Source: a virus. Taken from it: a stretch of 64,000 bases of DNA. The notes below the pieces were generated by a model, which ran no database searches, had not been told where the DNA came from, and saw only the letters and a program-made list of their open reading frames with translations. Location: the IMG/VR virus record IMGVR_UViG_3300037485_000225, positions 1 to 64,000 of that record, one strand, 5' to 3'. Positions 1 through 64,000 of this stretch are shown in pieces (within the stretch, counting starts at the first letter, position 1; each line of letters starts with the position of its first letter). Made by a program: the position numbers and the translations under genes.

Positions 1-36
1 AATGCCCTACAATTAAGTAGAGCATTCTTTTGTCAA

Positions 37-435
37 TTAACTAATTGCAGCAAGCAATGTCTCATCAACAGCTTCAACAGGAGCACTCTTGAAGATAGCA
101 AGCAAGGTTGCTTCAGTTTGAGCCATTGCAATCTCTTGAGTAGCGTTAGTAGCAGAAAGAAGAGTGAAGTTCTTCACTTGAGAGTCTACCCCATTCTCAT
201 CTGTTTTGGTTCTCAATCCTTCTTCGAATGTCATACTATAAAGAATGCCATTAGTAATCCATTCGTTGATTGGGTCTTTAGAGTTGACAGTGAATGCAAC
301 ACCATCGTACTGATACAAAGCATAAGTAGTGCCAAAGAATTTGTGTCCTTTTGCAACAACATCAGCATTGTAAGGATTGCCTGTAGAGATAGTTCTTACA
401 TTAAGTACTTCTCTTCCTTTAATTTCTTTTTTCAT
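37..435 (-). CDS. hypothetical protein (132 aa), the only minus-strand gene, transcribed away from the rest of the window
   Basis: Clean 132-aa ORF of balanced composition. The overlapping plus-frame ORF 118-450 is Cys/Phe/Ser-rich and looks spurious. No recognisable motif. Confidence 0.5.
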   Translation of the reverse strand: MKKEIKGREVLNVRTISTGNPYNADVVAKGHKFFGTTYALYQYDGVAFTVNSKDPINEWITNGILYSMTFEEGLRTKTDENGVDSQVKNFTLLSATNATQEIAMAQTEATLLAIFKSAPVEAVDETLLAAIS

Positions 436-1545
436 CTTTTAAACATTTAATTGTGTTACGCATTGACATTTTAAGGGGGGCTACCCCCACTGCGTAATTT
501 GTGGAGGGGTGGCTGACTGGATGTACCCTCCCCTCCCCTATACATAATGAGTTCCCTAATTATAGGAAAAAAAATTTTGTAAATAGTTCCACAAAGAACA
601 TTGGACATAACCTCCTAAGGCTCAAACAGTTAGCTGTAAGAAGTGTTAAATGTTGCATGAAATTTTCCAAATTCTTCATGCACCCATTTTTATACCCACA
701 GTATAAATTGCACCCATAAATTAAACTTTGCCCCTATTTTTTGTAACAAATAACTATATAAATATGTTACAAGAGTGTCACACTTTTTCAAATATTTGTG
801 ACAGATTTATATATATATAGGTAACAAAGACTTCTGGGTTTGGCTGTGTTTCACTTTCTAGATTGTCCAGTTTTTAACACAATAAACTTGACATTTGTCA
901 AGGTATAGCTTTACCCTAGGGGATGTTTAGTCAAGCTATGGCTTTACATAATGTGTCTTATAAGGGACATGCTCAGCTTAACAATGTTGCTTTTATGACA
1001 CATTATGATATGTCTTTACATATAATGATGGAATAAGCTTACATATTATATGCGTTATAATATAGGGACCAATATTATAAACTCCTGTTGTATCAAAACT
1101 AGAAAATCCTGCAAGTTTTGATAATAGGCAAAAATAAATTTGGAACATATAAAGGAGATTGATATCTTTGGGGGGGAAAAAGGGGGGGCCCTTTGTAAAC
1201 CCATTCATTTAAAAACTCTTATATATATGATGACAACAATATTATTACTGTTAGTGCTATTAGTGATTATGGCCATAAGCGTAGGGATCTATATGTCTGA
1301 TGACATAGAAATGGGAATGGAGCTATCAACATTCAAATGGACAAGCTTTGAACTAGGTGTCACTAATAGAAACTATACATGGGATAGTGGGGAAGAGGAA
1401 CAGGAGCTTAGAGTAGGGTTATTTTTCATCACCTTCTTTATATCATTTTTTAGAAATAGTGCATAATATAGCATTCACCCATAGACATAATTAAATTAGT
1501 TATTTGTGGGTCAATAGATTATACATACCTTTGCTTTAATTATAT
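436..1545. promoter_or_regulatory. 1.1-kb noncoding strand-switch region carrying divergent promoters and G/C-rich structured elements
   Basis: No convincing ORF; the table ORFs 501-719, 993-1208 and 1140-1466 are low-complexity. GGGGGG-cta-CCCCC hairpin at 475-488. GGAGGGG (503-509) pairs with CCCCTCC (530-536). G7-A5-G7-CCC at 1170-1191. Bacteroidetes-type -33 TTTG (1503-1506) and -7 TACCTTTG (1526-1533) lie 19 nt apart just upstream of the ATG at 1546. TAAATTTG at 1135-1142. Confidence 0.45.
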
Positions 1546-1902
1546 ATGGAAACCAATAAGAAAATAGTAGTTCAAAAGCTGAAGAAGCCTGTGTCAGACA
1601 ACTATGCCTGTGCAGAGAAGTATTATAGCTTATTGTCTTCATTGAATGATTTGAAGCTTACGACAAGGGAGATACAGTTGATAGCCTTCACAGCTATTAA
1701 GGGAAACATCTCCTATGCCAATATCAGGGAAGAGTTCTGTGTCAAATACCATTCCTCAGCCCCAACAATAAACAACTTGATTTCTAAGTTGAAGAAGATG
1801 GGGGTGTTTGTAAAGGATGGGACAAAGGTGAAGGTTAATCCCCTCATTATATTGAACTTTGAGAATGACATTGTTTTACAAATAACCGTCACTCATGGAT
1901 AA
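1546..1902 (+). CDS. hypothetical small protein, possible winged-helix DNA-binding regulator
   Basis: 118-aa ORF directly downstream of a TTTG/TAnnTTTG promoter-like pair. Overlaps the next gene by 8 nt, suggesting an operon. Weak wHTH-like pattern only. Confidence 0.45.
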   Translation: METNKKIVVQKLKKPVSDNYACAEKYYSLLSSLNDLKLTTREIQLIAFTAIKGNISYANIREEFCVKYHSSAPTINNLISKLKKMGVFVKDGTKVKVNPLIILNFENDIVLQITVTHG

Positions 1903-2248
1903 GCCAGTGTCAATGTCTGTTAAAGACTACCTAATCAGGACACTAGCTGTTAAGATTCTTACGTCAGAGAAGACAATAGAAGCTGTCATTAATCACCAGT
2001 TTCAATCAGCCAACGAAGCCCTTGATACAAATAATAGTGTAGAGATTTCTGGATTTGGAAAGCTCTTCTTTAATAATAAGAAGGCTATAAAAAGACTAGG
2101 AGCTCTGAACGCTAAGAGAGAAGTGATGGAAAGGATGATAAATGATGTAACATTACCAGAGCAAAAAAGGAAGTCAGCTCAAGTGACGTTAAACCAGACG
2201 AATACAACAATAGGATTATTAAAAGCTAGAATTACATATGAAGATTAA
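1895..2248 (+). CDS. HU/IHF-like (bacterial histone-like) DNA-binding protein
   Basis: N-terminal helices followed by ...NSVEISGFGKLFF.. closely mirror the HU signature ..V.LVGFGTF.V. The canonical R-x-G-R-N-P arm is not obvious, so this is a divergent member. Confidence 0.5.
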   Translation: MDKPVSMSVKDYLIRTLAVKILTSEKTIEAVINHQFQSANEALDTNNSVEISGFGKLFFNNKKAIKRLGALNAKREVMERMINDVTLPEQKRKSAQVTLNQTNTTIGLLKARITYED

Positions 2249-2537
2249 CTTTCCCCAAATATATGAGGGCTGGAAAAACAATCTCTTTCCAGCAAAGGAT
2301 ATGAGAGATTGGATTAAGCAAGTGGGTGAGGAAAGAATGTCCATATGTAAAGACTGTGCTTTGATATCTACAAAGCATAAGACAACAAGACCTGATGTAC
2401 ATTGCACAGATTGTGGGTGTACATTAGCAGCAAAGACAAAATGTTTATCATGTGCTTGTCCTCTTCATAAATGGGATGTTGTAATGAACTCCAGAGAAGA
2501 GGAGGATGCTTTAAAAAAAGAAATTAATGGAAAATAA
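2238..2537 (+). CDS. Cys-rich zinc-ribbon-like small protein
   Basis: CKDC...C.DCGC...C.SCAC pattern (8 Cys) in 99 aa. Start overlaps the upstream gene. Confidence 0.45.
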   Translation: MKINFPQIYEGWKNNLFPAKDMRDWIKQVGEERMSICKDCALISTKHKTTRPDVHCTDCGCTLAAKTKCLSCACPLHKWDVVMNSREEEDALKKEINGK

Positions 2538-2778
2538 AGAAGTTTGCATTAAGAAGATTCCCTTAGATAACTTCATAAATATACTTATGGAGCTTTATAA
2601 CAAAGGACTAGACTATATTGATATTCAAGGAGTGACAGATGATCGTCAAGACAGACTGGCCATATCCTTTACAAATGAATATATGACTCCAGAAGGAGTG
2701 GATAACTTCATGGGTTCTCCTTATATAGAGGAGGTTGACATGAAACTAACGGATGAGGATTTAAACCAATTATTATGA
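2527..2778 (+). CDS. hypothetical protein (83 aa)
   Basis: ORF with overlapping start and stop in a tightly coupled early-type cluster; acidic. Confidence 0.4.
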   Translation: MENKEVCIKKIPLDNFINILMELYNKGLDYIDIQGVTDDRQDRLAISFTNEYMTPEGVDNFMGSPYIEEVDMKLTDEDLNQLL

Positions 2779-3062
2779 GTAGTAAAAACCACTACAACCA
2801 AGTGATTCACACGCTCCAAGAACTACATAAGAGTTTCCCCACATATAATATGGGAAGGCATTTAGCTACAGTTTTGGATGAGTATGGTGATATATGGGGA
2901 ATGACAGACAAAGAATTATCTTATGCTTTATATAAGTATAGATCACAGATAGAAATGGATGTTCCACATACAGATGAAAGCGAATTAGACAAGATTATAA
3001 AAGAAGGTATGGATCTTGATAACATTTTAAAAGAGGAGGACCTAGATAATGGCGACTACTAA
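2775..3062 (+). CDS. hypothetical protein (95 aa)
   Basis: ORF translationally coupled to its neighbours (ATGA overlap). Confidence 0.4.
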   Translation: MSSKNHYNQVIHTLQELHKSFPTYNMGRHLATVLDEYGDIWGMTDKELSYALYKYRSQIEMDVPHTDESELDKIIKEGMDLDNILKEEDLDNGDY

Positions 3063-3381
3063 AAAAGCACTTCTTATAGAATATGAGTTGGAGTTTCTAG
3101 AAATGAAACTTCAAGAACTAAAGGAATATATACAGTCTAACCCCTTTTCTTCTTTAGCTGATAGAATGGCTTGGAAGGAAACAAAAGGTGGAGGATCTAT
3201 TCCTATTTGTATTGCTAATAAAGAAGCACAAAGAAAAGACTTGACACAAGCACTTAAAGACTATGCTGAGATTTTACGTACAGTGGATGCTATGAGAGAG
3301 AAAGAAGAGTCTAAAATAGAGGTGAGAGGCAAGGGAGAACTAAGCAGTATGGCTGAAGACTTCCTTAAAAATAGAAAATGA
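3049..3381 (+). CDS. hypothetical protein; by position a candidate small terminase subunit
   Basis: 110-aa charged and coiled ORF immediately upstream of, and overlapping, the large terminase gene. Positional inference only. Confidence 0.35.
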   Translation: MATTKKALLIEYELEFLEMKLQELKEYIQSNPFSSLADRMAWKETKGGGSIPICIANKEAQRKDLTQALKDYAEILRTVDAMREKEESKIEVRGKGELSSMAEDFLKNRK

Positions 3382-5414
3382 ATCTACAGAGTATAGACTA
3401 TAAAGACTGGTTTATAAATCAGAAGCGTATTCCTGACAAAACTAGTGAGGAGTTTAAGGAGTTTTTTGACTTTCATAAAGAGTTATGTCTAAATGGTTGT
3501 ATGATGGGGGGTGTTTATATCAACCCCTTTTTATATTGGCACCTAAACATGTGGCATACAGAGGTGGATGTTATTGATGCAAATGGAAGAATCTCTCAGA
3601 AATATGCTAACCCATTTCTTAGAGATAATGAGTGGGTGATTACCAATGAGATAGATAGAGCTCAGAATGAAAAGAAAGGACTGCTAATACTTGGTATTAG
3701 ACGTTTGGCTAAGTCTGTTATAGAAGCATCCTATGTATCTTGGGGTGCTACATTTGATGAAAACTCACAGAATATTATTTCTGGACTGAATGCTCCAGAT
3801 ATAAAACTGATTACAGATAAGATTGATAAAGGTCTTAACTTCTTACCAGAAGCTTGGAGATGGCAGAGGATTGAAGATAATTGGAAGAATCAAGTGACAC
3901 TAGGAATTAAAACTAGATCAGGAGAAAGGATACCATTCTCTTCTATTCTTATTCGTAACCTTGATGAAGGTAATAATGAAGAGGCAATTGCAGGTACTAA
4001 ACCACGTAAATTAATTATAGATGAGATCGGTAAAGGAAATTTCCTTAGAGGCTTACAGGCTGCTATTCCAGGTTTCACTACACCCTATGGTTGGGGATGT
4101 AGCCCCATACTTACTGGGACTGGTGGTGACATGAAAAAATTCATGGATGCAAAATCCTTGATGTTTGATGTAGACAATTTCAATTTTCTTTCTTATAATA
4201 ATGAGAAGGATACATCTAGAATGCATGGGCTCTTCATTGGACACAAGTATAGAATGGAGGCTAAAGAAGACTCTACACTAGGAGCTTTTTTAAAAGAACC
4301 TCCAGCTTCAGAACTATACAATGTAAAAATGTTAGTCTCTAATGATGAGAAGGCTACAGAAATTACAGAAAATAATCTTAACAGACTTAAAAAAGCTGGA
4401 GATAGAATAGCATATTTAAAAGAGAAGATGTACTATCCACAGGAAGTGGATGATATATTCTTGAATGAGGATACAAACATCTTTGATATTGAATCTGCTA
4501 AGAGACAAAAGTCTAGATTGTTACAGCAAGAACGTACAGGTACACCTGTTGTATTATATGCTGAAGAAACTACAATAAAGCATGAGTTTACAGATAAGCT
4601 TCCCATATCTAACTTCCCTCTCAAGAATAGTGATATGAAGGATGCTCCTGTAGTTATATATGAGTTCCCTATAGAAAATCCTCCTTATGGATTGTATGTA
4701 GCAGGAGTCGATCCCTATAGACAAGGTAAGTCAGCTTATTCAAGTTCATTAGGATCTGTATACATATATAAGAGAATGCATGAAATTACAGGTGAGAAGT
4801 ATCAAGATATGTTCGTAGCTTCGTACTGTGCAAGACCTGATAAGAAAGAAACTTGGGAAGAACAAGCTCGTTTACTTATTAAGTATTACAATGCTAGAAC
4901 ACTGTGTGAGAATGATGACATATCCTTTATTGAATATATGAAAGCTAAAGGAGATGCTCACTATTTAGAGAAACAACCTCAATGGTTGATGGAGATTGTT
5001 CCTAACACAACAGTTAAAAGAGAATATGGAATTCATCGTTCAAGTGAGAAAATAATTAACTACCTTCACACTTCCTTAAAGAAGTATATGGAAGAAACAA
5101 TATACACTGAGAAGGATGCTGATGGTAAGGTGATAAGAGAAGTGCTAGGAGTTCATAAGATATTTGATCCTGTATTGTTAGAAGAGATTATCCAATACAA
5201 TGATCAGGGTAACTTTGATAGAATTGTAGCTGCAGAGTTAGCAATTGCTCAAGCACTTAAGATGGACCCTATTATGGGAAGAATAGGTGGAACAGGAGAT
5301 GAGAGAGTGGCATCTATGTTTGTTAAGAAGAAAGGTAATGTATTATTCACAGAATCAAGAGGAGGGATGTTTGGCAGATCTCCTAGAAAATATAAAAATA
5401 AATTGTTTTCATAA
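3378..5414 (+). CDS. terL: terminase large subunit (ATPase plus nuclease)
   Basis: T4-like deviant Walker A ILGIRRLAKS (compare SRQLGKT) and Walker B LIIDEIG. C-terminal nuclease motif VAGVDPYRQGKSAYSS matches the classical terminase (I/V)G(V/I)DP..G.D.SA motif. Sits just upstream of the portal candidate. Confidence 0.8.
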   Translation: MNLQSIDYKDWFINQKRIPDKTSEEFKEFFDFHKELCLNGCMMGGVYINPFLYWHLNMWHTEVDVIDANGRISQKYANPFLRDNEWVITNEIDRAQNEKKGLLILGIRRLAKSVIEASYVSWGATFDENSQNIISGLNAPDIKLITDKIDKGLNFLPEAWRWQRIEDNWKNQVTLGIKTRSGERIPFSSILIRNLDEGNNEEAIAGTKPRKLIIDEIGKGNFLRGLQAAIPGFTTPYGWGCSPILTGTGGDMKKFMDAKSLMFDVDNFNFLSYNNEKDTSRMHGLFIGHKYRMEAKEDSTLGAFLKEPPASELYNVKMLVSNDEKATEITENNLNRLKKAGDRIAYLKEKMYYPQEVDDIFLNEDTNIFDIESAKRQKSRLLQQERTGTPVVLYAEETTIKHEFTDKLPISNFPLKNSDMKDAPVVIYEFPIENPPYGLYVAGVDPYRQGKSAYSSSLGSVYIYKRMHEITGEKYQDMFVASYCARPDKKETWEEQARLLIKYYNARTLCENDDISFIEYMKAKGDAHYLEKQPQWLMEIVPNTTVKREYGIHRSSEKIINYLHTSLKKYMEETIYTEKDADGKVIREVLGVHKIFDPVLLEEIIQYNDQGNFDRIVAAELAIAQALKMDPIMGRIGGTGDERVASMFVKKKGNVLFTESRGGMFGRSPRKYKNKLFS

Positions 5415-7993
5415 TGGCAATTATAAGATATACAAAAGACGCAACAATTAGGTATGCCTATTTAAACATATTCCCTGATCAGTTTAAAACTGAGAAGGAG
5501 AAGATGGATGAGAGTTGGATTAAAAACACAATGGATTATTTCGCTAATAAGTCATACGCTGAATATATAAAGAATAGAGACACCTTTGTTAAGAACTATG
5601 ATTTAATGAAGGGGATTCTTAGAAGAGAGGATTTTTATCAAGAGCCTGAGGTGAGAAGTTTCACAGATGTATTAACATCTGATCTTGAACTTCCTGCTTA
5701 TGTAAAAATGTATTCTATTATAACAACTCCTGTTAATGAGTTAGTTGGAGAAATTTCTAAAAGACCAGATGCTTTTCGTGTAAAGGCATTTGATGATGAT
5801 AGTAAATCTGAAGAGCTTGAGTTTAAGACAGGTATATTACAAGAGTATGTAATAGGACAAGCTAGACAAAAGATTCAAGAGAAAGCTGCATTACAAGGAC
5901 AAGAGATTGAAGATGAAGAGTTACAACAAATGACAATGAATGAGGTGAAGGATCAAATAGATTCTTACACATCCACTGCAGAGAAATGGGCTAACCATGT
6001 CCTCACTTCTCAAAAGGCTGAGTTTACTCTTAAAGAAAAAAGTGAAGATGCTTTCAGAGATATGTTAATATCTGCTAGAGAGTTCTATCATATATACGAA
6101 GATAATTCAAAGGTTGGATTTAATGTAGAGGTAGCAAATCCTAAAACTACATGGTTCTTAACAACACCAGATAGAAAATATATTTCAGATCCTACAGGTA
6201 GAGCACAAGCTGCATATGCTGCTGGTACTGTACAGGTGATGGAGCTATCTGAAATTATTGAATCAGTTCCTGATTTAACTAAAGATGAAATAGATCACTT
6301 ACGTTCTTCATTACAAGACTATGGATTGATTAATGTACGTGAATCAAATCTTGGTAATCCTAATGCTACTCCTGGTAATGACTCTATTCAATATGATACA
6401 TATGATCCTCTTGTTCTACAAACTAGAATGATCATTGAATCTGAAATGAAAGAGAATAATGATGGTCTTAAAGATTTCTTAGGTCTTACATCTAATGTAA
6501 GTTCTTTTGGTTATAAGTATGTAGTGGTGAGAGCCTATTGGATTAGTAAAAGAAAGATAGGTAAGCTTATCTATTTAGATGAGATGGGTAGTGAACAATC
6601 TCTACTTGTAGATGAGAATTATAAGAGTGGAACTATTCCTACACAACAATCTTTAGAGTGGGGATGGATTAACCAATGGTACCAAGGTATCAAGATTGGT
6701 CCAGACATCTATCATATCAAACCTTATAAGTTACTACCTTACTGTCCTATCATTGGTCAGGTGTTTGAGGTGAAGAATACAGAAGCTAAAAGCTTAGTAG
6801 ACTTAATGAAACCTTTTCAGGTTTTGTATAACGTATGTATGAATCAGCTTTACAAACTTCTTGAGAAGGAAGTGGGTAAGGTGCAATTGATGTCTATTAG
6901 ACATATTCCTATTCCTAAAGATGGAGATGCACAAGATGCTCTTGATATATGGGAAATGGAAGCTCGTAATAGAGGGGTAGTATTTATTGATGATAGTCCA
7001 GAGAATTTAAAAGCTCCTTCTAGCTTCAATCAATTTACTAGTCTAGATCTTACACGTACACAGGAGATACAAGCTCGTTATACATTAGCTCAACAATTAA
7101 AGAATGAGTGTTGGGAATTAATAGGTATGTCTAAACAAAGACTTGGATCTGTATCAGCTAGTGAAAGTGCTACAGGAACCAATGCTGCTATTACACAAAG
7201 TTATTCTCAAACAGAACCTTTATTTGTTGCACATGAATATGTATTAGGTCAGCTTTACCAAGGTATAATTGATGCATCTCTATATGTAGAAAGTGCTAAA
7301 CCACAATCTACAATTTCCTACATTACATCTCAAGGAGAATCTGCTTTTGTACAGGTGAATGGTACAGATCTTAAGTTCAGAGACTTAAAGGTGTATTTAA
7401 CTAATAGACCAGAGGATCAAAAAATGTTCACTGAATTACGCAGTTTATCACAAGCTGTTATACAGAATGGTGGAAGCTTATCTGATATCATTGAATTATA
7501 TTCAACTGATTCTGTTCGTCAAATGAAGAAGGTGTTTACAACACTTAAGGAAAGACAACAGCAATTAGAAGATCAGAAGATGCAACAACAACAGCAACAA
7601 TTAGAGCAACAACAACAACAAGCTCAAGCTACAATTGCTGCAGCTCAACAAGCACAACAAGAAAAAATGGCTCATGATGATTATCAAAATGAGTTGGATA
7701 GAATTAATAAGAAAGAGATTGCATTAATTTCTGCTGAATCTAAAGGAGGATTACCAGATGTAGATAATTCTGGAGCTCCTGATGTATTGGAAATCAATAA
7801 GTTATCATTAGAGCAATCAAAAGCTAGTAGAGACTATCAAACAAAAATGGCTGACATTCAATCTAAAAATACATTAGCTGCTCAAAAGCTACAAGTGGAA
7901 AGAGAAAAACTAAAAGTATCTAGAGAGAATCAAGCAAACGATTTAGCTATAGCTAAAGAGAATGCTAAGGGTAGGAACAAGAAAACTAAATAA
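5414..7993 (+). CDS. portal protein candidate (859 aa) with Q-rich coiled-coil C-terminus
   Basis: Position immediately after terL with an overlapping start. Size fits large portals. The C-terminal poly-Q/coiled-coil (QQQQQLEQQQQQAQ) is seen directly. Confidence 0.5.
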   Translation: MAIIRYTKDATIRYAYLNIFPDQFKTEKEKMDESWIKNTMDYFANKSYAEYIKNRDTFVKNYDLMKGILRREDFYQEPEVRSFTDVLTSDLELPAYVKMYSIITTPVNELVGEISKRPDAFRVKAFDDDSKSEELEFKTGILQEYVIGQARQKIQEKAALQGQEIEDEELQQMTMNEVKDQIDSYTSTAEKWANHVLTSQKAEFTLKEKSEDAFRDMLISAREFYHIYEDNSKVGFNVEVANPKTTWFLTTPDRKYISDPTGRAQAAYAAGTVQVMELSEIIESVPDLTKDEIDHLRSSLQDYGLINVRESNLGNPNATPGNDSIQYDTYDPLVLQTRMIIESEMKENNDGLKDFLGLTSNVSSFGYKYVVVRAYWISKRKIGKLIYLDEMGSEQSLLVDENYKSGTIPTQQSLEWGWINQWYQGIKIGPDIYHIKPYKLLPYCPIIGQVFEVKNTEAKSLVDLMKPFQVLYNVCMNQLYKLLEKEVGKVQLMSIRHIPIPKDGDAQDALDIWEMEARNRGVVFIDDSPENLKAPSSFNQFTSLDLTRTQEIQARYTLAQQLKNECWELIGMSKQRLGSVSASESATGTNAAITQSYSQTEPLFVAHEYVLGQLYQGIIDASLYVESAKPQSTISYITSQGESAFVQVNGTDLKFRDLKVYLTNRPEDQKMFTELRSLSQAVIQNGGSLSDIIELYSTDSVRQMKKVFTTLKERQQQLEDQKMQQQQQQLEQQQQQAQATIAAAQQAQQEKMAHDDYQNELDRINKKEIALISAESKGGLPDVDNSGAPDVLEINKLSLEQSKASRDYQTKMADIQSKNTLAAQKLQVEREKLKVSRENQANDLAIAKENAKGRNKKTK

Positions 7994-7995
7994 AT

Positions 7996-8526
7996 ATGTT
8001 TGATAAACTAATTGATGTATTGATTGAATGGTGGAATCATGTTCTACCATTCATTATTATCAGAGATTATGAACAAGCTGTACTTCTTAGATTTGGAAGA
8101 TTTAATCAAGTGTTACTGCCAGGTATACACTTTAAGATTCCTTTCTTTGATGAGGTGATAGATCAGCATGTGGTAGTCACAACACTCAGTCTTGATGCTC
8201 AATCTCTATATACTAAAGATAAGCAAAACATTGTTGTAAAAGGACTTGTTAAATATAAGATAGCTGATGTAAAGACTTTCTTATTAGAGGTTTATGATGC
8301 TCAGGATGCTTTATCAGATATGTCTCAAAGTATTATAAAAAATATTATTATGTCTATGACTTTAGAAGAGTGTACAGATTCTGAACTTGATAACACACTT
8401 ACAAAGAAAGTTAGGGTGGAAGCACGGAAGTGGGGGGTTGAAGTTCAACAAGTTACCCTTACAGATCTTGCCCCAATTAGAAGTTATAGGCTTATAAATG
8501 ACAACTTTATCAATAAACTTGATTAG
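7996..8526 (+). CDS. SPFH / band-7 (stomatin-prohibitin-HflK/C-like) domain protein
   Basis: N-terminal hydrophobic segment, then YEQAVLLRFGRF..LLPGIHFKIPFFDEV..VVVTTLSLDAQSLYTKDKQNIVVKGLVKYKI.D, which matches the SPFH core E.A..FRLGR...GpG....P..d......r....d.p.q...TKDnv.v.vd.vv.yrv. Confidence 0.75.
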   Translation: MFDKLIDVLIEWWNHVLPFIIIRDYEQAVLLRFGRFNQVLLPGIHFKIPFFDEVIDQHVVVTTLSLDAQSLYTKDKQNIVVKGLVKYKIADVKTFLLEVYDAQDALSDMSQSIIKNIIMSMTLEECTDSELDNTLTKKVRVEARKWGVEVQQVTLTDLAPIRSYRLINDNFINKLD

Positions 8527-8622
8527 AGTAAAAAAAGTTAATGCTATATTATCTTAAATAATGAGGCTATAACCTACATCTCTCTTTGCTATTAATTTTA
8601 ATTAATATACTTTTACATCTCA

Positions 8623-8650
8623 AAACCAATTAAAACTCAACTACATATGG
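8623..8650 (+). promoter_or_regulatory. conserved upstream element AAACCAATTAAAACTCAACTACATATGG (copy 1)
   Basis: Near-identical to 11651-11677. Sits immediately 5' of the start codon of the scaffold-like gene. Confidence 0.45.
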
Positions 8651-9909
8651 CTGAAAATCTAGATAGTCAACCCTTTGGGAACTTCAGTATCCAGGATACC
8701 ATGGAAATGGGTATGGGTAATGCTGAATTACTAAATGACTTAATGGGCCCTGATAGTGCTACTTCTAATCCTGATGATATTCAAGATATAGATAATGCAC
8801 CTGCCCCTGAAAAGAAAACAACACAAGCACCTGCTAAACCAGCTGCTTCAACTACTAGCACAGAAGAAACTCCTCCTATTGATGAAAAGAAATCTCTTGA
8901 AGACTTCTTGATGGATGATGATAAAGAAGAGGGAGAAGAGGTTGATGATCAACCACTTAAGAAAACTTCTGGAACAAAAGAGACCCCTGCTACAACAGAA
9001 GAGGGTGAAGAAGAAGGAGAAGCTGAAACAAATCAGTTTACTGCTCTTTCTAAAGATCTTTTTAAACTAGGAGTCTTTTCTAAAGAAGAAGAAGAAGAAG
9101 ATGTTCCAATAAACAATGCTGAAGAATTTTTAGAAAGATTCAATGCAGAGAAAAAGAAAGGGGCTGTTGAAGTGGTAAATAACTTCATTGGTCAATTTGG
9201 AGAAGAATATCAACAAGCATTTGATGCCATATTTGTAAAGGGAGTTAATCCTAAAGATTACTTTGGTGCATTTAACCAAATACAATCTTTCGCTGATATG
9301 GATCTTGCACAGGAAACTAATCAAGTGGCAGTTATTACACAAGCATTAACTGACCAAGGCCTTGATCCTGAGGATGTTACAACAGAGGTAGAAAGACTAA
9401 AGAATTATGGTGATCTTGAAAGCGTTGCTGGAAAACATCATAAGGTGCTAATAAAGAAAGAAGCTGCAAAGCTTCAACAAATGGAACAACAAAGAGAGGT
9501 TCAACTACAACAACAAGCTCAATACAAGCAACAATATGCTGCAAATGTAAACCAAGTTTTACAGGACAAGCTAAAAGCTAAAGAGTTTGATGGTATCCCT
9601 CTTAATCCAAAACTAGCTGGTGAACTACAAGATTTCTTAATAACAGATAAGTATAAAACAAATTCTGGTGAGACTCTCACAGACTTTGATAAAACTATCT
9701 TAGAACTTAAGCGTCCTGAGAATCATGAAAGGAAAGTAAAGGTGGCTCTATTATTAAAAATACTAGAAAAAGATCCTACATTATCTACGATTCAAAAGAC
9801 TGGTTTAACCAAAAAGTCAAATGAATTGTTTGGTGAGGTGGCCAGACAGGCAAGCAAAAGTGCTGTGAAATCTAGTAAACCTGCTCCATCCACTTCATGG
9901 TTTCAATAA
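8647..9909 (+). CDS. acidic scaffolding-like protein
   Basis: Highly acidic (EEEEEE, DDDKEEGEE) with an N-terminal disordered region and a Q-rich coiled coil. Located between the portal/SPFH genes and the capsid candidate. Confidence 0.45.
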   Translation: MAENLDSQPFGNFSIQDTMEMGMGNAELLNDLMGPDSATSNPDDIQDIDNAPAPEKKTTQAPAKPAASTTSTEETPPIDEKKSLEDFLMDDDKEEGEEVDDQPLKKTSGTKETPATTEEGEEEGEAETNQFTALSKDLFKLGVFSKEEEEEDVPINNAEEFLERFNAEKKKGAVEVVNNFIGQFGEEYQQAFDAIFVKGVNPKDYFGAFNQIQSFADMDLAQETNQVAVITQALTDQGLDPEDVTTEVERLKNYGDLESVAGKHHKVLIKKEAAKLQQMEQQREVQLQQQAQYKQQYAANVNQVLQDKLKAKEFDGIPLNPKLAGELQDFLITDKYKTNSGETLTDFDKTILELKRPENHERKVKVALLLKILEKDPTLSTIQKTGLTKKSNELFGEVARQASKSAVKSSKPAPSTSWFQ

Positions 9910-9940
9910 TTTATAAATAAACATTTAAAAAAATAACAAA

Positions 9941-11494
9941 ATGGCAATTCAAACAATTCCAGGTTTAACTGGTTTTACCTATGCTAGAGTCGCTTCTATG
10001 GATAAGCGTGCTGTAGGTAAATTAACAGATGCTAACCACTTGGAAAGCTTTCACTCTACAGAGCCAGCAGATTATGATAAAAAGATCATAAGCCTGTATA
10101 CCCAAAGCTCTCTTTACAGTAATGATTTCTTAGACATGATTAACAAGTCTACTCCTTACTATATCGATAATAACAGTGATGCTTGGAAGTGGCAGGTACA
10201 AGTTCCTTACAAATTTCCTAAAATCATTGACATCCCTGTAACAACTTTAGAGTTGGACAAACCAGGTATTGATGGTCAAGAGTTTCAATTGATTATTGAC
10301 ACAAACGAATTCTCTAAGAATGCAATCGTTTCTGTTGGTACTCGTCAATATGGACCTCGTTTCTACGTTGTGAAAGATCCTCAACCTTGGAACATGGGAT
10401 ATTTATACACATTTACATTAGTAACTGATAATCCAGTTGTAGACTTTGTAAGCCCTACCTTCTTAAGAATAGGTATTGAGCTTGAATTAGTTGATGCTGC
10501 TATTGGTGAATTTGACCAAGACTTATTAGGTCTTCCTCGTTTAGGTGAGCAAATTACAATGTTTGAATCTTTAGGTTCTGCATATGGTTATGAGCACAAG
10601 ATCACTGAGTGGGCTGATGATAAGATGATGAGAGATGCTTCTGGTAAGCCTTTAGATATTTTGGTTTATGCTCCTCAAAGACGTAACCAATTACCTTTAA
10701 CTCGTAATGATGTTAAATGGGAACCATTTATTGAGTTCTGGATGCGTAAGTCTATGTTAGAATTAAAAGTTAAGCGTATGATCTGGGCTAAACCAGGTAC
10801 CGTTAAAACTAATGGTTCTAAGCAAGAATTAAAAAGAACTTCTGCTGGTGTTTACCACAGAATGAGAAATAACGGTAACTTAGTTCAATACAACCGTGGA
10901 GAATTCACTGCAAACTTGATTCGTTCTGTGTTTGGTGATTTGTTCTACAGACGTGTGGATGTTAAGGATCGTAGAGTTAAAATGTACACTAATGAAGCTG
11001 GATTCGATGTATTCCAACAAGCTTTGAAGAATGACGCTTTAAATTCTGGTTTAACTTTCATGGCTGATTCTGGTAATCGTTACATGCAAGGAGAAGGACA
11101 ACATATCACTTACAACTTTGCATTTGATGCAATGGTTACTCGTGAGACTGGTCGTGTTGAACTTATTCACTTGAAAGAATTAGACTTACCTCAAACTAAC
11201 TTAGAATTTGGACAAAACAAGAAATCAACTCCAGTATTTATGGTGTTTGATGTATCTCCAATGTCTGATGGTTCTATGGTTAACAACATTCGTGAGGTTC
11301 GTATGAAAGGTGCTCCTTCTATGACTTGGGGTTATATCGATGGTACTCGTAGTCACTTAGGCTTTGCTAAGTCTCAAGGTATGAGTTCTGCGAACAAATT
11401 CCCTGGTTATGAGATCTGGATGAAAGATCGTTGTGATGTGTTTATTGAAGATTTGTCTCGTACAGTCTTGATTGAGGAAATACCACAATTCTAA
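9941..11494 (+). CDS. major capsid protein candidate (517 aa)
   Basis: Canonical position after the scaffold gene. A-rich leader. Followed by a cluster of stem-loops. No motif-level proof. Confidence 0.45.
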   Translation: MAIQTIPGLTGFTYARVASMDKRAVGKLTDANHLESFHSTEPADYDKKIISLYTQSSLYSNDFLDMINKSTPYYIDNNSDAWKWQVQVPYKFPKIIDIPVTTLELDKPGIDGQEFQLIIDTNEFSKNAIVSVGTRQYGPRFYVVKDPQPWNMGYLYTFTLVTDNPVVDFVSPTFLRIGIELELVDAAIGEFDQDLLGLPRLGEQITMFESLGSAYGYEHKITEWADDKMMRDASGKPLDILVYAPQRRNQLPLTRNDVKWEPFIEFWMRKSMLELKVKRMIWAKPGTVKTNGSKQELKRTSAGVYHRMRNNGNLVQYNRGEFTANLIRSVFGDLFYRRVDVKDRRVKMYTNEAGFDVFQQALKNDALNSGLTFMADSGNRYMQGEGQHITYNFAFDAMVTRETGRVELIHLKELDLPQTNLEFGQNKKSTPVFMVFDVSPMSDGSMVNNIREVRMKGAPSMTWGYIDGTRSHLGFAKSQGMSSANKFPGYEIWMKDRCDVFIEDLSRTVLIEEIPQF

Positions 11495-11510
11495 GAAATA
11501 TAGAACAAAG

Positions 11511-11638
11511 GTTAGAACTAATGTTCTAAACAGTTCGAGAAGAATTCCCCCCCACTCCTCAAAAGTGGGGGAGTCTTCTCACCAACCCCAGATGGATGAA
11601 TGAAATTAAAACTTTCATTGCATTCCTTTCAATAGGAA
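11511..11638 (+). terminator. cluster of four consecutive stem-loops downstream of the capsid candidate
   Basis: TTAGAAC-taat-GTTCTAA (11512-11529). CCCCCACT-cctcaaa-AGTGGGGG (11549-11571). AATGAAA-ttaaaac-TTTCATT (11599-11619). TTCCT-ttcaat-AGGAA (11623-11638). None has a strong U-tract. Confidence 0.4.
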
Positions 11639-11650
11639 CCATCTGCAAAT

Positions 11651-11677
11651 AAACCAAATAAAAACAACTACATATGG
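11651..11677 (+). promoter_or_regulatory. conserved upstream element AAACCAAATAAAAACAACTACATATGG (copy 2)
   Basis: Matches copy 1 at 8623-8650 in 25 of 27 positions. A partial third copy AAACCAAATATAAAATG lies at 21356-21372 upstream of 21370. Confidence 0.45.
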
Positions 11678-12642
11678 GTAAGATAGGCAAAATCTCCACT
11701 TTAAAAAAGGAGTACAATAACTCTCTATTGCAAACAATGCAAGGAGGGCTTGCAACAAAAGGCTTAACAAGAATTCCTGGTACAGGTGTATTTAAGTATC
11801 CTTATAAAGAACTTGATGGTCAGTACAGAACAGGATTAGATCCTAATGCTGCGTACATCAGAAGAATTGGTGATAAGTTAGAAAGAGATTTAGAAATCGA
11901 AAGAGTAACTGAATTGAAAGCTAAACTTGAAGCTGCTTTAGGTGATATTAACTTAGGTCCTCGTTCTAGTTTCTGGAACTATGGATTATCAACTTCTACA
12001 GATGATACATTACATGTACAAGCTGTTAAATTGATGGATGGTGATAACTTCTATGATTTTAGTAATCCTTCACAAGAGTTAGCTTTTGCATGGTTAAGAG
12101 TTCATCCAACAATCGCATCAAGCTATGGAGCTTGGGAGCGTGGTGAATTTCCAGCAGATACACAATTCTATGTTGCAGATGATGAAATTGAAAGTGCAAT
12201 TATATTCAAGAAGAAACAATTAATCAATAAAGCTATTGCTAAGTTTGATGGTATGTCTCCTGAGAAGAAAAGAAAAGTTGCAAGATTATTAGGCCTACCT
12301 ATTTCAGAAGATACTAAAGAAGATGTTGTATATAATCAAGTAGATAATATTCTTAAGCAAACAGAGTTTAAGAATGGTAAATTCCAAGGATTATCAACAG
12401 TTGAAGTGTTCAATAGATTTGCTGACATGAAGGAAAACTTACTCCATATTAAAGACTTAGTAAAACAAGCCATTACACATTCTATTTATAGAATCAAACC
12501 TAATGGTAAAATATATGAAGGTGAATTTGAAATAGCTTCTGATGAAGATGATTTAGTCAAATTCCTTGTAGACGAAGATAATCAAGACCAACTATTAACA
12601 TTAGAAGGTAAATTGAAAACTAAAAAATTAGCATCTGTATGA
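11674..12642 (+). CDS. hypothetical virion structural protein (322 aa)
   Basis: ORF in the head-tail morphogenesis block, preceded by the conserved upstream element. Confidence 0.5.
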   Translation: MGKIGKISTLKKEYNNSLLQTMQGGLATKGLTRIPGTGVFKYPYKELDGQYRTGLDPNAAYIRRIGDKLERDLEIERVTELKAKLEAALGDINLGPRSSFWNYGLSTSTDDTLHVQAVKLMDGDNFYDFSNPSQELAFAWLRVHPTIASSYGAWERGEFPADTQFYVADDEIESAIIFKKKQLINKAIAKFDGMSPEKKRKVARLLGLPISEDTKEDVVYNQVDNILKQTEFKNGKFQGLSTVEVFNRFADMKENLLHIKDLVKQAITHSIYRIKPNGKIYEGEFEIASDEDDLVKFLVDEDNQDQLLTLEGKLKTKKLASV

Positions 12643-13370
12643 TCCCAGTAGATAGTTTATTATATAAGATTGATCAGAAACTAAATAAACTATCAACTAA
12701 CGAGCATCAACAAATTAACCTAGAAGACAAAATCCTAGCTTTAAATGAAGCTCAGATTAAGCTTATAAAGCAAAAGGTTGATGGTACAAATACAGTGAAT
12801 GGTCTAGGTCTCGATGCTTTTAAAAAGCGTTATGAAGACTTACAAAGTTTGGTTGAGACTTACAATCATCAACCCCTTGATTTACATATTAAGAACACTG
12901 AGTTAAATCAGTGGGCAGCCAATGTACATCTACTTGTTCCAAAATATATGTTCTATATCGATAGTTATATATTAGCAGATAAAGGACAATGTACAGATAG
13001 AAAGATATGGATTAATAGAGATCTTGCAAAACATGGTGATTTACAATACTGTTTAAACAACACGCATTATAAACCATCATTTGAATATCAAGAAACCTTC
13101 AACTTTCTATCAACAGATGAAATATCTATATTTACAGACGGTACATTTACACCTAAGCAAATATATATTTCATACATGCGTTATCCTGAATACATAAATA
13201 AAACAGGATATGTAATGTTAGATGGTGAAGATTCTTATGATCAAGACTGTGAACTTGAACTATACCTAGAAGATGAACTTTTAGATCTTACAGTTCAAAA
13301 TCTAGCAATGTATACAGAAAACCAGTCTGCTGTTCAAAACTCAATGTATAGAATACAGACAAACGAATAA
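12639..13370 (+). CDS. hypothetical structural protein (243 aa)
   Basis: ATGA overlap with the upstream gene, implying translational coupling. Confidence 0.5.
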   Translation: MIPVDSLLYKIDQKLNKLSTNEHQQINLEDKILALNEAQIKLIKQKVDGTNTVNGLGLDAFKKRYEDLQSLVETYNHQPLDLHIKNTELNQWAANVHLLVPKYMFYIDSYILADKGQCTDRKIWINRDLAKHGDLQYCLNNTHYKPSFEYQETFNFLSTDEISIFTDGTFTPKQIYISYMRYPEYINKTGYVMLDGEDSYDQDCELELYLEDELLDLTVQNLAMYTENQSAVQNSMYRIQTNE

Positions 13371-13397
13371 CTTTTTTACAATTTAAAATAAAACAAA

Positions 13398-14555
13398 ATG
13401 GCAGATTTTTCTCTAACCACGCTCTTTGTTGTCCCAGTAGGTAACACAATCCCTAGCTCTGGATCAACACAAGACTTAACAGCTGGCCAAGTAGGTATCT
13501 ACTTGAACACTTACGCTGCAGCTACTGCAGGTAACGTTGCTGCTGCTCCCTACATTTATGTAGCTCAAGGACGAGTTAACACTTATTTACAAGGTACTAA
13601 ACGCTCAGACAAGATTTCTGGTAAGTTAAGTGCTGGACCAACCAATGTTACTGAATGGTACAAAGTTACTGGTAATCCAGTTGCTGCAAACCAAGTAACT
13701 GAAGTTGGTGATTTCACTGTTAAACCAGGCGAAGTTGTAACTTTGACTTTACGTGCTTTCTCTAGTTACATTAGCACATTGTATTTTAACGGTTTCACAC
13801 GTTCAGTAACTGTGAATGCTCCATGTTTAGCATGTGGTGATAACCCTTGTACAGATGTTGATGTTCCTGCTTTAATTGATGATTTAATCTATCATTTAGA
13901 GTTAAGAGCTCCAGGTAACAACCCTGACAACATTAGCTTTAACACATTCTATCAATTCCAAAGAATTGGTGATGATCAAAATGCTAAGTTAGTTATTAGT
14001 GGTAAACCTTTAACTCAATACGGACAACCGTGTGATGTGGCTGCATTCCCTTGGGAGTACGACCGTATGTGGTTCAGAACCTTCATTTTCTCTGGTCCTG
14101 CAACTACTGCTGACTTTATTGTAACTGATCCTTGTAATCAAGTGGCTCAAGCTGTGATTACACAACGTGCTACATATGTTTCTGGTACTTCTGGTGAGAT
14201 TCAACAATTAGAAAAGAATTTCTATAGTTATCAAGCTGGATATTTGAAGCATTTATATAGAATGGTTGGTTATAACGAAAACTTTGAAAGCTGGGTAACA
14301 GATGGTACAACCTATGATACTTTGTATGTTAAGTTTAACACTTATGACAAATCAGACTACCAATGGGGTGATTACATTCATGAAGATTCTACAGTTATCA
14401 TTGCTATCCCTTCTGGAGATACTCAAGATTTCTTAAACATCTTAACTCCAGCATTAGGTGCTCCAGTTGATGACAGTGGTCCAATTACTTCTACAACTAG
14501 TACTACAACTACTATTTGGCCTAGTACTTCTACAACAACTACTTTGATTCCATAA
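13398..14555 (+). CDS. structural protein with C-terminal poly-Thr tail, followed by a strong terminator
   Basis: 385-aa ORF. C-terminus ITSTTSTTTTIWPSTSTTTTLIP. AAAATAAAACAAAATGGCA leader. Canonical rho-independent terminator directly downstream implies high expression; could be a major tail or decoration protein. Confidence 0.5.
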   Translation: MADFSLTTLFVVPVGNTIPSSGSTQDLTAGQVGIYLNTYAAATAGNVAAAPYIYVAQGRVNTYLQGTKRSDKISGKLSAGPTNVTEWYKVTGNPVAANQVTEVGDFTVKPGEVVTLTLRAFSSYISTLYFNGFTRSVTVNAPCLACGDNPCTDVDVPALIDDLIYHLELRAPGNNPDNISFNTFYQFQRIGDDQNAKLVISGKPLTQYGQPCDVAAFPWEYDRMWFRTFIFSGPATTADFIVTDPCNQVAQAVITQRATYVSGTSGEIQQLEKNFYSYQAGYLKHLYRMVGYNENFESWVTDGTTYDTLYVKFNTYDKSDYQWGDYIHEDSTVIIAIPSGDTQDFLNILTPALGAPVDDSGPITSTTSTTTTIWPSTSTTTTLIP

Positions 14556-14582
14556 GAAAATAAGTAGGTATCATATAACCTA

Positions 14583-14632
14583 TGCCAGAGGGTGAGAGGA
14601 TTAATTCTCAAGTCCTCTGGCATTTTTATTTT
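14583..14632 (+). terminator. rho-independent terminator
   Basis: GCCAGAGG (14584-14591) pairs with CCTCTGGC (14614-14621), followed by TTTTTATTTT. Confidence 0.7.
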
Positions 14633-14640
14633 AAATAACC

Positions 14641-15198
14641 ATGACTCTAGATTTTTTAGTAATTAATACATTTGACACCAAAACATTAGGTATAGCAGAT
14701 ACATCAATTTATGATACTGATCCTCCTACTGTAAGTGCTCCAACTATGACTATTACTATTCCTGGTTTTAGTCCATCTGTATCTATTCCATTTAATGTGA
14801 ATAGTTTTAATGTATATAATTCTGTTATATTAGGACTTAGTTCTTTTCCTGTATACACTCCTTTACCAGATGGTGTATATTATTTAAAATATTCAGTTGC
14901 TCCTGCTACTACAAATTTTGTAGAGAAAAGTATTATGCGTACTGAACTTATACAAGAAAAGTTTGATGATGCTTTTATGAGACTTGATATGATGGAATGT
15001 GATCTTGCTATCAAGACGCAATCAAAAGTGACATTGAATACTATTTACTATTTGATCCAAGGGTCAATAGCTGCTGCTAATAACTGTGCTGTAGATACAG
15101 CTAATAAGTTATACATACAAGCAGATAATATGTTGAATAATTTTATAAGAAATAATTGTGGATGTTCTGGTAATAATTATCAAATTAATTTCGTTTAA
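14641..15198 (+). CDS. hypothetical protein (185 aa)
   Basis: ORF; Cys cluster at the C-terminus (NNCGCSGNN). Confidence 0.45.
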   Translation: MTLDFLVINTFDTKTLGIADTSIYDTDPPTVSAPTMTITIPGFSPSVSIPFNVNSFNVYNSVILGLSSFPVYTPLPDGVYYLKYSVAPATTNFVEKSIMRTELIQEKFDDAFMRLDMMECDLAIKTQSKVTLNTIYYLIQGSIAAANNCAVDTANKLYIQADNMLNNFIRNNCGCSGNNYQINFV

Positions 15199-15254
15199 TA
15201 TGGCAAACTGTAGAGGATGTGGCCTAAAAGTAGGCTGTGGATGTCAATTAATTA

Positions 15255-15578
15255 ATGGCTTATGTTCAGCATGTAATAATGCTGCTAAAAAAGCTGCTCA
15301 AAGAATTAGAAATGTTATCTCCAAGATTAACTGATTGTGTAGCTGATGGTAGCATACCAGCACTACTATTTGATATTGATCAAAAGCTAGCAGACCTAGC
15401 TAATATTCAATATAATAATATTGTATTTTCATTAAATTACTATATCTCTGGAGAAGTGATTGGTGATTTATTACACTATAAACAAATATTAACATATAAA
15501 CTTTGTAACCCAGCATATGGTCAACCTTTTACGGTGAAGATGATTGCTAGCAGAGTTAAAGTTTTAATACATAAATAA
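15255..15578 (+). CDS. hypothetical protein; true start may be the ATG at 15312
   Basis: ORF whose first 80 nt overlap an alternative 44-aa Cys-rich ORF (15200-15334) in another frame. Confidence 0.35.
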   Translation: MAYVQHVIMLLKKLLKELEMLSPRLTDCVADGSIPALLFDIDQKLADLANIQYNNIVFSLNYYISGEVIGDLLHYKQILTYKLCNPAYGQPFTVKMIASRVKVLIHK

Positions 15579-15585
15579 ATATAAA

Positions 15586-16749
15586 ATGTCTTGCGAAAGT
15601 TGTTATAATGGATGTGTTCAGACTGTGTCTGATGAATGTGTTAGATACACAGGGTTAGATGTGCCTGCATTAGGTATTTCTACAGGAGATAGTTTAAAGA
15701 TGGTTGAAGAAGCTATTACTAGTTATCTTGTTCCTTTATTAACAGGAGAAGGAGATAATATCACGCTTACTTCAGGAGATGTATGTGCATTAGTTAGTAG
15801 TTTTCTTTCAGAAGGATTAGTTCATAATTCTAAAGAATGGATCACAGCTCTTTCTAAAACTGCTTGTACTTTACAAGTAGAAGTTCTTGATATACAAGGA
15901 CAAATTAATACTATTGATGCTCCTCTTACAGTGGATTGTTTATCTGGAGTTACATCAACTTCTGGTATTCATGATATTGTACAAGCTATTATTACAAAAC
16001 TTTGTGAAACAGTTGCAGACTTAGAAGCACTAACTCTTGATGTAGAAACTAATTATGTAAAGATTGCTGACTTTGATGCGTTGGTTGCTGCTTATTTAGC
16101 ATCATTACCAGGAGGCTCTACTCAGTATTATCTAAACATGATTCCTTATACAGCTGTAGAATATTATGGTGATATAGATGTTAACTTTGATGGTACAGGT
16201 GCTGGTATATCTGCTAATGGATTTTATAAAATCTATTTATGTAATGGATTAAATGGTACACCTGATAAGAGGGGTAGAGTGGGTGTAGGTGCTATTGCTG
16301 GTGTTCCTGGAGCTCCTTTAGATGCTATAGTTAATCCAACAGCAAGTACGTTTAATCCTGACTATGCTGTATATGATGTAGCTGGTACAAACTCAGTTAC
16401 ATTAATCACTTCACAAATCCCTGCTCACTCACACAGTGCAACAGGAACAACCATTGTTACATTAGGTGATCATTTTCATTATACAGCAGCAGCTAGTGGA
16501 GATATTGATGCTGTTGTTGATGCAACACATGCTGTTGTAAGAGAGATTGCTCTTAGTGGAAATAGTAGTTATAGACTTTCTAATAGTAGTGTTCCTGCAA
16601 GTGTTGGTAAATCTAGTTTAGATAAAAGTAGTGTAACATCTAATATTCCTAATAATGTAAATGTATTAGTAAATAATGCAGGTGGTGGTGGTGCTCACAG
16701 TAATTTACAACCTGTATTAGCTTGTAACTACATAATGTATATTCCTTAA
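15586..16749 (+). CDS. tail fibre protein with phage tail-collar domain and fibre-family N-terminal anchor
   Basis: The C-terminal half carries LNGTPDKRGRVGVG ... TLITSQIPAHSHSA ... NLQPVLACNYIMYIP. These match the tail-collar domain (T4 gp12-type) motifs LPDLRGRF.LG ... MPSHTH ... NMPPYLALNYII. The N-terminus (C..C..Y.G.D...L...D.L) is shared with the collagen-like fibres at 16770 and 58064. Confidence 0.7.
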   Translation: MSCESCYNGCVQTVSDECVRYTGLDVPALGISTGDSLKMVEEAITSYLVPLLTGEGDNITLTSGDVCALVSSFLSEGLVHNSKEWITALSKTACTLQVEVLDIQGQINTIDAPLTVDCLSGVTSTSGIHDIVQAIITKLCETVADLEALTLDVETNYVKIADFDALVAAYLASLPGGSTQYYLNMIPYTAVEYYGDIDVNFDGTGAGISANGFYKIYLCNGLNGTPDKRGRVGVGAIAGVPGAPLDAIVNPTASTFNPDYAVYDVAGTNSVTLITSQIPAHSHSATGTTIVTLGDHFHYTAAASGDIDAVVDATHAVVREIALSGNSSYRLSNSSVPASVGKSSLDKSSVTSNIPNNVNVLVNNAGGGGAHSNLQPVLACNYIMYIP

Positions 16750-16769
16750 TAATTATAAATCAATTATAA

Positions 16770-19466
16770 ATGTCTTGTTTACCTGGAACTCCTTGTTACG
16801 ATGCCTATTATCATCCTAGTGAAAACTGTGGATGTGCTGAATGTCAAACTCTTTCAAGTAGAGTTACCTATGATGGACCCAATCTTCCATGTACAGGAGT
16901 ACATAATGGAGATAATTTAAATTGTGCCCTATCCAAAATAGATGATGCAATATGTTCTGGTTCTAGTGGTGGATCTGGTACATCTGGTACATCTGGTATT
17001 AACGGTTCTTCAGGAACCTCAGCTATATCAGGTACAAGTGGAACATCTGGTACTAATGGAACTAATGGAATTTCTGGAACAAGTGGAACATCTGGTACAT
17101 CTGGTATTAGTGGCAGTAATGGAACAACAGGTACTAGTGGAACTAGTGGTATAAACGGAACTAGTGGTACAAGAGGTACCTCTGGATCTTCTGGTACAAG
17201 TGCTATTAATGGAACAAGTGGAACTAGTGGTATAAATGGAACAAGTGGATCTAGTGGTAGTAGTGCAACAAGTGGTACTACAGGTACTAGCGGTACATCA
17301 GGTATTGATGGAACTAGTGGCATAGATGGAACTAGTGGCACAAGTGGTACTTCTGGAACTAGTGGAACTTCAGGTACAACAGGAACAAGTGGTACTTCAG
17401 GTACAACTGGTGTTGATGGAACTAGTGGAACTTCAGGTACAACAGGAACAAGTGGATCAAGTGGTACAACAGGAACAAGTGGATCAAGTGGTTCATCTAG
17501 TACTTCTGGAACAACTGGTACATCTGGTACTAGTGGTACAACTGGAACAAGTGGTACTTCAGGTACAACAGGTATAGATGGAACTAGTGGAACTAGTGGC
17601 TCTAGTGGGTCATCTAGTACAAGCGGTACTTCAGGAACTTCTGGTACAAGTGGAACATCTGCAAATGATGGCACCTCTGGAACATCAGGAACTAGTGGTA
17701 GCTCTGGAACTAGTGGCACATCTGCCACTTCAGGTACAACAGGTACAAGTGGTACTTCAGGTCTTACTGGAACATCTGGTTCTTCAGGATTAAACGGAGA
17801 TAGATATTATAGCATATCATCTACATCTATACTTATAGGAACTGGATCTAGAACATTAATTATTGGTACAGGATTAGCTTATAGTGTAGCACAAAGTGTT
17901 GTTATAGTTTATGACAGCCTTAATACAATGGAAGGAACTGTTACATCATATAATGCTCTATCAGGACACATGATTGTAAACATAGTTTCATTTACTGGTT
18001 CTGGTACACAATCATCTTGGGAAATAAATTTACTTGGAGCTTCTGGTGGTGATGGTACATCTGGCACTAGTGGAACAACAGGTACTTCTGGAACAACAGG
18101 AACCTCTGGTTCTTCTGGTACAACAGGAACATCAGGTAGTTCAGGTACAACAGGTACAAGTGGAACATCTGGAACTTCAGGTACAAGTGCTATTAATGGA
18201 ACAAGTGGTACATCTGGTACATCTGGTACAAATGGTACAGGTGGAACATCTGGTACTAGTGGTACAGTAGGTACAAGTGGTACAGCTGGTTCTAGTGGAA
18301 CAACAGGAACAAGTGGAACAACAGGTACTTCAGGTACAAGTGGAGCTAATGGAACTAGTGGCACAACAGGTACAAGCGGAACTAGTGGAACTAGTGGTAC
18401 AAGTGGTGTTAATGGTGGAACAGGTACAAGTGGAACTAGTGGTACAAGTGCTATTAATGGAACTAGTGGTACAAGTGCTATTAATGGAACCAGTGGAACC
18501 AGTGGAACCAGTGGAACCAGTGGAACCAGTGGAACCAGTGGAACTAGTGGTACAAGTGGTACAAGTGGTGTCAATGGTGGAACAGGTACAAGTGGAACTA
18601 GTGGTACAAGTGGTGTCAATGGTGGAACAGGTACAAGTGGAACCAGTGGAACTAGTGGTGTCAATGGTTCACCTGGTGGAAGTGGAACCAGTGGAACTAG
18701 TGGTACAAGTGGTGTCAATGGTGGAAGTGGAACTAGTGGAACTAGTGGAACTAGTGGTGTCAATGGTTCACCTGGTGGAAGTGGAACCAGTGGAACTAGT
18801 GGAACTAGTGGTGTCAATGGTGGAAGTGGAACCAGTGGAACTAGTGGTACAAGTGGTGTCAATGGTGGAAGTGGAACTAGTGGAACCAGTGGAACTAGTG
18901 GTGTCAATGGTTCACCTGGTGGAAGTGGAACCAGTGGAACTAGTGGTACAAGTGGTGTCAATGGTGGAAGTGGAACTAGTGGAACTAGTGGAACTAGTGG
19001 TGTCAATGGTTCACCTGGTGGAAGTGGAACTAGTGGAACTAGTGGAACTAGTGGTGTCAACGGTTCACCTGGTGGAAGTGGAACTAGTGGAACTAGTGGT
19101 ACTTCAGGTACATCTCCTTCAGCAGCAGCTTATGTTCCATACACAGGAGCTACAGGAAATGTTGATATAGGATCTACTCATTCAATGACTGCAGGTTCTT
19201 TTTATGAAAGTTCAGATATAAGATTTAAAAATGTAATTGAAACAAATCCATCTATAGATTTACCATTAGATGTAATTAAGTTTACAAGAACAGATGATGA
19301 TAGTAACGCAATTAGATATGGTTATTCTGCACAACAAGTACAATCAGTGCTTCCAGATGCAGTCTCAGGTGATGAAAAATTATCTGTAAATTATATGGAT
19401 GTGCATACATTAAAAATTGCAGCTCTAGAAAAACGTATTGCTGAACTTGAAGCTAAATTAAAATAA
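16770..19466 (+). CDS. collagen-like (Gly-X-Y) tail fibre with C-terminal S74-type intramolecular chaperone/autoprotease domain
   Basis: Hundreds of G-T-S/G-x-y triplets, interrupted once by an ~85-aa globular domain (17800-18055). The C-terminus carries [10 protein letters not shown] ... [15 protein letters not shown], matching the Peptidase_S74/CIMCD hallmark SD.RLK.NI ... G.IAQEVQ.VLPE.V of endosialidase-type tailspikes. Confidence 0.85.
18400..19100 (+). repeat. in-frame tandem repeat array (39-57-nt units encoding [13 protein letters not shown]-(G/S-P)-G-(T/G-S)) inside the fibre gene
   Basis: About 12 near-identical units (ggtgtcaatggtggaagtggaactagtggaactagtggaactagt and variants) seen directly. 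Length is a multiple of 3 and the array lies within the collagen frame. Confidence 0.75.
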
Positions 19467-21346
19467 TGAAAGCTAATAATTATTTAATAACAGTTACTGA
19501 ATTAAAAACAATGGGGTATATTCCAGTAGAAAGTATACCTCCTGATAGTAACTTAATTGTATCTAAAGCTACTGCTAATACTTTTTATTATATACCTTAT
19601 GCAGAGCCTTGGAATAGTCTTACTAATGATAGATGTCCTAAATATCAAGACTTTCCAATTTCTTGTTATTCTTATGCTACAGTTGCAAATACACTAGAAG
19701 GTAATCCAGATCCTGTTTTTATATCATATCAAGATTGTTCTGGTAACTTTATTTATAGTAGTGTTCCTTTTGGACAAGCATTGATAATAAATCAATGTTA
19801 TTATGTTTCAGGAGATTCTGGACCAATGACTGGATGTGGTATTTTAGCTAACAGTATATATGCTCCTGGTTGTGAAATAACTTATTCTACTAGATGTGAT
19901 ATTCCTACATCAGAATGTACTACTACTACTTCTACAACTAGTACAACTACTACATTACCTCCTGTTGATTGTTATGTTGTACAAGGATATGTTGATGGTG
20001 CTGATTTAAACCATTCATATAACTTTGAAGTTTGTTTTGATTGGTATGATTGTGAGGGAAGTTCATTTCCATATAGTTATTGTACAAGTAGTGAAGGTGG
20101 ATTTACACTTCCTAGTAATTGTTATAATCCAACATCAATATACGGTGCTCCTTTTGCTTATATTTATGAATATCCAGGTGGTCCAAAAGTTGCAGCTGAT
20201 TATTCTTATATAGATGGATATACTCCTTGTAGTGGAACAACAACAACCACAACTACACAACCTCCTGGTTGTGTTGTGCCAAATTTACCAGTGACTCTTT
20301 ATTCTATAAATAGATATGTATATCCTAATTTATTTAGTAGACTTTATCCTTATAACTCAGCAGATGGAGGTAGATCTTGGACTATATTACCTTGTGTAAG
20401 TAGTTTACCTGATATTGATTTTCGTATGATTTCTACTAGTTATGATGGTACATATATATTATTAGCAGGAAAGTTTCCAACAACACAACTTGTTTCTAGA
20501 TATATGTATATATCTACTGATGGAGGAAATACAATAAGTGCAGGAAGAGATATTTACCAAGAACTTACAGGAACTCAAGGATATATTACAGCAGTTGCTG
20601 TTTCTGGAAATGGTCAATACATGGCTATGTTTGCTGGTAGCGGTGTAACGGGAGAGTCATTGTATAAGCTAATAGTTTCCTCAGACTATGGTGTTAATTG
20701 GAGTATAAGATATAGTGTTGCTAATGAAGGAGGAACAGCATATTCACCAAGAGGGATAGCTATATCTAACGATGGTCAATATATAACAGGATGTATATAT
20801 GGGACTGGACTATTTGCAGGCGAAACAAAATCTAAAAGAATTTATTCTTCAAATTATGGAACTTCTTTTACTCTTTCAGGAGGTACCAATCTACAAGACT
20901 TTTCAGATATAGCATTTTCATCTAGTGGACAATATCAAGTTATAGCATCACTAGTAGGTAACACTAATGGTAGAGTTCTTCTAAGTACAAACTATGGTGC
21001 TAATTGGACTGAGAAAGTTTTTATGGTAAATTATGAATTATCTGCAATTGCAATAACTGATAATGGAAGTAATATATTTGCATCAGGTTCTACTGGAGGC
21101 TATACTTTTTCAAAAGATTATGGATCTACTTTTGAAGCACATTATTTTCCACAAACATCAATTACTGGACTAACTATGTCAAATTCATTAATTGGATCTG
21201 ATACATTAGTAACTCTGTATATTGCTGCAGCTACTAATTATCCAGCTACTCAAATAGCTTATTTTAGTGATACAGGAGGTAGCTATTGGTGTGGAGCTTA
21301 TATAAATTCTTTAGTTAATTCTGCTCAATCAAGAGGAAATATATAA
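19466..21346 (+). CDS. tail protein with BNR/Asp-box beta-propeller (sialidase-like fold) and poly-Thr linkers
   Basis: Six Asp-box-like repeats S-x-D-x-G-x-(T/S)-(W/F/I): SADGGRSWT, STDGGNTIS, SSDYGVNWS, SSNYGTSFT, STNYGANWT, SKDYGSTFE. Poly-Thr linkers TTTSTTSTTTTLPP and SGTTTTTTTQPPG. Start overlaps the stop of 16770. Confidence 0.6.
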   Translation: MKANNYLITVTELKTMGYIPVESIPPDSNLIVSKATANTFYYIPYAEPWNSLTNDRCPKYQDFPISCYSYATVANTLEGNPDPVFISYQDCSGNFIYSSVPFGQALIINQCYYVSGDSGPMTGCGILANSIYAPGCEITYSTRCDIPTSECTTTTSTTSTTTTLPPVDCYVVQGYVDGADLNHSYNFEVCFDWYDCEGSSFPYSYCTSSEGGFTLPSNCYNPTSIYGAPFAYIYEYPGGPKVAADYSYIDGYTPCSGTTTTTTTQPPGCVVPNLPVTLYSINRYVYPNLFSRLYPYNSADGGRSWTILPCVSSLPDIDFRMISTSYDGTYILLAGKFPTTQLVSRYMYISTDGGNTISAGRDIYQELTGTQGYITAVAVSGNGQYMAMFAGSGVTGESLYKLIVSSDYGVNWSIRYSVANEGGTAYSPRGIAISNDGQYITGCIYGTGLFAGETKSKRIYSSNYGTSFTLSGGTNLQDFSDIAFSSSGQYQVIASLVGNTNGRVLLSTNYGANWTEKVFMVNYELSAIAITDNGSNIFASGSTGGYTFSKDYGSTFEAHYFPQTSITGLTMSNSLIGSDTLVTLYIAAATNYPATQIAYFSDTGGSYWCGAYINSLVNSAQSRGNI

Positions 21347-21369
21347 ATACATAAAAAACCAAATATAAA

Positions 21370-21894
21370 ATGACAGTAACAATAACATTAACAACAGCAG
21401 GATCTGACACAGGTCCCTTTGATCTTTATTCAGATGTAGATGGATTTACAACCCCATTTTTAACAGGAGTGGCTAAAAGTGTATTAGTGGCAGGGCTTAC
21501 TACATCACTGGTTCCTAATGACACTGTAGAGATATTAGTACAATCTACAGGAACTTGTGAAAGAGATCTTTATTTAACAGTTGAGGGAGCACCAACTACT
21601 ACCACAACAACAACTAGTTCTACAACAACAAGTACAACAAGTACAACAACAACACCATATCCAGGTATATATTATTATTACAATATTCAAAGATATGATT
21701 GTACACAAGATTGTGCAGAAGGAACAACTGCTATAGGAAGAGCTACAAATGCATTAGACCTTGATTATTTCTATCATCCACCTTTAAGCACTGACGTCTA
21801 TAAGATATTAAGTGCTACAACAGGAGATTATTATAATGTTGATCTATATGGTTCACCAAGTAGAGCAACATGCTCTGAGGCTTGTAGTGCATAA
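21370..21894 (+). CDS. small protein with a TGPFD N-domain (paralogous to the N-terminus of 30577), a poly-Thr linker and a Cys-containing C-domain
   Basis: N-terminus TVTITLTTAGSDTGPFDLYSDVDG...VEILVQSTGTCERDLYL compares with VVIRLTCAGNRTGPFDISDNLDN...IIIESVGKCNTRIDV in the 30577 ORF. Linker TTTTTTTSSTTTSTTSTTTT. Confidence 0.5.
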   Translation: MTVTITLTTAGSDTGPFDLYSDVDGFTTPFLTGVAKSVLVAGLTTSLVPNDTVEILVQSTGTCERDLYLTVEGAPTTTTTTTSSTTTSTTSTTTTPYPGIYYYYNIQRYDCTQDCAEGTTAIGRATNALDLDYFYHPPLSTDVYKILSATTGDYYNVDLYGSPSRATCSEACSA

Positions 21895-21904
21895 GAGATA
21901 TTAA

Positions 21905-21965
21905 AAACCCTGTTTGTTGGTTTACAGGGAGTCCCCTGGGGTTTCTACCCTGGGGGTTTTTGTTT
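21905..21965 (+). terminator. tandem hairpins ending in a rho-independent terminator
   Basis: CCCTG...CAGGG (21908-21929). CCCCTGGGG-tttcta-CCCTGGGG (21933-21955) followed by GTTTTTGTTT. Confidence 0.6.
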
Positions 21966-22074
21966 AAACTCTAACTAGATTGATTAATCTATATAATCAA
22001 ATTAGTTAATTAAATTTGGTGAATATCAAAAATATTCCCTATCTTTACACTAATTTTAACTAAATTTAACTTAT

Positions 22075-23325
22075 ATGTCTGAAAACCAATCTCTTTTAGA
22101 ACAGCTTGAGCAAATGTTGCATTGGAAAAAATCAAAAACATACTATGCTGCAAAGCTAGGAGTTACAGAGTCTGAGGTTGATGACTTGCTTGTAGATTTA
22201 AGAAATCGAGAAAAGGTTGAAGATGATGCAGAGATTGGAAACTATATATCTGAGTTAGAGAATACAGTGGTTAAGTTCACTGAAGATATGGTAAAGGGTA
22301 CAGGAGAGATTGTAGTTAATGTTAAAGAAGAAATTAGAAGTCTAGAGGATCTTATAGAGAAGTGTAAAATAGACACAACAAAGTGGGATATAACTAAATA
22401 TGTACAGAATTTCTGGGGTAATGAAGATAATCCTCGATGGCAAGTAAAAGCCTGGTTAGGAAAAAAGTCTACAGAGCAAGTCTTCCAAGACTATTTTGTA
22501 GACTTTTTAGCTTCATATGAGCCTGTAAGTCAAACAGTTATGGGTCCTAAGTTTGTTCCAAGTAAGTCACATGCATGCTTAGTTATTAACAAACAAGACT
22601 CACATTTGAATAAGTTTGATGTAGATGGGAATAATGATATAGAAGATAGATTTGCTAGAATGATGTTTAAAACAGAGACTATTATAACTCAAGCTCAACT
22701 ATCTAACAATCTAGACCACATTGTTTATATCATTGGTTCTGATGAGTTTAATAGTGAACATACCAATAACACTACAAAAGGAACTCCTCAACAGAATATA
22801 CATACATATCATGAGGGATTCCTTAAGATATGTAACCATGAGATTCTTGTAATTACAATGTTATTACAATATGCTACAAATGTTAGTGTAGTGTATGTAG
22901 CAGGTAATCATGATGAATATGTAGGTTGGCATATGGTTAATTGGTTACAAACCTATTTTAGAAAAGAAGAAAGAGCTGATTTCAACATCAGCCCTAAATA
23001 TAGAAAATACATAGGATATGGTAATTCAGCATTGATGTTCAACCATGGAGATGCTATTAAGCCTGCAAAGCTTGCTGGTATATTCCCAATGGAGTTTAAG
23101 GACAATTGGTCTAGTTATGATAACTTCTATATATTCACAGGAGATAAACACCATGAGGTGAGTCACGATTTTAATGGTATTAAATTTTACCAAATTCCAG
23201 CATTCTCTAATGCTAAAAGTCTTTGGGATGATAAGAATGGTCACGTAATGTCTAAAGCAGAAGTGACAGCATTCTTGATAGATGAGAATGATGGAATGAC
23301 AAATATATTCAAACAGTATTTATAA
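22075..23325 (+). CDS. putative calcineurin-like metallophosphoesterase family protein
   Basis: VVYVAGNHDEY (GNHD, metallophosphatase motif III) with downstream FNHGD and GDKHH His-containing motifs. Motifs I and II are degenerate, so the call is tentative. Confidence 0.4.
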   Translation: MSENQSLLEQLEQMLHWKKSKTYYAAKLGVTESEVDDLLVDLRNREKVEDDAEIGNYISELENTVVKFTEDMVKGTGEIVVNVKEEIRSLEDLIEKCKIDTTKWDITKYVQNFWGNEDNPRWQVKAWLGKKSTEQVFQDYFVDFLASYEPVSQTVMGPKFVPSKSHACLVINKQDSHLNKFDVDGNNDIEDRFARMMFKTETIITQAQLSNNLDHIVYIIGSDEFNSEHTNNTTKGTPQQNIHTYHEGFLKICNHEILVITMLLQYATNVSVVYVAGNHDEYVGWHMVNWLQTYFRKEERADFNISPKYRKYIGYGNSALMFNHGDAIKPAKLAGIFPMEFKDNWSSYDNFYIFTGDKHHEVSHDFNGIKFYQIPAFSNAKSLWDDKNGHVMSKAEVTAFLIDENDGMTNIFKQYL

Positions 23326-24056
23326 TGGCAACATTAAGAAAATTAGTTTCAGATGTGCGTGGAATGCATAAGCTTATATCCACAGACAACCTTATCACTG
23401 ATAGGGTGATAGCTTCTGAGATTAAAAACAACACACAGTTATTAGTTAAGCGTGAAACAAATCTTAGAAAGCTTTGGGCCACAGACACTTTGTTTACTAC
23501 CATCCCTTGTTTAGAGATGATAGAAGTTCCTATTTCTGAATGTTGTGAATATGTTGATCCTTGTCAAGTTGCTAGAAGCAGATATAAACTTCCTCGTATA
23601 TCTGAAGGAAATTATCAATATGTTATTCAAGGTGTTTATTCTATAAATGCTATGGGTGGACAAGGAAGTAAGTTTAAAGAAATTACTATCAATAGATATT
23701 TGAATTTGTTAAAGCTTCCTATTATTAAGAAGCAACAATACTATTGGATAGCTAATGGAGGATATTTATATATTAATAATCCATTATTAAAAGCATCAAG
23801 AATATCTGCATTTTTTGAAGAAGAGGTTCCTAATGAAATCTTATATCCAGAATGTGGATGTGGTAATGTAGAATATCCAATTGAAGAATTATGTATGAAT
23901 CCTTTAGATAAAGAATATGGATGTCCAGGATATTTAGAGAAACAAGTGTTAGAACTTACTTCTCAAAAACTATTATCTACATATTTCAGTATTAAAACAG
24001 ATATGACATATGATGGTGTAGATGGACAAGCTCCAAATGCAAAACCTACAAATTAA
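23325..24056 (+). CDS. hypothetical protein (243 aa)
   Basis: ORF with ATGG overlap with the upstream gene; Cys pairs (CLE...CCEYVDPC). Confidence 0.45.
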   Translation: MATLRKLVSDVRGMHKLISTDNLITDRVIASEIKNNTQLLVKRETNLRKLWATDTLFTTIPCLEMIEVPISECCEYVDPCQVARSRYKLPRISEGNYQYVIQGVYSINAMGGQGSKFKEITINRYLNLLKLPIIKKQQYYWIANGGYLYINNPLLKASRISAFFEEEVPNEILYPECGCGNVEYPIEELCMNPLDKEYGCPGYLEKQVLELTSQKLLSTYFSIKTDMTYDGVDGQAPNAKPTN

Positions 24057-24535
24057 TGCCAAGAGTTCATATAGAGTGGCGAAGCTCTAGTAAAGATAAC
24101 TACAATAACTTTTGTAAAAAGAATCCAAACATTAAAATTACATTTAATGAGTGGAGAAATATTGTTTATCAATACAATGAATACTTTAAGAATTATATAT
24201 TAGAAACTGGAGAGAAAGCAAGACTTCCTTTTGGATTTGGTGAATTCTCTATTAATAAGAAGAAAAGAAAGAAGTTTAAGAATATTAAAGGAGAAGAGTA
24301 TATCAATCTTCCTGTTGATTGGCAAAAGAGTAAAGAGAAAGGAAAGCGTATATACAACTTCAATTACCATACAGAAGGTTATTTCTTTGGTTGGATGTGG
24401 TTTAAGGAGTCTGCTAGAATAAAGAACATAGATCTTTGGTACTTTAAACCTTCTCGAATTACATCAAGATTACTATCACATTACATAAAAACTGACGATA
24501 AATATCAACATATTTATTGTGAGTGGAAAAAATAA
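24056..24535 (+). CDS. hypothetical basic protein (159 aa)
   Basis: ORF rich in Lys, Trp and Tyr with a KKKRKKFK patch; possibly nucleic-acid binding. Confidence 0.4.
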   Translation: MPRVHIEWRSSSKDNYNNFCKKNPNIKITFNEWRNIVYQYNEYFKNYILETGEKARLPFGFGEFSINKKKRKKFKNIKGEEYINLPVDWQKSKEKGKRIYNFNYHTEGYFFGWMWFKESARIKNIDLWYFKPSRITSRLLSHYIKTDDKYQHIYCEWKK

Positions 24536-24541
24536 AACAAA

Positions 24542-25507
24542 ATGTCATACTATTACAAGTATAACTTTATCTCTCCTGAACCAGTTTATTCAACTGTTAA
24601 AGAAGAGTTAAAATCCTATTTTGATACAGGAGCAGTGGATGACCTGTTGTTCCCTACTTATTTAGACAAATGTTTAAAGAAGCTAGGTAGAACTACTTAT
24701 GTCATTGCTGAACAACCTTTATATATTGAAGACTTTCAAGCTAGACTTCCAGACAATTTTGTTGCTGTAAGAGAAGCTTGGATGTGTACAGCAATTCCTC
24801 AATATCCTTATCAATCGGCTAATTCATTTTACTCTCAAGCTGCTTCTCAAACAACTATTCAAGTGAGTCCTATTATTAGTGGAACAGTACCATGTACCAA
24901 TCCACAATGTACTACAGGATGTCCTACATGTATGCCTGAGCTTATTCAAGCTGTATATAAAACAAACAATTCAGTAGCCAGATCTTATCAACAACAATAT
25001 CTACTTAAACCAGGTAATATATCTGCAAGAGGTAATTGTGATGTAGAATATACTAATGCTTGGCAGTTTACAGAATATGCACCTCCTTTACATGAGTTCA
25101 CTCCAGGAGCTGCAGGATATGATTCATTTGATATTAGAGATAACAAATTTGTTACTAATTTTAGAAATGGTATAGTTCATTTGATATTTTATGTTACAGA
25201 GTATGATGCTATTGGAAATCAAATGATTCCCGATAACTATCGTATTAGAGAGTTTGTAGAAGCGTTTATTAAATACAAGGTATTTGAAACATTGTCTAAT
25301 CAGTTAACTGATGAAACATTCCAACAAATTAGTCAAAAGTTAGCTTATTATAAACAATTGCACGATGAAGCATTTATAATGGCTGATATTGAAATTAAAA
25401 AACAAACTCCTTGGGAAAAGCAAAGAAGAGTTAGAAATGACTTACAAAGATTTGCTAAATATGAATTACCAAATAGAAGTAATAGAAGTGGTTGGAGAAG
25501 AAATTAA
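24542..25507 (+). CDS. hypothetical structural protein (321 aa)
   Basis: ORF with AAAATAAAACAAAATG leader identical to that of 13398; Cys cluster CTNPQCTTGCPTC. Confidence 0.5.
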   Translation: MSYYYKYNFISPEPVYSTVKEELKSYFDTGAVDDLLFPTYLDKCLKKLGRTTYVIAEQPLYIEDFQARLPDNFVAVREAWMCTAIPQYPYQSANSFYSQAASQTTIQVSPIISGTVPCTNPQCTTGCPTCMPELIQAVYKTNNSVARSYQQQYLLKPGNISARGNCDVEYTNAWQFTEYAPPLHEFTPGAAGYDSFDIRDNKFVTNFRNGIVHLIFYVTEYDAIGNQMIPDNYRIREFVEAFIKYKVFETLSNQLTDETFQQISQKLAYYKQLHDEAFIMADIEIKKQTPWEKQRRVRNDLQRFAKYELPNRSNRSGWRRN

Positions 25508-25521
25508 TAAAAACTTATTAA

Positions 25522-28500
25522 ATGGCTGATCAAGAAAAAGGGCAACAAAGCAATATTATACAAGAATATACTAATGCTAGAGCTGGACTAGATTTGGATT
25601 CTTCTGTAAATCAAATACAGAAGGGTAAGCTTACGTATGCTTTAAATGCTGCTGTTGAGAATTTTGATGGTAACTCTGTTAGTTATCAAAATGAGCCAGG
25701 TAATGAAGCATGTTTAACTTTTCCTGCAAACTATCATGTGATAGGTGAACATTTTATTCCAGAACAAAATAAGCATATATTCTTTTTGACTAATCCTGAA
25801 ACAAGAGGTTGTCAAATTGGATGGATAGAAAATAATGATTGTGAGTATGTTGAGTTCATAAGTGGAGATTGTCTTAATTTTAATATAGACTATCCAATAC
25901 TTAAAACTGTACACAAGATCACAAACTGTACTACAGAGATATATTGGACAGATGGACTTAACCCAAGAAGATATTTAAATTTAGATCCTAATAATAAACC
26001 ATGGACTACTATTTTTGTAGATGATAGTGTTTGTCAACCTGAAACTATTCTAACTCTTGATTGTAATAAATTAAAGGTTCAACCTAATTTTAACATTCCA
26101 TCATTGGAAGTAGTAGATGTTGTTAATGGGGGAGATCTAAAAGCTGGTGTATATCAGTTTGCTATTCAATATAGCAATGCTTCAGGAGATGGTTACACAT
26201 CTTATTATTCTGTAACCAATCCTACACCTATTGCTAACCCTGATCTTACTACAGCTAATTTTGATTATCCTGTAGGAAGATCTATTGTATTGAATATTGG
26301 TAACTTAGATATATCTGGATACTTCCAATATTATAATATAGCAGTCATTAAGACAATAAATAACATTACTTCTGTACAATTAATAGGTACACATTATATT
26401 GATGGTAGTTTAAAAGAAATAACTTATACAGGACAAAATGTTGCTGCTATTCCTCTTACACAAGCTGATATATTTGAGAAGTTTCCATTCTATGAAATAG
26501 CTCAAGATTTAACAGCTGTTCGTGACATATTAGTATGGGATAACCTTACATCTATTGATAGAATTAACTATCAATCAATTGCTAGCAAGATTAATCTATT
26601 GTGGCAAACTTATAAAATTCCTGCAACTGAAGACTATGCAGATGAAATAAATGCTACAAATTTAAGAGGATATTTAAGAGATGAGGTGTATGCCTTTGAA
26701 ATAGTATTCTTATTGAAGAACGGTAAGCAAACAGATGGTTTTCATATTCCTGGTAGAGTGCAAAACTTTAATGAGCTTTCTCAACCAGATGTACCATCAA
26801 CTGATCCAGATTTTATTGGAGAGGGAACAAGTGCTCCTTATTGGAAGATATATAATACAGCTTCTGTGATTGGAGATTCTCCACAAGCAGATGGTTATAA
26901 TATTGGTAATGCTACACCATATCAGTATGGTGAGTTTGCTTATTGGGAATCAGCTATAAACTATCCTTGTAATACAGAAGTGTGGGGAGATCTTGCAAAT
27001 ACACCTATTAGACATCATAAGTTTCCTGATGTTCTTGTAAGTCCTATATTTGAAAGTCCTACACCATTAATTGTTGCGGATAAGTATATTGTTGAAATGA
27101 TACCATCCCAGTCTGTTTTTCCTTTAGGTGTAAAAATAGATGCACAACAAGTTGCTCAATTAATATCAAGTTCTAATTTAACACAAGATCAAAAAGATGA
27201 TATTGTTGCATTTAAAATAGTTAGAGGAAATAGAAGTACAAATAGATCTATTGTAGCTAAAGGTATATTAAGAAATGTAGGTAAGTATGATAAAGAAGGA
27301 ACTTCTTATTACTACCCTAACTATCCATATAATGATCTTAATAAAGATCCATTCTTATTAGAAGAAAATAATGCTTATAATTCTCAATGTGATTCGTTTA
27401 AAGTGGTGGTAACTACAGCTGGTATTTTACAATATACTGATTGTAATACAGGAGAGATAGGTACAATGAATATGTATTTAGATACAACTAGTGTATGTTC
27501 AATAACTTTACCAACTATTACATCTGGAGAAGCAACTTTTACAAACGTCACATTAACTACCTACTCAATATCCTATGCAGGATCTGCTTTGCCTGGATAT
27601 ACAACAGTTCAATATACAGATCCTATAACTGGTCTTGCTGCATATGTCACTGTATATCATGAAATATATGGTGGACGTACAAAAGTTGTAAACTCAACAA
27701 CTATTCCTGTATTAATAGCTGGTAGTAAAAAGACTACAATAATAGGTACTAATACTAATAATAGAAATGTAGCATGTTATCCTGCTGAATTAGATGGATT
27801 TGCAACCACTCTAACTTACAATCCTAGATATAGAATGGTATTTAATTCTCCTGAAACTTCTTTTGGACAACCTACATTAGGTGATGTTCTTAAGTTGGAG
27901 AATGTAATGTTTGGTGCTGGTAGAGCTCATTTTGTAGAAGTGAAGAAGCATTCTATGTATAGACTATTAAGTCAAAGTGCTCAGGTGGATGCTTTAAATT
28001 CTAGTTATGAGATTGCTAATCAAACAGGCACATTAGATGTAACAGCAATGTTTACATGTTATCAAGCCTATTTACAAATATACATTAATGGTATTACAAG
28101 AAAGAATTATACATATTCTTATAACTCTGTAGCTGGATATGATTATAGTGCAGATATAGCAAATGGATTAGGTATTAAACAAAGAACTCTTGATAAATAT
28201 CAATATCTTATTCCTGGTGTTCAATCAATAGGAGAATCTTTTAATATTAACAACTGGAATAGAGAGTCTTCTGTTTATTTAAAAACAATAGATGTAAGAG
28301 ATTCAGCACCTGTAATTCCTCTTCCTTTTCCAAATGAAACACAATCTTTACAAACTAGTGCAGGAACTCTTATTAGTGACCAGTCAAGATTTACATTAAG
28401 TGAATTAGGAAGTTGTGCCACACCAGATATTCAAGAAGACATTAAGGTTGTTTCATATTATGGATCTATTAAGAATGTAGTTCCTAATCAGTGGGGAGAA

Positions 28501-30558
28501 ATATATTCTTATCAAGCTATTGATACAGGATTTCAAAGAAATGTATTAAATATACCAAGTGTAGCAAGTGATCCTGAAACTATATTTGGTGGAGATACCT
28601 TTATTGGTAAGTTTGCATTTAAAACAAAACTTCCTTTCTTTATTGATAATAGAGTAGGAGCTCCTGATGATTCGGATATATTTTATGATCAATTAGGTAA
28701 TATAGCCTATCCACAATATTGGTATTCAGGTAGATCTATAGTGAGTGATTATTTAGCAGGTGCTAAAGTTTTAAAGAATATCATTTCTGTTAAAGCTAAT
28801 AATCTTGACTGTCCTAATCTCTCAGCTGTTAGTGATAATACCACTACGACAACAACTAGTTCTAGTACAACTACTCCTCCAGGAACTGTTACAACGGGAT
28901 CATTAAATACATATTATGATGGTAAGATGTATTTATTTGCTTATGGTATTCCTTATTATTTTGTAGAGAGTTCTATAAATATAGACTTACGTCAAGCATT
29001 TAACAACTTAGAAGGTGACTTCTACCCACATGTAAGCTCAGGTATCCCTGATACTTGGTTACAAGAGTCAGTTGTACCTATTGCTTTTGACAACACTTAT
29101 ACATATAATGTAACTTATTCCAGACAGAATATAGAGAATTATTTCTCTCATCTTCCTGTAAATTGGGATAATAATCAATGTTATACAAACTTTCCATTTA
29201 GGGCAATCTATTCTGATCCTCAACAAAGCTATGTAGATAATAGAATTAACAGCTGGTTAATCTATCGTCCTATATCATTCTTTGATTTTCCTCAGAATTA
29301 TGGTGACCTTATATCATTAGATGGTATACAGAATAAAGCTGTATTAGCTAGATTTGAGAATAAGAGTTTGTTATATAACACTTTATTAACAATTGACACA
29401 AGCAATCCACAAGCTGCTTATATAGGTAATAATAAATTATTTAGTTCTGCTCCTGCTGTAGATTTTGCTGAAACAGATCTTGGTTATGTAGGAAGTCAAA
29501 ATAAATTCTTATTAAAGATTCCTCAAGGACAAATAACGATAGATGCTAAAAGAGGACAGGTTTTCTTAATATCAGGAAATTCTGCTGTTGATATAACATC
29601 GTTTGGTTCTGGTGTAAATAGATTCTTTACAGATCATTTAGCATTTGAAATTCTTAGATATTTCCCTACAGTAGATATAGATAATCATTTTAATGGTTGT
29701 GGATTACATGGTGTATATGACTCTAAGTTTGATAGAATTATTATTACAAAGCTTGATTATATACCTATCAATCCTAATATAAAGTATGATGAAGCTACAC
29801 AAGATTTCTATATAGATAGAGATTATACACAAGTTCCTCCTCCTCCATTAACTGTGAGAAAGATAGTTAAATTAACAGATAGAGAGTATTTCTGTAACAA
29901 GAGCTTTACAATGTCTTTCAACTTTAATACAAAAAGTTGGATTAGCTATCATACCTATCTTCCTAATTTCTATCTTGGAGATAGTAACTTCTTCTATTCT
30001 GGATTAAATGAAGGGTGTGATGTTGAAGCAATAGCTGTTACAATAATTCCTTCATCAACCACCACAACTACCACAACAGTTATAGTAAATTGTAACTTGA
30101 ATGGTACAGCAGTGTATGTTCCAGATAATTGTGAATTAGATGGTACAGCAGTTTGTGATGATTGTACAACAACCACTACAACAACTACTACCATAACACC
30201 AACAACAGTTAGATTAGATTGGAATGTGGGTCAACAATCAGGAGGGGCATTAGTAATATTTAACAACGCAATGTCTCAATTATTGAACATAACATCTACT
30301 GCAGGAAGTGCTCAAAGCGGAACAATATATCCATTGATAAGTGAATTGCCTTATACAATTAGAGGTGAGTGGGTAGCAGGTTCAGGTAACATTATACAAT
30401 TTAATTTATGTGATATAACAGCTGGTGGAACAATATATACAAGTGGACCAATTACTAATGTAGAGGGATATGAGGATTACTTGGTAACTCCAACTCCTGT
30501 TTACGGATTAGTAAACTTAACTGCACAAAATGTAACACCTCCTACTTGTCCTGTATAA
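25522..30558 (+). CDS. giant tail/baseplate-type structural protein (1678 aa) with several poly-Thr linkers
   Basis: Continuous 5-kb ORF. Linkers TTTTTTSSSTTTPPG, SSTTTTTTTVIV and TTTTTTTTITPTTV separate apparent domains. No catalytic motif recognised. Confidence 0.55.
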   Translation: MADQEKGQQSNIIQEYTNARAGLDLDSSVNQIQKGKLTYALNAAVENFDGNSVSYQNEPGNEACLTFPANYHVIGEHFIPEQNKHIFFLTNPETRGCQIGWIENNDCEYVEFISGDCLNFNIDYPILKTVHKITNCTTEIYWTDGLNPRRYLNLDPNNKPWTTIFVDDSVCQPETILTLDCNKLKVQPNFNIPSLEVVDVVNGGDLKAGVYQFAIQYSNASGDGYTSYYSVTNPTPIANPDLTTANFDYPVGRSIVLNIGNLDISGYFQYYNIAVIKTINNITSVQLIGTHYIDGSLKEITYTGQNVAAIPLTQADIFEKFPFYEIAQDLTAVRDILVWDNLTSIDRINYQSIASKINLLWQTYKIPATEDYADEINATNLRGYLRDEVYAFEIVFLLKNGKQTDGFHIPGRVQNFNELSQPDVPSTDPDFIGEGTSAPYWKIYNTASVIGDSPQADGYNIGNATPYQYGEFAYWESAINYPCNTEVWGDLANTPIRHHKFPDVLVSPIFESPTPLIVADKYIVEMIPSQSVFPLGVKIDAQQVAQLISSSNLTQDQKDDIVAFKIVRGNRSTNRSIVAKGILRNVGKYDKEGTSYYYPNYPYNDLNKDPFLLEENNAYNSQCDSFKVVVTTAGILQYTDCNTGEIGTMNMYLDTTSVCSITLPTITSGEATFTNVTLTTYSISYAGSALPGYTTVQYTDPITGLAAYVTVYHEIYGGRTKVVNSTTIPVLIAGSKKTTIIGTNTNNRNVACYPAELDGFATTLTYNPRYRMVFNSPETSFGQPTLGDVLKLENVMFGAGRAHFVEVKKHSMYRLLSQSAQVDALNSSYEIANQTGTLDVTAMFTCYQAYLQIYINGITRKNYTYSYNSVAGYDYSADIANGLGIKQRTLDKYQYLIPGVQSIGESFNINNWNRESSVYLKTIDVRDSAPVIPLPFPNETQSLQTSAGTLISDQSRFTLSELGSCATPDIQEDIKVVSYYGSIKNVVPNQWGEIYSYQAIDTGFQRNVLNIPSVASDPETIFGGDTFIGKFAFKTKLPFFIDNRVGAPDDSDIFYDQLGNIAYPQYWYSGRSIVSDYLAGAKVLKNIISVKANNLDCPNLSAVSDNTTTTTTSSSTTTPPGTVTTGSLNTYYDGKMYLFAYGIPYYFVESSINIDLRQAFNNLEGDFYPHVSSGIPDTWLQESVVPIAFDNTYTYNVTYSRQNIENYFSHLPVNWDNNQCYTNFPFRAIYSDPQQSYVDNRINSWLIYRPISFFDFPQNYGDLISLDGIQNKAVLARFENKSLLYNTLLTIDTSNPQAAYIGNNKLFSSAPAVDFAETDLGYVGSQNKFLLKIPQGQITIDAKRGQVFLISGNSAVDITSFGSGVNRFFTDHLAFEILRYFPTVDIDNHFNGCGLHGVYDSKFDRIIITKLDYIPINPNIKYDEATQDFYIDRDYTQVPPPPLTVRKIVKLTDREYFCNKSFTMSFNFNTKSWISYHTYLPNFYLGDSNFFYSGLNEGCDVEAIAVTIIPSSTTTTTTTVIVNCNLNGTAVYVPDNCELDGTAVCDDCTTTTTTTTTITPTTVRLDWNVGQQSGGALVIFNNAMSQLLNITSTAGSAQSGTIYPLISELPYTIRGEWVAGSGNIIQFNLCDITAGGTIYTSGPITNVEGYEDYLVTPTPVYGLVNLTAQNVTPPTCPV

Positions 30559-30576
30559 TAATATAAATATTAATAA

Positions 30577-31443
30577 ATGTCTCAAACAGTTGTAATAAGA
30601 TTAACGTGTGCTGGAAACAGAACAGGCCCTTTTGATATCTCAGATAACTTAGATAATGTATTAGGTGTGGGCATATCCAAGCAAAATCTTATTGATGGAT
30701 ATACAGTGAGTGTTGATGATGCTGTAACTACTATTATTATAGAATCTGTAGGAAAATGTAACACTCGCATAGATGTAAGTATTGGTACAGCTACTATAGA
30801 AGAATTAGCTGCTATCAGATTTATAGAATGTAACACAGCTTCTCTTTGGAAACATCTTACTAATACAACAATTTATAATAAGTATTATGGTAATATAGAA
30901 CCTTATATAATAGAATATCCTTTTGCTTATCAATACTATGATGAAATCCTTCAGAATGTAAAAGACTATACAAAGGCATATAAGTATTTACCTATTTCAG
31001 ATGGTGTGTTTAATGACAATGCTCAGATACAAACAGATAACCAATGGTTTAATAAAGCTATTGTGTATAATGGACAACAGTCTTCTGGGGTGCTTGAGTT
31101 AGTTCCTAAGCCTATAAACAACCTTAATGAATATTTAAAATATCCTATATATAACGAAGAAAGTAAAACTATCACTTATACTAAGAGTGATAATTTTTAT
31201 GGATATAATACATTTTGGAGTCTTGTTAAAAATAAATCCGTACCTTTGTTTACAACAAGTTGTGAGTCATTATCAATCGATAAGGTTGTAAATCAAGTGA
31301 ATATGGATTATGGAAAAAGATCATTTAAGAAAGAACCATTGAGAGCTAAAGATTTAAAGGTGAGACATATTTTAGATAATAGCTCTGAGGCACATTTGGT
31401 TAGTCAATTCATTGTTACACCTGCTCAAATCTCTTATAAGTAA
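30577..31443 (+). CDS. hypothetical protein with TGPFD N-domain (paralogue of the 21370 N-terminus)
   Basis: Shared N-domain as described under 21370; follows a giant tail gene just as 21370 does. Confidence 0.5.
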   Translation: MSQTVVIRLTCAGNRTGPFDISDNLDNVLGVGISKQNLIDGYTVSVDDAVTTIIIESVGKCNTRIDVSIGTATIEELAAIRFIECNTASLWKHLTNTTIYNKYYGNIEPYIIEYPFAYQYYDEILQNVKDYTKAYKYLPISDGVFNDNAQIQTDNQWFNKAIVYNGQQSSGVLELVPKPINNLNEYLKYPIYNEESKTITYTKSDNFYGYNTFWSLVKNKSVPLFTTSCESLSIDKVVNQVNMDYGKRSFKKEPLRAKDLKVRHILDNSSEAHLVSQFIVTPAQISYK

Positions 31444-33794
31444 TGGCAAAGTGGTTAAGTAAATATGAACAAGGAGGAATGGTCTTAAAACAAAAGACTC
31501 ATGACAACTATGGCAAGAAGCCTAACCCTAATGATGTACAAGCATCTGTAGGTCCAGACTTTGTAGGGCTTGGATATAATACTAAGGGTAGAAACTATTC
31601 TCCTGCATGGGGAGGACAGTTTCAGAATGGTGGATTCTTACAACCTAATAGTTCTAAGTTACCAGAGGGATATGTAATACCATATAATACTCCTAGCACT
31701 GAACTAGCTATGTCTATAGGTGGAGAAGAAGGAGAACCAGCTTATTTGATTCCTTCATTTAAGGGTGGTAAGAAATTAAAAGATCCTATTGCTGAATATA
31801 AAAAGACAGGCGAGCATTTAGGTGGTCCATTTAAAACATGGCAAGAAGCTGAGAAGTTTGGTGAGATGAGACATAATTATGTAGAGAAAGGACAATCACT
31901 TCCTTCTCCATTAAAGTGGTGGGATGATATGCAAATGGGTGGTGCCTTACCAGGTGCTACAGGAATGATGTACGCACGTACACAAGATCCTGCCCCTAGC
32001 AATGGTAAGTATGCTAAGAAGACATTAGCTTCTGCTCAGAATGGTAAAGAGATGCCTAAAGCTTATTGGGCTAGTAATGATGAAAGAGATGCTTATAGAA
32101 AGAATTTAAAAGCTGCTGCAGAAGCTGCATTAACTAACAATGCTTCAGATGAAGATTTATTAATAAATACATCATATCATAATATTGATGAAGGTAATAA
32201 TTGTATAAGTGGTGTTTGTGGATTAAATCGTAAAGCTGGGTTAGCTTATAATAAACCTACAGATAATGATAGATTCTTAAGCGGAGAGAAGTTTGCACAA
32301 GCTGTAGCTAAAGGAGATGAAGATTATTATCAAGTGAGTGGTAACTTTCAACCAGGAGACCATTTACAATATAGACATAAAGAAGGATCTAGTAGTCATA
32401 ACAAGATTATATATGATATACAAGTAGATGATAAGGGGGAGAAGATGTATAAAGTTATAGATAATGCTGGTGGTAAAGACATGCGTTCTAGAGACTATAC
32501 AGAAGCTGAACTAAAAGAATTAGTAGAAAAAGGTGGTGGAGGATATGATAAAGTTAACATATACAGACCTGGATATAATCTAGATAAGCCTTTATTAGAT
32601 AAAGAAAGAGAAGCTAAAACTTCTCCAGAAGCTAGAGCTGCTTTGGCAGAACGTAAGAATATACAAGAGTGGGATGCTTCTCACAATCCTGGATTTGATT
32701 ATAGTATTAGACCTGATAGTGAATTCTATAATAAGCAACCAGAAGGAATGAAGAAGTTTGTTGAATTTGCTAATAATGATGCAAAGGTTACTGCATTAGC
32801 TAAAAAGCTTAATGTTGGTAAAGATATAATACATGACCAATTATTAAATACATTTGGTGAGCTAGGACAGGAAAACAAATGGGAAGACCCATGGTTTGGT
32901 GGAGATTTATCTAAAGGAAAATCTCCTATACCAATTCCTTTTGAAAGTACAATAGAAAGAATATTTAGTCCTGGTAGTATGTCAATAGGTCCAGGTCAAA
33001 TTAAATATAAAACACTTGATCCTGAATTAAAAAAACAGTTTGGTATTAATAGACCAAAGGATTTACATGATTTTGATAAAGTGATTCCTTTGATGACTGC
33101 TATTAATGTTAAGAACAAAAAATGGATGGAAAATCAGGGAGATGACCTATCTACTAAATTAGTAGGTAATCCTGGAACTTCTGCTGATGAAATCAAATAT
33201 GGTGTAGATAGATGGGTACCTTATGCTTATCAAGGATTACCTACTGATCCAGTTGCTTCTGTAAGAAGAGACGCTCAAGAGAATGTTAATTCATATAGAA
33301 TGTCTACAAAAGATAGAGAAGAGTACATTAATAATTATATTAAGAAAAATATTGATCCTGATAAACTAAAAACATTTGATGAAGGTTCTTATGCAGGAAG
33401 AGTATATGACTTAATTGATAAAAACTTAAGTAGAACTATGCCAGCTCAAAACTATGAACAATATAATGAGCTAATGCCTGTTACAGTGAAGTCTAAAAAG
33501 AAGATGCAGAATGGTGGAGAGATGGCTTTTTATCAAAATGGACTAGACTGGAAACCTAAGACTATAAGTAAGAATGGTTCTATAATTAAAGATGATATGG
33601 GTCAATGGGCTCATCCAGGTGAGATTACAGAAATAGATTCTAATGAAATTACAATGGAAGGAGTTCCTTATGATGTAATTGGTGTATCAGATGAAGGAGA
33701 TATAAAAGATATGAAACCAGGAAAAAACTATAAATTCAAAGGAAGTAAAGTTACAGAATATCCTAAGGGTGGCTGGTTAAACAAATATAAATAA
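31443..33794 (+). CDS. large virion/ejection protein with putative NlpC/P60- or CHAP-like cysteine peptidase (cell-wall hydrolase) domain
   Basis: NNCISGVCGL (Cys) ... QPGDHLQYRH...SHNKIIYD (His) resembles DCSG...PGDL.FF...HVGIY.G of NlpC/P60 (about nt 32150-32480). Q-N-G-G motifs recur and are shared with the next ORF. Confidence 0.4.
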   Translation: MAKWLSKYEQGGMVLKQKTHDNYGKKPNPNDVQASVGPDFVGLGYNTKGRNYSPAWGGQFQNGGFLQPNSSKLPEGYVIPYNTPSTELAMSIGGEEGEPAYLIPSFKGGKKLKDPIAEYKKTGEHLGGPFKTWQEAEKFGEMRHNYVEKGQSLPSPLKWWDDMQMGGALPGATGMMYARTQDPAPSNGKYAKKTLASAQNGKEMPKAYWASNDERDAYRKNLKAAAEAALTNNASDEDLLINTSYHNIDEGNNCISGVCGLNRKAGLAYNKPTDNDRFLSGEKFAQAVAKGDEDYYQVSGNFQPGDHLQYRHKEGSSSHNKIIYDIQVDDKGEKMYKVIDNAGGKDMRSRDYTEAELKELVEKGGGGYDKVNIYRPGYNLDKPLLDKEREAKTSPEARAALAERKNIQEWDASHNPGFDYSIRPDSEFYNKQPEGMKKFVEFANNDAKVTALAKKLNVGKDIIHDQLLNTFGELGQENKWEDPWFGGDLSKGKSPIPIPFESTIERIFSPGSMSIGPGQIKYKTLDPELKKQFGINRPKDLHDFDKVIPLMTAINVKNKKWMENQGDDLSTKLVGNPGTSADEIKYGVDRWVPYAYQGLPTDPVASVRRDAQENVNSYRMSTKDREEYINNYIKKNIDPDKLKTFDEGSYAGRVYDLIDKNLSRTMPAQNYEQYNELMPVTVKSKKKMQNGGEMAFYQNGLDWKPKTISKNGSIIKDDMGQWAHPGEITEIDSNEITMEGVPYDVIGVSDEGDIKDMKPGKNYKFKGSKVTEYPKGGWLNKYK

Positions 33795-33814
33795 ATCATA
33801 CAATAGAGTATAAT

Positions 33815-36800
33815 ATGAAAGACCAAATGTTAAAAATAGCTAAAGTAAAATCTGAGAAGGAGTTCTATAAAAAGTATCCTACAGAAGAAGCATTTATGGC
33901 TAAGCACGGTAAAGCTTTGAAGAAAGCTGCTATGGGTACCCAGATGGTTCAAACACAGTTAAAACAATTAACTGACTTTGGTAATCCTCCTATAGCCCAA
34001 AATGGTGCAGGAATTATTCCTTTTGAGGATGCAAGAACTAAAGCTCAAGCTACTATATTAGGTATAACTCCTGAGGAACTAATAAAGCGACAAGAGGCTG
34101 AAGCTGCTCAAGCTGCTCAAACTGCTACTGGTGGAGCTAATGATATAATGGGTCAATTAGCATCTTTTATTACTCCTGAGATGATAGCAGGTCTTGCTGC
34201 AAAGAATGGTTATAGTCTTTCAAAAGCTTATGATGGTGATGTACTTGATGCAAGTTATATTCCTATGGATCGAAAAACTCTTACAGCTCCTGATATGTCT
34301 TCTTTAAGTAAAAAATTATCTGATCCTGCTTTTCAAAAACAAGCTACAACTAATGTGGGAAACATAAAACCTAAAGCAGGACTTGATTTTAAAGGTGCAG
34401 GAATGTCAGCACTTAGTGCACTTCCTCAACTTATTGGTGATGTACAAGCTATAGGAGAAAGAAAAAAACAAAAGAAAGAATTAAAAAAAGGAGTGGATGT
34501 AAGCGATCTTGTAAGAAGAGCTGCTGAATCAAGACCTATATATCAACCTAATCAACAAATATGGCATCCTTGGGATAAACCAGCACAACCTGGAGAATTA
34601 TATAATTCTTATGGATCAAATACAAACTTTTTAACAGCAGCTAATGGTACACAGATTCAAAATACCTATGCTCCTACAAATACATTATATGATGATCTTG
34701 GATATGAACCATTGAATGAAAGTGATGTTAAGCAATATGATAAAGGTGGTAAAGTTAAGAAAGCTCAGTTTGGTATAGATATGCTTGCAGCTCCTGCAGG
34801 AAGTCTTGGTAGTGGACTAGGTAGCTCACTTGCTGGTGGAGGTTTTAAAGGAAGTCCTGAAGGAAATATTGGTTCTACTGTAGGAGCAATTGCTGGACAA
34901 CTTCTTATTCCTATTCCTGGTGTAGGAGCTATAATTGGTGGTGCACTTGGTGGATTATTTGGAGGTCTTATTGGAGGAGATGAACAAAGACAAATGGAAG
35001 AACTTCAAAATCAATATTCAAACAATACAGATCTTGCAGCAGGACAATCAGTTATACAAAGTATAGATCAACAATTTGGTGGAAGTAGAAAAGATGGTGG
35101 ATGGGTAAGTCATGATTGGCAGCCACAGGTTATCACAACCTTTGGTGAACATAAAGTTAAAGACTTGTTAAAACCTCCTTATGATGCAGATATGTTAAGA
35201 GCTGGTGGTAGTGTTGGATTTGAACATTATACACCTCCTAGTGCAGAAGCTATGTTTACAGGAAGACGTGATGTTCCTTATCAAATGGATAATGGTGGAA
35301 GAATGAATTCTACTAATATGATGTTTGATACAGATAAATATCCAAGAGCTGCACATGGTGCACAAGTAGCTTTAGATGGTGAGTTAAAAGTACATGAGGG
35401 TAAAGCTGAAACAATTTCTTATAATCCATTTTTACCTAAAGGTGGAGAGACAGTTATGTTTAAAGGCCCTTCTCACGCTAATGGTGGTATGGATATTTCT
35501 TATGGACAGAATGGTGTAGAGGTGGAAGGTGGTGAACCAGGAGTTGTATTAAAAGATGGTGGCGATGTACAAAAAGATGATAGTCTTGTAATATATGGTA
35601 ATATCAAATTTGATAAAACTGGTGCAGAACAATTAGGTGATCCAGATGCTGAAGGCCAAAAAATTAAAAACTATATGGATGATTTAAGTAAGTTTGAGAA
35701 TAAACAAAATAAGCTTAGAGAAAAAGGTCTTAAATTAATAGATGAAACTGACTTATTAAAAATGGGAACTGTAGAAGCTATAGATTTAGGAACAACTATG
35801 AATTTCAAAACTGCTGCTCAAAGAAAGATAGATGGTGCTGCTATACAAGAAGCTTATAATAAAACTGCTAAGGAGTATGGATACAAAGATGCAGGGAAGT
35901 TTATAGATGATGTTCGTAAAGGATCTGTTAAACAGCTTGAACCTATTGATGATTCAGAAACAGCTCAAGATGGTGCTATATTAAATGATTCAGTAAGTAA
36001 AGCATTGGCTAAGATGAAGACTCAAGGAAAAGGAATTCCTACAATGAAGACTCCAAATCCTTTAGCTGCAATTAATCAATCAAGACTAAATGCTATTGGA
36101 ACATATGGACAAGTGCCTACTGGTGGTTTACAAAGTAATCCAACAATGAATATACCAGGAGCTAGACAAGCTTCAGCAGTGCCAGGATTTACAGCAGACA
36201 CAACAGATATAACATCTAAGAATGATAAATGGAAAGATATATTAAGAGCAGTTTCAAGTGTTGTTCCTATGTTAAGACCTAGTAATGCACAACCTTTAGA
36301 TCCTAGTCAATTGTCTGGTGAGATGTTAGCTTTAGCTTCTAATCAATTAGAAGGGGTTCAAGCTCAGTCATTCCAACCAATGCTAGATCAGCCTTATGAC
36401 ATCTCTCTACAAGATCAAATCAATATGATAGATGCTCAAACTAATGCTGCTATTAGAGCTATAGGTATTGATCCTGCTGCACAATCTCAGCTTATGGCTA
36501 ATGCTATTGAAGCTAAAAATAGAGTGTTAGGAGAGGAGTTTAGAATGAATCAAGCTAATAAAGCTGGTATATATGCTAAGAATAGAGACTTGATAAATCA
36601 GTCTACTCTTCAAAATTTACAGATCTTTGATAAACAATATGAAAGACAATCTCAAGCTAAGAGCAATACTAAGGCTCAAGCTATTGGTGCATTAAACTCA
36701 ATCAATTCTAAAATTGCTCAGAACAAGTTGGAAAACAAGCAGTTAGGTGTATATGAGAATTTATATGGATATAGATTTGGATCTAATGGACAGGCTTACA

Positions 36801-37015
36801 ATCTAAACGGTCTTGCCCAATTTAATGTTCCTACAGTGGATTCAATGGCTAGAACATCATCAAATGGTACTATGGATATTAATGGTAAGAAATATCGTCC
36901 TATTGATTATGATAATAAAACAGGAGTTCCTACTAAATTTGAACTAGCTGCTAACACTGGTGCTAAGATAAAAGCTAGAAATAGTTCCATTGTAAAAGCT
37001 GTAAAATCACTCTAA
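33815..37015 (+). CDS. large virion protein with glycine-zipper membrane-like segment (ejection or tape-measure-like)
   Basis: GAIAGQLLIPIPGVGAIIGGALGGLFGGLIGG at about nt 34880-34980; QNGG motifs; C-terminal Q/N-rich coiled regions. Confidence 0.45.
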   Translation: MKDQMLKIAKVKSEKEFYKKYPTEEAFMAKHGKALKKAAMGTQMVQTQLKQLTDFGNPPIAQNGAGIIPFEDARTKAQATILGITPEELIKRQEAEAAQAAQTATGGANDIMGQLASFITPEMIAGLAAKNGYSLSKAYDGDVLDASYIPMDRKTLTAPDMSSLSKKLSDPAFQKQATTNVGNIKPKAGLDFKGAGMSALSALPQLIGDVQAIGERKKQKKELKKGVDVSDLVRRAAESRPIYQPNQQIWHPWDKPAQPGELYNSYGSNTNFLTAANGTQIQNTYAPTNTLYDDLGYEPLNESDVKQYDKGGKVKKAQFGIDMLAAPAGSLGSGLGSSLAGGGFKGSPEGNIGSTVGAIAGQLLIPIPGVGAIIGGALGGLFGGLIGGDEQRQMEELQNQYSNNTDLAAGQSVIQSIDQQFGGSRKDGGWVSHDWQPQVITTFGEHKVKDLLKPPYDADMLRAGGSVGFEHYTPPSAEAMFTGRRDVPYQMDNGGRMNSTNMMFDTDKYPRAAHGAQVALDGELKVHEGKAETISYNPFLPKGGETVMFKGPSHANGGMDISYGQNGVEVEGGEPGVVLKDGGDVQKDDSLVIYGNIKFDKTGAEQLGDPDAEGQKIKNYMDDLSKFENKQNKLREKGLKLIDETDLLKMGTVEAIDLGTTMNFKTAAQRKIDGAAIQEAYNKTAKEYGYKDAGKFIDDVRKGSVKQLEPIDDSETAQDGAILNDSVSKALAKMKTQGKGIPTMKTPNPLAAINQSRLNAIGTYGQVPTGGLQSNPTMNIPGARQASAVPGFTADTTDITSKNDKWKDILRAVSSVVPMLRPSNAQPLDPSQLSGEMLALASNQLEGVQAQSFQPMLDQPYDISLQDQINMIDAQTNAAIRAIGIDPAAQSQLMANAIEAKNRVLGEEFRMNQANKAGIYAKNRDLINQSTLQNLQIFDKQYERQSQAKSNTKAQAIGALNSINSKIAQNKLENKQLGVYENLYGYRFGSNGQAYNLNGLAQFNVPTVDSMARTSSNGTMDINGKKYRPIDYDNKTGVPTKFELAANTGAKIKARNSSIVKAVKSL

Positions 37016-37101
37016 CTAACTCAGTTATACCAGATTAACGAAAGTCGTTATTTGTCTTGGTATATAAAATAATTTAAATTACATTTGCTAATTCTAAAAC
37101 T

Positions 37102-39753
37102 ATGGCTTCATTTACAGATCAAATATCACAATTTAACCCCTACATTCAGCAACTCCCAGTTGATGCTATGGTTAAAGTGGGCATGCAAAAGCAGGCTCAG
37201 TATGACCAAGGTGTGCAAAAAATTCAGGGCTATATAGATAATATAGCTGGAATGGATGTTATGCGTGATGTGGATAAACAACATTTACAATCTAAACTTA
37301 ATGAATTAGGTGGTAGATTAAGAACTGTTGCTGCTGGAGATTTCTCTAATGCTCAATTAGTTAACTCAGTAGGGGGGATGGCTACTCAAATAGTTAAAGA
37401 TCCTTATGTACAAGCTGCTGTTCAATCAACAGCAAATGCTAGAAAGCAACTTAGTTTGGTAGACCAAGCTAGAGAAAAGGGAGAGTTAACTCCTGACAAT
37501 GAGTGGTTTTTTACGGAGAAACAACTTAATAAATACCTATCTAATCCTAGTCTTGCAGGAGAAAAGAATAGTCCTGTAGTGTTTAATGGTAAATACATTA
37601 AGCATTATGATGTAGATAAAGATATACAAGAAGCTATTGGAAAAGCCCATTTAAGTTCAGATGAATGGGAAGAGAATGCTCTTAATGCAGATGGTAGTGT
37701 GAATTCAGATATTCTTATAGAGAAAGCAAAGAAGGGATTGTTAAGTGGAAAGGTTAAAAGTATAGTTGAAAGTGTATTTTCAAAACCAGAGGTGCAACAA
37801 CAGTTAGCTATTACAGGTACCTATCAGTTTAAAGACTACACTCCTGAGATGTTAAAAGGTGTACAGGATGAAAGTATAAACTATATTAGAAATAAAGCAA
37901 AAGAGAACAGAGACAGAATTGCTTGTGTTGGAGTTATTTCTGATTATGAAGCAGCAAATGCAAATAAAGCAATAATTAATATTGATAATCAACTACAATC
38001 TTCAGAAGAACAGTATGCTAAATACATGAAGCTGTTAAATGAAGGAAAGATTGATGAAGCAAAGATATCTTTATATAGAGATAATAAAGAAGCACAATAT
38101 CAAACTGATTACTCTTGGGAAGAGAACTCTATGAAATCAAAGGTGAATCCTTGGTTTACTGTGCAGATGACAAGAGCTAATTATAACTTAGCTGTACAGA
38201 AAGAAATATTTGATGAAGGAGATGCTAATAGAAAGTTTAATGAAGGAGTAAGACAGTTTGGTTTAAGCTATGGTTTACAATTAGAAGATGCTCAAAGAAA
38301 AAGAGATATTGCTAATAATAAGTTAAATCCTGATGGCAGTTCTAAAGTTATATATACAAAAGATCCAATTAACCCTGAGGAAGTAGCTAAAATAGGATCT
38401 CAGTCTTATAAAGCTAATATTCAAGTTTTAAAAGATCAGGCAAATCAGCTTCAAGCTAAGGTGATATCTACTCTTCCAGGATTTGAAGATTTGTATAGGC
38501 AAGATGATAATGGTGTATATAAGTTTAACTATTCTAAATATAAAGACTGGAAAACAATTGAACCAAAATATAAAATGGCTTTAGTGGAGTTAGAGAAAGC
38601 TCACATGAATGGTACAGTGAAACCTAACTACAGACAAGATGTACAACAAATACATGATTTACAATCATTGGTTTCTCTAAAAACTCAAACAGAAAAAGAA
38701 ATAGATGATAGGTATAAACCACTAGTAGATAAAATAGCTAATCAAATATCAGATCCTAAACCTATATATGGTAAATCTACTATGCCTATAAGTAAAACAG
38801 ATATGGTTAATGTTTGGCTTGCTGAAAATAGTACAGATCCACAAACAGCTAAAACAGCTAGAGATTACATAAATACAAAATATGGTAAAGGAGGGGGAGC
38901 ATTTGGTGATAAAAAAGCAGATGCAGTAATATTTCTTTCTGGAATTTATAAAGATTCATTCAAACAAATAGATAAAGTAATGAGTGATAATCCTGGTTTA
39001 GCACCTATGTTTGCAAATAGAGAAAAGGATTATAAAAAAGTACAACAACAAAATGGAACTTGGTATGCTACTATTAATGAAGGAAAACCTGAAGGTAAAT
39101 TATTAGTAAACCAAAAGTATAGTGCTCTTTTAGCTAGAGTGATGGGAGGTGAAAAGACAGGAGGTGTCTATGGAAAAATGGCAAAGATGTTATCTGCTAA
39201 AGAACCTAGTGAGTTAAATGAAAACTTATATGGTTATTTTAGAGGGCAAGATGGTCAATTTTATGCACAAATTAGAAGAAACTTAGGATCTGGTGAAGGA
39301 TATGAATACTCTGAAATGTTACCAATTGCACCAGAAGAAGCTGCTGAATTAGGAGCAAAAACAGATCCACTTGAAGATGCTTTCAATTCAAAGTTTGGTG
39401 GATATTTAAATAACTTTCAAGGAAAACAAACTGCTAAAAATTTAATATCTCCAGAAGCAGAGAATGCAGCAATTAATAGAAGATCTGTAGGTCAATATTC
39501 TGTAGGTTTTCAATTAAAAGAATTGAATGGTGGATATGTTCCATATTTATATGTTAGAGATAGAAATGGAAATGTTCTATCTAGTGGAATGGAACTTGAT
39601 TTTTCAGTGTATTCAAAAGATCCAAGATTAACTCCTATACAAAGAGAACGTTTTAAAGACGTACAATCTATAATGAGTAAAGCAGATGTAGTTACTAAAC
39701 TACCTCTAATAGATGAGAATCTTATAACATTAATGTTAAATAACAATAGATAA
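37102..39753 (+). CDS. large coiled-coil virion protein (883 aa)
   Basis: Continuous ORF whose stop overlaps the start of the giant gene (ATAATGG). Confidence 0.5.
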   Translation: MASFTDQISQFNPYIQQLPVDAMVKVGMQKQAQYDQGVQKIQGYIDNIAGMDVMRDVDKQHLQSKLNELGGRLRTVAAGDFSNAQLVNSVGGMATQIVKDPYVQAAVQSTANARKQLSLVDQAREKGELTPDNEWFFTEKQLNKYLSNPSLAGEKNSPVVFNGKYIKHYDVDKDIQEAIGKAHLSSDEWEENALNADGSVNSDILIEKAKKGLLSGKVKSIVESVFSKPEVQQQLAITGTYQFKDYTPEMLKGVQDESINYIRNKAKENRDRIACVGVISDYEAANANKAIINIDNQLQSSEEQYAKYMKLLNEGKIDEAKISLYRDNKEAQYQTDYSWEENSMKSKVNPWFTVQMTRANYNLAVQKEIFDEGDANRKFNEGVRQFGLSYGLQLEDAQRKRDIANNKLNPDGSSKVIYTKDPINPEEVAKIGSQSYKANIQVLKDQANQLQAKVISTLPGFEDLYRQDDNGVYKFNYSKYKDWKTIEPKYKMALVELEKAHMNGTVKPNYRQDVQQIHDLQSLVSLKTQTEKEIDDRYKPLVDKIANQISDPKPIYGKSTMPISKTDMVNVWLAENSTDPQTAKTARDYINTKYGKGGGAFGDKKADAVIFLSGIYKDSFKQIDKVMSDNPGLAPMFANREKDYKKVQQQNGTWYATINEGKPEGKLLVNQKYSALLARVMGGEKTGGVYGKMAKMLSAKEPSELNENLYGYFRGQDGQFYAQIRRNLGSGEGYEYSEMLPIAPEEAAELGAKTDPLEDAFNSKFGGYLNNFQGKQTAKNLISPEAENAAINRRSVGQYSVGFQLKELNGGYVPYLYVRDRNGNVLSSGMELDFSVYSKDPRLTPIQRERFKDVQSIMSKADVVTKLPLIDENLITLMLNNNR

Positions 39754-42700
39754 TGGCTTTACCTACTAAAGAAACATTGCAGAACGCAGAGCGTGTAATA
39801 CCAGATGCTACTGAACGTACACTTGTAGAATATCCTTCAAATATACCAAAGTTTCAAATGAACTTAGAAACTGCAACTGGTGGAGGAAATCAACAAAGTG
39901 ATGCTTATAGTAGGGCATTGTTATTAGCTTCTCCTACAAAACCATCTAACTTAACTTCATCTAGTACATTTAGTTATAATCCTTTACAGATAGATACAAG
40001 TGGTAGATATGATAGATTTATATTAGGACAAGATAATGAAGACATTCAAGGTAAGTTACAGTCTGGTTGGGATCAAGCAGCAAATGGTCTTGTTAAAGGA
40101 TTAGGTATTGCAGGAACCACTTTCTTAGATGGTACTGTAGGATTGATAGCTGGATTAACTTCATCTATTGCTAATGGTTCTCTTAATAAATTTTATAATA
40201 ATGACTTTACAAACTATATGGATAGTTTGAATAAGTCTATGGAGAATAAACTTCCTAACTATTACACTGCATCTGAAAGAGATGCTAAGTGGTATGAGGC
40301 TGAAAACTTGTTTACTGCTAATTTCTTCTGGGATAAAATTATTAAGAATTTAGGATTCTCAGCAGGTGCTATTGGAGCAGGTGCTGTTACAGCAGGATTG
40401 TTATCAAAAGTTCCAGCATTGTTTGGTATATCTAAAGCTGGTAAGCTTGCACAAGTGGCAGATGCTTTAGAAGTTGGATTAAAAGGTGTTCCTGAAATAG
40501 AGCGTGCAGCAAAAGCTGCAGACATTATTGCACAAACATCTAAAACTATTAACACATTAAACAAGCTTTCATCAGTAGATAGAGCAGTTGTTGCTGGATT
40601 AAGTGCTGCTACAGAAGGTGGTATTGAAGCATTACAAGGATTAAATAGTTATAGAGATAAGTTAATTGCACAATATCAAGATACATATGGTGAATATCCT
40701 CCAGAGGATGTATTAAATAAAATTAATAATAGAGCAGAAGATCTAGGTAATGCTAGATTTGGTTTGAATGTATTGTTGCTATCAGCAACTAACTATATTC
40801 AACTTCCAAGAATATTAGGTTCTTCTTATCGTTCTGGTAAGAATACATTAATTAATTCTGCAAAAACCAATCTTGAGACAGGGTTATTAGAATCCTCTCT
40901 TCCTACAAAAGGTATTGGTAAAGCTTTATATAAAGCAAGGAATGTAGCTAGTTTATTCTTTTCTCCTACTGAAGGATTTGAAGAAGGAGCACAATATGCT
41001 ATTGAGAGAGGAACACAATCTTATTATAATAAAAAGAACTATGTTAAAGATGAATCTTTAGGTAGTTTTATAAATAGTTTTTCAGAGGCTGCTGGTGAGG
41101 GTATTAAAGCTGTAGGTGATAAAGAGGGTATGGAATCAATTTTAATTGGTGCTCTATCTGGAGGTATACAACAAGCAGGCTTTGTAGGAATGTACAAAAA
41201 TGAACAGGGTAATAATAGAGTTGGTATTGGTAAAGGTGGAGCAATAGGTGAAAGAGGATTTACAGGCTATGGTGGAGAGATGGCTAAAAACACAGAAGAT
41301 CTTATCAAACAATCAAAAAGATTCTCTCTTAAAGGAGATGAGTGGTTAAAAGATACAAAAGCTGGTGTTAAGAGAGGAGTTGTTTTACAAGAAGAATTTG
41401 ACCAACACGTAAGAATAGGAGATGTTCTTGAGGCTAAAGATACTGAATTTGATTATCAACATAACTACTTACTACCACGTATTAAATATGGTAGATATGA
41501 TCTTGTTAAAGATGATATAGATTATTATAAAGGATTAGCTTCTACACAAGAAGGATTTGATGAATTAAAGAAGAAAGGCATTGCTTCTGAGTTAGACACA
41601 CAACAAAGTTTTATAGATAGAATTGATAACTTTGCAGAACATGCTAAGGTGGTTAATTCATTGAATGAATCTTTGAATCTTAGATATGCAGGAGTTGTAT
41701 ATAAAGATACAAACAAAAGAGCTTATAGCGATGATGCTATTGAGCAAATGATATATGCTGCAGCAAAGATATCTGATTATGATAAGCGTGTACCACAGTT
41801 AACTGACAAGTTAGTTGCTGCTGGTATTGTTGTATCAAATGTACTTGATGATATTATTTCAGAAGGTCTTCCAAAAGAAGAAGTGGTAAAACAAGCTATC
41901 AATGATATTGATAAACTTGATGTGATAGAAGATGTTAAAGTTGAGTTAAAAGAAAACTTAAGAGATGCTGTAGAACTTTCTATAAGAAGAAAAGACTTCA
42001 TAGATGAGTATTCTAATATTAAGAAAAACCCTGCTAAGTACACTGAGGATAAAGGTGATAAACCTTTAAATACTAATGTACAAACTGTTAAGATTGTTAC
42101 CAAAACTGGTGAAAAGGATATTGTTGTAGGAGAAGAACTATTTTTAGGAAACACTGTCAAATACACTTCTAAGGGTGAAGAGGTTCGTGGGTTCCCTAGA
42201 TTAACTATTCTTGGAGAAAATGAAGATGGTAGTATTAAGATTAAAGACTCTAATGGTGATATTAGAGATATATCTAAAAGCGAGTTAGCTGATTATAAGT
42301 TAAGTAAGGTGAGTGATACATTAACTAATAAAACAGCTGCGTATTATTTAGCTCATGTTAATGATGTATTCCAATATAACTTTGGTCAAGCAAGTGAGGA
42401 TAAGAAAAGACCAGGTAGATTAGAATATGATAATGGTAAATTATTCTTTGTATATAAAAACTATAAAGGAGAAATTAAAAGAAAGCAAATTGATAACTCT
42501 CACTTTATAGCTCAAGAAGGATTTAGAGATGCTAGAATAAAGACAGTGGGTACACTCACTGCTGAATCTGCTGAGAAAAAAGCAGCTAGAGAAGCATTTA
42601 CATCTGCTGAAGAATTAAAGAAGCAACAACAAACCCTTGCTCAAAATAGAGATAATCGTTTAGAGATTATTACAGAATTATCTAATGAGCATATTGCTAA

Positions 42701-45700
42701 ATTAGAAGCTATTGAGAAAAAGCTAGAAGCTAAGAAAGAACAATTACAAAAAGTTACAGAAGATTTAGAAGAACTTAAGACATTAGAAAAGAGAGACTTA
42801 TCTGGTAACATTATAGTTCGTCCTTTTAACACTGTCCTTTCTAAAGCTATGAGAGGCATTAGTACATTGAATAATACTAAGGATGCTTTAGAAAAAGAGA
42901 TAGCTGAGTTAACTGCAGACAAGGATGAGTTAGAATTTAACATAGCTTATTTTGAAGACTTTAAACAAAACTTAGATGAGCTTCCAGAAAACTCTGGACA
43001 ATTCTTAGAAGAGTTGAAGTTTCAAATCCTTATTGCTGAAGAGTTACGTGATAAAACACAAGACAATATTAAGTCATTAGGTGGTATCATTCAAAAGATT
43101 GATAGTGCTATTAAAGACTTCACTCAATTATTAAAGGATGCCTTTGCTAAATTTGACCAAGACTATCCTAGTTATATCAAAGATGAATTTGAAAGAATCA
43201 TTAATGAAGGAAGTACCCTATCTGATCTACCTTCACTTAAACAGTTTATAGCTGATTATGTATTATTGAATGATACTAAAAAAGAGATATCGCTAAATAA
43301 AGAAAAGGTAAGTAAGTTAAGTGATGAGATTAATGATTTGTTTAAAGACTTTATTGAAGTACAAAAAGACTATGATGCTAAGAAACTTATATTAGATAAG
43401 TTCCAAGAGGTAGCTGATAAGTATAGACAAATGAAAGCTGAAGAGGATGTCTTGAAAAAGGATAAAGCTTTACAAAACGTTATTGATCAAAGTGCTGATA
43501 AAGGAATTCAAACTGTAGAACATAATAAGCCTTTTGAGGCTATGCCTAAGAAGTCAAATGAGAAGATACCAAATTCTACAGTGGCTCCTGTGCAAGGACT
43601 TTCTCAAGAGAGTGAATTAGCAGAACATCATGTTCGTGCTAATAAGTTTGGTGTTAATTTTTATGACCTTCCTGGACATGAGAACTTTCGTGGTGTAATT
43701 GTCACTTCTGAAAATGAATCTCAATTAGGACTAGGTGGTACTATGGTAGATGGTGAGTATGTTGGTGGATTAATGAATCATTTAAAAAATGCAGGAATTA
43801 ATCCTGAAGATGTTGATTCTAAAAGAACTATAGCTTTAGTTATGGTGAGTGTTGATCCTAACAATGGAGAGAAACATCTTATTGGAGTTGATGGACAAAG
43901 ATTAGAATCTCCTACAGTGGATAATGCAATCTATCAAGTATTCCCTGAGAATATAGATAGAATGTTCAGAGATGATGTAGATGATGATACTAAAAAGCAA
44001 ATCATTGATGATTATAGAAAATGGAGAAATGAAACAATAGCTAACCCAATTAATGATGCTCATGAAATAGAAGCATCTTTTGGAGTTCCTGACTATGTAC
44101 AAAGAGTCTTAGAGAATGGTGATAGTGAGAGAGACTATGAAGCAGATGGTGTTCCTGTATCAGATTCTGCATTACTTACAGAAGAAGATATTAGAACAAA
44201 GAGAGTGGTGGGAATACCTACAACTGATGGTGCTCAAACAAGAGGGTCTGTTACATTTAATAATGTAAAAGGTTTGCCTTTATTGTTTACATCTAATGGT
44301 ATGGTTAGATTAAGAAACAGACAAATCAATAATGAAGAAGCAACATTAATACATAAAGTTTTAGTTGAGCTATCTGATATATTATATGACCCTAAATATA
44401 AGAATTGGCAGTCTCCTAAAGCTCAAGCTTTACTTAACTGGTTAAAATCAGTTTCATATTGGGGTACACCTAAAGATGCAGAAGGTAATAGAAAGCCTGC
44501 AGGATATAATAGCATGTTTGTTGAAAACATGGAATTAATTATGTCTGAAGATGAAACTATTAGATTTGCATTCACTCCTTCAAATATTAGAGATAATAAA
44601 GATGCAATTATTGCAGAGATAGAGAAGCTATATGGTAATGTAAACTCTACAATGGTTACAGGTGGTAAGTCTGGAGAATGGAATAAACCATATGTACAGA
44701 TTACTAATATTGCTGAAGATGGATCTATTGAAACAAAGACTTGGAAAAACTACCAATCGTTCTTGTTATCTAAAGTTGATCCTGATGGAAAACCTAGAAT
44801 TGCTAAAGAGATTCCTTTAACAACTCAAATTAGACCTGTAAAAGATGCTAATGATGTTAATAGAAAAGGTGTATACTTTACAGTTACAGATAGGAATAAT
44901 GCTGATACAGAAGCTGTTGAGGTGAGTCCTACAGCTGCTACAGTTACACAAACCACTCCTTATGGTACAGAAGCTGGTCCTACATTAACCACTTCTACAG
45001 AGTCTGTAGATAAGAAAGCTGATATAGAAAGAAGAAGACAAGAAGAGTTAGATAAATATAACTCAGGAGATATTACAGTAGCTGGAGTTAAAGCTATTAA
45101 TGATAAATATAATGCAGAACTAGCTGCTTTAGAAAGTGGTAAAACTGCAGCTCCTGTAGCTACACAAACTACACCTACAACTAGTTATGTATTTGATAAT
45201 AAAACACAAAATGTTGTTACATTTCCTAATCTAGGACCTGTATCTTTCATATTAGATTTAAACAAATATAATAGTAGTGAACGTAAAGAAGGTATTGCTA
45301 TGGCTGTTCCTGACACAACTTTAGAAAACATGGTTGTTAAGTTGGTGAACAATAGTGCACAAAGTGGTATCACTCAAGATAGTCCTGAAGAACAACAAAA
45401 TGCTCTTGCTGAAAATGTATTGAGAGCTCTTGTTAAAAAAGAAATTGATAAACAATTAAATGCACAGGTGGTAGCTCCTACAGTAGTACTTCCTGTTACA
45501 GTAGAACAAGAAAGACAAGCTGCTGAAATAAGTGTTATTGATTCTAGTTTACAACAAAAGATTAATCAAGTTGCTGCTCAAGGTGATACAGCTATGAGTA
45601 GTCAATATAGAATTAAGTTAGTTGAAACATTTAAGAAGTTTCAGAAAGAAGACTGGTCTAAAGTGGAAACTTGGTTAAAAGCTAATTTTCCTAATATACC

Positions 45701-48700
45701 TGTATATAGAGTGAAGAACATGATTCAAGCTACCAATGGTAGACAAGCTTGGGGTATGCTTCATGATGGTGCTATCTACCTATCTGCAGATAATGAAATA
45801 GGTACAGTGTACCATGAGGTGTTTGAAGCTGTATGGAAAATGTTTACCACTCCACAAGAAAGAGCTAAGGTTGCTAAAGAATTTAGAGCTAGAAAAGGAT
45901 CTTTTATTGAAAGAGAAACTGCTGATGAAGTTAAGTTTGCTGATGCTACAGATGCTCAAATGAAAGAGCAATTAGCTGAAGAGTTTAGAAATATGAGTTT
46001 AACTGGTAAGAATGTGGGTGTTGCTACAGAAGGTATGTCAACTACTCGTAGAATCCTTAATGAAATTTGGGAAGCTATTAAAGCATTCTTCACTGGAGAT
46101 AAAGCTCAAACAAACACAGCCAATCTATTTGATAGAATTGGTAATGGATTTTATAAAGAATATATTCCAGAAGAAGCAGGATTATCTTTTGCTAATAGAG
46201 GATTTATTGATATAGAAGATGCTGTTGGTAATGATGATTCTGAGTTTAGCTTAGCTGTATTTTCAGGTGAGCAGATTCATGATATCATTCAACATATGAC
46301 ATATACATTGGTTAAGGACTTATTTTCTACTAACCAAGGATTGTTTGAAATGCGTGATGAAAAGAAAAAGGATGTCTATGCTAGATTGAAACAAGAGATG
46401 GAACTTTTAATGGCTCAGAATATTGTTTCTATCAGTAAAATAACAAATGAAAAACTTTCAGAAGAAGATAAAGCTGATAAAATTAAAAACTTTAGACAGT
46501 TAAATATTTTGATTAACTTAAACTGGGATTTGTTACAAGAGAAACATGAAGAATATATCAAGTCTTATTCTATACAGTTTGATGAAAACGATGGCTCTAT
46601 TAGAACAGATGAAGATAATGATGGTAAAGGAACTATGTATGGTGATGCTAATAAGATAGATGTATTTAAAAAAGCCAACAGTGCTATTAAAATACTATTA
46701 GCAAGCTTACCTGTAGTGGATGTTAATGGTGATCCTCTACCATCTTCTATAGGTGGATTCTCATTAATACCTATGAGTGAGGTGTTTATTTCTGTAATGA
46801 ATAACACTCACACTGCAAAGAACATTGATGAAATGGTTGCTGATATCCAAGATATGGCTAAGAATGATATCAGATATCAAAAGCTATTCAATCGTATTAC
46901 AAAAGGAAAGAATATAGAAGACTTTGATAATGAAGAAGATATTAAGTTATTAACTGCATTATGGGCTACATTTAAAAAGCAATCTCCTGATGTAAAGAAT
47001 GTATATATATTAGAGAATGGTGATATACAGGTGGGAGATTCTAACTTCTCTACAGCTGCTAGACAAGTGAAACAAGAATTTGTTAATGATATTAAAAAGT
47101 CTATTTCTAATGGCAGTAAATACTTTAGATATTCTGAAAAAGCTGGAGCTTTTGTTGGAGAAATAGATAGTATTAATGATGTTAAACTTAACAGTTTACA
47201 AGCTCAGGTTAATTTCATGAAGGATTTAGGTATTGACTTTGATTATAAGAAGTTAGTTAAGATGCCTGAGAAAGGTATGTTCTCTATAGCTGTTAATGGT
47301 ATTAGAGAAAGTATTTCTAAAGCTAATAAGATTATATCATTCAATGGTCAGGCTCTTTCTATTGATGGTAGATTACGTCAATTATCTGAGATTAAGGCTA
47401 AGATGGATAACCCAGAGTTCAGTAGTACATATTATAATGTAAAGGGTGAGCTTACACAAACATTTATTGGTACCAATGCTGCTAGTGATTTATATAACAC
47501 TCTATCACAAATAAGCAACATTAGTGAACTACAAGGTACTCAGTATGAATACCTTCTCACTGATACATTTGCTAAGAATTCTACTTTATTAGGCTTAATG
47601 TTTGATTTAGTTACAGGAAAGCGTATTGAGGGTTCTAATAATTATATGAAGACTGGTTATGCTGATGGTGTTGTAGACCAAGAAACTGGTAAACAAAAGC
47701 AATCTTCTAAGCTTAATTCTAGAGAAAGAATGATGCAAGAGATTAACTTAAACCTATCAGGATATTATTTAAACCTTATTCCTGGAGATTCATCTATTGA
47801 ATGGATGATGTACATGGGTAATAAGATTAAGCCTGATGATTTATTATTAAACAGACAAGCAATATTTGATGTATTCAAAGGATATTTTATTGATGAATTA
47901 AATCTATCTAGAGAAAATCGTAAAGTGGTTGAAGGTAGAAATTCTAAAGACTTAAGATTCTTTAAAAACATTCTTGGGGAAAAGGTACATAATGATATCA
48001 TCACTGAAAAAGGAACAGCAGAAGAAATATATGGTGATTATGAAAAGAAAATCAACACTGCTTTAAATAAATTCTTTGATACACAAAGAGAGGTGTTAAA
48101 GAACACTCTATCTGATTTCAAATTAATAGAACAATATGAGAACACTTGGGTATCTGAAAGTTTAAATTTTGATAAGAAAGAGTTTACTAATGAGACATTA
48201 GATATACAATTAGATGCTCTTAATGCTAGCTTTGCTATTAACAATATCGAGTTACATAAGTTATTATATTCTGATCCATATCAATATGCAGATGAGTTAA
48301 AGCGTATTAAAAGCTTTAGTTCCCCTAGACAAGCTATTATCAATGGTTCAATAGCTTTAAACAAAGCTTTCCAAAAAGTATGGAACAAAGCATTTAAACC
48401 AGGAGAGATTGGTTATACAAACTTTGAAAGAGACTTCTTTAGATCAACCACACTAACTGAAATTATGGGGATTGATGATGCAGGAATGTATGATGCCTAT
48501 AAAGAAGGTGATGGTGGAGGTATGATTTCTTTAAATGCTTTACGTAATTTTAAAATACGTGCAAGTCAATGGGATAGTGGACAAGAAAGACAATATAAAT
48601 ATGATGTAGCTTGGGAAAAGCAATACAAGTTTTATAAGAAGGTTAAGGGTGTATCTTTAAATGCACAAGATAAAAAGATATTAGCTAAGGGTAATCCAAA

Positions 48701-51700
48701 TATTAAACGCACATACACTCCAATTAAACCAATTGTAGCTGGTGCTAAATTAAGTAACAATACTTGGAATGATATAATATTAGATAAATTCTCTCTTTAT
48801 CCATTGTCTTTCAGGGTGTTACATGAAATTAACACTAACACTAATAAGCCTACATCTAATGCTCTTAAGATGTATGAGAAGATGCAAGCAGAAGATATTG
48901 ATTATGTAGTATTTGAAAGTGCTAGAAAGGTGGGAGCTGAGGAAACACATGATGTATATAATGAAGAAGATGGATCATTTAATGATCGTCCTTTTCAAGG
49001 GGTTATTCAAGTTCCATTTGCTATTATAAGTATACAATCTGAAGTTCCTTCTCATGAAGATGGGTTGGTAACAAGAGGATCTCAAATGACTAAATTAGCT
49101 ACATTAGACTTCATGGAAGCTGGTATACCTGTTGATTTTGTACATAATGATAGTGTAGAATTCACCACTAAGAGATATGAAGCTTGGTATAATTTATCAG
49201 AAGTAGATAGAGAAGCAGCATCTCCTTTATATAAAGAGATTAAGAATAATCAAAATCTATTAGAAGAATTAATGGAGATAGGTATTGAATCTTTAGCTAA
49301 TAGATTTGATATTAAAATAATTAAAAATTTAGATAAGGATGGTAAAGTTATTAGAAGTTTTGAGTTAGGTGACATTAAAAAAGTGGCTACTACATTACAA
49401 AAAGAACTTACAAAGAGAGAAATTAATGTTAATATTAGTGAGGCTTTAAAAGACTATAAGTCTGGAAGTGTTGTAATAGAAGCTACTCCTGCATACAGGC
49501 AGATTAGAAATGTTCTATATTCTATTGCTGACAGAGAAGTGATATCTCCATCAATGCCTGGTGGAATGCTGGTACAAATCACTTCTTCATTATTAGAGTC
49601 TGTAAAAGCTAAGAAAGTAACCATCAATGGTAAGACAGGATATACATCTGATACATTAAGTTTTTATAAGAAAGATGGTAAACAAGTCTGTGGAATCATG
49701 GTGGCTAGATGGTTTGATAGCAAAAAGACTGATAAAGAACTATTAGATGAGTGGTATGATACAGACAAAGATGGTAACAAAACTCTTACAGAAGAGGGTA
49801 GAAAAATTCTATCTGGTGTAGCATTTCGTACTCCAACACAAAAGCAAAACTCAATGGAGAGTTTTGTTATTGAAGGATTTCTTCCTAGGGAGTTTGGTGA
49901 CTCTGTTGTTGTACCTTCAGAATTAGTTGCTAAGGTTGGATCTGACTTTGATATAGATAAATTAAGTATATATTTAAAAAATGTACTTGTAAACAAAGAA
50001 ACTGGTGAAGTTAAACTTATGCCTTACAAAGGAATAGGTAAAGCTGCTAGAGATACATTTAACAATGTAGATGATTATAAAAAGTCTTTGGAGAATGCTT
50101 ATATTGAATCTTTACAGAATTTAATATCTAATCCTCTAAACTATGATAAATTAGTTACAGCTAACTCAGCTAAGCCATTAGAAGATTTAGCTAAAGAAAT
50201 TACAAAGAAAGTAACAGGGGTAGAATTTGACTATAAGTCAGTTGACAATATGTTAAGTAGAACTTATATGTCTGAATTAAGACATGCGTTTGTAAATGGT
50301 AAACAAGCAATTGGTGTTGCTGCAGTGAATAATACAAATCATTCATTAAATCAACGCTCAACTATTTATATTGACTTAAATAAATTAGTCAATATGAGTA
50401 AGCAAGATCAATATTGGTTAGGTGATGGTAAGCTTAAGTTTAAGAAGTATAATACAATTAATCTAAATGGTAGTTCTGTTGCTACATTATCAATGATTAA
50501 AAACAAGGCAGGAGAACTTATTTCAGATACTCTTGGTATGTTCATTGATGGATATGTAGATGTTACTAAAAATGGTCCATGGATTATGCAATTAGGTGCA
50601 ACACCTAGTGTAGCTTCTACATGGATGTTCTTAACAAAGATTGGTGTGCCTATTAGAACCACTGCTTATTTCATGAATCAACCTATTGTTCGTGACTATC
50701 TAAAACAATTAGAAAATCAAGGAACTTCATGGTTATTCAACAATAGTGTTATGTCAGACATGTACATCAAGTATGCAACTAATTCAAAATTAGAAATTGA
50801 AGAATTACCTTCTGAGAAAGAATTAGGTGAGATGGTTGGTAAGACAGACCTAACTGCAGATGAGAAAAAGCAACAACAATTCATATTGGGAGAATTCTTA
50901 AAGTATGCTAAGATGGCTGAGCATATGTTCTTAATGATTCAAGGAACTAACTTTGATACAGCATCTTTCAATGATCCATATTTAATAACTAAAAAGTTAG
51001 TTCAATTAGAAAAGGCTAGAAACACTCTATTCTCTTCTGCAGATGATTTATTAAATAGTTCATTTATTGGTAAGCTTAGCAGAATTATTATTGAATTAAG
51101 AGAAGCCCTATCTAAAATTCTTAAATCTGATGAAGGTAAAATTAGAGAGGTTGTAGAAGATGTTCTATCTAACTATACAGATATGAACGATAGAGACTTT
51201 ACAAGGACTGCTCAAAGAGTTGTATCTACATTATTTGATTGGGCTGTACAAACTGATAAAGGATTAAACGCTCAAATTACAGAAGCTTTATTATCTAAAG
51301 ACAATACAGCTAAAAAGATTACTGATTTCATTGAGCCTATTATAGCTCCTGGAAGCACACATCCTTTAGCTAACAACCACGTAATCAAGATATTAAAACC
51401 TGAATTTGCTGATAAGATTAAAGGAAAACAAGCAAACAACTTAAGTCTTGTTAATAAGGGCAATAAGGTGTATGACCAAAACCAAATCATCTATTCATTT
51501 AAAGAGTTGAAAAACTATTTAAATAGTGTAAACAATCTTGAGTTGTATGATAAGTTAGTCACTCTTGCTGTATTACAATCTGGTCTATCAGAAAACAAGT
51601 TTTCATTTACATCTCTACTTCCTTATGAAGATACTAAGGCTATATATAATAATGTCTTAGCTGATTTACAGGAGATGCCTACATTAAGAAACTTTGCTGA

Positions 51701-52916
51701 CTTAAATGTATTTGAAAGAAACTATTGGAACTATGATGACATTGTTAAGAATAGAAGAGCTAGAGTTTCATTTAATTGGGAAACTAACTCATATGAGTAT
51801 AATAAAAATATGGAATTTAGTGGTGCTGATTATGTATCTCCTATTACAGTTGCAATAAAAGAAAAAGCTATTCCTCAATTAATAAAGCTAAGTACATTAG
51901 CTAGAGAAGCTAATAGTGATGTATTTGTATACACTTGGAAGGAAATCCCTAAAGGAAGAACAGAAGCCCAAATGAAAAAAGAAGGTGATTTTTCTTATAT
52001 TAAGAAGGGATTGTTTAAGAAGGTGTATAAAGATGGTGTTGCTTTAGAAGTTAAAGGTGCAGGCAAAGCTGTTAATTATATATACAAAATGATTAATGCT
52101 TGGGGAGAAGGAATAAAAGCTAATGAGTTTTATACAACAGGACAAAAGTCTGTAATAGATAATGGTTTTGAGAAGACAAATGAAATGGAAGATAAGGTGA
52201 TTACACCATACTTTGATCGACAAATTTCAAAAAAAGTTGTATCTTCACAACCTATGACTGGTATTATGGATTTAACAAGAGATGAACTATTAGAAGACTA
52301 TAGTCAAACTACAGGTCTTCCTGTGGGAACTACTATAAATTTTCAAGAAGAACCTACATCAGGATATAGAAATAGAACAATTAAGAATGCAAGTGCTGAT
52401 GCAACTATTGCATTAGCTCATGATTTTAATTCTGCTGGTGAAAAGTTAACTAAGTCTTCTGTATTAAATCAAAATAAGAAATATATACCTTTAACTATTC
52501 CTAGAAAGACAGAAACTTCTGATATTAATAAAGCTGATATAAGAACTCAAGTTAATATTGTAGTAGACCAATTAAATTCAGTAAATGCTAAAACATTGAA
52601 CATAGCAGGAAATGGTATATATACTATGAGAGATGCTGGATGGAATCAAGAAGAAGTAGATTTGATGACTTATAGAATATTAAAAGGTGTTGTAGAATCT
52701 CCTAATCTTAAGAATAAAATAGTTTCTCTTAGAACTGGTGGACAAACAGGATTTGATGAAGCTGGAGCTAAGGCTGGAATTAAATTAGGAATACCTACTA
52801 CTATACTAGCTCCAAAAGGCTGGACATTTAGAAACATAGCTGGTCAAGATATTTCTAATGAACAACAATTTAAAGCTAGATTTGGTAAATCTGAAGAAGA
52901 TCCTTTTCCATGTTAA
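39753..52916 (+). CDS. giant (4387 aa) multidomain protein with a two-barrel (DPBB) RNA polymerase core; probable virion-packaged, ejected RNAP
   Basis: Uninterrupted 13.2-kb ORF. Near aa 3340-3405, FRTPTQKQNSMESFVIEGFLPREFGDSVVVPSELVAKVGSDFDIDKL lines up with the beta-prime/Rpb1 catalytic barrel [43 protein letters not shown]. Shared residues are R.PT...SM..F, IEG, P..LV.A and D-F-D-x-D. Upstream near aa 2985-3095, IKPIVAGAKL...LYPLSFRVLHEI...VTRGSQMTKLATLDFMEAG resembles the beta-subunit barrel GDKMAGRHGNKG...LNPLGVPSRMNIGQILE...GGQRFGEMEV. The N-terminus has two Gly/Ala-rich hydrophobic segments. The C-terminus has a DprA/SLOG-like motif. Confidence 0.7.
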   Translation: MALPTKETLQNAERVIPDATERTLVEYPSNIPKFQMNLETATGGGNQQSDAYSRALLLASPTKPSNLTSSSTFSYNPLQIDTSGRYDRFILGQDNEDIQGKLQSGWDQAANGLVKGLGIAGTTFLDGTVGLIAGLTSSIANGSLNKFYNNDFTNYMDSLNKSMENKLPNYYTASERDAKWYEAENLFTANFFWDKIIKNLGFSAGAIGAGAVTAGLLSKVPALFGISKAGKLAQVADALEVGLKGVPEIERAAKAADIIAQTSKTINTLNKLSSVDRAVVAGLSAATEGGIEALQGLNSYRDKLIAQYQDTYGEYPPEDVLNKINNRAEDLGNARFGLNVLLLSATNYIQLPRILGSSYRSGKNTLINSAKTNLETGLLESSLPTKGIGKALYKARNVASLFFSPTEGFEEGAQYAIERGTQSYYNKKNYVKDESLGSFINSFSEAAGEGIKAVGDKEGMESILIGALSGGIQQAGFVGMYKNEQGNNRVGIGKGGAIGERGFTGYGGEMAKNTEDLIKQSKRFSLKGDEWLKDTKAGVKRGVVLQEEFDQHVRIGDVLEAKDTEFDYQHNYLLPRIKYGRYDLVKDDIDYYKGLASTQEGFDELKKKGIASELDTQQSFIDRIDNFAEHAKVVNSLNESLNLRYAGVVYKDTNKRAYSDDAIEQMIYAAAKISDYDKRVPQLTDKLVAAGIVVSNVLDDIISEGLPKEEVVKQAINDIDKLDVIEDVKVELKENLRDAVELSIRRKDFIDEYSNIKKNPAKYTEDKGDKPLNTNVQTVKIVTKTGEKDIVVGEELFLGNTVKYTSKGEEVRGFPRLTILGENEDGSIKIKDSNGDIRDISKSELADYKLSKVSDTLTNKTAAYYLAHVNDVFQYNFGQASEDKKRPGRLEYDNGKLFFVYKNYKGEIKRKQIDNSHFIAQEGFRDARIKTVGTLTAESAEKKAAREAFTSAEELKKQQQTLAQNRDNRLEIITELSNEHIAKLEAIEKKLEAKKEQLQKVTEDLEELKTLEKRDLSGNIIVRPFNTVLSKAMRGISTLNNTKDALEKEIAELTADKDELEFNIAYFEDFKQNLDELPENSGQFLEELKFQILIAEELRDKTQDNIKSLGGIIQKIDSAIKDFTQLLKDAFAKFDQDYPSYIKDEFERIINEGSTLSDLPSLKQFIADYVLLNDTKKEISLNKEKVSKLSDEINDLFKDFIEVQKDYDAKKLILDKFQEVADKYRQMKAEEDVLKKDKALQNVIDQSADKGIQTVEHNKPFEAMPKKSNEKIPNSTVAPVQGLSQESELAEHHVRANKFGVNFYDLPGHENFRGVIVTSENESQLGLGGTMVDGEYVGGLMNHLKNAGINPEDVDSKRTIALVMVSVDPNNGEKHLIGVDGQRLESPTVDNAIYQVFPENIDRMFRDDVDDDTKKQIIDDYRKWRNETIANPINDAHEIEASFGVPDYVQRVLENGDSERDYEADGVPVSDSALLTEEDIRTKRVVGIPTTDGAQTRGSVTFNNVKGLPLLFTSNGMVRLRNRQINNEEATLIHKVLVELSDILYDPKYKNWQSPKAQALLNWLKSVSYWGTPKDAEGNRKPAGYNSMFVENMELIMSEDETIRFAFTPSNIRDNKDAIIAEIEKLYGNVNSTMVTGGKSGEWNKPYVQITNIAEDGSIETKTWKNYQSFLLSKVDPDGKPRIAKEIPLTTQIRPVKDANDVNRKGVYFTVTDRNNADTEAVEVSPTAATVTQTTPYGTEAGPTLTTSTESVDKKADIERRRQEELDKYNSGDITVAGVKAINDKYNAELAALESGKTAAPVATQTTPTTSYVFDNKTQNVVTFPNLGPVSFILDLNKYNSSERKEGIAMAVPDTTLENMVVKLVNNSAQSGITQDSPEEQQNALAENVLRALVKKEIDKQLNAQVVAPTVVLPVTVEQERQAAEISVIDSSLQQKINQVAAQGDTAMSSQYRIKLVETFKKFQKEDWSKVETWLKANFPNIPVYRVKNMIQATNGRQAWGMLHDGAIYLSADNEIGTVYHEVFEAVWKMFTTPQERAKVAKEFRARKGSFIERETADEVKFADATDAQMKEQLAEEFRNMSLTGKNVGVATEGMSTTRRILNEIWEAIKAFFTGDKAQTNTANLFDRIGNGFYKEYIPEEAGLSFANRGFIDIEDAVGNDDSEFSLAVFSGEQIHDIIQHMTYTLVKDLFSTNQGLFEMRDEKKKDVYARLKQEMELLMAQNIVSISKITNEKLSEEDKADKIKNFRQLNILINLNWDLLQEKHEEYIKSYSIQFDENDGSIRTDEDNDGKGTMYGDANKIDVFKKANSAIKILLASLPVVDVNGDPLPSSIGGFSLIPMSEVFISVMNNTHTAKNIDEMVADIQDMAKNDIRYQKLFNRITKGKNIEDFDNEEDIKLLTALWATFKKQSPDVKNVYILENGDIQVGDSNFSTAARQVKQEFVNDIKKSISNGSKYFRYSEKAGAFVGEIDSINDVKLNSLQAQVNFMKDLGIDFDYKKLVKMPEKGMFSIAVNGIRESISKANKIISFNGQALSIDGRLRQLSEIKAKMDNPEFSSTYYNVKGELTQTFIGTNAASDLYNTLSQISNISELQGTQYEYLLTDTFAKNSTLLGLMFDLVTGKRIEGSNNYMKTGYADGVVDQETGKQKQSSKLNSRERMMQEINLNLSGYYLNLIPGDSSIEWMMYMGNKIKPDDLLLNRQAIFDVFKGYFIDELNLSRENRKVVEGRNSKDLRFFKNILGEKVHNDIITEKGTAEEIYGDYEKKINTALNKFFDTQREVLKNTLSDFKLIEQYENTWVSESLNFDKKEFTNETLDIQLDALNASFAINNIELHKLLYSDPYQYADELKRIKSFSSPRQAIINGSIALNKAFQKVWNKAFKPGEIGYTNFERDFFRSTTLTEIMGIDDAGMYDAYKEGDGGGMISLNALRNFKIRASQWDSGQERQYKYDVAWEKQYKFYKKVKGVSLNAQDKKILAKGNPNIKRTYTPIKPIVAGAKLSNNTWNDIILDKFSLYPLSFRVLHEINTNTNKPTSNALKMYEKMQAEDIDYVVFESARKVGAEETHDVYNEEDGSFNDRPFQGVIQVPFAIISIQSEVPSHEDGLVTRGSQMTKLATLDFMEAGIPVDFVHNDSVEFTTKRYEAWYNLSEVDREAASPLYKEIKNNQNLLEELMEIGIESLANRFDIKIIKNLDKDGKVIRSFELGDIKKVATTLQKELTKREINVNISEALKDYKSGSVVIEATPAYRQIRNVLYSIADREVISPSMPGGMLVQITSSLLESVKAKKVTINGKTGYTSDTLSFYKKDGKQVCGIMVARWFDSKKTDKELLDEWYDTDKDGNKTLTEEGRKILSGVAFRTPTQKQNSMESFVIEGFLPREFGDSVVVPSELVAKVGSDFDIDKLSIYLKNVLVNKETGEVKLMPYKGIGKAARDTFNNVDDYKKSLENAYIESLQNLISNPLNYDKLVTANSAKPLEDLAKEITKKVTGVEFDYKSVDNMLSRTYMSELRHAFVNGKQAIGVAAVNNTNHSLNQRSTIYIDLNKLVNMSKQDQYWLGDGKLKFKKYNTINLNGSSVATLSMIKNKAGELISDTLGMFIDGYVDVTKNGPWIMQLGATPSVASTWMFLTKIGVPIRTTAYFMNQPIVRDYLKQLENQGTSWLFNNSVMSDMYIKYATNSKLEIEELPSEKELGEMVGKTDLTADEKKQQQFILGEFLKYAKMAEHMFLMIQGTNFDTASFNDPYLITKKLVQLEKARNTLFSSADDLLNSSFIGKLSRIIIELREALSKILKSDEGKIREVVEDVLSNYTDMNDRDFTRTAQRVVSTLFDWAVQTDKGLNAQITEALLSKDNTAKKITDFIEPIIAPGSTHPLANNHVIKILKPEFADKIKGKQANNLSLVNKGNKVYDQNQIIYSFKELKNYLNSVNNLELYDKLVTLAVLQSGLSENKFSFTSLLPYEDTKAIYNNVLADLQEMPTLRNFADLNVFERNYWNYDDIVKNRRARVSFNWETNSYEYNKNMEFSGADYVSPITVAIKEKAIPQLIKLSTLAREANSDVFVYTWKEIPKGRTEAQMKKEGDFSYIKKGLFKKVYKDGVALEVKGAGKAVNYIYKMINAWGEGIKANEFYTTGQKSVIDNGFEKTNEMEDKVITPYFDRQISKKVVSSQPMTGIMDLTRDELLEDYSQTTGLPVGTTINFQEEPTSGYRNRTIKNASADATIALAHDFNSAGEKLTKSSVLNQNKKYIPLTIPRKTETSDINKADIRTQVNIVVDQLNSVNAKTLNIAGNGIYTMRDAGWNQEEVDLMTYRILKGVVESPNLKNKIVSLRTGGQTGFDEAGAKAGIKLGIPTTILAPKGWTFRNIAGQDISNEQQFKARFGKSEEDPFPC

Positions 52917-52930
52917 AATAAAATAATACA

Positions 52931-55900
52931 ATGCTTTGTAACGTAAGAACAAATTCAGTTAATAGTTTAATAAAGAAAGGTGCAATAGATAGTAGTATGA
53001 CTATCATTGATGGTGAGTTATTTAATGAACTTAATCAAACATATTCTGATATTGCTAAAACTAAATATGGTGTAAAGAATGATGGATTGTTATTTAGTAA
53101 ACAATCTAAAGAAGTTCCACGTTTAGGAGCTTCTGTATATTATAGAGAAGATACAAAAAGTGTTCTTAAGGCTGTAGGCAATGATGAGATGTTTGAGGAA
53201 TTACAAAACAATTATAATAGTCAAACAGGACAATCATTTCAATTAGACTCTGTTCCTGCTTCTAAATCTTCTCCTGAACTAATTGCTAAAATAATGGCAG
53301 TTGGTAAACAAATGGGTATTGATTTTCAAGACCTTGCAACATATGCTAAGAAAACAGGACTTGACACTAAAGATATAGCTGGTGTAGCTGATCTTTTTAG
53401 GGGTGTAGTGGCAGTGGCTGAAGGAAGAGAAGACCAAGCATTAACAGAAGAGATAGTTCACATAGCTACAGCTATATTAGAACAGACTAATCCTCAGCTT
53501 ATTACATCGCTTATTTCACAAATAGGTAAGTATAAAATCTACAATGTTACACTTGATGCTTATAAGAATAAAAAAGAATACCAACTATCTAATGGCAAAC
53601 CTGACATTCGTAAAATAAAAAAGGAAGCAGTAGATAAGTTAATTGTTGAAATGATGATTAACCAATCAGAAGGTTCAACAGACTTTCCTGAATTGATGGA
53701 AAAGAAAGACAGAAATGCTGTACAAAGAATGTGGGATGCAGTGTTAGAAGCTATTAGAAGTTTATATAGAAAAAGTAAAATAGATCTGTTTGGTGAGACT
53801 GCTGCTAGAATAGCTGCAGGTGATGTGAAAGGAACAGTGGCAGATATCAAAGAGGGGGGTGTGTTTTTTCAAACTGAACAAATTGAAGCTCTTAATAAAT
53901 ACTATGATCAAATTATAGATAAAGATGGTAGACTTAAAATAGTTCTTGAAACAAAAGATGCTAATGGTAATGTGATTAAAAAGAGACATCGTATGTTTGA
54001 TGGCACTATAGAGGTAGAACAAAGTGTTACTGAAAAAGCCAAAGGACAAAAAAAATATGAGGAAGCTGCTCCAGAGCAACAGATCAAGTATGACCAAATG
54101 AAAGATTGGGGAACTGTTGGTCATGATTTTATGAGAGATGTATTTAATAATGAGTTGATTGATGCTAATGGTTATAAAAAAGCTGAAACTCCTACTAATA
54201 TTAAGACTACATTAAACCCAGATTTACAAAAGAAAATAAGAGATTTTGCAAGAGAGTTGATTAATTCTTACAAACCAGGCACACGATTCATTATAGAAAG
54301 ACAAGTTATAAATGATAAAGTGAAAGGCATGATTGCTTCCACTGTGGATTTTAAAGCTCTTGAGCCTAATACAGATCCTAAAACTATGGATAAAATTCCA
54401 TTTTATATAGACACTCTTGACTGGAAATTTACTTCTCTTAATAAAGAAAATAATGAAGATATCCCTTTCCCTAAACAAAAAGAATGGAAGATTCAAATGG
54501 GAGAGTATGGAAAGATGGATATTGTTTATGGAGCTAAGTATGAACAACTTAGAAAACAAAGAATGATTCAGTTCATTGCTGGATATACCCCTAAAATAAA
54601 AGATGATAAGACTAGTCCATTAGTACTTACAACATTAGAAATTGGTAAGTTAGATAACGTAAAAGAAACTAACCTATACTTATTACCTGTAGCATTAGAT
54701 ACAGAAACTACAGGAAATAAAGAAGTGGACAGCTTAGTTAAATCATTAAGAACATATTACGAAAAATTATATATTGCACCTGTTACTGAAGGAAAGAAGT
54801 GGGTTAAAAAGAAGACAGATTTAAATCAAATCTCTAAAGCTATTCGTCACTTACATATGCAATTAAACTTTGAACCTTTATATAATACATCTAAAACGTT
54901 CTTGAATAATGCAGCGGAGTCATTTAAAAGCTTTGAAAATGTTGATTATAATAAATTAACAAAAGAAGAGATTGAAGATAAGTTGAAAGACTTATTAGAA
55001 TTACAAAGAAGTGCTGAGAAGTTTACTAGATTAGACGAAGTGTTCTTAACTACATTTCCTCCAGGTACCCAACTTAATGAAAAGGATAATGCAACATTAA
55101 AGAACTTAAGACAAGTTGCACGATCTACACAAGAGATGGAGAATAAGATTATTAAGCTATCTCAAAACTATGTTAAGTGGCTCGTTGTTAAAACAGGAGT
55201 TCTTGAAGAAGCTTTTGCAGAAGAAGCAATAAATGCTGAAGTGGAAGTGGATACTATGTCCAAAACCTTTTTAGAGGGTTCTAAACTAGATCCTGTATTA
55301 ACTAGAACAGCAGCTAAATTAGTTCAAGATTCATCTAACTTAGCAGCTATCAAAACTGGAAGGATGATTAATGCTTTTGCTAAGTTATTAGCTCCTTTAC
55401 AAAAACAGGCTGATGCTTTTGGTAAATCTGCTTTTGATATGATTGGTAAAGTGAGTGGTGGAAACTTAGAGCTATTTAAAAAAATTGATAGTCAATTCTT
55501 TAAAGATTTAAAGAAAGCTAAAGAAGATAAGAATAAACAATTCTTACTAGACAATATGAATGTTGCAGAATATAATAAGCTATCTAAACAACAAATTGAT
55601 GATGAGATAGAAGTTATTAATAAAACAACATATTCTACTAATAGCGATGATAACTTTGATATACAACAACGTAGAATCAAAAATGTAAGAAATGAGTTTG
55701 ATATAAATCGTGAAACATTTAATGGTTATAATAGCTATCAGTTTAAAAAACTATATGAAAAAGTTATAAAAGAAGAAGATCATTATTCTGAGGAGTATAA
55801 GGAGATGCAGAAAAATAAACCTGCATTAGATATGTGGGAATTCTTAACTGCTTTGAATCAAGAAGCTATTAATATGGGATATTTAAACAAACAAGGTTTG

Positions 55901-57910
55901 TCTTTCTTCCCATTAATTGAAGCTTCATTGTTCCAAAAGTTCTCTAGAACTAGTGATATTCTAGCAGAAGGTAGAGACTTCTTTAGTGATTTAATAAATG
56001 TTAGAGTGAATGAGAGTCAACAATATTCTAAAACTGATCCTGAAACAGGAGAACGTAAAAGAATCACTCCTACTTATTTCACTACTAATAGAAACATTGA
56101 TGAAGATACAGATAAAGCTGTACATAAACTATCTACAGATTTAAACAAGGTGGGTACAATGTGGATACAGGCTCTAATGAAATATCAACAAATCAAGGGA
56201 GTTGAGAACACATTACTTATATTAGATAAGGTGGAACAAGCTAAAGAAGCGTTATTACTAGATGATAATCAGAGTGTTGTTGTAGAGGGGGGAGTTAATA
56301 TGACCTTTAAGAGTAAAAGAAATGCTGATGCTCTTAGAGTGATTATAGATGACTATCTATATGGACTAGGAGAAGATTTAAATTCTCTTGGTAATCGTAC
56401 ATTAAGTAATGTTACAGGTAAGTTTAAAGAAGGAGAAAAAAGTGAAAACACCCAAATTTCTATTAAGAAAGGATTAAGAAATTCAAACAAACTTATACAA
56501 GCAGGTGCTGTTGGTTTAAAGCCATTGATTGCTATTGCTAACACATTTGGTAACCAGTTCCAAGCATTTATCAATGCTGGTAATAAAATTAAGCGTGGAG
56601 ATGCTACAAAGAATCTTGCTAAGATTGTTTCAGGAGTAGGAGTTACCACAATAGATAAAGGACTATTAGATTTGATTGTTCCATTAAATGAGGATGTAGC
56701 TTTACAAAAAAGAAGAGATATTGCTAAAGGACAGTCTTATATTAAATGGTTAGGTACATGGAGCTTCAGTGATGCAATGATGTCTACTAACTCAATTCCA
56801 GAGAAGAGAATGCAACTAGGAATAGGTTTAGCAATGAATGATAATTCTATGGTTAAGAATGGTAAGATTGTAAACATCAGACAATATGTTAAAGCTGAGG
56901 ATAGAAAAAAGAAATATGCAAAGGGGGTTACAGAAGAAGGAAGAAGAGATATAGAAAAAACGTATGAAGATAGGGTGAAAGCTCTTCAGGAAAGTAGTTC
57001 TCTTCCTAAAATTGCTAAGATTGAAAATGATGAGGTGGTTATACCTGGAGTATCTGATGAAGCATTAGCTGAATATCGTACATCAATTATTGACTATATT
57101 AAGAAGTTAAATGGCCAAATGAGTCAAGATAACAAAGCTGGTTATAGTAGAGACACTATATTTAAATCATTTATGATGTTCAGAACTTGGATACCTAAGT
57201 TAGTGAGCGAGCGTACTATGGATATAAATAAAAGTGTAGAACAAGAAGATTGGGAATATGGTAGAGTGAGAGCATTTTTGAAAACTTGGGCCCATCTAGG
57301 GTTTAAGAATATTTTCAAAATGAGAGAAATCATCAATGGTACAGATAAAGGTCTTGCCATATTAGATGAAATGCTAGAAGCTAAAAAAGCAGAATACCTA
57401 AGAAAGAATGGTAAAGAGTTACATATTACAAAAGAAGAGTTTTATGATTTAATGAGAAAAGAACTTTCTAACGAAATGAAAGAGTTAGGACTTCTTCTTA
57501 GTATGATAGGAATCTTCTTTGCTGCAAAAGCTGCTGCTCCTCCAGAAGATGCTGATGCTCTTACAAAAAATAGATACAAATATTTAGCTAAGGGTATTAA
57601 TAAAATTGTAGATGAGGTGAGCTTCTATTATAACCCATTATCATTTGAAGCTATAAGTAAAGGTAACATTGTACCAGCTCTTTCATTATTGGTAAAAGCT
57701 GAAAAAGTTTTCACTCAACTAAGTAAAGAAGCATATGGTCAATATACAGGAGATCAAAAAATGATAGATGAAGCACATCCTGGTAAATACATATTTGATA
57801 TGCTTCCTCCTTTCTCACAAATTCAAACAGAGATTCTACCATACGTAGATGCTGAATTTGCTAAAGAGTGGGGAATTAGAGTTAGTTCTCAGTCTAGAGT
57901 GTCTAGATAA
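52931..57910 (+). CDS. large virion/ejection protein (1659 aa)
   Basis: Continuous 5-kb ORF; coiled-coil rich. C-terminal hydrophobic segment LGLLLSMIGIFFAAKAAAPP. The true start may be a downstream Met. Confidence 0.5.
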   Translation: MLCNVRTNSVNSLIKKGAIDSSMTIIDGELFNELNQTYSDIAKTKYGVKNDGLLFSKQSKEVPRLGASVYYREDTKSVLKAVGNDEMFEELQNNYNSQTGQSFQLDSVPASKSSPELIAKIMAVGKQMGIDFQDLATYAKKTGLDTKDIAGVADLFRGVVAVAEGREDQALTEEIVHIATAILEQTNPQLITSLISQIGKYKIYNVTLDAYKNKKEYQLSNGKPDIRKIKKEAVDKLIVEMMINQSEGSTDFPELMEKKDRNAVQRMWDAVLEAIRSLYRKSKIDLFGETAARIAAGDVKGTVADIKEGGVFFQTEQIEALNKYYDQIIDKDGRLKIVLETKDANGNVIKKRHRMFDGTIEVEQSVTEKAKGQKKYEEAAPEQQIKYDQMKDWGTVGHDFMRDVFNNELIDANGYKKAETPTNIKTTLNPDLQKKIRDFARELINSYKPGTRFIIERQVINDKVKGMIASTVDFKALEPNTDPKTMDKIPFYIDTLDWKFTSLNKENNEDIPFPKQKEWKIQMGEYGKMDIVYGAKYEQLRKQRMIQFIAGYTPKIKDDKTSPLVLTTLEIGKLDNVKETNLYLLPVALDTETTGNKEVDSLVKSLRTYYEKLYIAPVTEGKKWVKKKTDLNQISKAIRHLHMQLNFEPLYNTSKTFLNNAAESFKSFENVDYNKLTKEEIEDKLKDLLELQRSAEKFTRLDEVFLTTFPPGTQLNEKDNATLKNLRQVARSTQEMENKIIKLSQNYVKWLVVKTGVLEEAFAEEAINAEVEVDTMSKTFLEGSKLDPVLTRTAAKLVQDSSNLAAIKTGRMINAFAKLLAPLQKQADAFGKSAFDMIGKVSGGNLELFKKIDSQFFKDLKKAKEDKNKQFLLDNMNVAEYNKLSKQQIDDEIEVINKTTYSTNSDDNFDIQQRRIKNVRNEFDINRETFNGYNSYQFKKLYEKVIKEEDHYSEEYKEMQKNKPALDMWEFLTALNQEAINMGYLNKQGLSFFPLIEASLFQKFSRTSDILAEGRDFFSDLINVRVNESQQYSKTDPETGERKRITPTYFTTNRNIDEDTDKAVHKLSTDLNKVGTMWIQALMKYQQIKGVENTLLILDKVEQAKEALLLDDNQSVVVEGGVNMTFKSKRNADALRVIIDDYLYGLGEDLNSLGNRTLSNVTGKFKEGEKSENTQISIKKGLRNSNKLIQAGAVGLKPLIAIANTFGNQFQAFINAGNKIKRGDATKNLAKIVSGVGVTTIDKGLLDLIVPLNEDVALQKRRDIAKGQSYIKWLGTWSFSDAMMSTNSIPEKRMQLGIGLAMNDNSMVKNGKIVNIRQYVKAEDRKKKYAKGVTEEGRRDIEKTYEDRVKALQESSSLPKIAKIENDEVVIPGVSDEALAEYRTSIIDYIKKLNGQMSQDNKAGYSRDTIFKSFMMFRTWIPKLVSERTMDINKSVEQEDWEYGRVRAFLKTWAHLGFKNIFKMREIINGTDKGLAILDEMLEAKKAEYLRKNGKELHITKEEFYDLMRKELSNEMKELGLLLSMIGIFFAAKAAAPPEDADALTKNRYKYLAKGINKIVDEVSFYYNPLSFEAISKGNIVPALSLLVKAEKVFTQLSKEAYGQYTGDQKMIDEAHPGKYIFDMLPPFSQIQTEILPYVDAEFAKEWGIRVSSQSRVSR

Positions 57911-57977
57911 AAGCTCACATGTATTGCTATATTATGTAGGAATACTTTTTCCAATACATTGAAAATAAATTAAATTA

Positions 57978-58030
57978 CCTATTTTTGCTATAATTAGTGC
58001 AGAATGTATAATATTCTTGCACTAATTTGT
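57978..58030 (+). promoter_or_regulatory. promoter-like region with an operator-like palindrome upstream of the collagen-like fibre gene
   Basis: TATTTTTG at 57980-57987 and TAATTTG at 58023-58029 both fit the -7 TAnnTTTG element. Imperfect palindrome GTGCAGAAT-gtataata-TTCTTGCAC at 57998-58022 encloses TATAAT. Confidence 0.4.
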
Positions 58031-58063
58031 ATATCAATAGATTACATATAACACATTATTACT

Positions 58064-61000
58064 ATGAATGTCACTTGCTCAGCAACCCCATGTCCAGTTA
58101 TATTAGATTCGACCTGCGTATTTTACGAAGGTTCTTATCTTGTATACACAGGTATTGATACAAATGATAATTTACAAACAGCTTTACAAAAGATTGATGC
58201 TGCATTTGCTGATGTTAGTGGAACATCTGGAACTTCTGGTACTAGTGGTGTGTCTGGATCTTCTGGTACATCTGGAATAAATGGTACATCAGGTGATGAT
58301 GGAACTTCTGGTACTAGTGGTATAAATGGAACAAGTGGAACAAGTGGTTCTAGTGGAGCTAATGGTTCTTCTGGAACTTCAGGAACAAGAGGAACTTCAG
58401 GTACTAGTGGAGCAAATGGTACAAATGGAACTAGTGGAGCAAATGGTACAAACGGAACATCAGGAACAAGTGGAGCAGTAGGAGGAGATGGTACAAGTGG
58501 TACTAGTGGAACAAGAGGTACGTCAGGAACTTCAGGGTCTAGCGGTACAACTGGTACAAGTGGTACAAGGGGAACTAGTGGAACTAGTGGATCAAGTGGA
58601 ACAACAGGTACTAGTGGTACTTCTGCAACAGCAGGTACATCTGGATCTAGTGGTTTACAAGGTGATAGATATGCTACAACTTCTACAACATTATTTACTT
58701 TAGGTAATGCTGGTACAATCACAGTGGGTACTACATTAGCTTACACACCAGGTCAAACTGTTGTAATAGCTTATGATGCTACAAACTATCAAGAAAGTAC
58801 TGTAATTGCATATAATAGCGGAACAGGATCTTTACAATTTAGTGCACCTATCAACACAGTTGGTAGTGGAGCATATGCTGATTGGAGTGTTAACTTGGCA
58901 GGAGCAAGTGGAGGAGATGGTACATCTGGTACTTCTGGTTCAACAGGAACTAGTGGTACATCAGGATCTACTGGAACTTCAGGAACAACTGGTACAAGTG
59001 GTTCTTCTGGAACCTCTGCAACTAGTGGTTCATCAGGAACTAGTGGTAGCACAGGAACTTCAGGTTCTTCTGGTACTGACGGTTCTTCTGGAACTACTGG
59101 TACATCTGGCACATCAGGAACAACTGGTGTAGATGGTACATCAGGAACAACTGGTACATCTGGCACTTCTGGAACAACAGGAACTAGTGGAACTAGTGCT
59201 AATGATGGTACAAGTGGTACTTCAGGAATAGACGGTACTTCAGGTACATCTGGAACAGACGGAACTAGTGGTACAACAGGAACTTCTGGTACATCTGGTA
59301 CTGATGGAACTAGTGGTACAACAGGAACTTCTGGTTCTTCTGGCTCTAGTGCAACCTCTGGAACATCTGGTACAACTGGAACTAGTGGTACAAGTGGATC
59401 TAGTGGTAGTAGTGCAACAAGTGGTACTACAGGTACAAGTGGTACATCAGGTATTGATGGAACTAATGGTACAAGTGGAACTTCAGGTACATCTGCTACA
59501 TCAGGCACAAGTGGTTCTGATGGAACAAGTGGGACCTCTGGTACTAGTGGTATAGATGGAACTTCTGGCACAAGTGGAATAGATGGAACTTCTGGCACTG
59601 ATGGTACTTCAGGTACTGATGGAACTTCTGGAAGTGATGGTACATCAGGTACAAGTGGTACAAGCGGTACAAGTGGTACAAGCGGTACAAGTGCAACTGA
59701 TGGTACAAGTGGTACAAGTGGTACTGACGGTACAAGTGGAACAAGTGGTACTGACGGAACATCTGGAACTAGTGGAATAGATGGTACAAGTGGAACTAGT
59801 GCAATAGATGGTACATCTGGTACTGCTGGAACTTCAGGTACAACAGGTACTTCTGGAACTAGTGGAACCAATGGTACTGATGGAACGTCAGGTACTGATG
59901 GTAGCAGTGGAACAGCTGGTACAAGTGGTACTTCTGGAACTAGTGGTACAACTGGTACAAGTGGTACAAGTGCAACTGATGGAACGTCAGGTACAAGCGG
60001 TACAACTGGAACTAGTGGTACTTCAGGAACAACTGGAACTAGCGGAACGTCTGGTACAACAGGTACAAGCGGAACATCTGGAACAGATGGTACTTCAGGT
60101 ACTGCAGGTACTTCAGGTATTCAAGGAGACATATATGCTTCTTCTTCTACTGATAGTTTAACAATAGGATTAGGTGTACAAAATTTAACAATAGGAACAG
60201 GCTTAGCTTATACAGTTGGTCAAACTGCATTAGTTGCATATGACGCAAGTAATAGCATGGTAGGTACTGTTCTTTCATATAATAGCGGAACTGGTGCTTT
60301 CTCAATAGATGTATATGACTTCTTAGGAGGTGGTACATATTCTACATGGGCAGTTAACTTAGCTGGTGCATCTGGTGGTGATGGTAGCTCAGGATCTAGT
60401 GGTACAAGTGGAATAGATGGAACATCTGGTACAAGTGGTACTAGTGGTACTTCAGGAACAACTGGTACTAGTGGTACAAGTGGAACCACTGGAACAAGTG
60501 GTACTTCTGGAACTTCAGGTACAAGTGGAACAAGTGCTACAGATGGTACTAGTGGTACAAGTGGTACAACAGGCACAAGTGGAACATCAGGCACTACAGG
60601 AACAAGTGGTACTAGTGGTACAAGTGGTACATCTGGTACATCTGGTACAAGTGGTACAGACGGAACTTCTGGTACAAGTGGTACAGACGGAACTTCTGGT
60701 ACAACTGGAACCTCAGGAACCAGTGGATCTACAGGTACTAGTGGTACAAGTGGTACTTCAGGTACAACGGGAACTTCTGGAACTTCTGGAACAAGTGGTA
60801 TTAATGGTGTGTCAACTAATTTATTTTTATACGAAGCTGATGCAAACACTTTTTCGGGCGCACCTTCAAGTGGACATATTCTTTGGAATAATGCCACACA
60901 AATAAGTGCTACCCAAATAAATATAAATCACTTAACAGATACCCCGATAACAGATATTGATATATTTTTATCTTTATTACAAACAGGACAAAAGTTAACA

Positions 61001-61921
61001 ATACAAGACAGAAGTAATTCAGCTAATTACCAAATATGGACAATTAGCGCTACTCCTACTTATGTCCCTACAACTTATTGGACTATACCTGTTACATTGG
61101 TATCTTCAGCAGGAACGGGAACAACAGGGTTTGCTAATAACCATCCAATATTTGTAGCTACATCTGCTTTTAGTGGAACGAGTGGAACAACGGGTACTTC
61201 TGGTACAAGTGGCACTGGAACTAGTGGTACATCTGGTACAACTGGAACTTCTGGAACTACAGGTACAAGTGGTACATCAGGTACTTCAGCTACAGATGGA
61301 ACTAGTGGTACAACTGGTACTAGCGGTACATCAGGCACTAGTGGTACAAGTGGAACATCAGCAACTGATGGAACAAGTGGTACTTCTGGCACCACAGGAA
61401 CTTCTGGAACAAGTGGAACATCTGGTTCAAGTGGTACAGCAGGTACAACAGGTACTTCAGGTACAAGTGGAACTGATGGCACAAGTGGAACAGCTGGTAC
61501 ATCTGGAACCTCAGGATCTAGTGGTACAACTGGAACAAGTGGAACAGCTGGAACAGCTGGTACAGCAGGTACAAGTGGTACATCTTGTGGATTATGTGGA
61601 ACAAGTGGAAATACAATTACTATTCCTTCTACTCCTGCTACAACTACTACAACTACAACAGCTGGTCCTGTGGTATATACAATTGATTCATTTGGAACAG
61701 GTAGTGCCTTTGATGCTTGTACTACTGGAAGTCCAACAATCACTGTATATGCATTACCAGGTTATACAACACCTATTGTTGGCATGATTCTTTATGATAG
61801 TTCAAGTTTAACAACTCCTTATATTGGTGGAGCAGGTTGGAGAAAATTAATACAAGGTGCTACAAGTTATGCAGCAGAAGTAGATATTAATGGAGAAATT
61901 ACAAACTATTCAGCTTGTTAA
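58064..61921 (+). CDS. collagen-like tail fibre (1285 aa) with two interruption domains, a second globular domain and a Cys-containing C-terminal domain
   Basis: N-terminus (C..C...C.FYEG...YTG.D.ND.LQ.ALQKID.A) is homologous to the N-termini of 15586 and 16770. Long G-T-S/G-x-y runs. Interruption domains at 58661-58920 and 60125-60384. Non-collagen segment 60800-61190. C-terminal SCGLCG...poly-T...Cys domain. Confidence 0.8.
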
Positions 61922-61947
61922 TAGATAAAAATGTAAAATAAATATAA

Positions 61948-63660
61948 ATGCCTTACGCTAATATTACCATAACTACCAATACAGATTTATCGTTTATAAC
62001 TGGACAATTTATCCAGCTTATAGCAGATAGTGATAACTATATTTTTGGTCAAATAGTTTCATACAATCCTGGTACTGGTTCATTAACTTTTACACCAACT
62101 AAAGAAGTTGGTAGTGGTAGTTACAGTACTTGGAACATAGTTGCCTCTGGTTCAGCTGGTGATGATGGTACAAGTGGTACTGCAGGAACATCTGGTACAA
62201 CAGGTACAAGTGGAACTACAGGTACCTCTGGAACAAGTGCTACTTCTGGTACTACTGGTACAAGCGGTACATCTGCTACAAGTGGAACAAGTGGATCTAC
62301 AGGAACATCTGGTTCTAGTGGTACATCAGGTACAGACGGTACATCAGGTACAACTGGTACTTCAGGAACTACTGGAACTTCTGGTTCTAGTGGAACTACT
62401 GGTACATCAGGTACATCAGGTAGTGATGGTACTAGTGGAACTTCAGGTACCTCAGGTACTAGTGGAACTACTGGTACAAGTGGTAGCTCAGGTAACTCAG
62501 GTGATAAGTATGCTACTACATCAACAACATCTTTTACTTTAGGTAATGCAGGAACATTAACAGTAGATACACTACTTGCTTATACACCAGCTCAATCTAT
62601 TATTGTTGTATATGATGCAAGTAATTATCAAGAGTGTGAGGTTATAAGTTATAACCCAGGAACAGGTGCTTTACAATTTGCTGCCCCTACTAGAACAATA
62701 GGTAGTGGTACATATATAAGCTGGGCAGTAAACTTGGATGGTGCTTCAGGAGGTGATGGTTCTTCAGGATCATCTGGTACTTCTGGATCATCTGCAACAA
62801 GTGGTACCTCTGGTACAAGTGGTGCTGATGGATCTAACGGTACATCAGGCACTTCTGGAACTACAGGTACTAGTGGAACTACTGGTACAAGTGGAACAGA
62901 TGGTACATCAGGTACTTCTGGTACAAGTGGAACAAGTGCTACAAGTGGAACTTCAGGTACCACTGGAACATCTGGAACTAGTGGAACATCTGCAACTAGT
63001 GGAACATCAGGTACAACTGGTACATCTGGTACAAGTGCTATTGATGGCACAAATGGTACCTCTGGAACTAGTGGAACCTCTGGTACAACTGGTACATCAG
63101 GTAGTTCTGGAACTAGTGGTACAAGTGCAACTTCTGGAACTTCTGGAACAACTGGCACAAGTGGTACAAGTGGTATTGATGGTACAAGTGGATCAAATGG
63201 TACATCTGGTAGTAGTGGATTAGGTTCAGAAACTATTCAAGCTTGTAGTACAGCAGGTACAGCAGGTACATTTGGTACATCAGGTACATCAGGTATAGCT
63301 ATTGATCTTATTAATGAAGCACAATATGTTGGTGCAGTTTATAACTATAATATAAATGATGGAACAAATTTCCAAACAGGAATTCTTGTAGTTGCTTGGA
63401 ATAACATATCAAATGAAGTGGTTATAACACAAGCTGCCCAAGCTACAATTGGAACAGTGACTGCATATTTCTTTGCAAAGCTTACAGGCGGTAATGTAGT
63501 ATTATCTCTTATAACAAACAATACTACAACTTTATGGAATGTTGTATTAACTAAGACAACCCTTCTTGATTGTGGTGGTTATATTCCTGAATCATTTATA
63601 GTGACAGAAGATAACAACTTTATAATAACTGAAAATGATAACTTTATCATAACTGAATAA
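61948..63660 (+). CDS. collagen-like fibre (570 aa) that begins with an interruption-type domain and ends in a globular C-terminal domain
   Basis: The N-terminal 75 aa (..LAY-like ...YNPGTGSLTF...GSGSYSTWNIVASGSAGDDG) is homologous to the internal interruption domain, which recurs at 62502-62760. G-T-S repeats. C-terminal domain ends in ITEDNNFIITENDNFIITE. Confidence 0.75.
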   Translation: MPYANITITTNTDLSFITGQFIQLIADSDNYIFGQIVSYNPGTGSLTFTPTKEVGSGSYSTWNIVASGSAGDDGTSGTAGTSGTTGTSGTTGTSGTSATSGTTGTSGTSATSGTSGSTGTSGSSGTSGTDGTSGTTGTSGTTGTSGSSGTTGTSGTSGSDGTSGTSGTSGTSGTTGTSGSSGNSGDKYATTSTTSFTLGNAGTLTVDTLLAYTPAQSIIVVYDASNYQECEVISYNPGTGALQFAAPTRTIGSGTYISWAVNLDGASGGDGSSGSSGTSGSSATSGTSGTSGADGSNGTSGTSGTTGTSGTTGTSGTDGTSGTSGTSGTSATSGTSGTTGTSGTSGTSATSGTSGTTGTSGTSAIDGTNGTSGTSGTSGTTGTSGSSGTSGTSATSGTSGTTGTSGTSGIDGTSGSNGTSGSSGLGSETIQACSTAGTAGTFGTSGTSGIAIDLINEAQYVGAVYNYNINDGTNFQTGILVVAWNNISNEVVITQAAQATIGTVTAYFFAKLTGGNVVLSLITNNTTTLWNVVLTKTTLLDCGGYIPESFIVTEDNNFIITENDNFIITE

Positions 63661-63665
63661 TAAAT

Positions 63666-63694
63666 ATAAAATATAAAATATAAAATATAAAAAT
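63666..63694. repeat. 7-bp tandem repeat (ATAAAAT)x4 immediately upstream of the last fibre gene
   Basis: ataaaat ataaaat ataaaat ataaaaat read directly between the stop at 63660 and the ATG at 63696. Confidence 0.6.
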
Positions 63695-63695
63695 A

Positions 63696-64000
63696 TGTCA
63701 AACGTAAAAATATCACAATTACCCAATCTAGCATCTGTAGAAGGAAGTAGTTTAGTTCCTGTTGTTCAGGATGGTGTTACGTATTCAACAACTGTTTCTA
63801 ACATAGGTACATTTGGTTCTAGTGGTACATCTGGTACATCTGGTACATCTGGTACAAGTGGTACATCTGGTACATCTGGTACAAGTGGTACAGACGGAAC
63901 TTCTGGTACTAGTGGTACATCAGGTACTGATGGAACTTCTGGAAGTGATGGTACATCAGGTACTAGTGGTACAAGTGGAACAAGTGGTACTGACGGTACT
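63696..64000 (+). CDS. collagen-like fibre protein, N-terminal fragment (continues beyond the window)
   Basis: [40 protein letters not shown], then [13 protein letters not shown]... through the window end. The ISQLP...PVVQ.G N-terminus is a recurring tail-fibre N-terminal motif, recalled rather than verified. Confidence 0.65.

Follow-up and report, generated by a model that had tools for sequence, protein, structure and literature searches.

A probable crAss-type cargo and virion RNA polymerase module in five consecutive giant genes of a virus

Head, tail and block genes of the locus

The window, i.e., the whole stretch of 64,000 nt that was analysed, carries crass-type head and tail genes followed by five consecutive giant ORFs, which we call A to E. 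The major capsid protein (MCP), encoded at 9941-11494, belongs to the Pfam family PF23898 Crass_capsid (93.5 bits, cut-off 27). The genes that lead up to the block are the following:

23325..24056, + strand: tail ring protein 2 of the crass tail barrel (Pfam CrAss_Ring_2, 54 bits, cut-off 27)
24056..24535, + strand: IHF/HU-like protein, sitting between both ring genes, as do phi14:2 g073 and crAss001 gp42
24542..25507, + strand: tail ring protein 1 (Pfam CrAss_Ring_1, 27.7 bits, barely over the cut-off of 27)
25522..30558, + strand: muzzle protein (gatekeeper, tail tip), main part (Pfam crAss_MUZ, 122.3 bits)
30577..31443, + strand: 288-aa ORF homologous to the C-terminal end of the Lbo-JY46 muzzle (phmmer)

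The crass capsid, ring 1, ring 2 and muzzle genes found upstream of the block all score above their Pfam cut-offs. Ring protein 2 also matches phrog_9863 (virion structural protein) and is syntenic with its homologue in the Leptolyngbya phage Lbo-JY46. The IHF/HU-like protein has a weak Pfam Bac_DNA_binding match, and its gene is related by tblastn to phi14:2 g073 (E 2e-14) and to crAss001 gp42 (E 4e-4). The main part of the muzzle matches the 1654-aa protein of Lbo-JY46 (E 1e-199), phi14:2 g071 and crAss001 gp44, and the 288-aa ORF matches aa 1459-1641 of the same Lbo-JY46 protein (Lbo_1654; phmmer E 1.8e-23) and corresponds to the C-terminal part of phrog_15100. The muzzle is likewise split into two ORFs in the relatives L010 and L067. 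The first-pass annotation had described the order of the head genes (TerL, portal, scaffold, MCP) as unlike that of crAss layouts, which is wrong. Indeed, phi14:2 presents the same order (TerL g094, portal g093, g092, MCP g091), crAss001 has TerL gp19 followed by portal gp20, and the MCP, rings and muzzle of the window match Crassvirus Pfam families.

The block itself directly follows the 288-aa ORF:

31443..33794, + strand: ORF A, 783 aa, mosaic cargo protein
33815..37015, + strand: ORF B, 1066 aa, without cysteine, candidate membrane-inserting or channel component
37102..39753, + strand: ORF C, 883 aa, cargo protein of unknown fold
39753..52916, + strand: ORF D, 4387 aa, gp47/g067-like part, RNA polymerase (RNAP) and SLOG domain
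52931..57910, + strand: ORF E, 1659 aa, counterpart of phi14:2 g065 and crAss001 gp49 (RNAP-associated virion protein)

The ORF listing bears out exactly the lengths and coordinates first given for these five back-to-back genes, which cover 26,468 nt, i.e., 41.4% of the window. The near-zero intergenic space is likewise real, the gaps from the upstream ORF to A through D to E being 0 (one base is shared with the preceding ORF), 20, 86, -1 and 14 nt. The five-slot layout is found again in metagenomic relatives. Metagenomic relatives number in the hundreds overall, and the binning of relatives is inconsistent as to host. The window TerL is 39.6% identical to that of Lbo-JY46, 32% to those of phi17:2 and phi4:1, and 25-28% to those of classified Crassvirales (these values are identities only), and nucleotide searches gave no match to deposited phages. 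The proposal of an undescribed lineage thus holds in so far as the window has no close deposited phage, but not as regards the hundreds of metagenomic relatives and the fused giant ORFs already annotated in Suoliviridae.

The RNA polymerase ORF and its downstream neighbour

In ORF D, a gp47/g067-like protein is fused to a two-barrel RNAP of the gp66 type, which is followed by a cpYpsA SLOG domain at the C-terminus; these parts and their motifs are arranged as follows:

39753..46352, + strand: N-terminal ~2200 aa, counterpart of crAss001 gp47 and phi14:2 g067 (RNAP-associated virion protein)
45813..45827, + strand: HEVFE (aa 2021-2025), aligned pairwise with the zincin-like HEAFH of crAss001 gp47
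48453..51452, + strand: catalytic core of the gp66-type two-barrel virion RNAP (aa 2901-3900)
49944..49958, + strand: DFDID catalytic Mg-binding motif (aa 3398-3402)
52335..52865, + strand: cpYpsA-type SLOG domain (aa 4195-4371; Pfam PF12694)

The N-terminal part is related to gp47 by tblastn (3e-23) and over two segments, i.e., D aa 97-236 with gp47 aa 86-223 (i-E 4e-31) and D aa 1887-2058 with gp47 aa 2016-2194 (8e-11). In addition, D aa 105-687 match a 1552-aa protein of Lbo-JY46. Zincin-like metallopeptidase motifs have been reported for gp65/gp47 orthologues; HEVFE, which is shared with the relatives P0074 and L005, is not a canonical HExxH.

The RNAP had been assigned to the fourth ORF, and both the sequence profile and the predicted fold support this. 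The AF2 model of the core (pLDDT 85.4, pTM 0.84) is predicted to share the fold of PDB 6vr4_A (Foldseek E 7.3e-22, prob 1.00, TMq 0.61, 1115 columns), which is phi14:2 gp66, a single chain with two DPBB domains, a bridge helix and a trigger loop. The profile of the core (alignment A1) finds phi14:2 gp66 (E 2e-58) and crAss001 gp50 (7e-42), and aligns to gp66 aa 660-1715, a region that includes the connector, DFDID, bridge helix and trigger loop. The DFDID of D is the same as 1361-DFDID-1365 of phi14:2 gp66, in which mutational validation found every Asp to be needed for activity. It is nearly invariant across the 43 sequences of A1 and follows the rule of crAss-like virion RNAPs, i.e., DFDxD with Ile or Val at position 4. 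The SLOG domain is recognized by PF12694 (28.5 bits, cut-off 26.2), phrog_10774 (E 2.6e-30) and PDB 3imk_A (E 2.2e-5), and relatives carry NADAR/YbiA or other domains at the same position.

This polymerase bears directly on the parallel with N4-like podoviruses that the first-pass annotation had drawn. N4-like phages (Schitoviridae) package a giant polymerase and eject it with helper proteins to begin early transcription (PMC13434306, PMC11445570), and this lifestyle logic of a giant packaged RNAP with ejection proteins is indeed shared. However, the N4-like polymerase has an unrelated, T7-like single-subunit fold, while the D core is a two-barrel DFDxD enzyme for which the N4 mini-vRNAP (3c46_B) ranks only 50th (E 1.0, prob 0.02). 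The virion proteins are unrelated too, and the capsid, rings and muzzle of the window are of crass type. The parallel hence stands as a functional likeness only, and the chance that the block is an N4-like module of vRNAP and ejection proteins is negligible.

ORF E resembles phi14:2 g065 at its N-terminus (aa 1-86, 36% identity; 92% with the family profile in hhalign) and, around EEIVH 173-177, aligns weakly with the 'PEEFAH' of crAss001 gp49. It has more than 650 homologues, mostly of 1560-1680 aa, and one conserved hydrophobic feature:

57482..57541, + strand: hydrophobic helix of E (aa 1518-1537), found by hydropathy and kept in alignment A3

The last ORF had been said to end with such a helix; the helix is present, but the C-terminus lies 122 residues further on.

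The fusion raises the question of whether D works as one chain. D could be a polyprotein, cut after synthesis or after packaging to release a gp47-like part and the RNAP, and perhaps also the SLOG domain on its own, which would restore units as in phi14:2 and crAss001. Indeed, its parts correspond one to one to genes that are separate elsewhere, and relatives break the gene at other points (e.g., 3196 + 944 aa in L005). On the other hand, no cleavage site can be read from the sequence, and A to E lack the canonical protease motif HExxH, the aligned positions being HEVFE in D and EEIVH in E. We consider such processing doubtful; since fused forms of 3735-4946 aa are common, an uncut D chain is equally possible.

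Probable cargo slots A to C and the identity of the block

The three ORFs between the muzzle and D contain these candidate domains:

32175..32570, + strand: CHAP/NlpC-P60-like cysteine peptidase domain of A (candidate catalytic Cys254, His319, Asn341)
32880..33437, + strand: probable SLT-like lytic transglycosylase domain of A (Glu501-Ser502, GPGQIK 516-521)
34865..34993, + strand: glycine-rich hydrophobic (glycine-zipper-like) segment of B (Pfam Gly-zipper_Omp, hydropathy, alignment)

The BLAST coverage of 120 homologues divides ORF A into an enzymatic middle (aa ~205-680) flanked by two conserved parts, an N-module (aa 1-204) and a C-module (aa 680-783), and the order of the modules is shuffled among relatives. 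ORF A is identical to P0087, a JGI metagenome protein. The motifs from which an NlpC/P60- or CHAP-like peptidase had been proposed are found in A, i.e., NNCISGVCGL at aa 252-261 (nt 32196-32225) and SSSHNKIIYD at aa 316-325, together with VIDNAGG at aa 338-344. In the predicted model, the Cys lies at the N-terminus of a helix and the His on a following strand, as in a papain-like fold. This model has moderate confidence (mean pLDDT 62) and gave nothing significant by Foldseek (E >= 0.1), and A has no Pfam, NCBIfam or PDB-sequence match for papain-like hydrolase families, even at E 10. The probable SLT-like domain (aa ~480-665) would imply a lysozyme-like helical fold with a catalytic Glu in an ES ... 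GLMQ-type motif, for which Glu501-Ser502 and GPGQIK would be the candidates.

The glycine zipper noted in the second ORF is a real and conserved glycine-rich hydrophobic segment, even if its Pfam score is sub-threshold (B aa 351-393 against PF13488, E 4.6e-5, 23.7 bits, gathering threshold 25). Hydropathy peaks at aa 356-388, and the Gly pattern is kept in the 24-sequence alignment A4. Homologues of B fall in 1110 representative clusters at E<=1e-3; its C-terminal part is related to a 484-aa protein of Lbo-JY46 (hhalign 82%), and a weak match links B to crAss001 gp45 aa 688-729 (probability 44%). The N-terminal 268 aa of C match the 845-aa protein that occupies the same position in Lbo-JY46 (hhalign 97.5%), and homologues of 793-882 aa fill the C slot in L005, L066 and L067. 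We found no link of C, and no convincing sequence homology of A, B or C, to crAss001 gp45/gp46 or phi14:2 g068-g070. The cargo role of these three ORFs would follow from their position, the synteny with Lbo-JY46 and their composition.

Among named systems, phi14:2 (Crassvirales, Steigviridae) shows an identical order from the rings through the last RNAP-associated gene, i.e., ring g074, IHF g073, ring g072, muzzle g071, g070-g068, g067, RNAP g066 and g065. It also shares with the window the TerL/portal/g092/MCP order, the DFDID motif and terminal cysteines at the same junctions; its gp66 (PDB 6VR4) is matched by the D core model and its g065 by the N-terminus of E. On the contrary, g067 and g066 are separate genes in phi14:2, g070-g068 have no detectable relation to A-C, gp66 has no Pfam match whatsoever while D bears a C-terminal SLOG domain, and the canonical HEIMH of g065 is faced, in a weak alignment, by the candidate EEIVH of E. 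Sequence identity with phi14:2 is low, at 25% in the motif region and 36% across 86 aa of E. crAss001 carries the same functional set behind its muzzle gp44: the cargo proteins gp45 (C1) and gp46 (C2), and the RNAP-associated gp47, gp49 and gp50. Its gp47 is matched by the D N-terminus and its gp50 by the D core, the EExxH region of gp49 resembles that of E, and the terminal-Cys pattern is the same. Unlike in this block, crAss001 encodes gp49 and gp50 on the opposite strand, and its gp45 has an N-terminal TM helix while B has an internal glycine-rich segment.

In the Suoliviridae crassviruses cr118_1 and cr10_1, DFDxD lies within one giant ORF each (4946 and 4460 aa, respectively), followed in cr118_1 by a 1667-aa protein starting with MICPN, so that the D + E architecture is alike, including the Cys near the C-terminus. 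They differ in being gut phages of another family, with ~24% identity over alignable parts and somewhat higher Cys counts (5-7). Lbo-JY46 (unclassified Caudoviricetes), which has the closest TerL, is syntenic for portal, MCP, rings and muzzle. Terminal segments are shared between A to D and the Lbo-JY46 proteins in the corresponding slots, and the 1552/2748 junction of that phage fits the terminal-Cys pattern. However, the A1 profile detected no gp66-type RNAP in this genome, and the 2748-aa protein bears a GNAT domain instead.

Polyvalent proteins of phages and conjugative elements, reportedly described by Iyer, Burroughs, Anand, de Souza and Aravind in 2017, offer another comparison. They are large mosaics that combine domains such as ART-PolyVal and are proposed to accompany the DNA into the recipient cell, and SLOG-type domains are said to occur in them. 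PF18760 ART-PolyVal is present in relatives of A and E, and cpYpsA in D. In contrast, the domains here are attached to defined crass cargo slots and to the RNAP itself, and neither MuF nor another typical polyvalent core domain was found in the block.

The homology, the synteny and the predicted fold together argue that the block is the cargo and virion-RNAP module of a crAss-type podophage, a reading to which we give a probability of about 85%, and they support the crAss-like half of the parallel drawn at first. It is very improbable that these ORFs encode tail proteins of the tape-measure or baseplate type, possibly including a fused RNAP. The virion RNAP of Thermus phage P23-45 is fused to a 5002-aa tape measure of similar size. 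However, D matches gp47 and gp66/gp50, the tail is of the crass ring and muzzle type, and A to E gave no tape-measure, tube, sheath or baseplate match in PHROG or Pfam.

Terminal cysteines and proposed delivery of the module

The cargo proteins are nearly without cysteine, save for conserved terminal ones that face each other across gene junctions. At the D/E junction these are:

52911..52913, + strand: Cys4387, the C-terminal residue of D, whose 4387 aa include only one other Cys
52937..52939, + strand: Cys3 of E, sole Cys in 1659 aa

A Cys lies within the last 6 residues in 70/71 complete RNAP homologues. Among 120 homologues of E, 115 show a Cys at position 3, 4 or 5, and 109 contain a single Cys; the exception P0216, the only one with DNA open to inspection, is a miscalled start. 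More than 100 relatives show the pattern, as do phi14:2 and crAss001, and for crAss-type cargo/RNAP proteins it is apparently unreported.

This composition also bears on whether the block could be transcription or host-takeover machinery made inside the cell after infection and never packaged. Non-virion two-barrel RNAPs exist in phages such as P23-45, phiKZ and AR9, and the D core matches PDB 7ogp and 7s01. On the contrary, the genes lie within the late structural operon right after the muzzle. They have collinear orthologues among the proteins detected in the virions of phi14:2 and crAss001, and share with these packaged orthologues the strong Cys depletion with terminal Cys. We thus hold this explanation to be improbable.

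For the preferred crAss-type cargo and RNAP module, virion packaging of A to E would follow from phi14:2 and crAss001, the only phages for which virion detection and rifampicin-resistant early transcription are known. In phi14:2, MS/MS underlies the annotation of g065-g072 and g074 as virion proteins, the IHF gene g073 being the exception in this stretch, and crAss001 gp44, gp45, gp46, gp47, gp49 and gp50 were detected in virions by mass spectrometry (PMC10172136). From such orthologues we infer the packaging, ejection order and activities of A-E. The five proteins would be packed in the capsid and tail barrel behind the muzzle at assembly and, upon adsorption, be extruded partly unfolded, before the DNA. 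A would degrade peptidoglycan through its CHAP/NlpC-P60-like peptidase, probably with the SLT-like transglycosylase, and B, via its glycine-rich hydrophobic segment, would probably help to form a trans-envelope conduit with C. D and E would then reach the cytoplasm, where the two-barrel RNAP of D would transcribe early genes without the host polymerase, the SLOG domain being a possible co-delivered accessory enzyme or nucleotide-binding module.

The terminal Cys pattern suggests a head-to-tail disulfide chain. In this phage, D Cys4387 would pair with E Cys3 and, in phi14:2, g067 C1797 with g066 C3 and g066 C2179 with g065 C3. Such a chain would act as a 'post-translational polyprotein', threaded in fixed order via the portal and tail and released in the cytoplasm by reduction. 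Relatives carry different enzymatic payloads in slot A and at the tail of the RNAP, and this swapping, like the cysteine pattern, is a new observation; the payloads seen comprise CHAP/SLT, ADP-ribosyltransferase, histidine phosphatase, NADAR and SLOG. We tentatively propose, at less than even odds, that the RNAP-module proteins are disulfide-joined head to tail and that, in addition, the cargo slots serve as a delivery platform whose payloads are exchanged between relatives. If this is true, a gene fusion such as that of D would be the genetic equivalent of one disulfide link.

Layout of the five-gene block and its lineage

The window is organised as a single long phage late operon on the + strand. 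Within it, five consecutive giant genes, here named ORFs A to E, cover 41.4% of the window (26,468 nt), and their gaps measure 0, 20, 86, -1 and 14 nt. The coordinates and lengths proposed for them by a first-pass annotation agree exactly with the ORF listing, and every motif that it quoted was found in A-E.

The five giant genes (ORF calls)
31443-33794, + strand: ORF A, 783 aa
33815-37015, + strand: ORF B, 1066 aa
37102-39753, + strand: ORF C, 883 aa
39753-52916, + strand: ORF D, 4387 aa
52931-57910, + strand: ORF E, 1659 aa

Other window ORFs matched in scans with PHROG and Pfam
3378: TerL
5414: P22-like portal
9941: Crass_capsid (93.5 bits)
16770-19466 and 58064-63660: collagen-like fibres (three tail-fibre genes)
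22075: exonuclease-like gene
23325: CrAss_Ring_2
24056: IHF/HU-like gene
24542: CrAss_Ring_1
25522: crAss_MUZ (122 bits)

The crass capsid, ring and muzzle matches upstream put the five giants right behind the muzzle gene of a phage with a crass-type tail. In the Cellulophaga phage phi14:2, the order is TerL (g094), portal (g093), g092, MCP (g091), ring (g074), IHF (g073), ring (g072) and muzzle (g071), followed by g070, g069, g068, g067 (1797 aa), the virion RNAP g066 (gp66, 2180 aa) and g065 (1421 aa). In the Bacteroides phage crAss001, the muzzle gp44 precedes the cargo proteins gp45 and gp46, and then gp47, gp49 and gp50. The window is collinear with both, so the earlier claim of a head-gene order unlike that of crAss layouts is wrong. 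In phi14:2, the products of g072 through g065, together with ring g074, are annotated as virion proteins from MS/MS, and IHF g073 is without such annotation. In crAss001, gp45, gp46, gp47, gp49 and gp50 were all detected in virions, and the cargo and RNAP proteins were proposed to be ejected, partly unfolded, ahead of the DNA (Bayfield et al., PMC10172136). We conclude that A-E is very probably a crass-type module of ejected cargo and virion RNAP, carried by a deep uncultured lineage, which upholds the central proposal of the first-pass annotation.

Among 50,697 deposited phages, the best TerL matches were the Leptolyngbya phage Lbo-JY46 (39.6%), Cellulophaga phages phi17:2 and phi4:1 (32%) and classified Crassvirales (25-28%). 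Megablast of the block against these 50,697 records gave no nucleotide match, and an exact-sequence look-up of TerL returned no identical entry. By TerL, the lineage groups with phages that have no RNAP or a barely recognisable one; a search of the Lbo-JY46 genome with the RNAP family HMM gave no gp66-type match. Of the cultured phages, Lbo-JY46 is the closest by TerL; it shows the same cargo layout (loci L002-L004), and its last protein (2748 aa; L003, 12354-20600) carries a GNAT acetyltransferase domain. In a genome-contig scan, close relatives of the window were sorted into MAGs of unrelated phyla, and this inconsistent binning leads us to make no host call.

Several features of the surroundings were also observed. 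The muzzle homologue is split into 25522-30558 and a separate 288-aa ORF (30577-31443) that matches the C-terminus of the undivided 1654-aa Lbo-JY46 muzzle protein; the same split is found in loci L010 and L067. The three collagen-like tail-fibre genes have a G+C of 0.39-0.43, against 0.30-0.36 elsewhere in the window, and the N-termini of several fibre proteins are rich in Cys (MSCxxC...). Between 30000 and 49999, there are 63 sigma-70-like promoter matches against 93 +/- 10 in shuffles, a deficit that would fit a single long late transcript or a promoter type other than sigma-70; promoter and terminator scans of the 30-64 kb region were uninformative.

ORF D, a predicted virion RNAP fusion

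The fourth giant gene had been proposed to hold the RNAP, and fold, motif and profile evidence all confirm it. Residues 97-760 and 1887-2083 of D match crAss001 gp47, and residues 3023-3732 match gp50 (tblastn, phmmer). The pentapeptide DFDID lies at aa 3398-3402. It recurs in phi14:2 gp66 (1361-DFDID-1365), where none of the Asp residues is dispensable; crAss-like RNAPs typically have Ile or Val as the fourth residue (gp66 work). Metagenomic homologues were gathered with a 1000-aa core query, and DFDID is nearly invariant across their 43-sequence alignment. The HMM built from the RNAP alignment matches gp66 with an E-value of 2e-58 (gp66 aa 660-1715) and gp50 with 7e-42. The AlphaFold model of D aa 2901-3900 (pLDDT 85.4, pTM 0.84) has as its top PDB match 6VR4, the phi14:2 virion RNAP (E 7.3e-22). 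The remaining matches (E >= 0.03) are cellular Rpb1-type subunits, and the N4 mini-vRNAP comes only 50th; the N4 homology implied earlier does not hold.

The last ~190 residues of D form a cpYpsA SLOG domain, which exceeds the Pfam cut-off and has further matches in phrog_10774 and PDB 3imk; a direct search of D against PDB sequences returned only a weak SLOG match. The gp47, gp50/gp66 and SLOG matches thus make D a three-part fusion, consisting of a gp47/g067-like part (aa ~1-2200), a gp66/gp50-like RNAP (aa ~2250-4190) and SLOG. RNAP fusions of this kind are already known elsewhere: fused RNAP genes are mentioned in the gp66 preprint, and the Suoliviridae cr10_1 (4460 aa) and cr118_1 (4946 aa) have ORFs containing DFDxD in GenBank. 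Relatives of the window carry 3735-aa and 4656-aa versions of D, or a gene split near D aa 3270-3340.

In some relatives, the giant RNAP gene falls into two. In L005 (325-12835), the parts measure 3196 and 944 aa and lie 85 nt apart, the break coming ~60 aa before DFDxD. For the first part, L006 (~517-12997) has a continuous frame of 3146 codons without annotation as a gene. No cysteines occur at this junction. A crass-type RNAP homologue was also found in a 4.8-Mb isolate contig of Chitinophaga sp. YR573 (L020, NZ_FOJF01000001.1, 3724727-3747933), with 34% identity over nearly the whole core, and could represent a crass-like element that is integrated or carried there; Puia and Spirosoma provide weaker examples (L022, L064).

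ORFs A to C and interchangeable payloads

ORF A has no match in the Pfam and PHROG profile libraries, its four modules gave nothing useful in Pfam at E 10, and PDB searches with A as a single sequence and as a profile returned no match; NCBIfam gave nothing useful for A, C or the D tail. By homology search, A is a mosaic, whose N-module (aa 1-204) and C-module (aa 680-783) are found again, 60-90% identical and in varying order, in more than 100 proteins, and whose middle (aa ~205-680) is found in ~28 proteins. In this middle part, Cys254 at a helix N-end and His319 at a strand start are both conserved, and this placement supports, at the level of fold and motif, the peptidase guessed for A by the first reading. 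A second domain is plausibly SLT-like (Glu501-Ser502, GPGQIK). One homologue (P0118) has LysM beside the middle module. The protein starts with WLSKY and ends with WLNKY, residues that are near-invariant in the family.

In relatives, the slot of A, after the muzzle and the 288-aa ORF, is occupied instead by ART-PolyVal or a histidine phosphatase. Likewise, the RNAP tail past D aa ~4190 is variable in relatives P0003-P0080 (cpYpsA SLOG, NADAR/YbiA PF08719, PF25176 or none), and a conserved peptide of ~30 aa, ...GYxPEEIGKILKxIC, closes many of the tails. Some E homologues bear a C-terminal ART-PolyVal or His_Phos_1.

Payloads in the A slot and the RNAP tail
Window 31443-33794: putative CHAP/SLT
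L066 10001-13666: ART-PolyVal
L067 10001-13114: His_Phos_1
Window 52335-52913: RNAP tail (variable region)

Taken together, the variable RNAP tails, E C-termini and A slot suggest that effector domains ride on ejected proteins, with payloads interchangeable in the first slot and the RNAP tail.

At 50% identity, homologues of ORF B fall into more than 1100 clusters, and its 40 N-terminal residues are highly conserved. The glycine zipper ascribed to it stands as a conserved glycine-rich hydrophobic stretch, but its score falls just under the Pfam Gly-zipper cut-off. The C-terminal part of B matches its slot counterpart in Lbo-JY46 and, weakly, crAss001 gp45; C matches solely the 845-aa Lbo-JY46 protein and metagenomic counterparts. 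Comparison of the A, B and C families with crAss001 gp45/gp46 and phi14:2 g068-g070 (hhalign) gave no convincing match, the best being a weak one between B and gp45 (44%). From their position and composition, B and C would be conduit or cargo proteins.

ORF E and terminal cysteines

The first 86 residues of E share 36% identity with the N-terminus of phi14:2 g065 ("RNA polymerase associated protein"), a relation backed by a 27-sequence family profile (hhalign 92%); the alignment of its invariant ALTEEIVHIA with ALPEEFAHFA of crAss001 gp49 is weaker. The hydrophobic helix attributed to the end of E exists, but at aa 1518-1537 rather than at the very end. A zincin-like HExxH was reported for the g065/gp47 protein group (gp66 preprint), being HEIMH in g065 and HEAFH in gp47. 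The corresponding motifs here, conserved in the clade, are HEVFE in D (45813-45827) and EEIVH in E (53447-53461); crAss001 gp49 likewise has EExxH. Both depart from the canonical metalloprotease motif HExxH, and would be either remnants of an inactivated protease or metal sites of another kind.

Cysteines are strongly depleted in the block, with 6 in the 8778 residues of A-E (0.07%) against 122 in the 10,830 residues of the other 21 window proteins (1.1%; binomial P 1e-34). B has none, D has two, at 3313 and at its last residue, 4387 (codon 52911-52913), and E has one, Cys3 (52937-52939). In phi14:2, g067 ends in its sole Cys, g065 has its sole one at position 3, and g066 carries Cys3 and Cys2179 (of 2180 residues). 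In crAss001, gp47 has its sole Cys at 2339 of 2341, gp49 its sole one at Cys5, and gp50 has Cys5, Cys2404 of 2412 and one internal Cys. In Lbo-JY46, a 1552-aa protein ends in its sole Cys, and the sole Cys of the next protein is at position 4. This pattern, which pairs the C-terminus of one protein with positions 3-5 of the next, was also found in cr118_1, cr108_1 and L005, and in all crass lineages examined (loci compared include L068 and L070). Among metagenomic homologues, 70 of the 71 complete RNAPs and 115 of the 120 E proteins keep it; of these 120, 109 have exactly one Cys. In fusions of g067 and g066 such as D, no cysteine marks their boundary. The only exception with inspectable DNA (P0216) goes back to a miscalled start, and the rest seem to be truncated or miscalled as well; natural co-loss of paired cysteines was sought there and gave no informative case.

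Disulfides are known from the tail of crAss001 virions, but the paper on them and the gp66 preprint make no mention of cargo cysteines. Literature searches on cargo or terminal cysteines, and on Lbo-JY46, found nothing in the papers covered; we consider the pattern a new observation. On its simplest reading, neighbouring gene products would be linked head to tail by disulfides; alternatively, the cysteines may bridge a metal or bind other parts of the virion. The terminal cysteines offer a testable hypothesis for the stoichiometry and ordered ejection of 150-500 kDa proteins via a narrow channel. The swapped payloads point to early-delivered host-takeover or anti-defence functions. With this block, the crassvirus module of cargo and virion RNAP, already known from other phages, is now also seen in an environmental lineage that is deep, abundant and uncultured.

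Follow-up and report, generated by a model that had tools for sequence, protein, structure and literature searches.

No phages are more abundant in the human gut than the Crassvirales, whose hallmark is a giant virion RNA polymerase (RNAP). Little of this protein outside its catalytic part has been explained. The proteins gp65, gp66 and gp67 of phi14:2 and gp47, gp49 and gp50 of crAss001 were found in the virions of these phages (gp47/49/50: PMC10172136), and a crAss001 particle is estimated to contain only about six copies of every RNAP-associated protein (PMC10172136). Giant polyproteins of the gp65/66/67 type are also known from crAss-like phages (10.1101/2020.03.07.982082; PMC10136315). 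Virion RNAPs of the N4-like type occur as polyvalent proteins fused to ART, MPTase or lysozyme domains (Iyer et al. 2017, PMC5512222), and a role in ejection was proposed for the hydrophobic N-terminal part of the N4 enzyme (PMC13434306). Most viral SLOG domains stand alone, and only sporadically is one fused to an HTH, HNH, exonuclease, helicase or guanylate kinase domain; for those of the YpsA clade, the prediction is that they detect or break down immune signals derived from ADPr (Iyer et al. 2022, PMC9503650). No mention of crAss-like phages or of virion RNAP fusions was found in that survey. Here we describe a SLOG module embedded in a virion polyprotein.

The window analysed is a stretch of 64,000 nucleotides (positions 1 to 64,000 of the IMG/VR virus record IMGVR_UViG_3300037485_000225), and all features given below lie on its + strand. 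One unbroken frame at 39753..52916 encodes a protein of 4387 aa, for which a look-up by exact sequence gave no recorded match. The ATG of this frame and the stop codon of the upstream ORF overlap (TAATG), and the next ORF begins 15 nt past its own stop. TerL, portal, MCP and tail genes are located upstream, and downstream of these structural genes the giant gene sits in a transcription block beside gp65-like and gp67-like parts. The order is the same as in phi14:2 and crAss001, namely tail/cargo genes, gp67-like gene, RNAP gene and gp65-like gene; in contrast to phi14:2, the gp67-like part and the RNAP are fused here, and the gp65-like protein is separate. The latter, an RNAP-associated virion protein of 1659 aa (52931..57910), is the next ORF, and its N-terminal 92 aa are 38% identical to phi14:2 gp65. 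A motif scan detected no HExxH zincin motif in the giant protein or in this neighbour, whereas phi14:2 gp65 has HEIMH. The giant ORF is probably the cargo polyprotein of a crAss-like phage, a 'transcription block' protein made of a gp67/gp47-like part, a gp66-type RNAP and a SLOG module. In blastp and tblastn, the gp47/gp67 type accounts for aa 97-760 and 1889-2083, the gp66 RNAP for about aa 2917-3740, and the module for aa 4176-4380. The sequence-only reading had placed hydrophobic segments, a coiled-coil-like stretch, an RNAP core and C-terminal motifs in one giant protein; every peptide that it quoted was recovered in place, and the comparison with crAss-like cargo and RNAP proteins that it had proposed revealed the homology to the gp66 and gp67/gp47 types.

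The catalytic core of the RNAP was assigned by homology to aa 2917-3740 (48501..50972), and the enzyme would be a two-barrel virion RNA polymerase with two double-psi beta-barrels in a single chain. It contains the metal-binding catalytic motif DFDID at aa 3398-3402 (49944..49958) in the context GSDFDIDK, and the same local context is present at aa 1361 of gp66 (D1361), at aa 1679 of PhiCrAssBcn2 gene 81 and at aa 3331 of the cr10_1 giant protein. The core aligned with aa 1169-1656 of phi14:2 gp66 (7.8e-14 and 3.2e-5 by blastp, 9e-10 by tblastn), and it also matched PhiCrAssBcn2 gene 81 and the cr10_1 giant protein (blastp) and the locus L006. Only about 21-26% of the residues are identical to gp66. 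The gp66 structure was missing from the matches at E <= 1 when the whole protein was compared with the PDB chains by phmmer, and the RNAP homology is therefore taken from tblastn and blastp. The shared motif and the core homology thus confirm the proposed RNAP and relate it to phi14:2 gp66, whose companions are gp65 and gp67, and to the crAss001 set gp47/gp49/gp50. However, neither phi14:2 gp66 nor crAss001 gp50 has the C-terminal SLOG module of the giant protein.

The region preceding the core is of the gp47/gp67 type. A poorly conserved leader (aa 1-84, 39753..40004; alignments A2 and A3) is predicted to be disordered, with pLDDT < 50 for aa 1-85. It is followed by a conserved all-helical domain (aa 85-760, 40005..42032), supported by phrog_32390 (4.6e-25), tblastn, blastp and the same alignments, and common to the crAss001 gp47-type and phi14:2 gp67-type virion proteins and to structural proteins of the Cellulophaga phages phi4:1 and phi17:2. 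In blastp, this domain matched PhiCrAssBcn2 gene 78 at 2e-34 and gp67 at 5e-4. The stretch aa 978-1212 (42684..43388), rich in E/K/Q/L and poor in Pro/Gly, is coiled-coil-like and lies above the 99.5th percentile of shuffles by a crude heptad score. A second block of similarity (aa 1889-2083, 45417..46001) matches the C-terminal part of the gp47-type protein (PhiCrAssBcn2 gene 78 aa 2018-2205, 7.5e-11 by blastp) and marks approximately the junction between the gp67/gp47-like part and the RNAP; the alignment with the RNAP gene of L006 starts at aa 1960. Searches of the N-terminus and of the whole protein with Pfam, PADLOC and NCBIfam gave no match except cpYpsA. The matches to EAD10, UL31 and EspJ were weak and far under the cut-offs, and were disregarded.

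Two Gly/Ala-rich segments of the N-terminal domain had been read as typical of channel-forming ejection proteins. The first, GLVKGLGIAGTTFLDGTVGLIAGLTSSIANG (aa 112-142, 40086..40178), lies within a predicted helix (105-141), and the second, NLGFSAGAIGAGAVTAGLLSKVPALFGI (aa 199-226, 40347..40430), within the predicted helix 189-218. Their Kyte-Doolittle 19-mer maxima (1.43 and 1.47, respectively) are under the classical threshold of 1.6, and their insertion dG values, about +4.9 and +3.6 kcal/mol on a scale that is approximate in absolute values, compare with 2.9 +/- 1.8 reached by shuffles of the giant protein. The hydrophobicity of the two segments is no more than chance for so long a protein, and hydropathy was rejected as evidence for transmembrane (TM) helices. 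The segments are nevertheless considered real because their position and sequence are conserved in homologs. Segment 1 carries the conserved motif KGxxxAGTTFLxGTxGLVYGL, and N199, G201 and G205 (GxxxG) are invariant in segment 2; G134 and these three residues are invariant in 9 sequences, and the last three also in 19. Equivalent hydrophobic segments occur in phi14:2 gp67 (aa 91-109 and 172-190) and in PhiCrAssBcn2 gene 78 (aa 106-124). Both are conserved and predicted as long helices at moderate pLDDT, in an AF2 model of aa 1-780 (19 sequences) that is of low confidence overall (pLDDT 57.9, pTM 0.42). A Foldseek search of this model against the PDB returned nothing (best E 0.5, TM <= 0.12), and so does not connect it structurally with T7, N4 or any further ejection proteins. 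As in the membrane-inserting ejection proteins (T7 gp14-16, N4 gp51/gp52/vRNAP-NTD, crAss001 gp45), the position of the hydrophobic segments is conserved in the family, and a hydrophobic N-terminal part is shared with the N4 vRNAP model (PMC13434306). The N-terminal part probably has a role in packaging or ejection, and possibly makes transient contact with the membrane. The strongest TM-like segment of the block is a glycine zipper (aa 351-393, KD 1.87) in an upstream ORF of 1066 aa (33815..37015), which matches Gly-zipper families of Pfam slightly under the cut-off and has an equivalent segment in PhiCrAssBcn2 gene 76. This ORF precedes the RNAP-block genes, as does the crAss001 cargo protein gp45.

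The C-terminal end of the protein is a discrete SLOG-superfamily module of about 185 aa or 555 nt (aa 4194-4379, 52333..52889), joined to the RNAP by a linker (aa 4087-4193, 52011..52332) that is also present in the cr10_1 giant protein (cr10_1 aa 4089-4422 against aa 4087-4377: 33% identity, 2e-32 by blastp). The module belongs to the cpYpsA family: the PF12694 profile gave 28.5 bits with the whole protein and 38.8-40.9 bits with the module, against a gathering cut-off of 26.2, and its fold agrees with the solved cpYpsA member 3imk. The label 'putative molybdenum carrier protein' of 3imk is a legacy name. In phmmer, the whole protein gave a weak, split match to 3imk (E 0.22). The native module matches the cpYpsA model in two swapped stretches and, when artificially re-permuted, in one single stretch (profile positions 3-125); it therefore represents a differently permuted subfamily with the same fold. 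The GGQTGxD beta-alpha-beta unit is C-terminal in the module and N-terminal in the Pfam model and 3imk, and this swapped order is common to the whole phage subfamily phrog_10774. The GxD/E substrate-binding signature of the YpsA clade (PMC6459960) lies within GGQ[TS]GxD and reads RTGGQTGFDE in the module. G160, G161 and D166 occur in all of 45 family members, and G164 and E167 in at least 90% of them.

The motifs LNIAGNGIY ... KIVSLRTGGQTGFDEAGAKAGIKLGIPTTILAPKGW, found within the last 110 aa, had been attributed to a DprA/SLOG-like domain. The SLOG half of this assignment stands, since cpYpsA scores above the gathering cut-off and the fold is that of 3imk; the DprA half does not, as DprA (PF02481) matched the module neither by profile nor by fold. 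The LOG family carries the motif PGGxGTxxE, to which GGQTGFDE is similar, not identical, and the suggested LOG check yielded no match of the module to the LOG profile of Pfam at E <= 10.

The module behaves differently from the polymerase to which it is attached. Nucleotide identity of 86-92% is limited to nt 52333-52889 and is shared with phages whose RNAPs are 22-32% identical, whereas in the closest relative overall (L018) the module is only 70% identical in nucleotides and 63% in amino acids. The most similar module protein (84% aa identity) is encoded in L006 by a gene of its own (285 aa), which lies 120 nt downstream of the RNAP gene and precedes a 1932-aa gene in whose region the similarity to gp65 lies. 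In 54 of 80 IMG/VR loci the RNAP and the module are in frame, the RNAP preceding the module in 41 of them and following it in 13. Furthermore, 72 of the 150 best cluster representatives reach at least 2000 aa; 61 of these 72 contain D[FY]DxD, and at least 61 have the module fused in frame to the RNAP at a varying position. The module can be C-terminal, internal or N-terminal to the RNAP, or a separate gene. Among the cultured crAss001-like isolates it is an insertion polymorphism: a clean insertion of about 196 aa sets PhiCrAssBcn2 gene 81 apart from crAss001 gp50, and PhiCrAssBcn4 has an unrelated insert at that site. The module is present in PhiCrAssBcn1/2/3/20/25 and absent from the other isolates (e.g. 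Bcn13-19, 21-24) and from crAss001, their RNAPs being otherwise near-identical; the PhiCrAssBcn isolates with and without it share the host strain Bacteroides intestinalis DSM 108646. These data show that the module is exchanged horizontally between phages, and we read it as an accessory cassette that does not belong to the polymerase proper. The sequence-only reading had held the fusion to be undescribed. Giant polyproteins had already been published, and the same RNAP-SLOG fusion lies unannotated in GenBank (cr10_1 and the PhiCrAssBcn isolates) and in dozens of metagenomic protein clusters; the claim keeps its force for the SLOG module on crAss polyproteins, for which the literature on crAss with YpsA, SLOG or molybdenum, and on cpYpsA, gave no relevant account, Yutin et al. 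2018 and its supplements aside.

The partners of the module family all process nucleotides or ADPr: members are fused to NADAR, DUF4326 and NT5C, the latter 5'-nucleotidase forming viral two-domain proteins with them, and their neighbours include NADAR, Nudix and CTP_transf_like. The associations with NADAR, Nudix and NT5C are those of copies that stand alone. In giant phages, it is located beside nucleotidyltransferase, Nudix and RNA-repair genes (2H-SAK, HAD_SAK, RNB). NADAR, DUF4326 and Nudix are also the partners in the viral SLOG network of the same YpsA clade, for which early deployment against nucleotide-derived host signals was predicted (PMC9503650). Stand-alone copies also occur in the widely studied phage ICP1 (gp146), in phiPMW and in giant phages, where the surrounding genes are early genes or serve DNA metabolism and RNA repair and are not virion genes; virion delivery is therefore not intrinsic to the module family. 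Homologs that appeared 'cellular', on contigs of 150-640 kb, proved to be giant-phage genomes and gave no bacterial context. PADLOC and NCBIfam provided no family match for the module, and nothing was found that ties it directly to Thoeris or to another particular defence system.

On balance, we favour a model in which three fused parts form a cargo polyprotein that delivers a mobile SLOG effector at the start of infection. Judging from the virion homologs, the polyprotein would travel inside the capsid and enter the host by ejection, either before the DNA or together with it; there the gp66-type two-barrel RNAP would transcribe the early genes. The polymerase polyprotein would serve as the vehicle, so that a few copies of the module would already be in the cell when infection begins. 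The module is most likely an effector acting on a nucleotide or ADP-ribose derivative; it would bind, and probably cleave, a small molecule such as an NAD+/ADP-ribose derivative (e.g. cyclic-ADPR-type immune signals) or a nucleoside monophosphate. Catalysis is favoured over a sponge because the copy number in crAss001 is estimated at only about six. The phage would probably benefit by pre-empting a nucleotide-based host defence or by reshaping the nucleotide pool.

The module always accompanies the RNAP block rather than other virion proteins, in nearly every case fused to the RNAP gene or next to it and not to other cargo genes, and its role could instead be linked to transcription. It might act in cis as a sensor, a nucleotide or ADP-ribose-type ligand toggling the attached RNAP as the SLOG domain of ThsA toggles its SIR2 effector. 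SLOG domains are ligand sensors in Thoeris ThsA (PMC9503650), Iyer et al. suggest sensing for SLOG domains fused to nucleic-acid enzymes as well (PMC9503650), and activation is thought to be necessary for gp66. However, the variable position of the module relative to the RNAP, the near-identical RNAPs with and without it, and the close stand-alone homologs (50-67% identity) that function without any RNAP argue against such a coupling. No co-evolved interface is expected if RNAPs only 22-32% identical exchange the module, and its many invariant polar residues suit catalysis as well as binding. We give a cis-acting sensor a small but real chance.

We regard as unlikely a nucleotide-pool or RNA-end enzyme that would aid early transcription instead of acting against immunity, either as a nucleoside-monophosphate N-glycosidase similar to LOG/PpnN or as an enzyme of NAD-type 5' caps. 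The NT5C fusion and the nucleotidyltransferase, Nudix and RNA-repair neighbours in giant phages would agree with such an activity, as would the resemblance of GGQTGFDE to the LOG motif. Enzymes of the LOG clade cut N-glycosidic bonds of AMP-type substrates (PMC9503650). However, no LOG profile matched at E <= 10, and the polymorphism among isolates of the same host points to an accessory, conditionally useful function, not to a core need of transcription.

Very unlikely is the initial proposal of one chain bridging envelope and genome, with an N-terminal membrane-spanning channel and a DprA-like C-terminus that binds ssDNA and loads onto the entering DNA. DprA does belong to the same SLOG superfamily, and its order of motifs is mirrored locally by the module (beta(NIAGNG)-helix-beta(GGQTGxD)-helix-beta); the hydrophobic helices near the N-terminus are also conserved in the family, and the N4 vRNAP was modelled as a membrane-spanning NTD, RNAP and CTD (PMC13434306). 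Nevertheless, cpYpsA is the best match by structure and by sequence, the family context of DprA/Smf differs, and nothing points to DNA binding by the module, whose partners are small-molecule nucleotide enzymes and without which near-identical RNAPs manage. The N-terminal hydropathy is sub-threshold and inside the expectation from shuffles, and in crAss001 the TM helix was predicted in the cargo protein gp45 and not in the RNAP-associated proteins (PMC10172136), a candidate of that kind being encoded by the upstream ORF of the window. Finally, an assembly or annotation artefact, in which a stop codon was lost or the contig is chimeric, so that a small gene such as that of L006 became joined to the RNAP gene, is highly improbable given the continuous frame, the 54 independent in-frame loci, the 61 or more giant cluster representatives, the GenBank genomes that include cultured isolates, and the linker shared with cr10_1.

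The delivered-effector model can be taken one step further, although only tentatively. Capsids may be pre-loaded with a mobile SLOG enzyme, spliced into the ejected RNAP, that destroys a nucleotide-derived immune signal (e.g. Thoeris-type cyclic ADP-ribose isomers) or another NAD+/ADPr-derived molecule before any phage gene is expressed. The insertion site would then be a landing pad for interchangeable anti-defence cassettes, a possibility raised by the unrelated insert that PhiCrAssBcn4-type phages carry at the same site.

The giant protein has the traits of a polyvalent protein: it is large, multi-domain and associated with virion genes, and it combines a carrier with a module variable in presence and position. 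Polyvalent proteins and the N4 vRNAP are likewise giant, injected and multi-domain, with variable effector domains carried by a virion RNAP (PMC5512222, PMC13434306). The two RNAP lineages are unrelated, however, the N4-like enzymes being T7-like and single-subunit and the giant protein two-barrel and gp66-type, and the effectors differ (ART/MPTase versus SLOG). If the favoured model is true, crAss-like phages would be tied to the NAD+/ADP-ribose arms race, for which the literature searched gave no crAss counter-defence, and the natural variants with and without the module among the cultured crAss001-like isolates would offer a ready-made test system. A conserved SLOG module would be a frequent mobile passenger of giant virion RNAPs, and the polyvalent-protein idea would stretch from the N4-like RNAPs to an unrelated two-barrel lineage. 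The 'extra' mass of these polyproteins would then have a definite purpose, namely to deliver accessory effectors.

The giant protein of 4387 aa is encoded by one unbroken ORF of the window (39753..52916, + strand). Its ATG overlaps the stop of the upstream 883-aa ORF (TAATG), the next ORF (52931..57910) begins 15 nt past its own stop, and the large ORFs of the window are all co-directional. Upstream lie the large terminase (3378..5414), the portal (5414..7993) and the major head protein (9941..11494), together with a collagen-like tail fibre protein and large virion proteins. Collagen-triple-helix-repeat proteins are encoded at 58064-61921 and 61948-63660 (+ strand; Pfam 5.6e-102 and 1.9e-33) and at 16770-19466 (collagen-like tail-fibre PHROGs); in these genes the local GC content reaches 0.39-0.43, against about 0.33 for the genome. 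Translation of the giant ORF recovered every peptide quoted in the sequence-only reading at its reported position.

A tblastn search of 50,697 phage records with aa 2501-3500 gave matches to crAss-like phages and their relatives only, among them uncultured phage cr108_1 (8e-18) and Cellulophaga phage phi14:2, whose g066 is annotated as 'catalytic RNA polymerase subunit' (21% identity, 9e-10). By local blastp, aa 97-760 and 1889-2083 matched PhiCrAssBcn2 gene 78, of the crAss001 gp47 type (2e-34 and 7.5e-11), and aa 130-482 matched phi14:2 gp67 weakly. Further along, aa 3194-3648 matched aa 1169-1656 of phi14:2 gp66 (7.8e-14 and 3.2e-5), aa 3022-3736 matched PhiCrAssBcn2 gene 81 (gp50-type), and the C-terminal module (aa 4176-4380) matched aa 62-260 of the same gene 81. 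The catalytic motif GSDFDIDK is present at aa 3398-3402, and its local surroundings match those at aa 1361 of gp66; together with the gp66 homology, the motif bears out the RNAP core proposed from the sequence alone. ORF 52931-57910 (+, 1659 aa) resembles phi14:2 gp65 in its first 92 aa only, which are 38% identical to the gp65 N-terminus. Since the gene order in phi14:2 is g067, g066, g065, this map shows the giant ORF to be a fusion of gp67-like and gp66-like proteins, followed by a separate gp65-like gene. No HExxH zincin motif was found in the gp65-like ORF; phi14:2 gp65 has HEIMH at aa 245. A hydrophobic segment near the C-terminus of this ORF (aa 1519-1537) has counterparts in phi14:2 gp65 (aa 1293-1311) and PhiCrAssBcn2 gene 80 (aa 1211-1230).

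In some phages gp65, gp66 and gp67 are fused as one huge polyprotein (Drobysheva et al., 10.1101/2020.03.07.982082), and a review of Crassvirales names RNAP genes reaching ~6000 aa as a hallmark of these phages (PMC10136315), so neither the giant size nor the RNAP core is new biology. The fusion had been put forward as undescribed. This holds only for the SLOG module on crAss-like RNAPs, of which we found no description; the giant ORF type, the RNAP core and the virion-protein fusion are already known.

The two Gly/Ala-rich segments of the N-terminus, previously taken as membrane-inserting, were confirmed at aa 112-142 and 199-226. Their motifs, KGxxxAGTTFLxGTxGLVYGL and FTANFxxDKxIKNLGFSxGA, are kept in nine homologs, among which G134, N199, G201 and G205 are invariant, the last three also in 19 sequences. 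Hydrophobic counterparts lie at aa 91-109 and 172-190 of phi14:2 gp67 and at aa 106-124 of PhiCrAssBcn2 gene 78. The two segments of the giant protein are only marginally hydrophobic. The Kyte-Doolittle 19-mer maxima (1.43 and 1.47) are under the classical 1.6, and the summed apparent insertion energies (+4.9 and +3.6 kcal/mol) fall within the minima of shuffled versions of the whole 4387-aa protein (2.9 +/- 1.8), so that hydrophobicity by itself is not beyond chance. An AlphaFold2 model of aa 1-780, built with 19 sequences, was all-helical and of low confidence (pLDDT 57.9), and placed the two segments within long helices (105-141 and 189-218). Foldseek gave no match with this model, nor did the N-terminus match any Pfam or PADLOC family.

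In crAss001, the TMHMM-predicted helix belongs to the cargo protein gp45, and gp45 and gp46 are the proposed channel formers (PMC10172136). Two genes upstream of the giant ORF, a 1066-aa ORF (33815-37015, +) holds a segment (aa 351-393, VGAIAGQLLIPIPGVGAII..., KD 1.87) that is more TM-like than any other in the block, and gives glycine-zipper Pfam matches slightly under the cut-off. Like gp45, it precedes the RNAP-block genes, and PhiCrAssBcn2 gene 76, the gp45 counterpart, has an equivalent segment. This ORF is a better candidate for a channel former than the N-terminus of the giant protein. In the N4 model, the vRNAP consists of a membrane-spanning NTD, the RNAP and a CTD, the crassvirus equivalents being explicitly left open (PMC13434306). 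This model makes the membrane proposal reasonable by analogy, and we regard insertion of the N-terminal helices as conceivable, though doubtful. The coiled coils also proposed gain support from a crude heptad score, which marks a coiled-coil-like stretch at aa 978-1212. 'Structural proteins' of Cellulophaga phages phi4:1 and phi17:2, whose genomes (145 kb) exceed the crAss-like records compared, share aa 85-367 (29% identity, 1e-20, tblastn). This conserved domain may thus have a wider distribution, as a virion or ejection module.

Across the whole giant protein, the sole Pfam family over its gathering cut-off was PF12694 cpYpsA ('circularly permutated YpsA SLOG family'), with 28.5 bits for the whole protein and 38.8-40.9 bits for the C-terminal module (cut-off 26.2). 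The module also matched phrog_10774, whose function is not known (3e-32, PHROGs). The DprA, LOG and YpsA models of Pfam gave no match to it even at E <= 10. The C-terminus had been described as DprA/SLOG-like: 'SLOG-like' is correct and 'DprA-like' incorrect, and we found no indication of DNA loading. Alignment with 44 homologs revealed about 25 invariant columns, many of them polar: R39, N43, E61, N114, N118, Q130, D134, D166, K171 and R207 (residue 1 is aa 4170 of the giant protein). The AF2 model of the module is confident (pLDDT 90.1, pTM 0.84). Both the Pfam cpYpsA model and 3imk matched the module in two swapped pieces. When the GGQTGxD beta-alpha-beta unit was shifted from the C-terminus to the front, positions 3-125 of the profile were matched without a break and with an unchanged score, and two stand-alone relatives (P0035 and P0036) behaved in the same way. 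The phage subfamily thus represents another circular permutation of the cpYpsA fold.

The module family is large and mostly viral. A word-indexed search gave 288 matches, mainly stand-alone proteins of 177-200 aa with 50-67% identity, and when 1.84 billion cluster representatives were searched exhaustively, 2,571 matched at E <= 1e-3 (610 at E <= 1e-30). The module is commonly found fused to giant RNAP proteins. The 80 closest IMG/VR loci include 54 in which module and RNAP homology share one open frame; the RNAP precedes the module in 41 of them and follows it in 13. Two loci encode the module as its own gene next to the RNAP, and about 16 have it as a small stand-alone or two-domain gene. 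Among the 150 best of the 2,571 representatives, 72 have at least 2000 aa; 61 of these 72 contain D[FY]DxD, mainly in a G-x-DFDxDK context, and the module follows the motif in 55 and precedes it in six. In GenBank, uncultured phage cr10_1 (Suoliviridae) has the module at the C-terminus of a 'hypothetical protein' of 4460 aa, and five cultured crAss001-like isolates (PhiCrAssBcn1, 2, 3, 20 and 25) have it close to the N-terminus of their gp50-type RNAP; other isolates, such as PhiCrAssBcn13-19, lack it. No Cellulophaga record was among the matches to cultured-phage records, and phi14:2 itself thus appears to be without the module. Two IMG/VR loci close to phi14:2 (L056 and L082, gp66 match 2e-162) carry a partial module in frame after the RNAP (query residues 99-210, 66% identity).

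Several observations show the module to be a mobile cassette. Nucleotide identity limited to the module (window nt 52333-52889) is 91.6% with loci L008/L009, 89.7% with L010 and 86% with L011 (the same locus as L006), and the RNAPs of these loci are only 22-32% identical to that of the window. The closest overall relative, L018, is 66% identical over 8.3 kb (RNAP HSP 48% aa); its module is only 70% nt and 63% aa identical. L006 encodes the module as a gene of its own (285 aa), flanked by the RNAP gene and the next gene (1932 aa), in whose region gp65 similarity is found. PhiCrAssBcn2 gene 81 and crAss001 gp50 have identical flanks, and gene 81 carries an insertion of ~196 aa after aa 61, bracketed by the repeated linker LSPAFEAP / LSNAFDTP, which may be a recombination footprint. 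The repeat reads KDEMIEALDKALSPAFEAP ... ERLSNAFDTPRISS (aa 62-80 and ~255-275); crAss001 has the linker-like KDEMIEALDKALSPSFEAPRIST in single copy. At the same site, the gp50-type RNAPs of PhiCrAssBcn4-12 carry an unrelated insert of ~115 aa (aa ~60-185 in PhiCrAssBcn4, OQ221539.1) without a Pfam match, and crAss001 gp50 has neither insert. The site thus looks like a hotspot of interchangeable inserts. Among cultured isolates the module is an insertion polymorphism; of their RNA polymerases the isolate paper mentions just 'a certain variability' (PMC10354031). The SLOG family itself is already known, as is the concept of ADPr-processing phage domains that are deployed early. In the open-access literature, we found no account of this module as a mobile addition that recurs on crAss-like virion RNAPs, of its alternative permutation or of this polymorphism.

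All fusion and neighbourhood partners of the module family are nucleotide- or ADP-ribose-processing. NADAR is fused in P0036 (6.9e-18) and DUF4326 in P0055, Nudix is a neighbour in phiPMW, and giant-phage neighbours include a CTP_transf_like nucleotidyltransferase (weak Pfam match) and the RNA-repair domains 2H-SAK, HAD_SAK and RNB. Beside the stand-alone SLOG gene of Vibrio phage RYC (AP014858.1), the gene at 3573-4022 is annotated as 'GTP cyclohydrolase II', wrongly, since it matches NADAR (Pfam 1.3e-22). Viral proteins of ~334-350 aa from five IMG/VR loci (L073, L075, L076, L078 and L086) join the module to a C-terminal extension of ~150 aa; the one scanned, from L075, contains an NT5C-type 5'-(deoxy)nucleotidase domain (1.8e-12), a fusion of which no mention was found in the literature searched. 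Vibrio phage ICP1 gp146 (3986-4525) is a stand-alone member that overlaps the end of the accessory-helicase gene helA (gp147, PIF1-like); being present in 72 Vibrio phage records, it offers a tractable model for the function of the subfamily. The nucleotide- and ADP-ribose-processing partners agree with the published contextual network of viral YpsA-clade SLOG domains, which are predicted to sense or cleave ADPr-derived immune signals and are typically stand-alone, crAss-like phages and virion RNAPs being unmentioned (Iyer et al. 2022, PMC9503650).

The specific attachment of the module to the RNAP block would fit a ligand sensor controlling the polymerase in cis. We consider this main alternative less likely: the variable position of the module, its presence or absence in near-identical RNAPs and its exchange between divergent ones argue that the RNAP polyprotein would be the delivery vehicle of the module rather than its co-evolved partner. 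The closest concept is that of the 'polyvalent protein', which already covers N4-like vRNAPs with a fused ART, MPTase or lysozyme domain (PMC5512222). From the homologs, we infer that such a vehicle would deliver the module with the virion. As the RNAP-associated proteins are estimated at only about six copies each per crAss001 virion (PMC10172136), a putative catalytic role of the delivered module is more plausible than that of a stoichiometric sponge.
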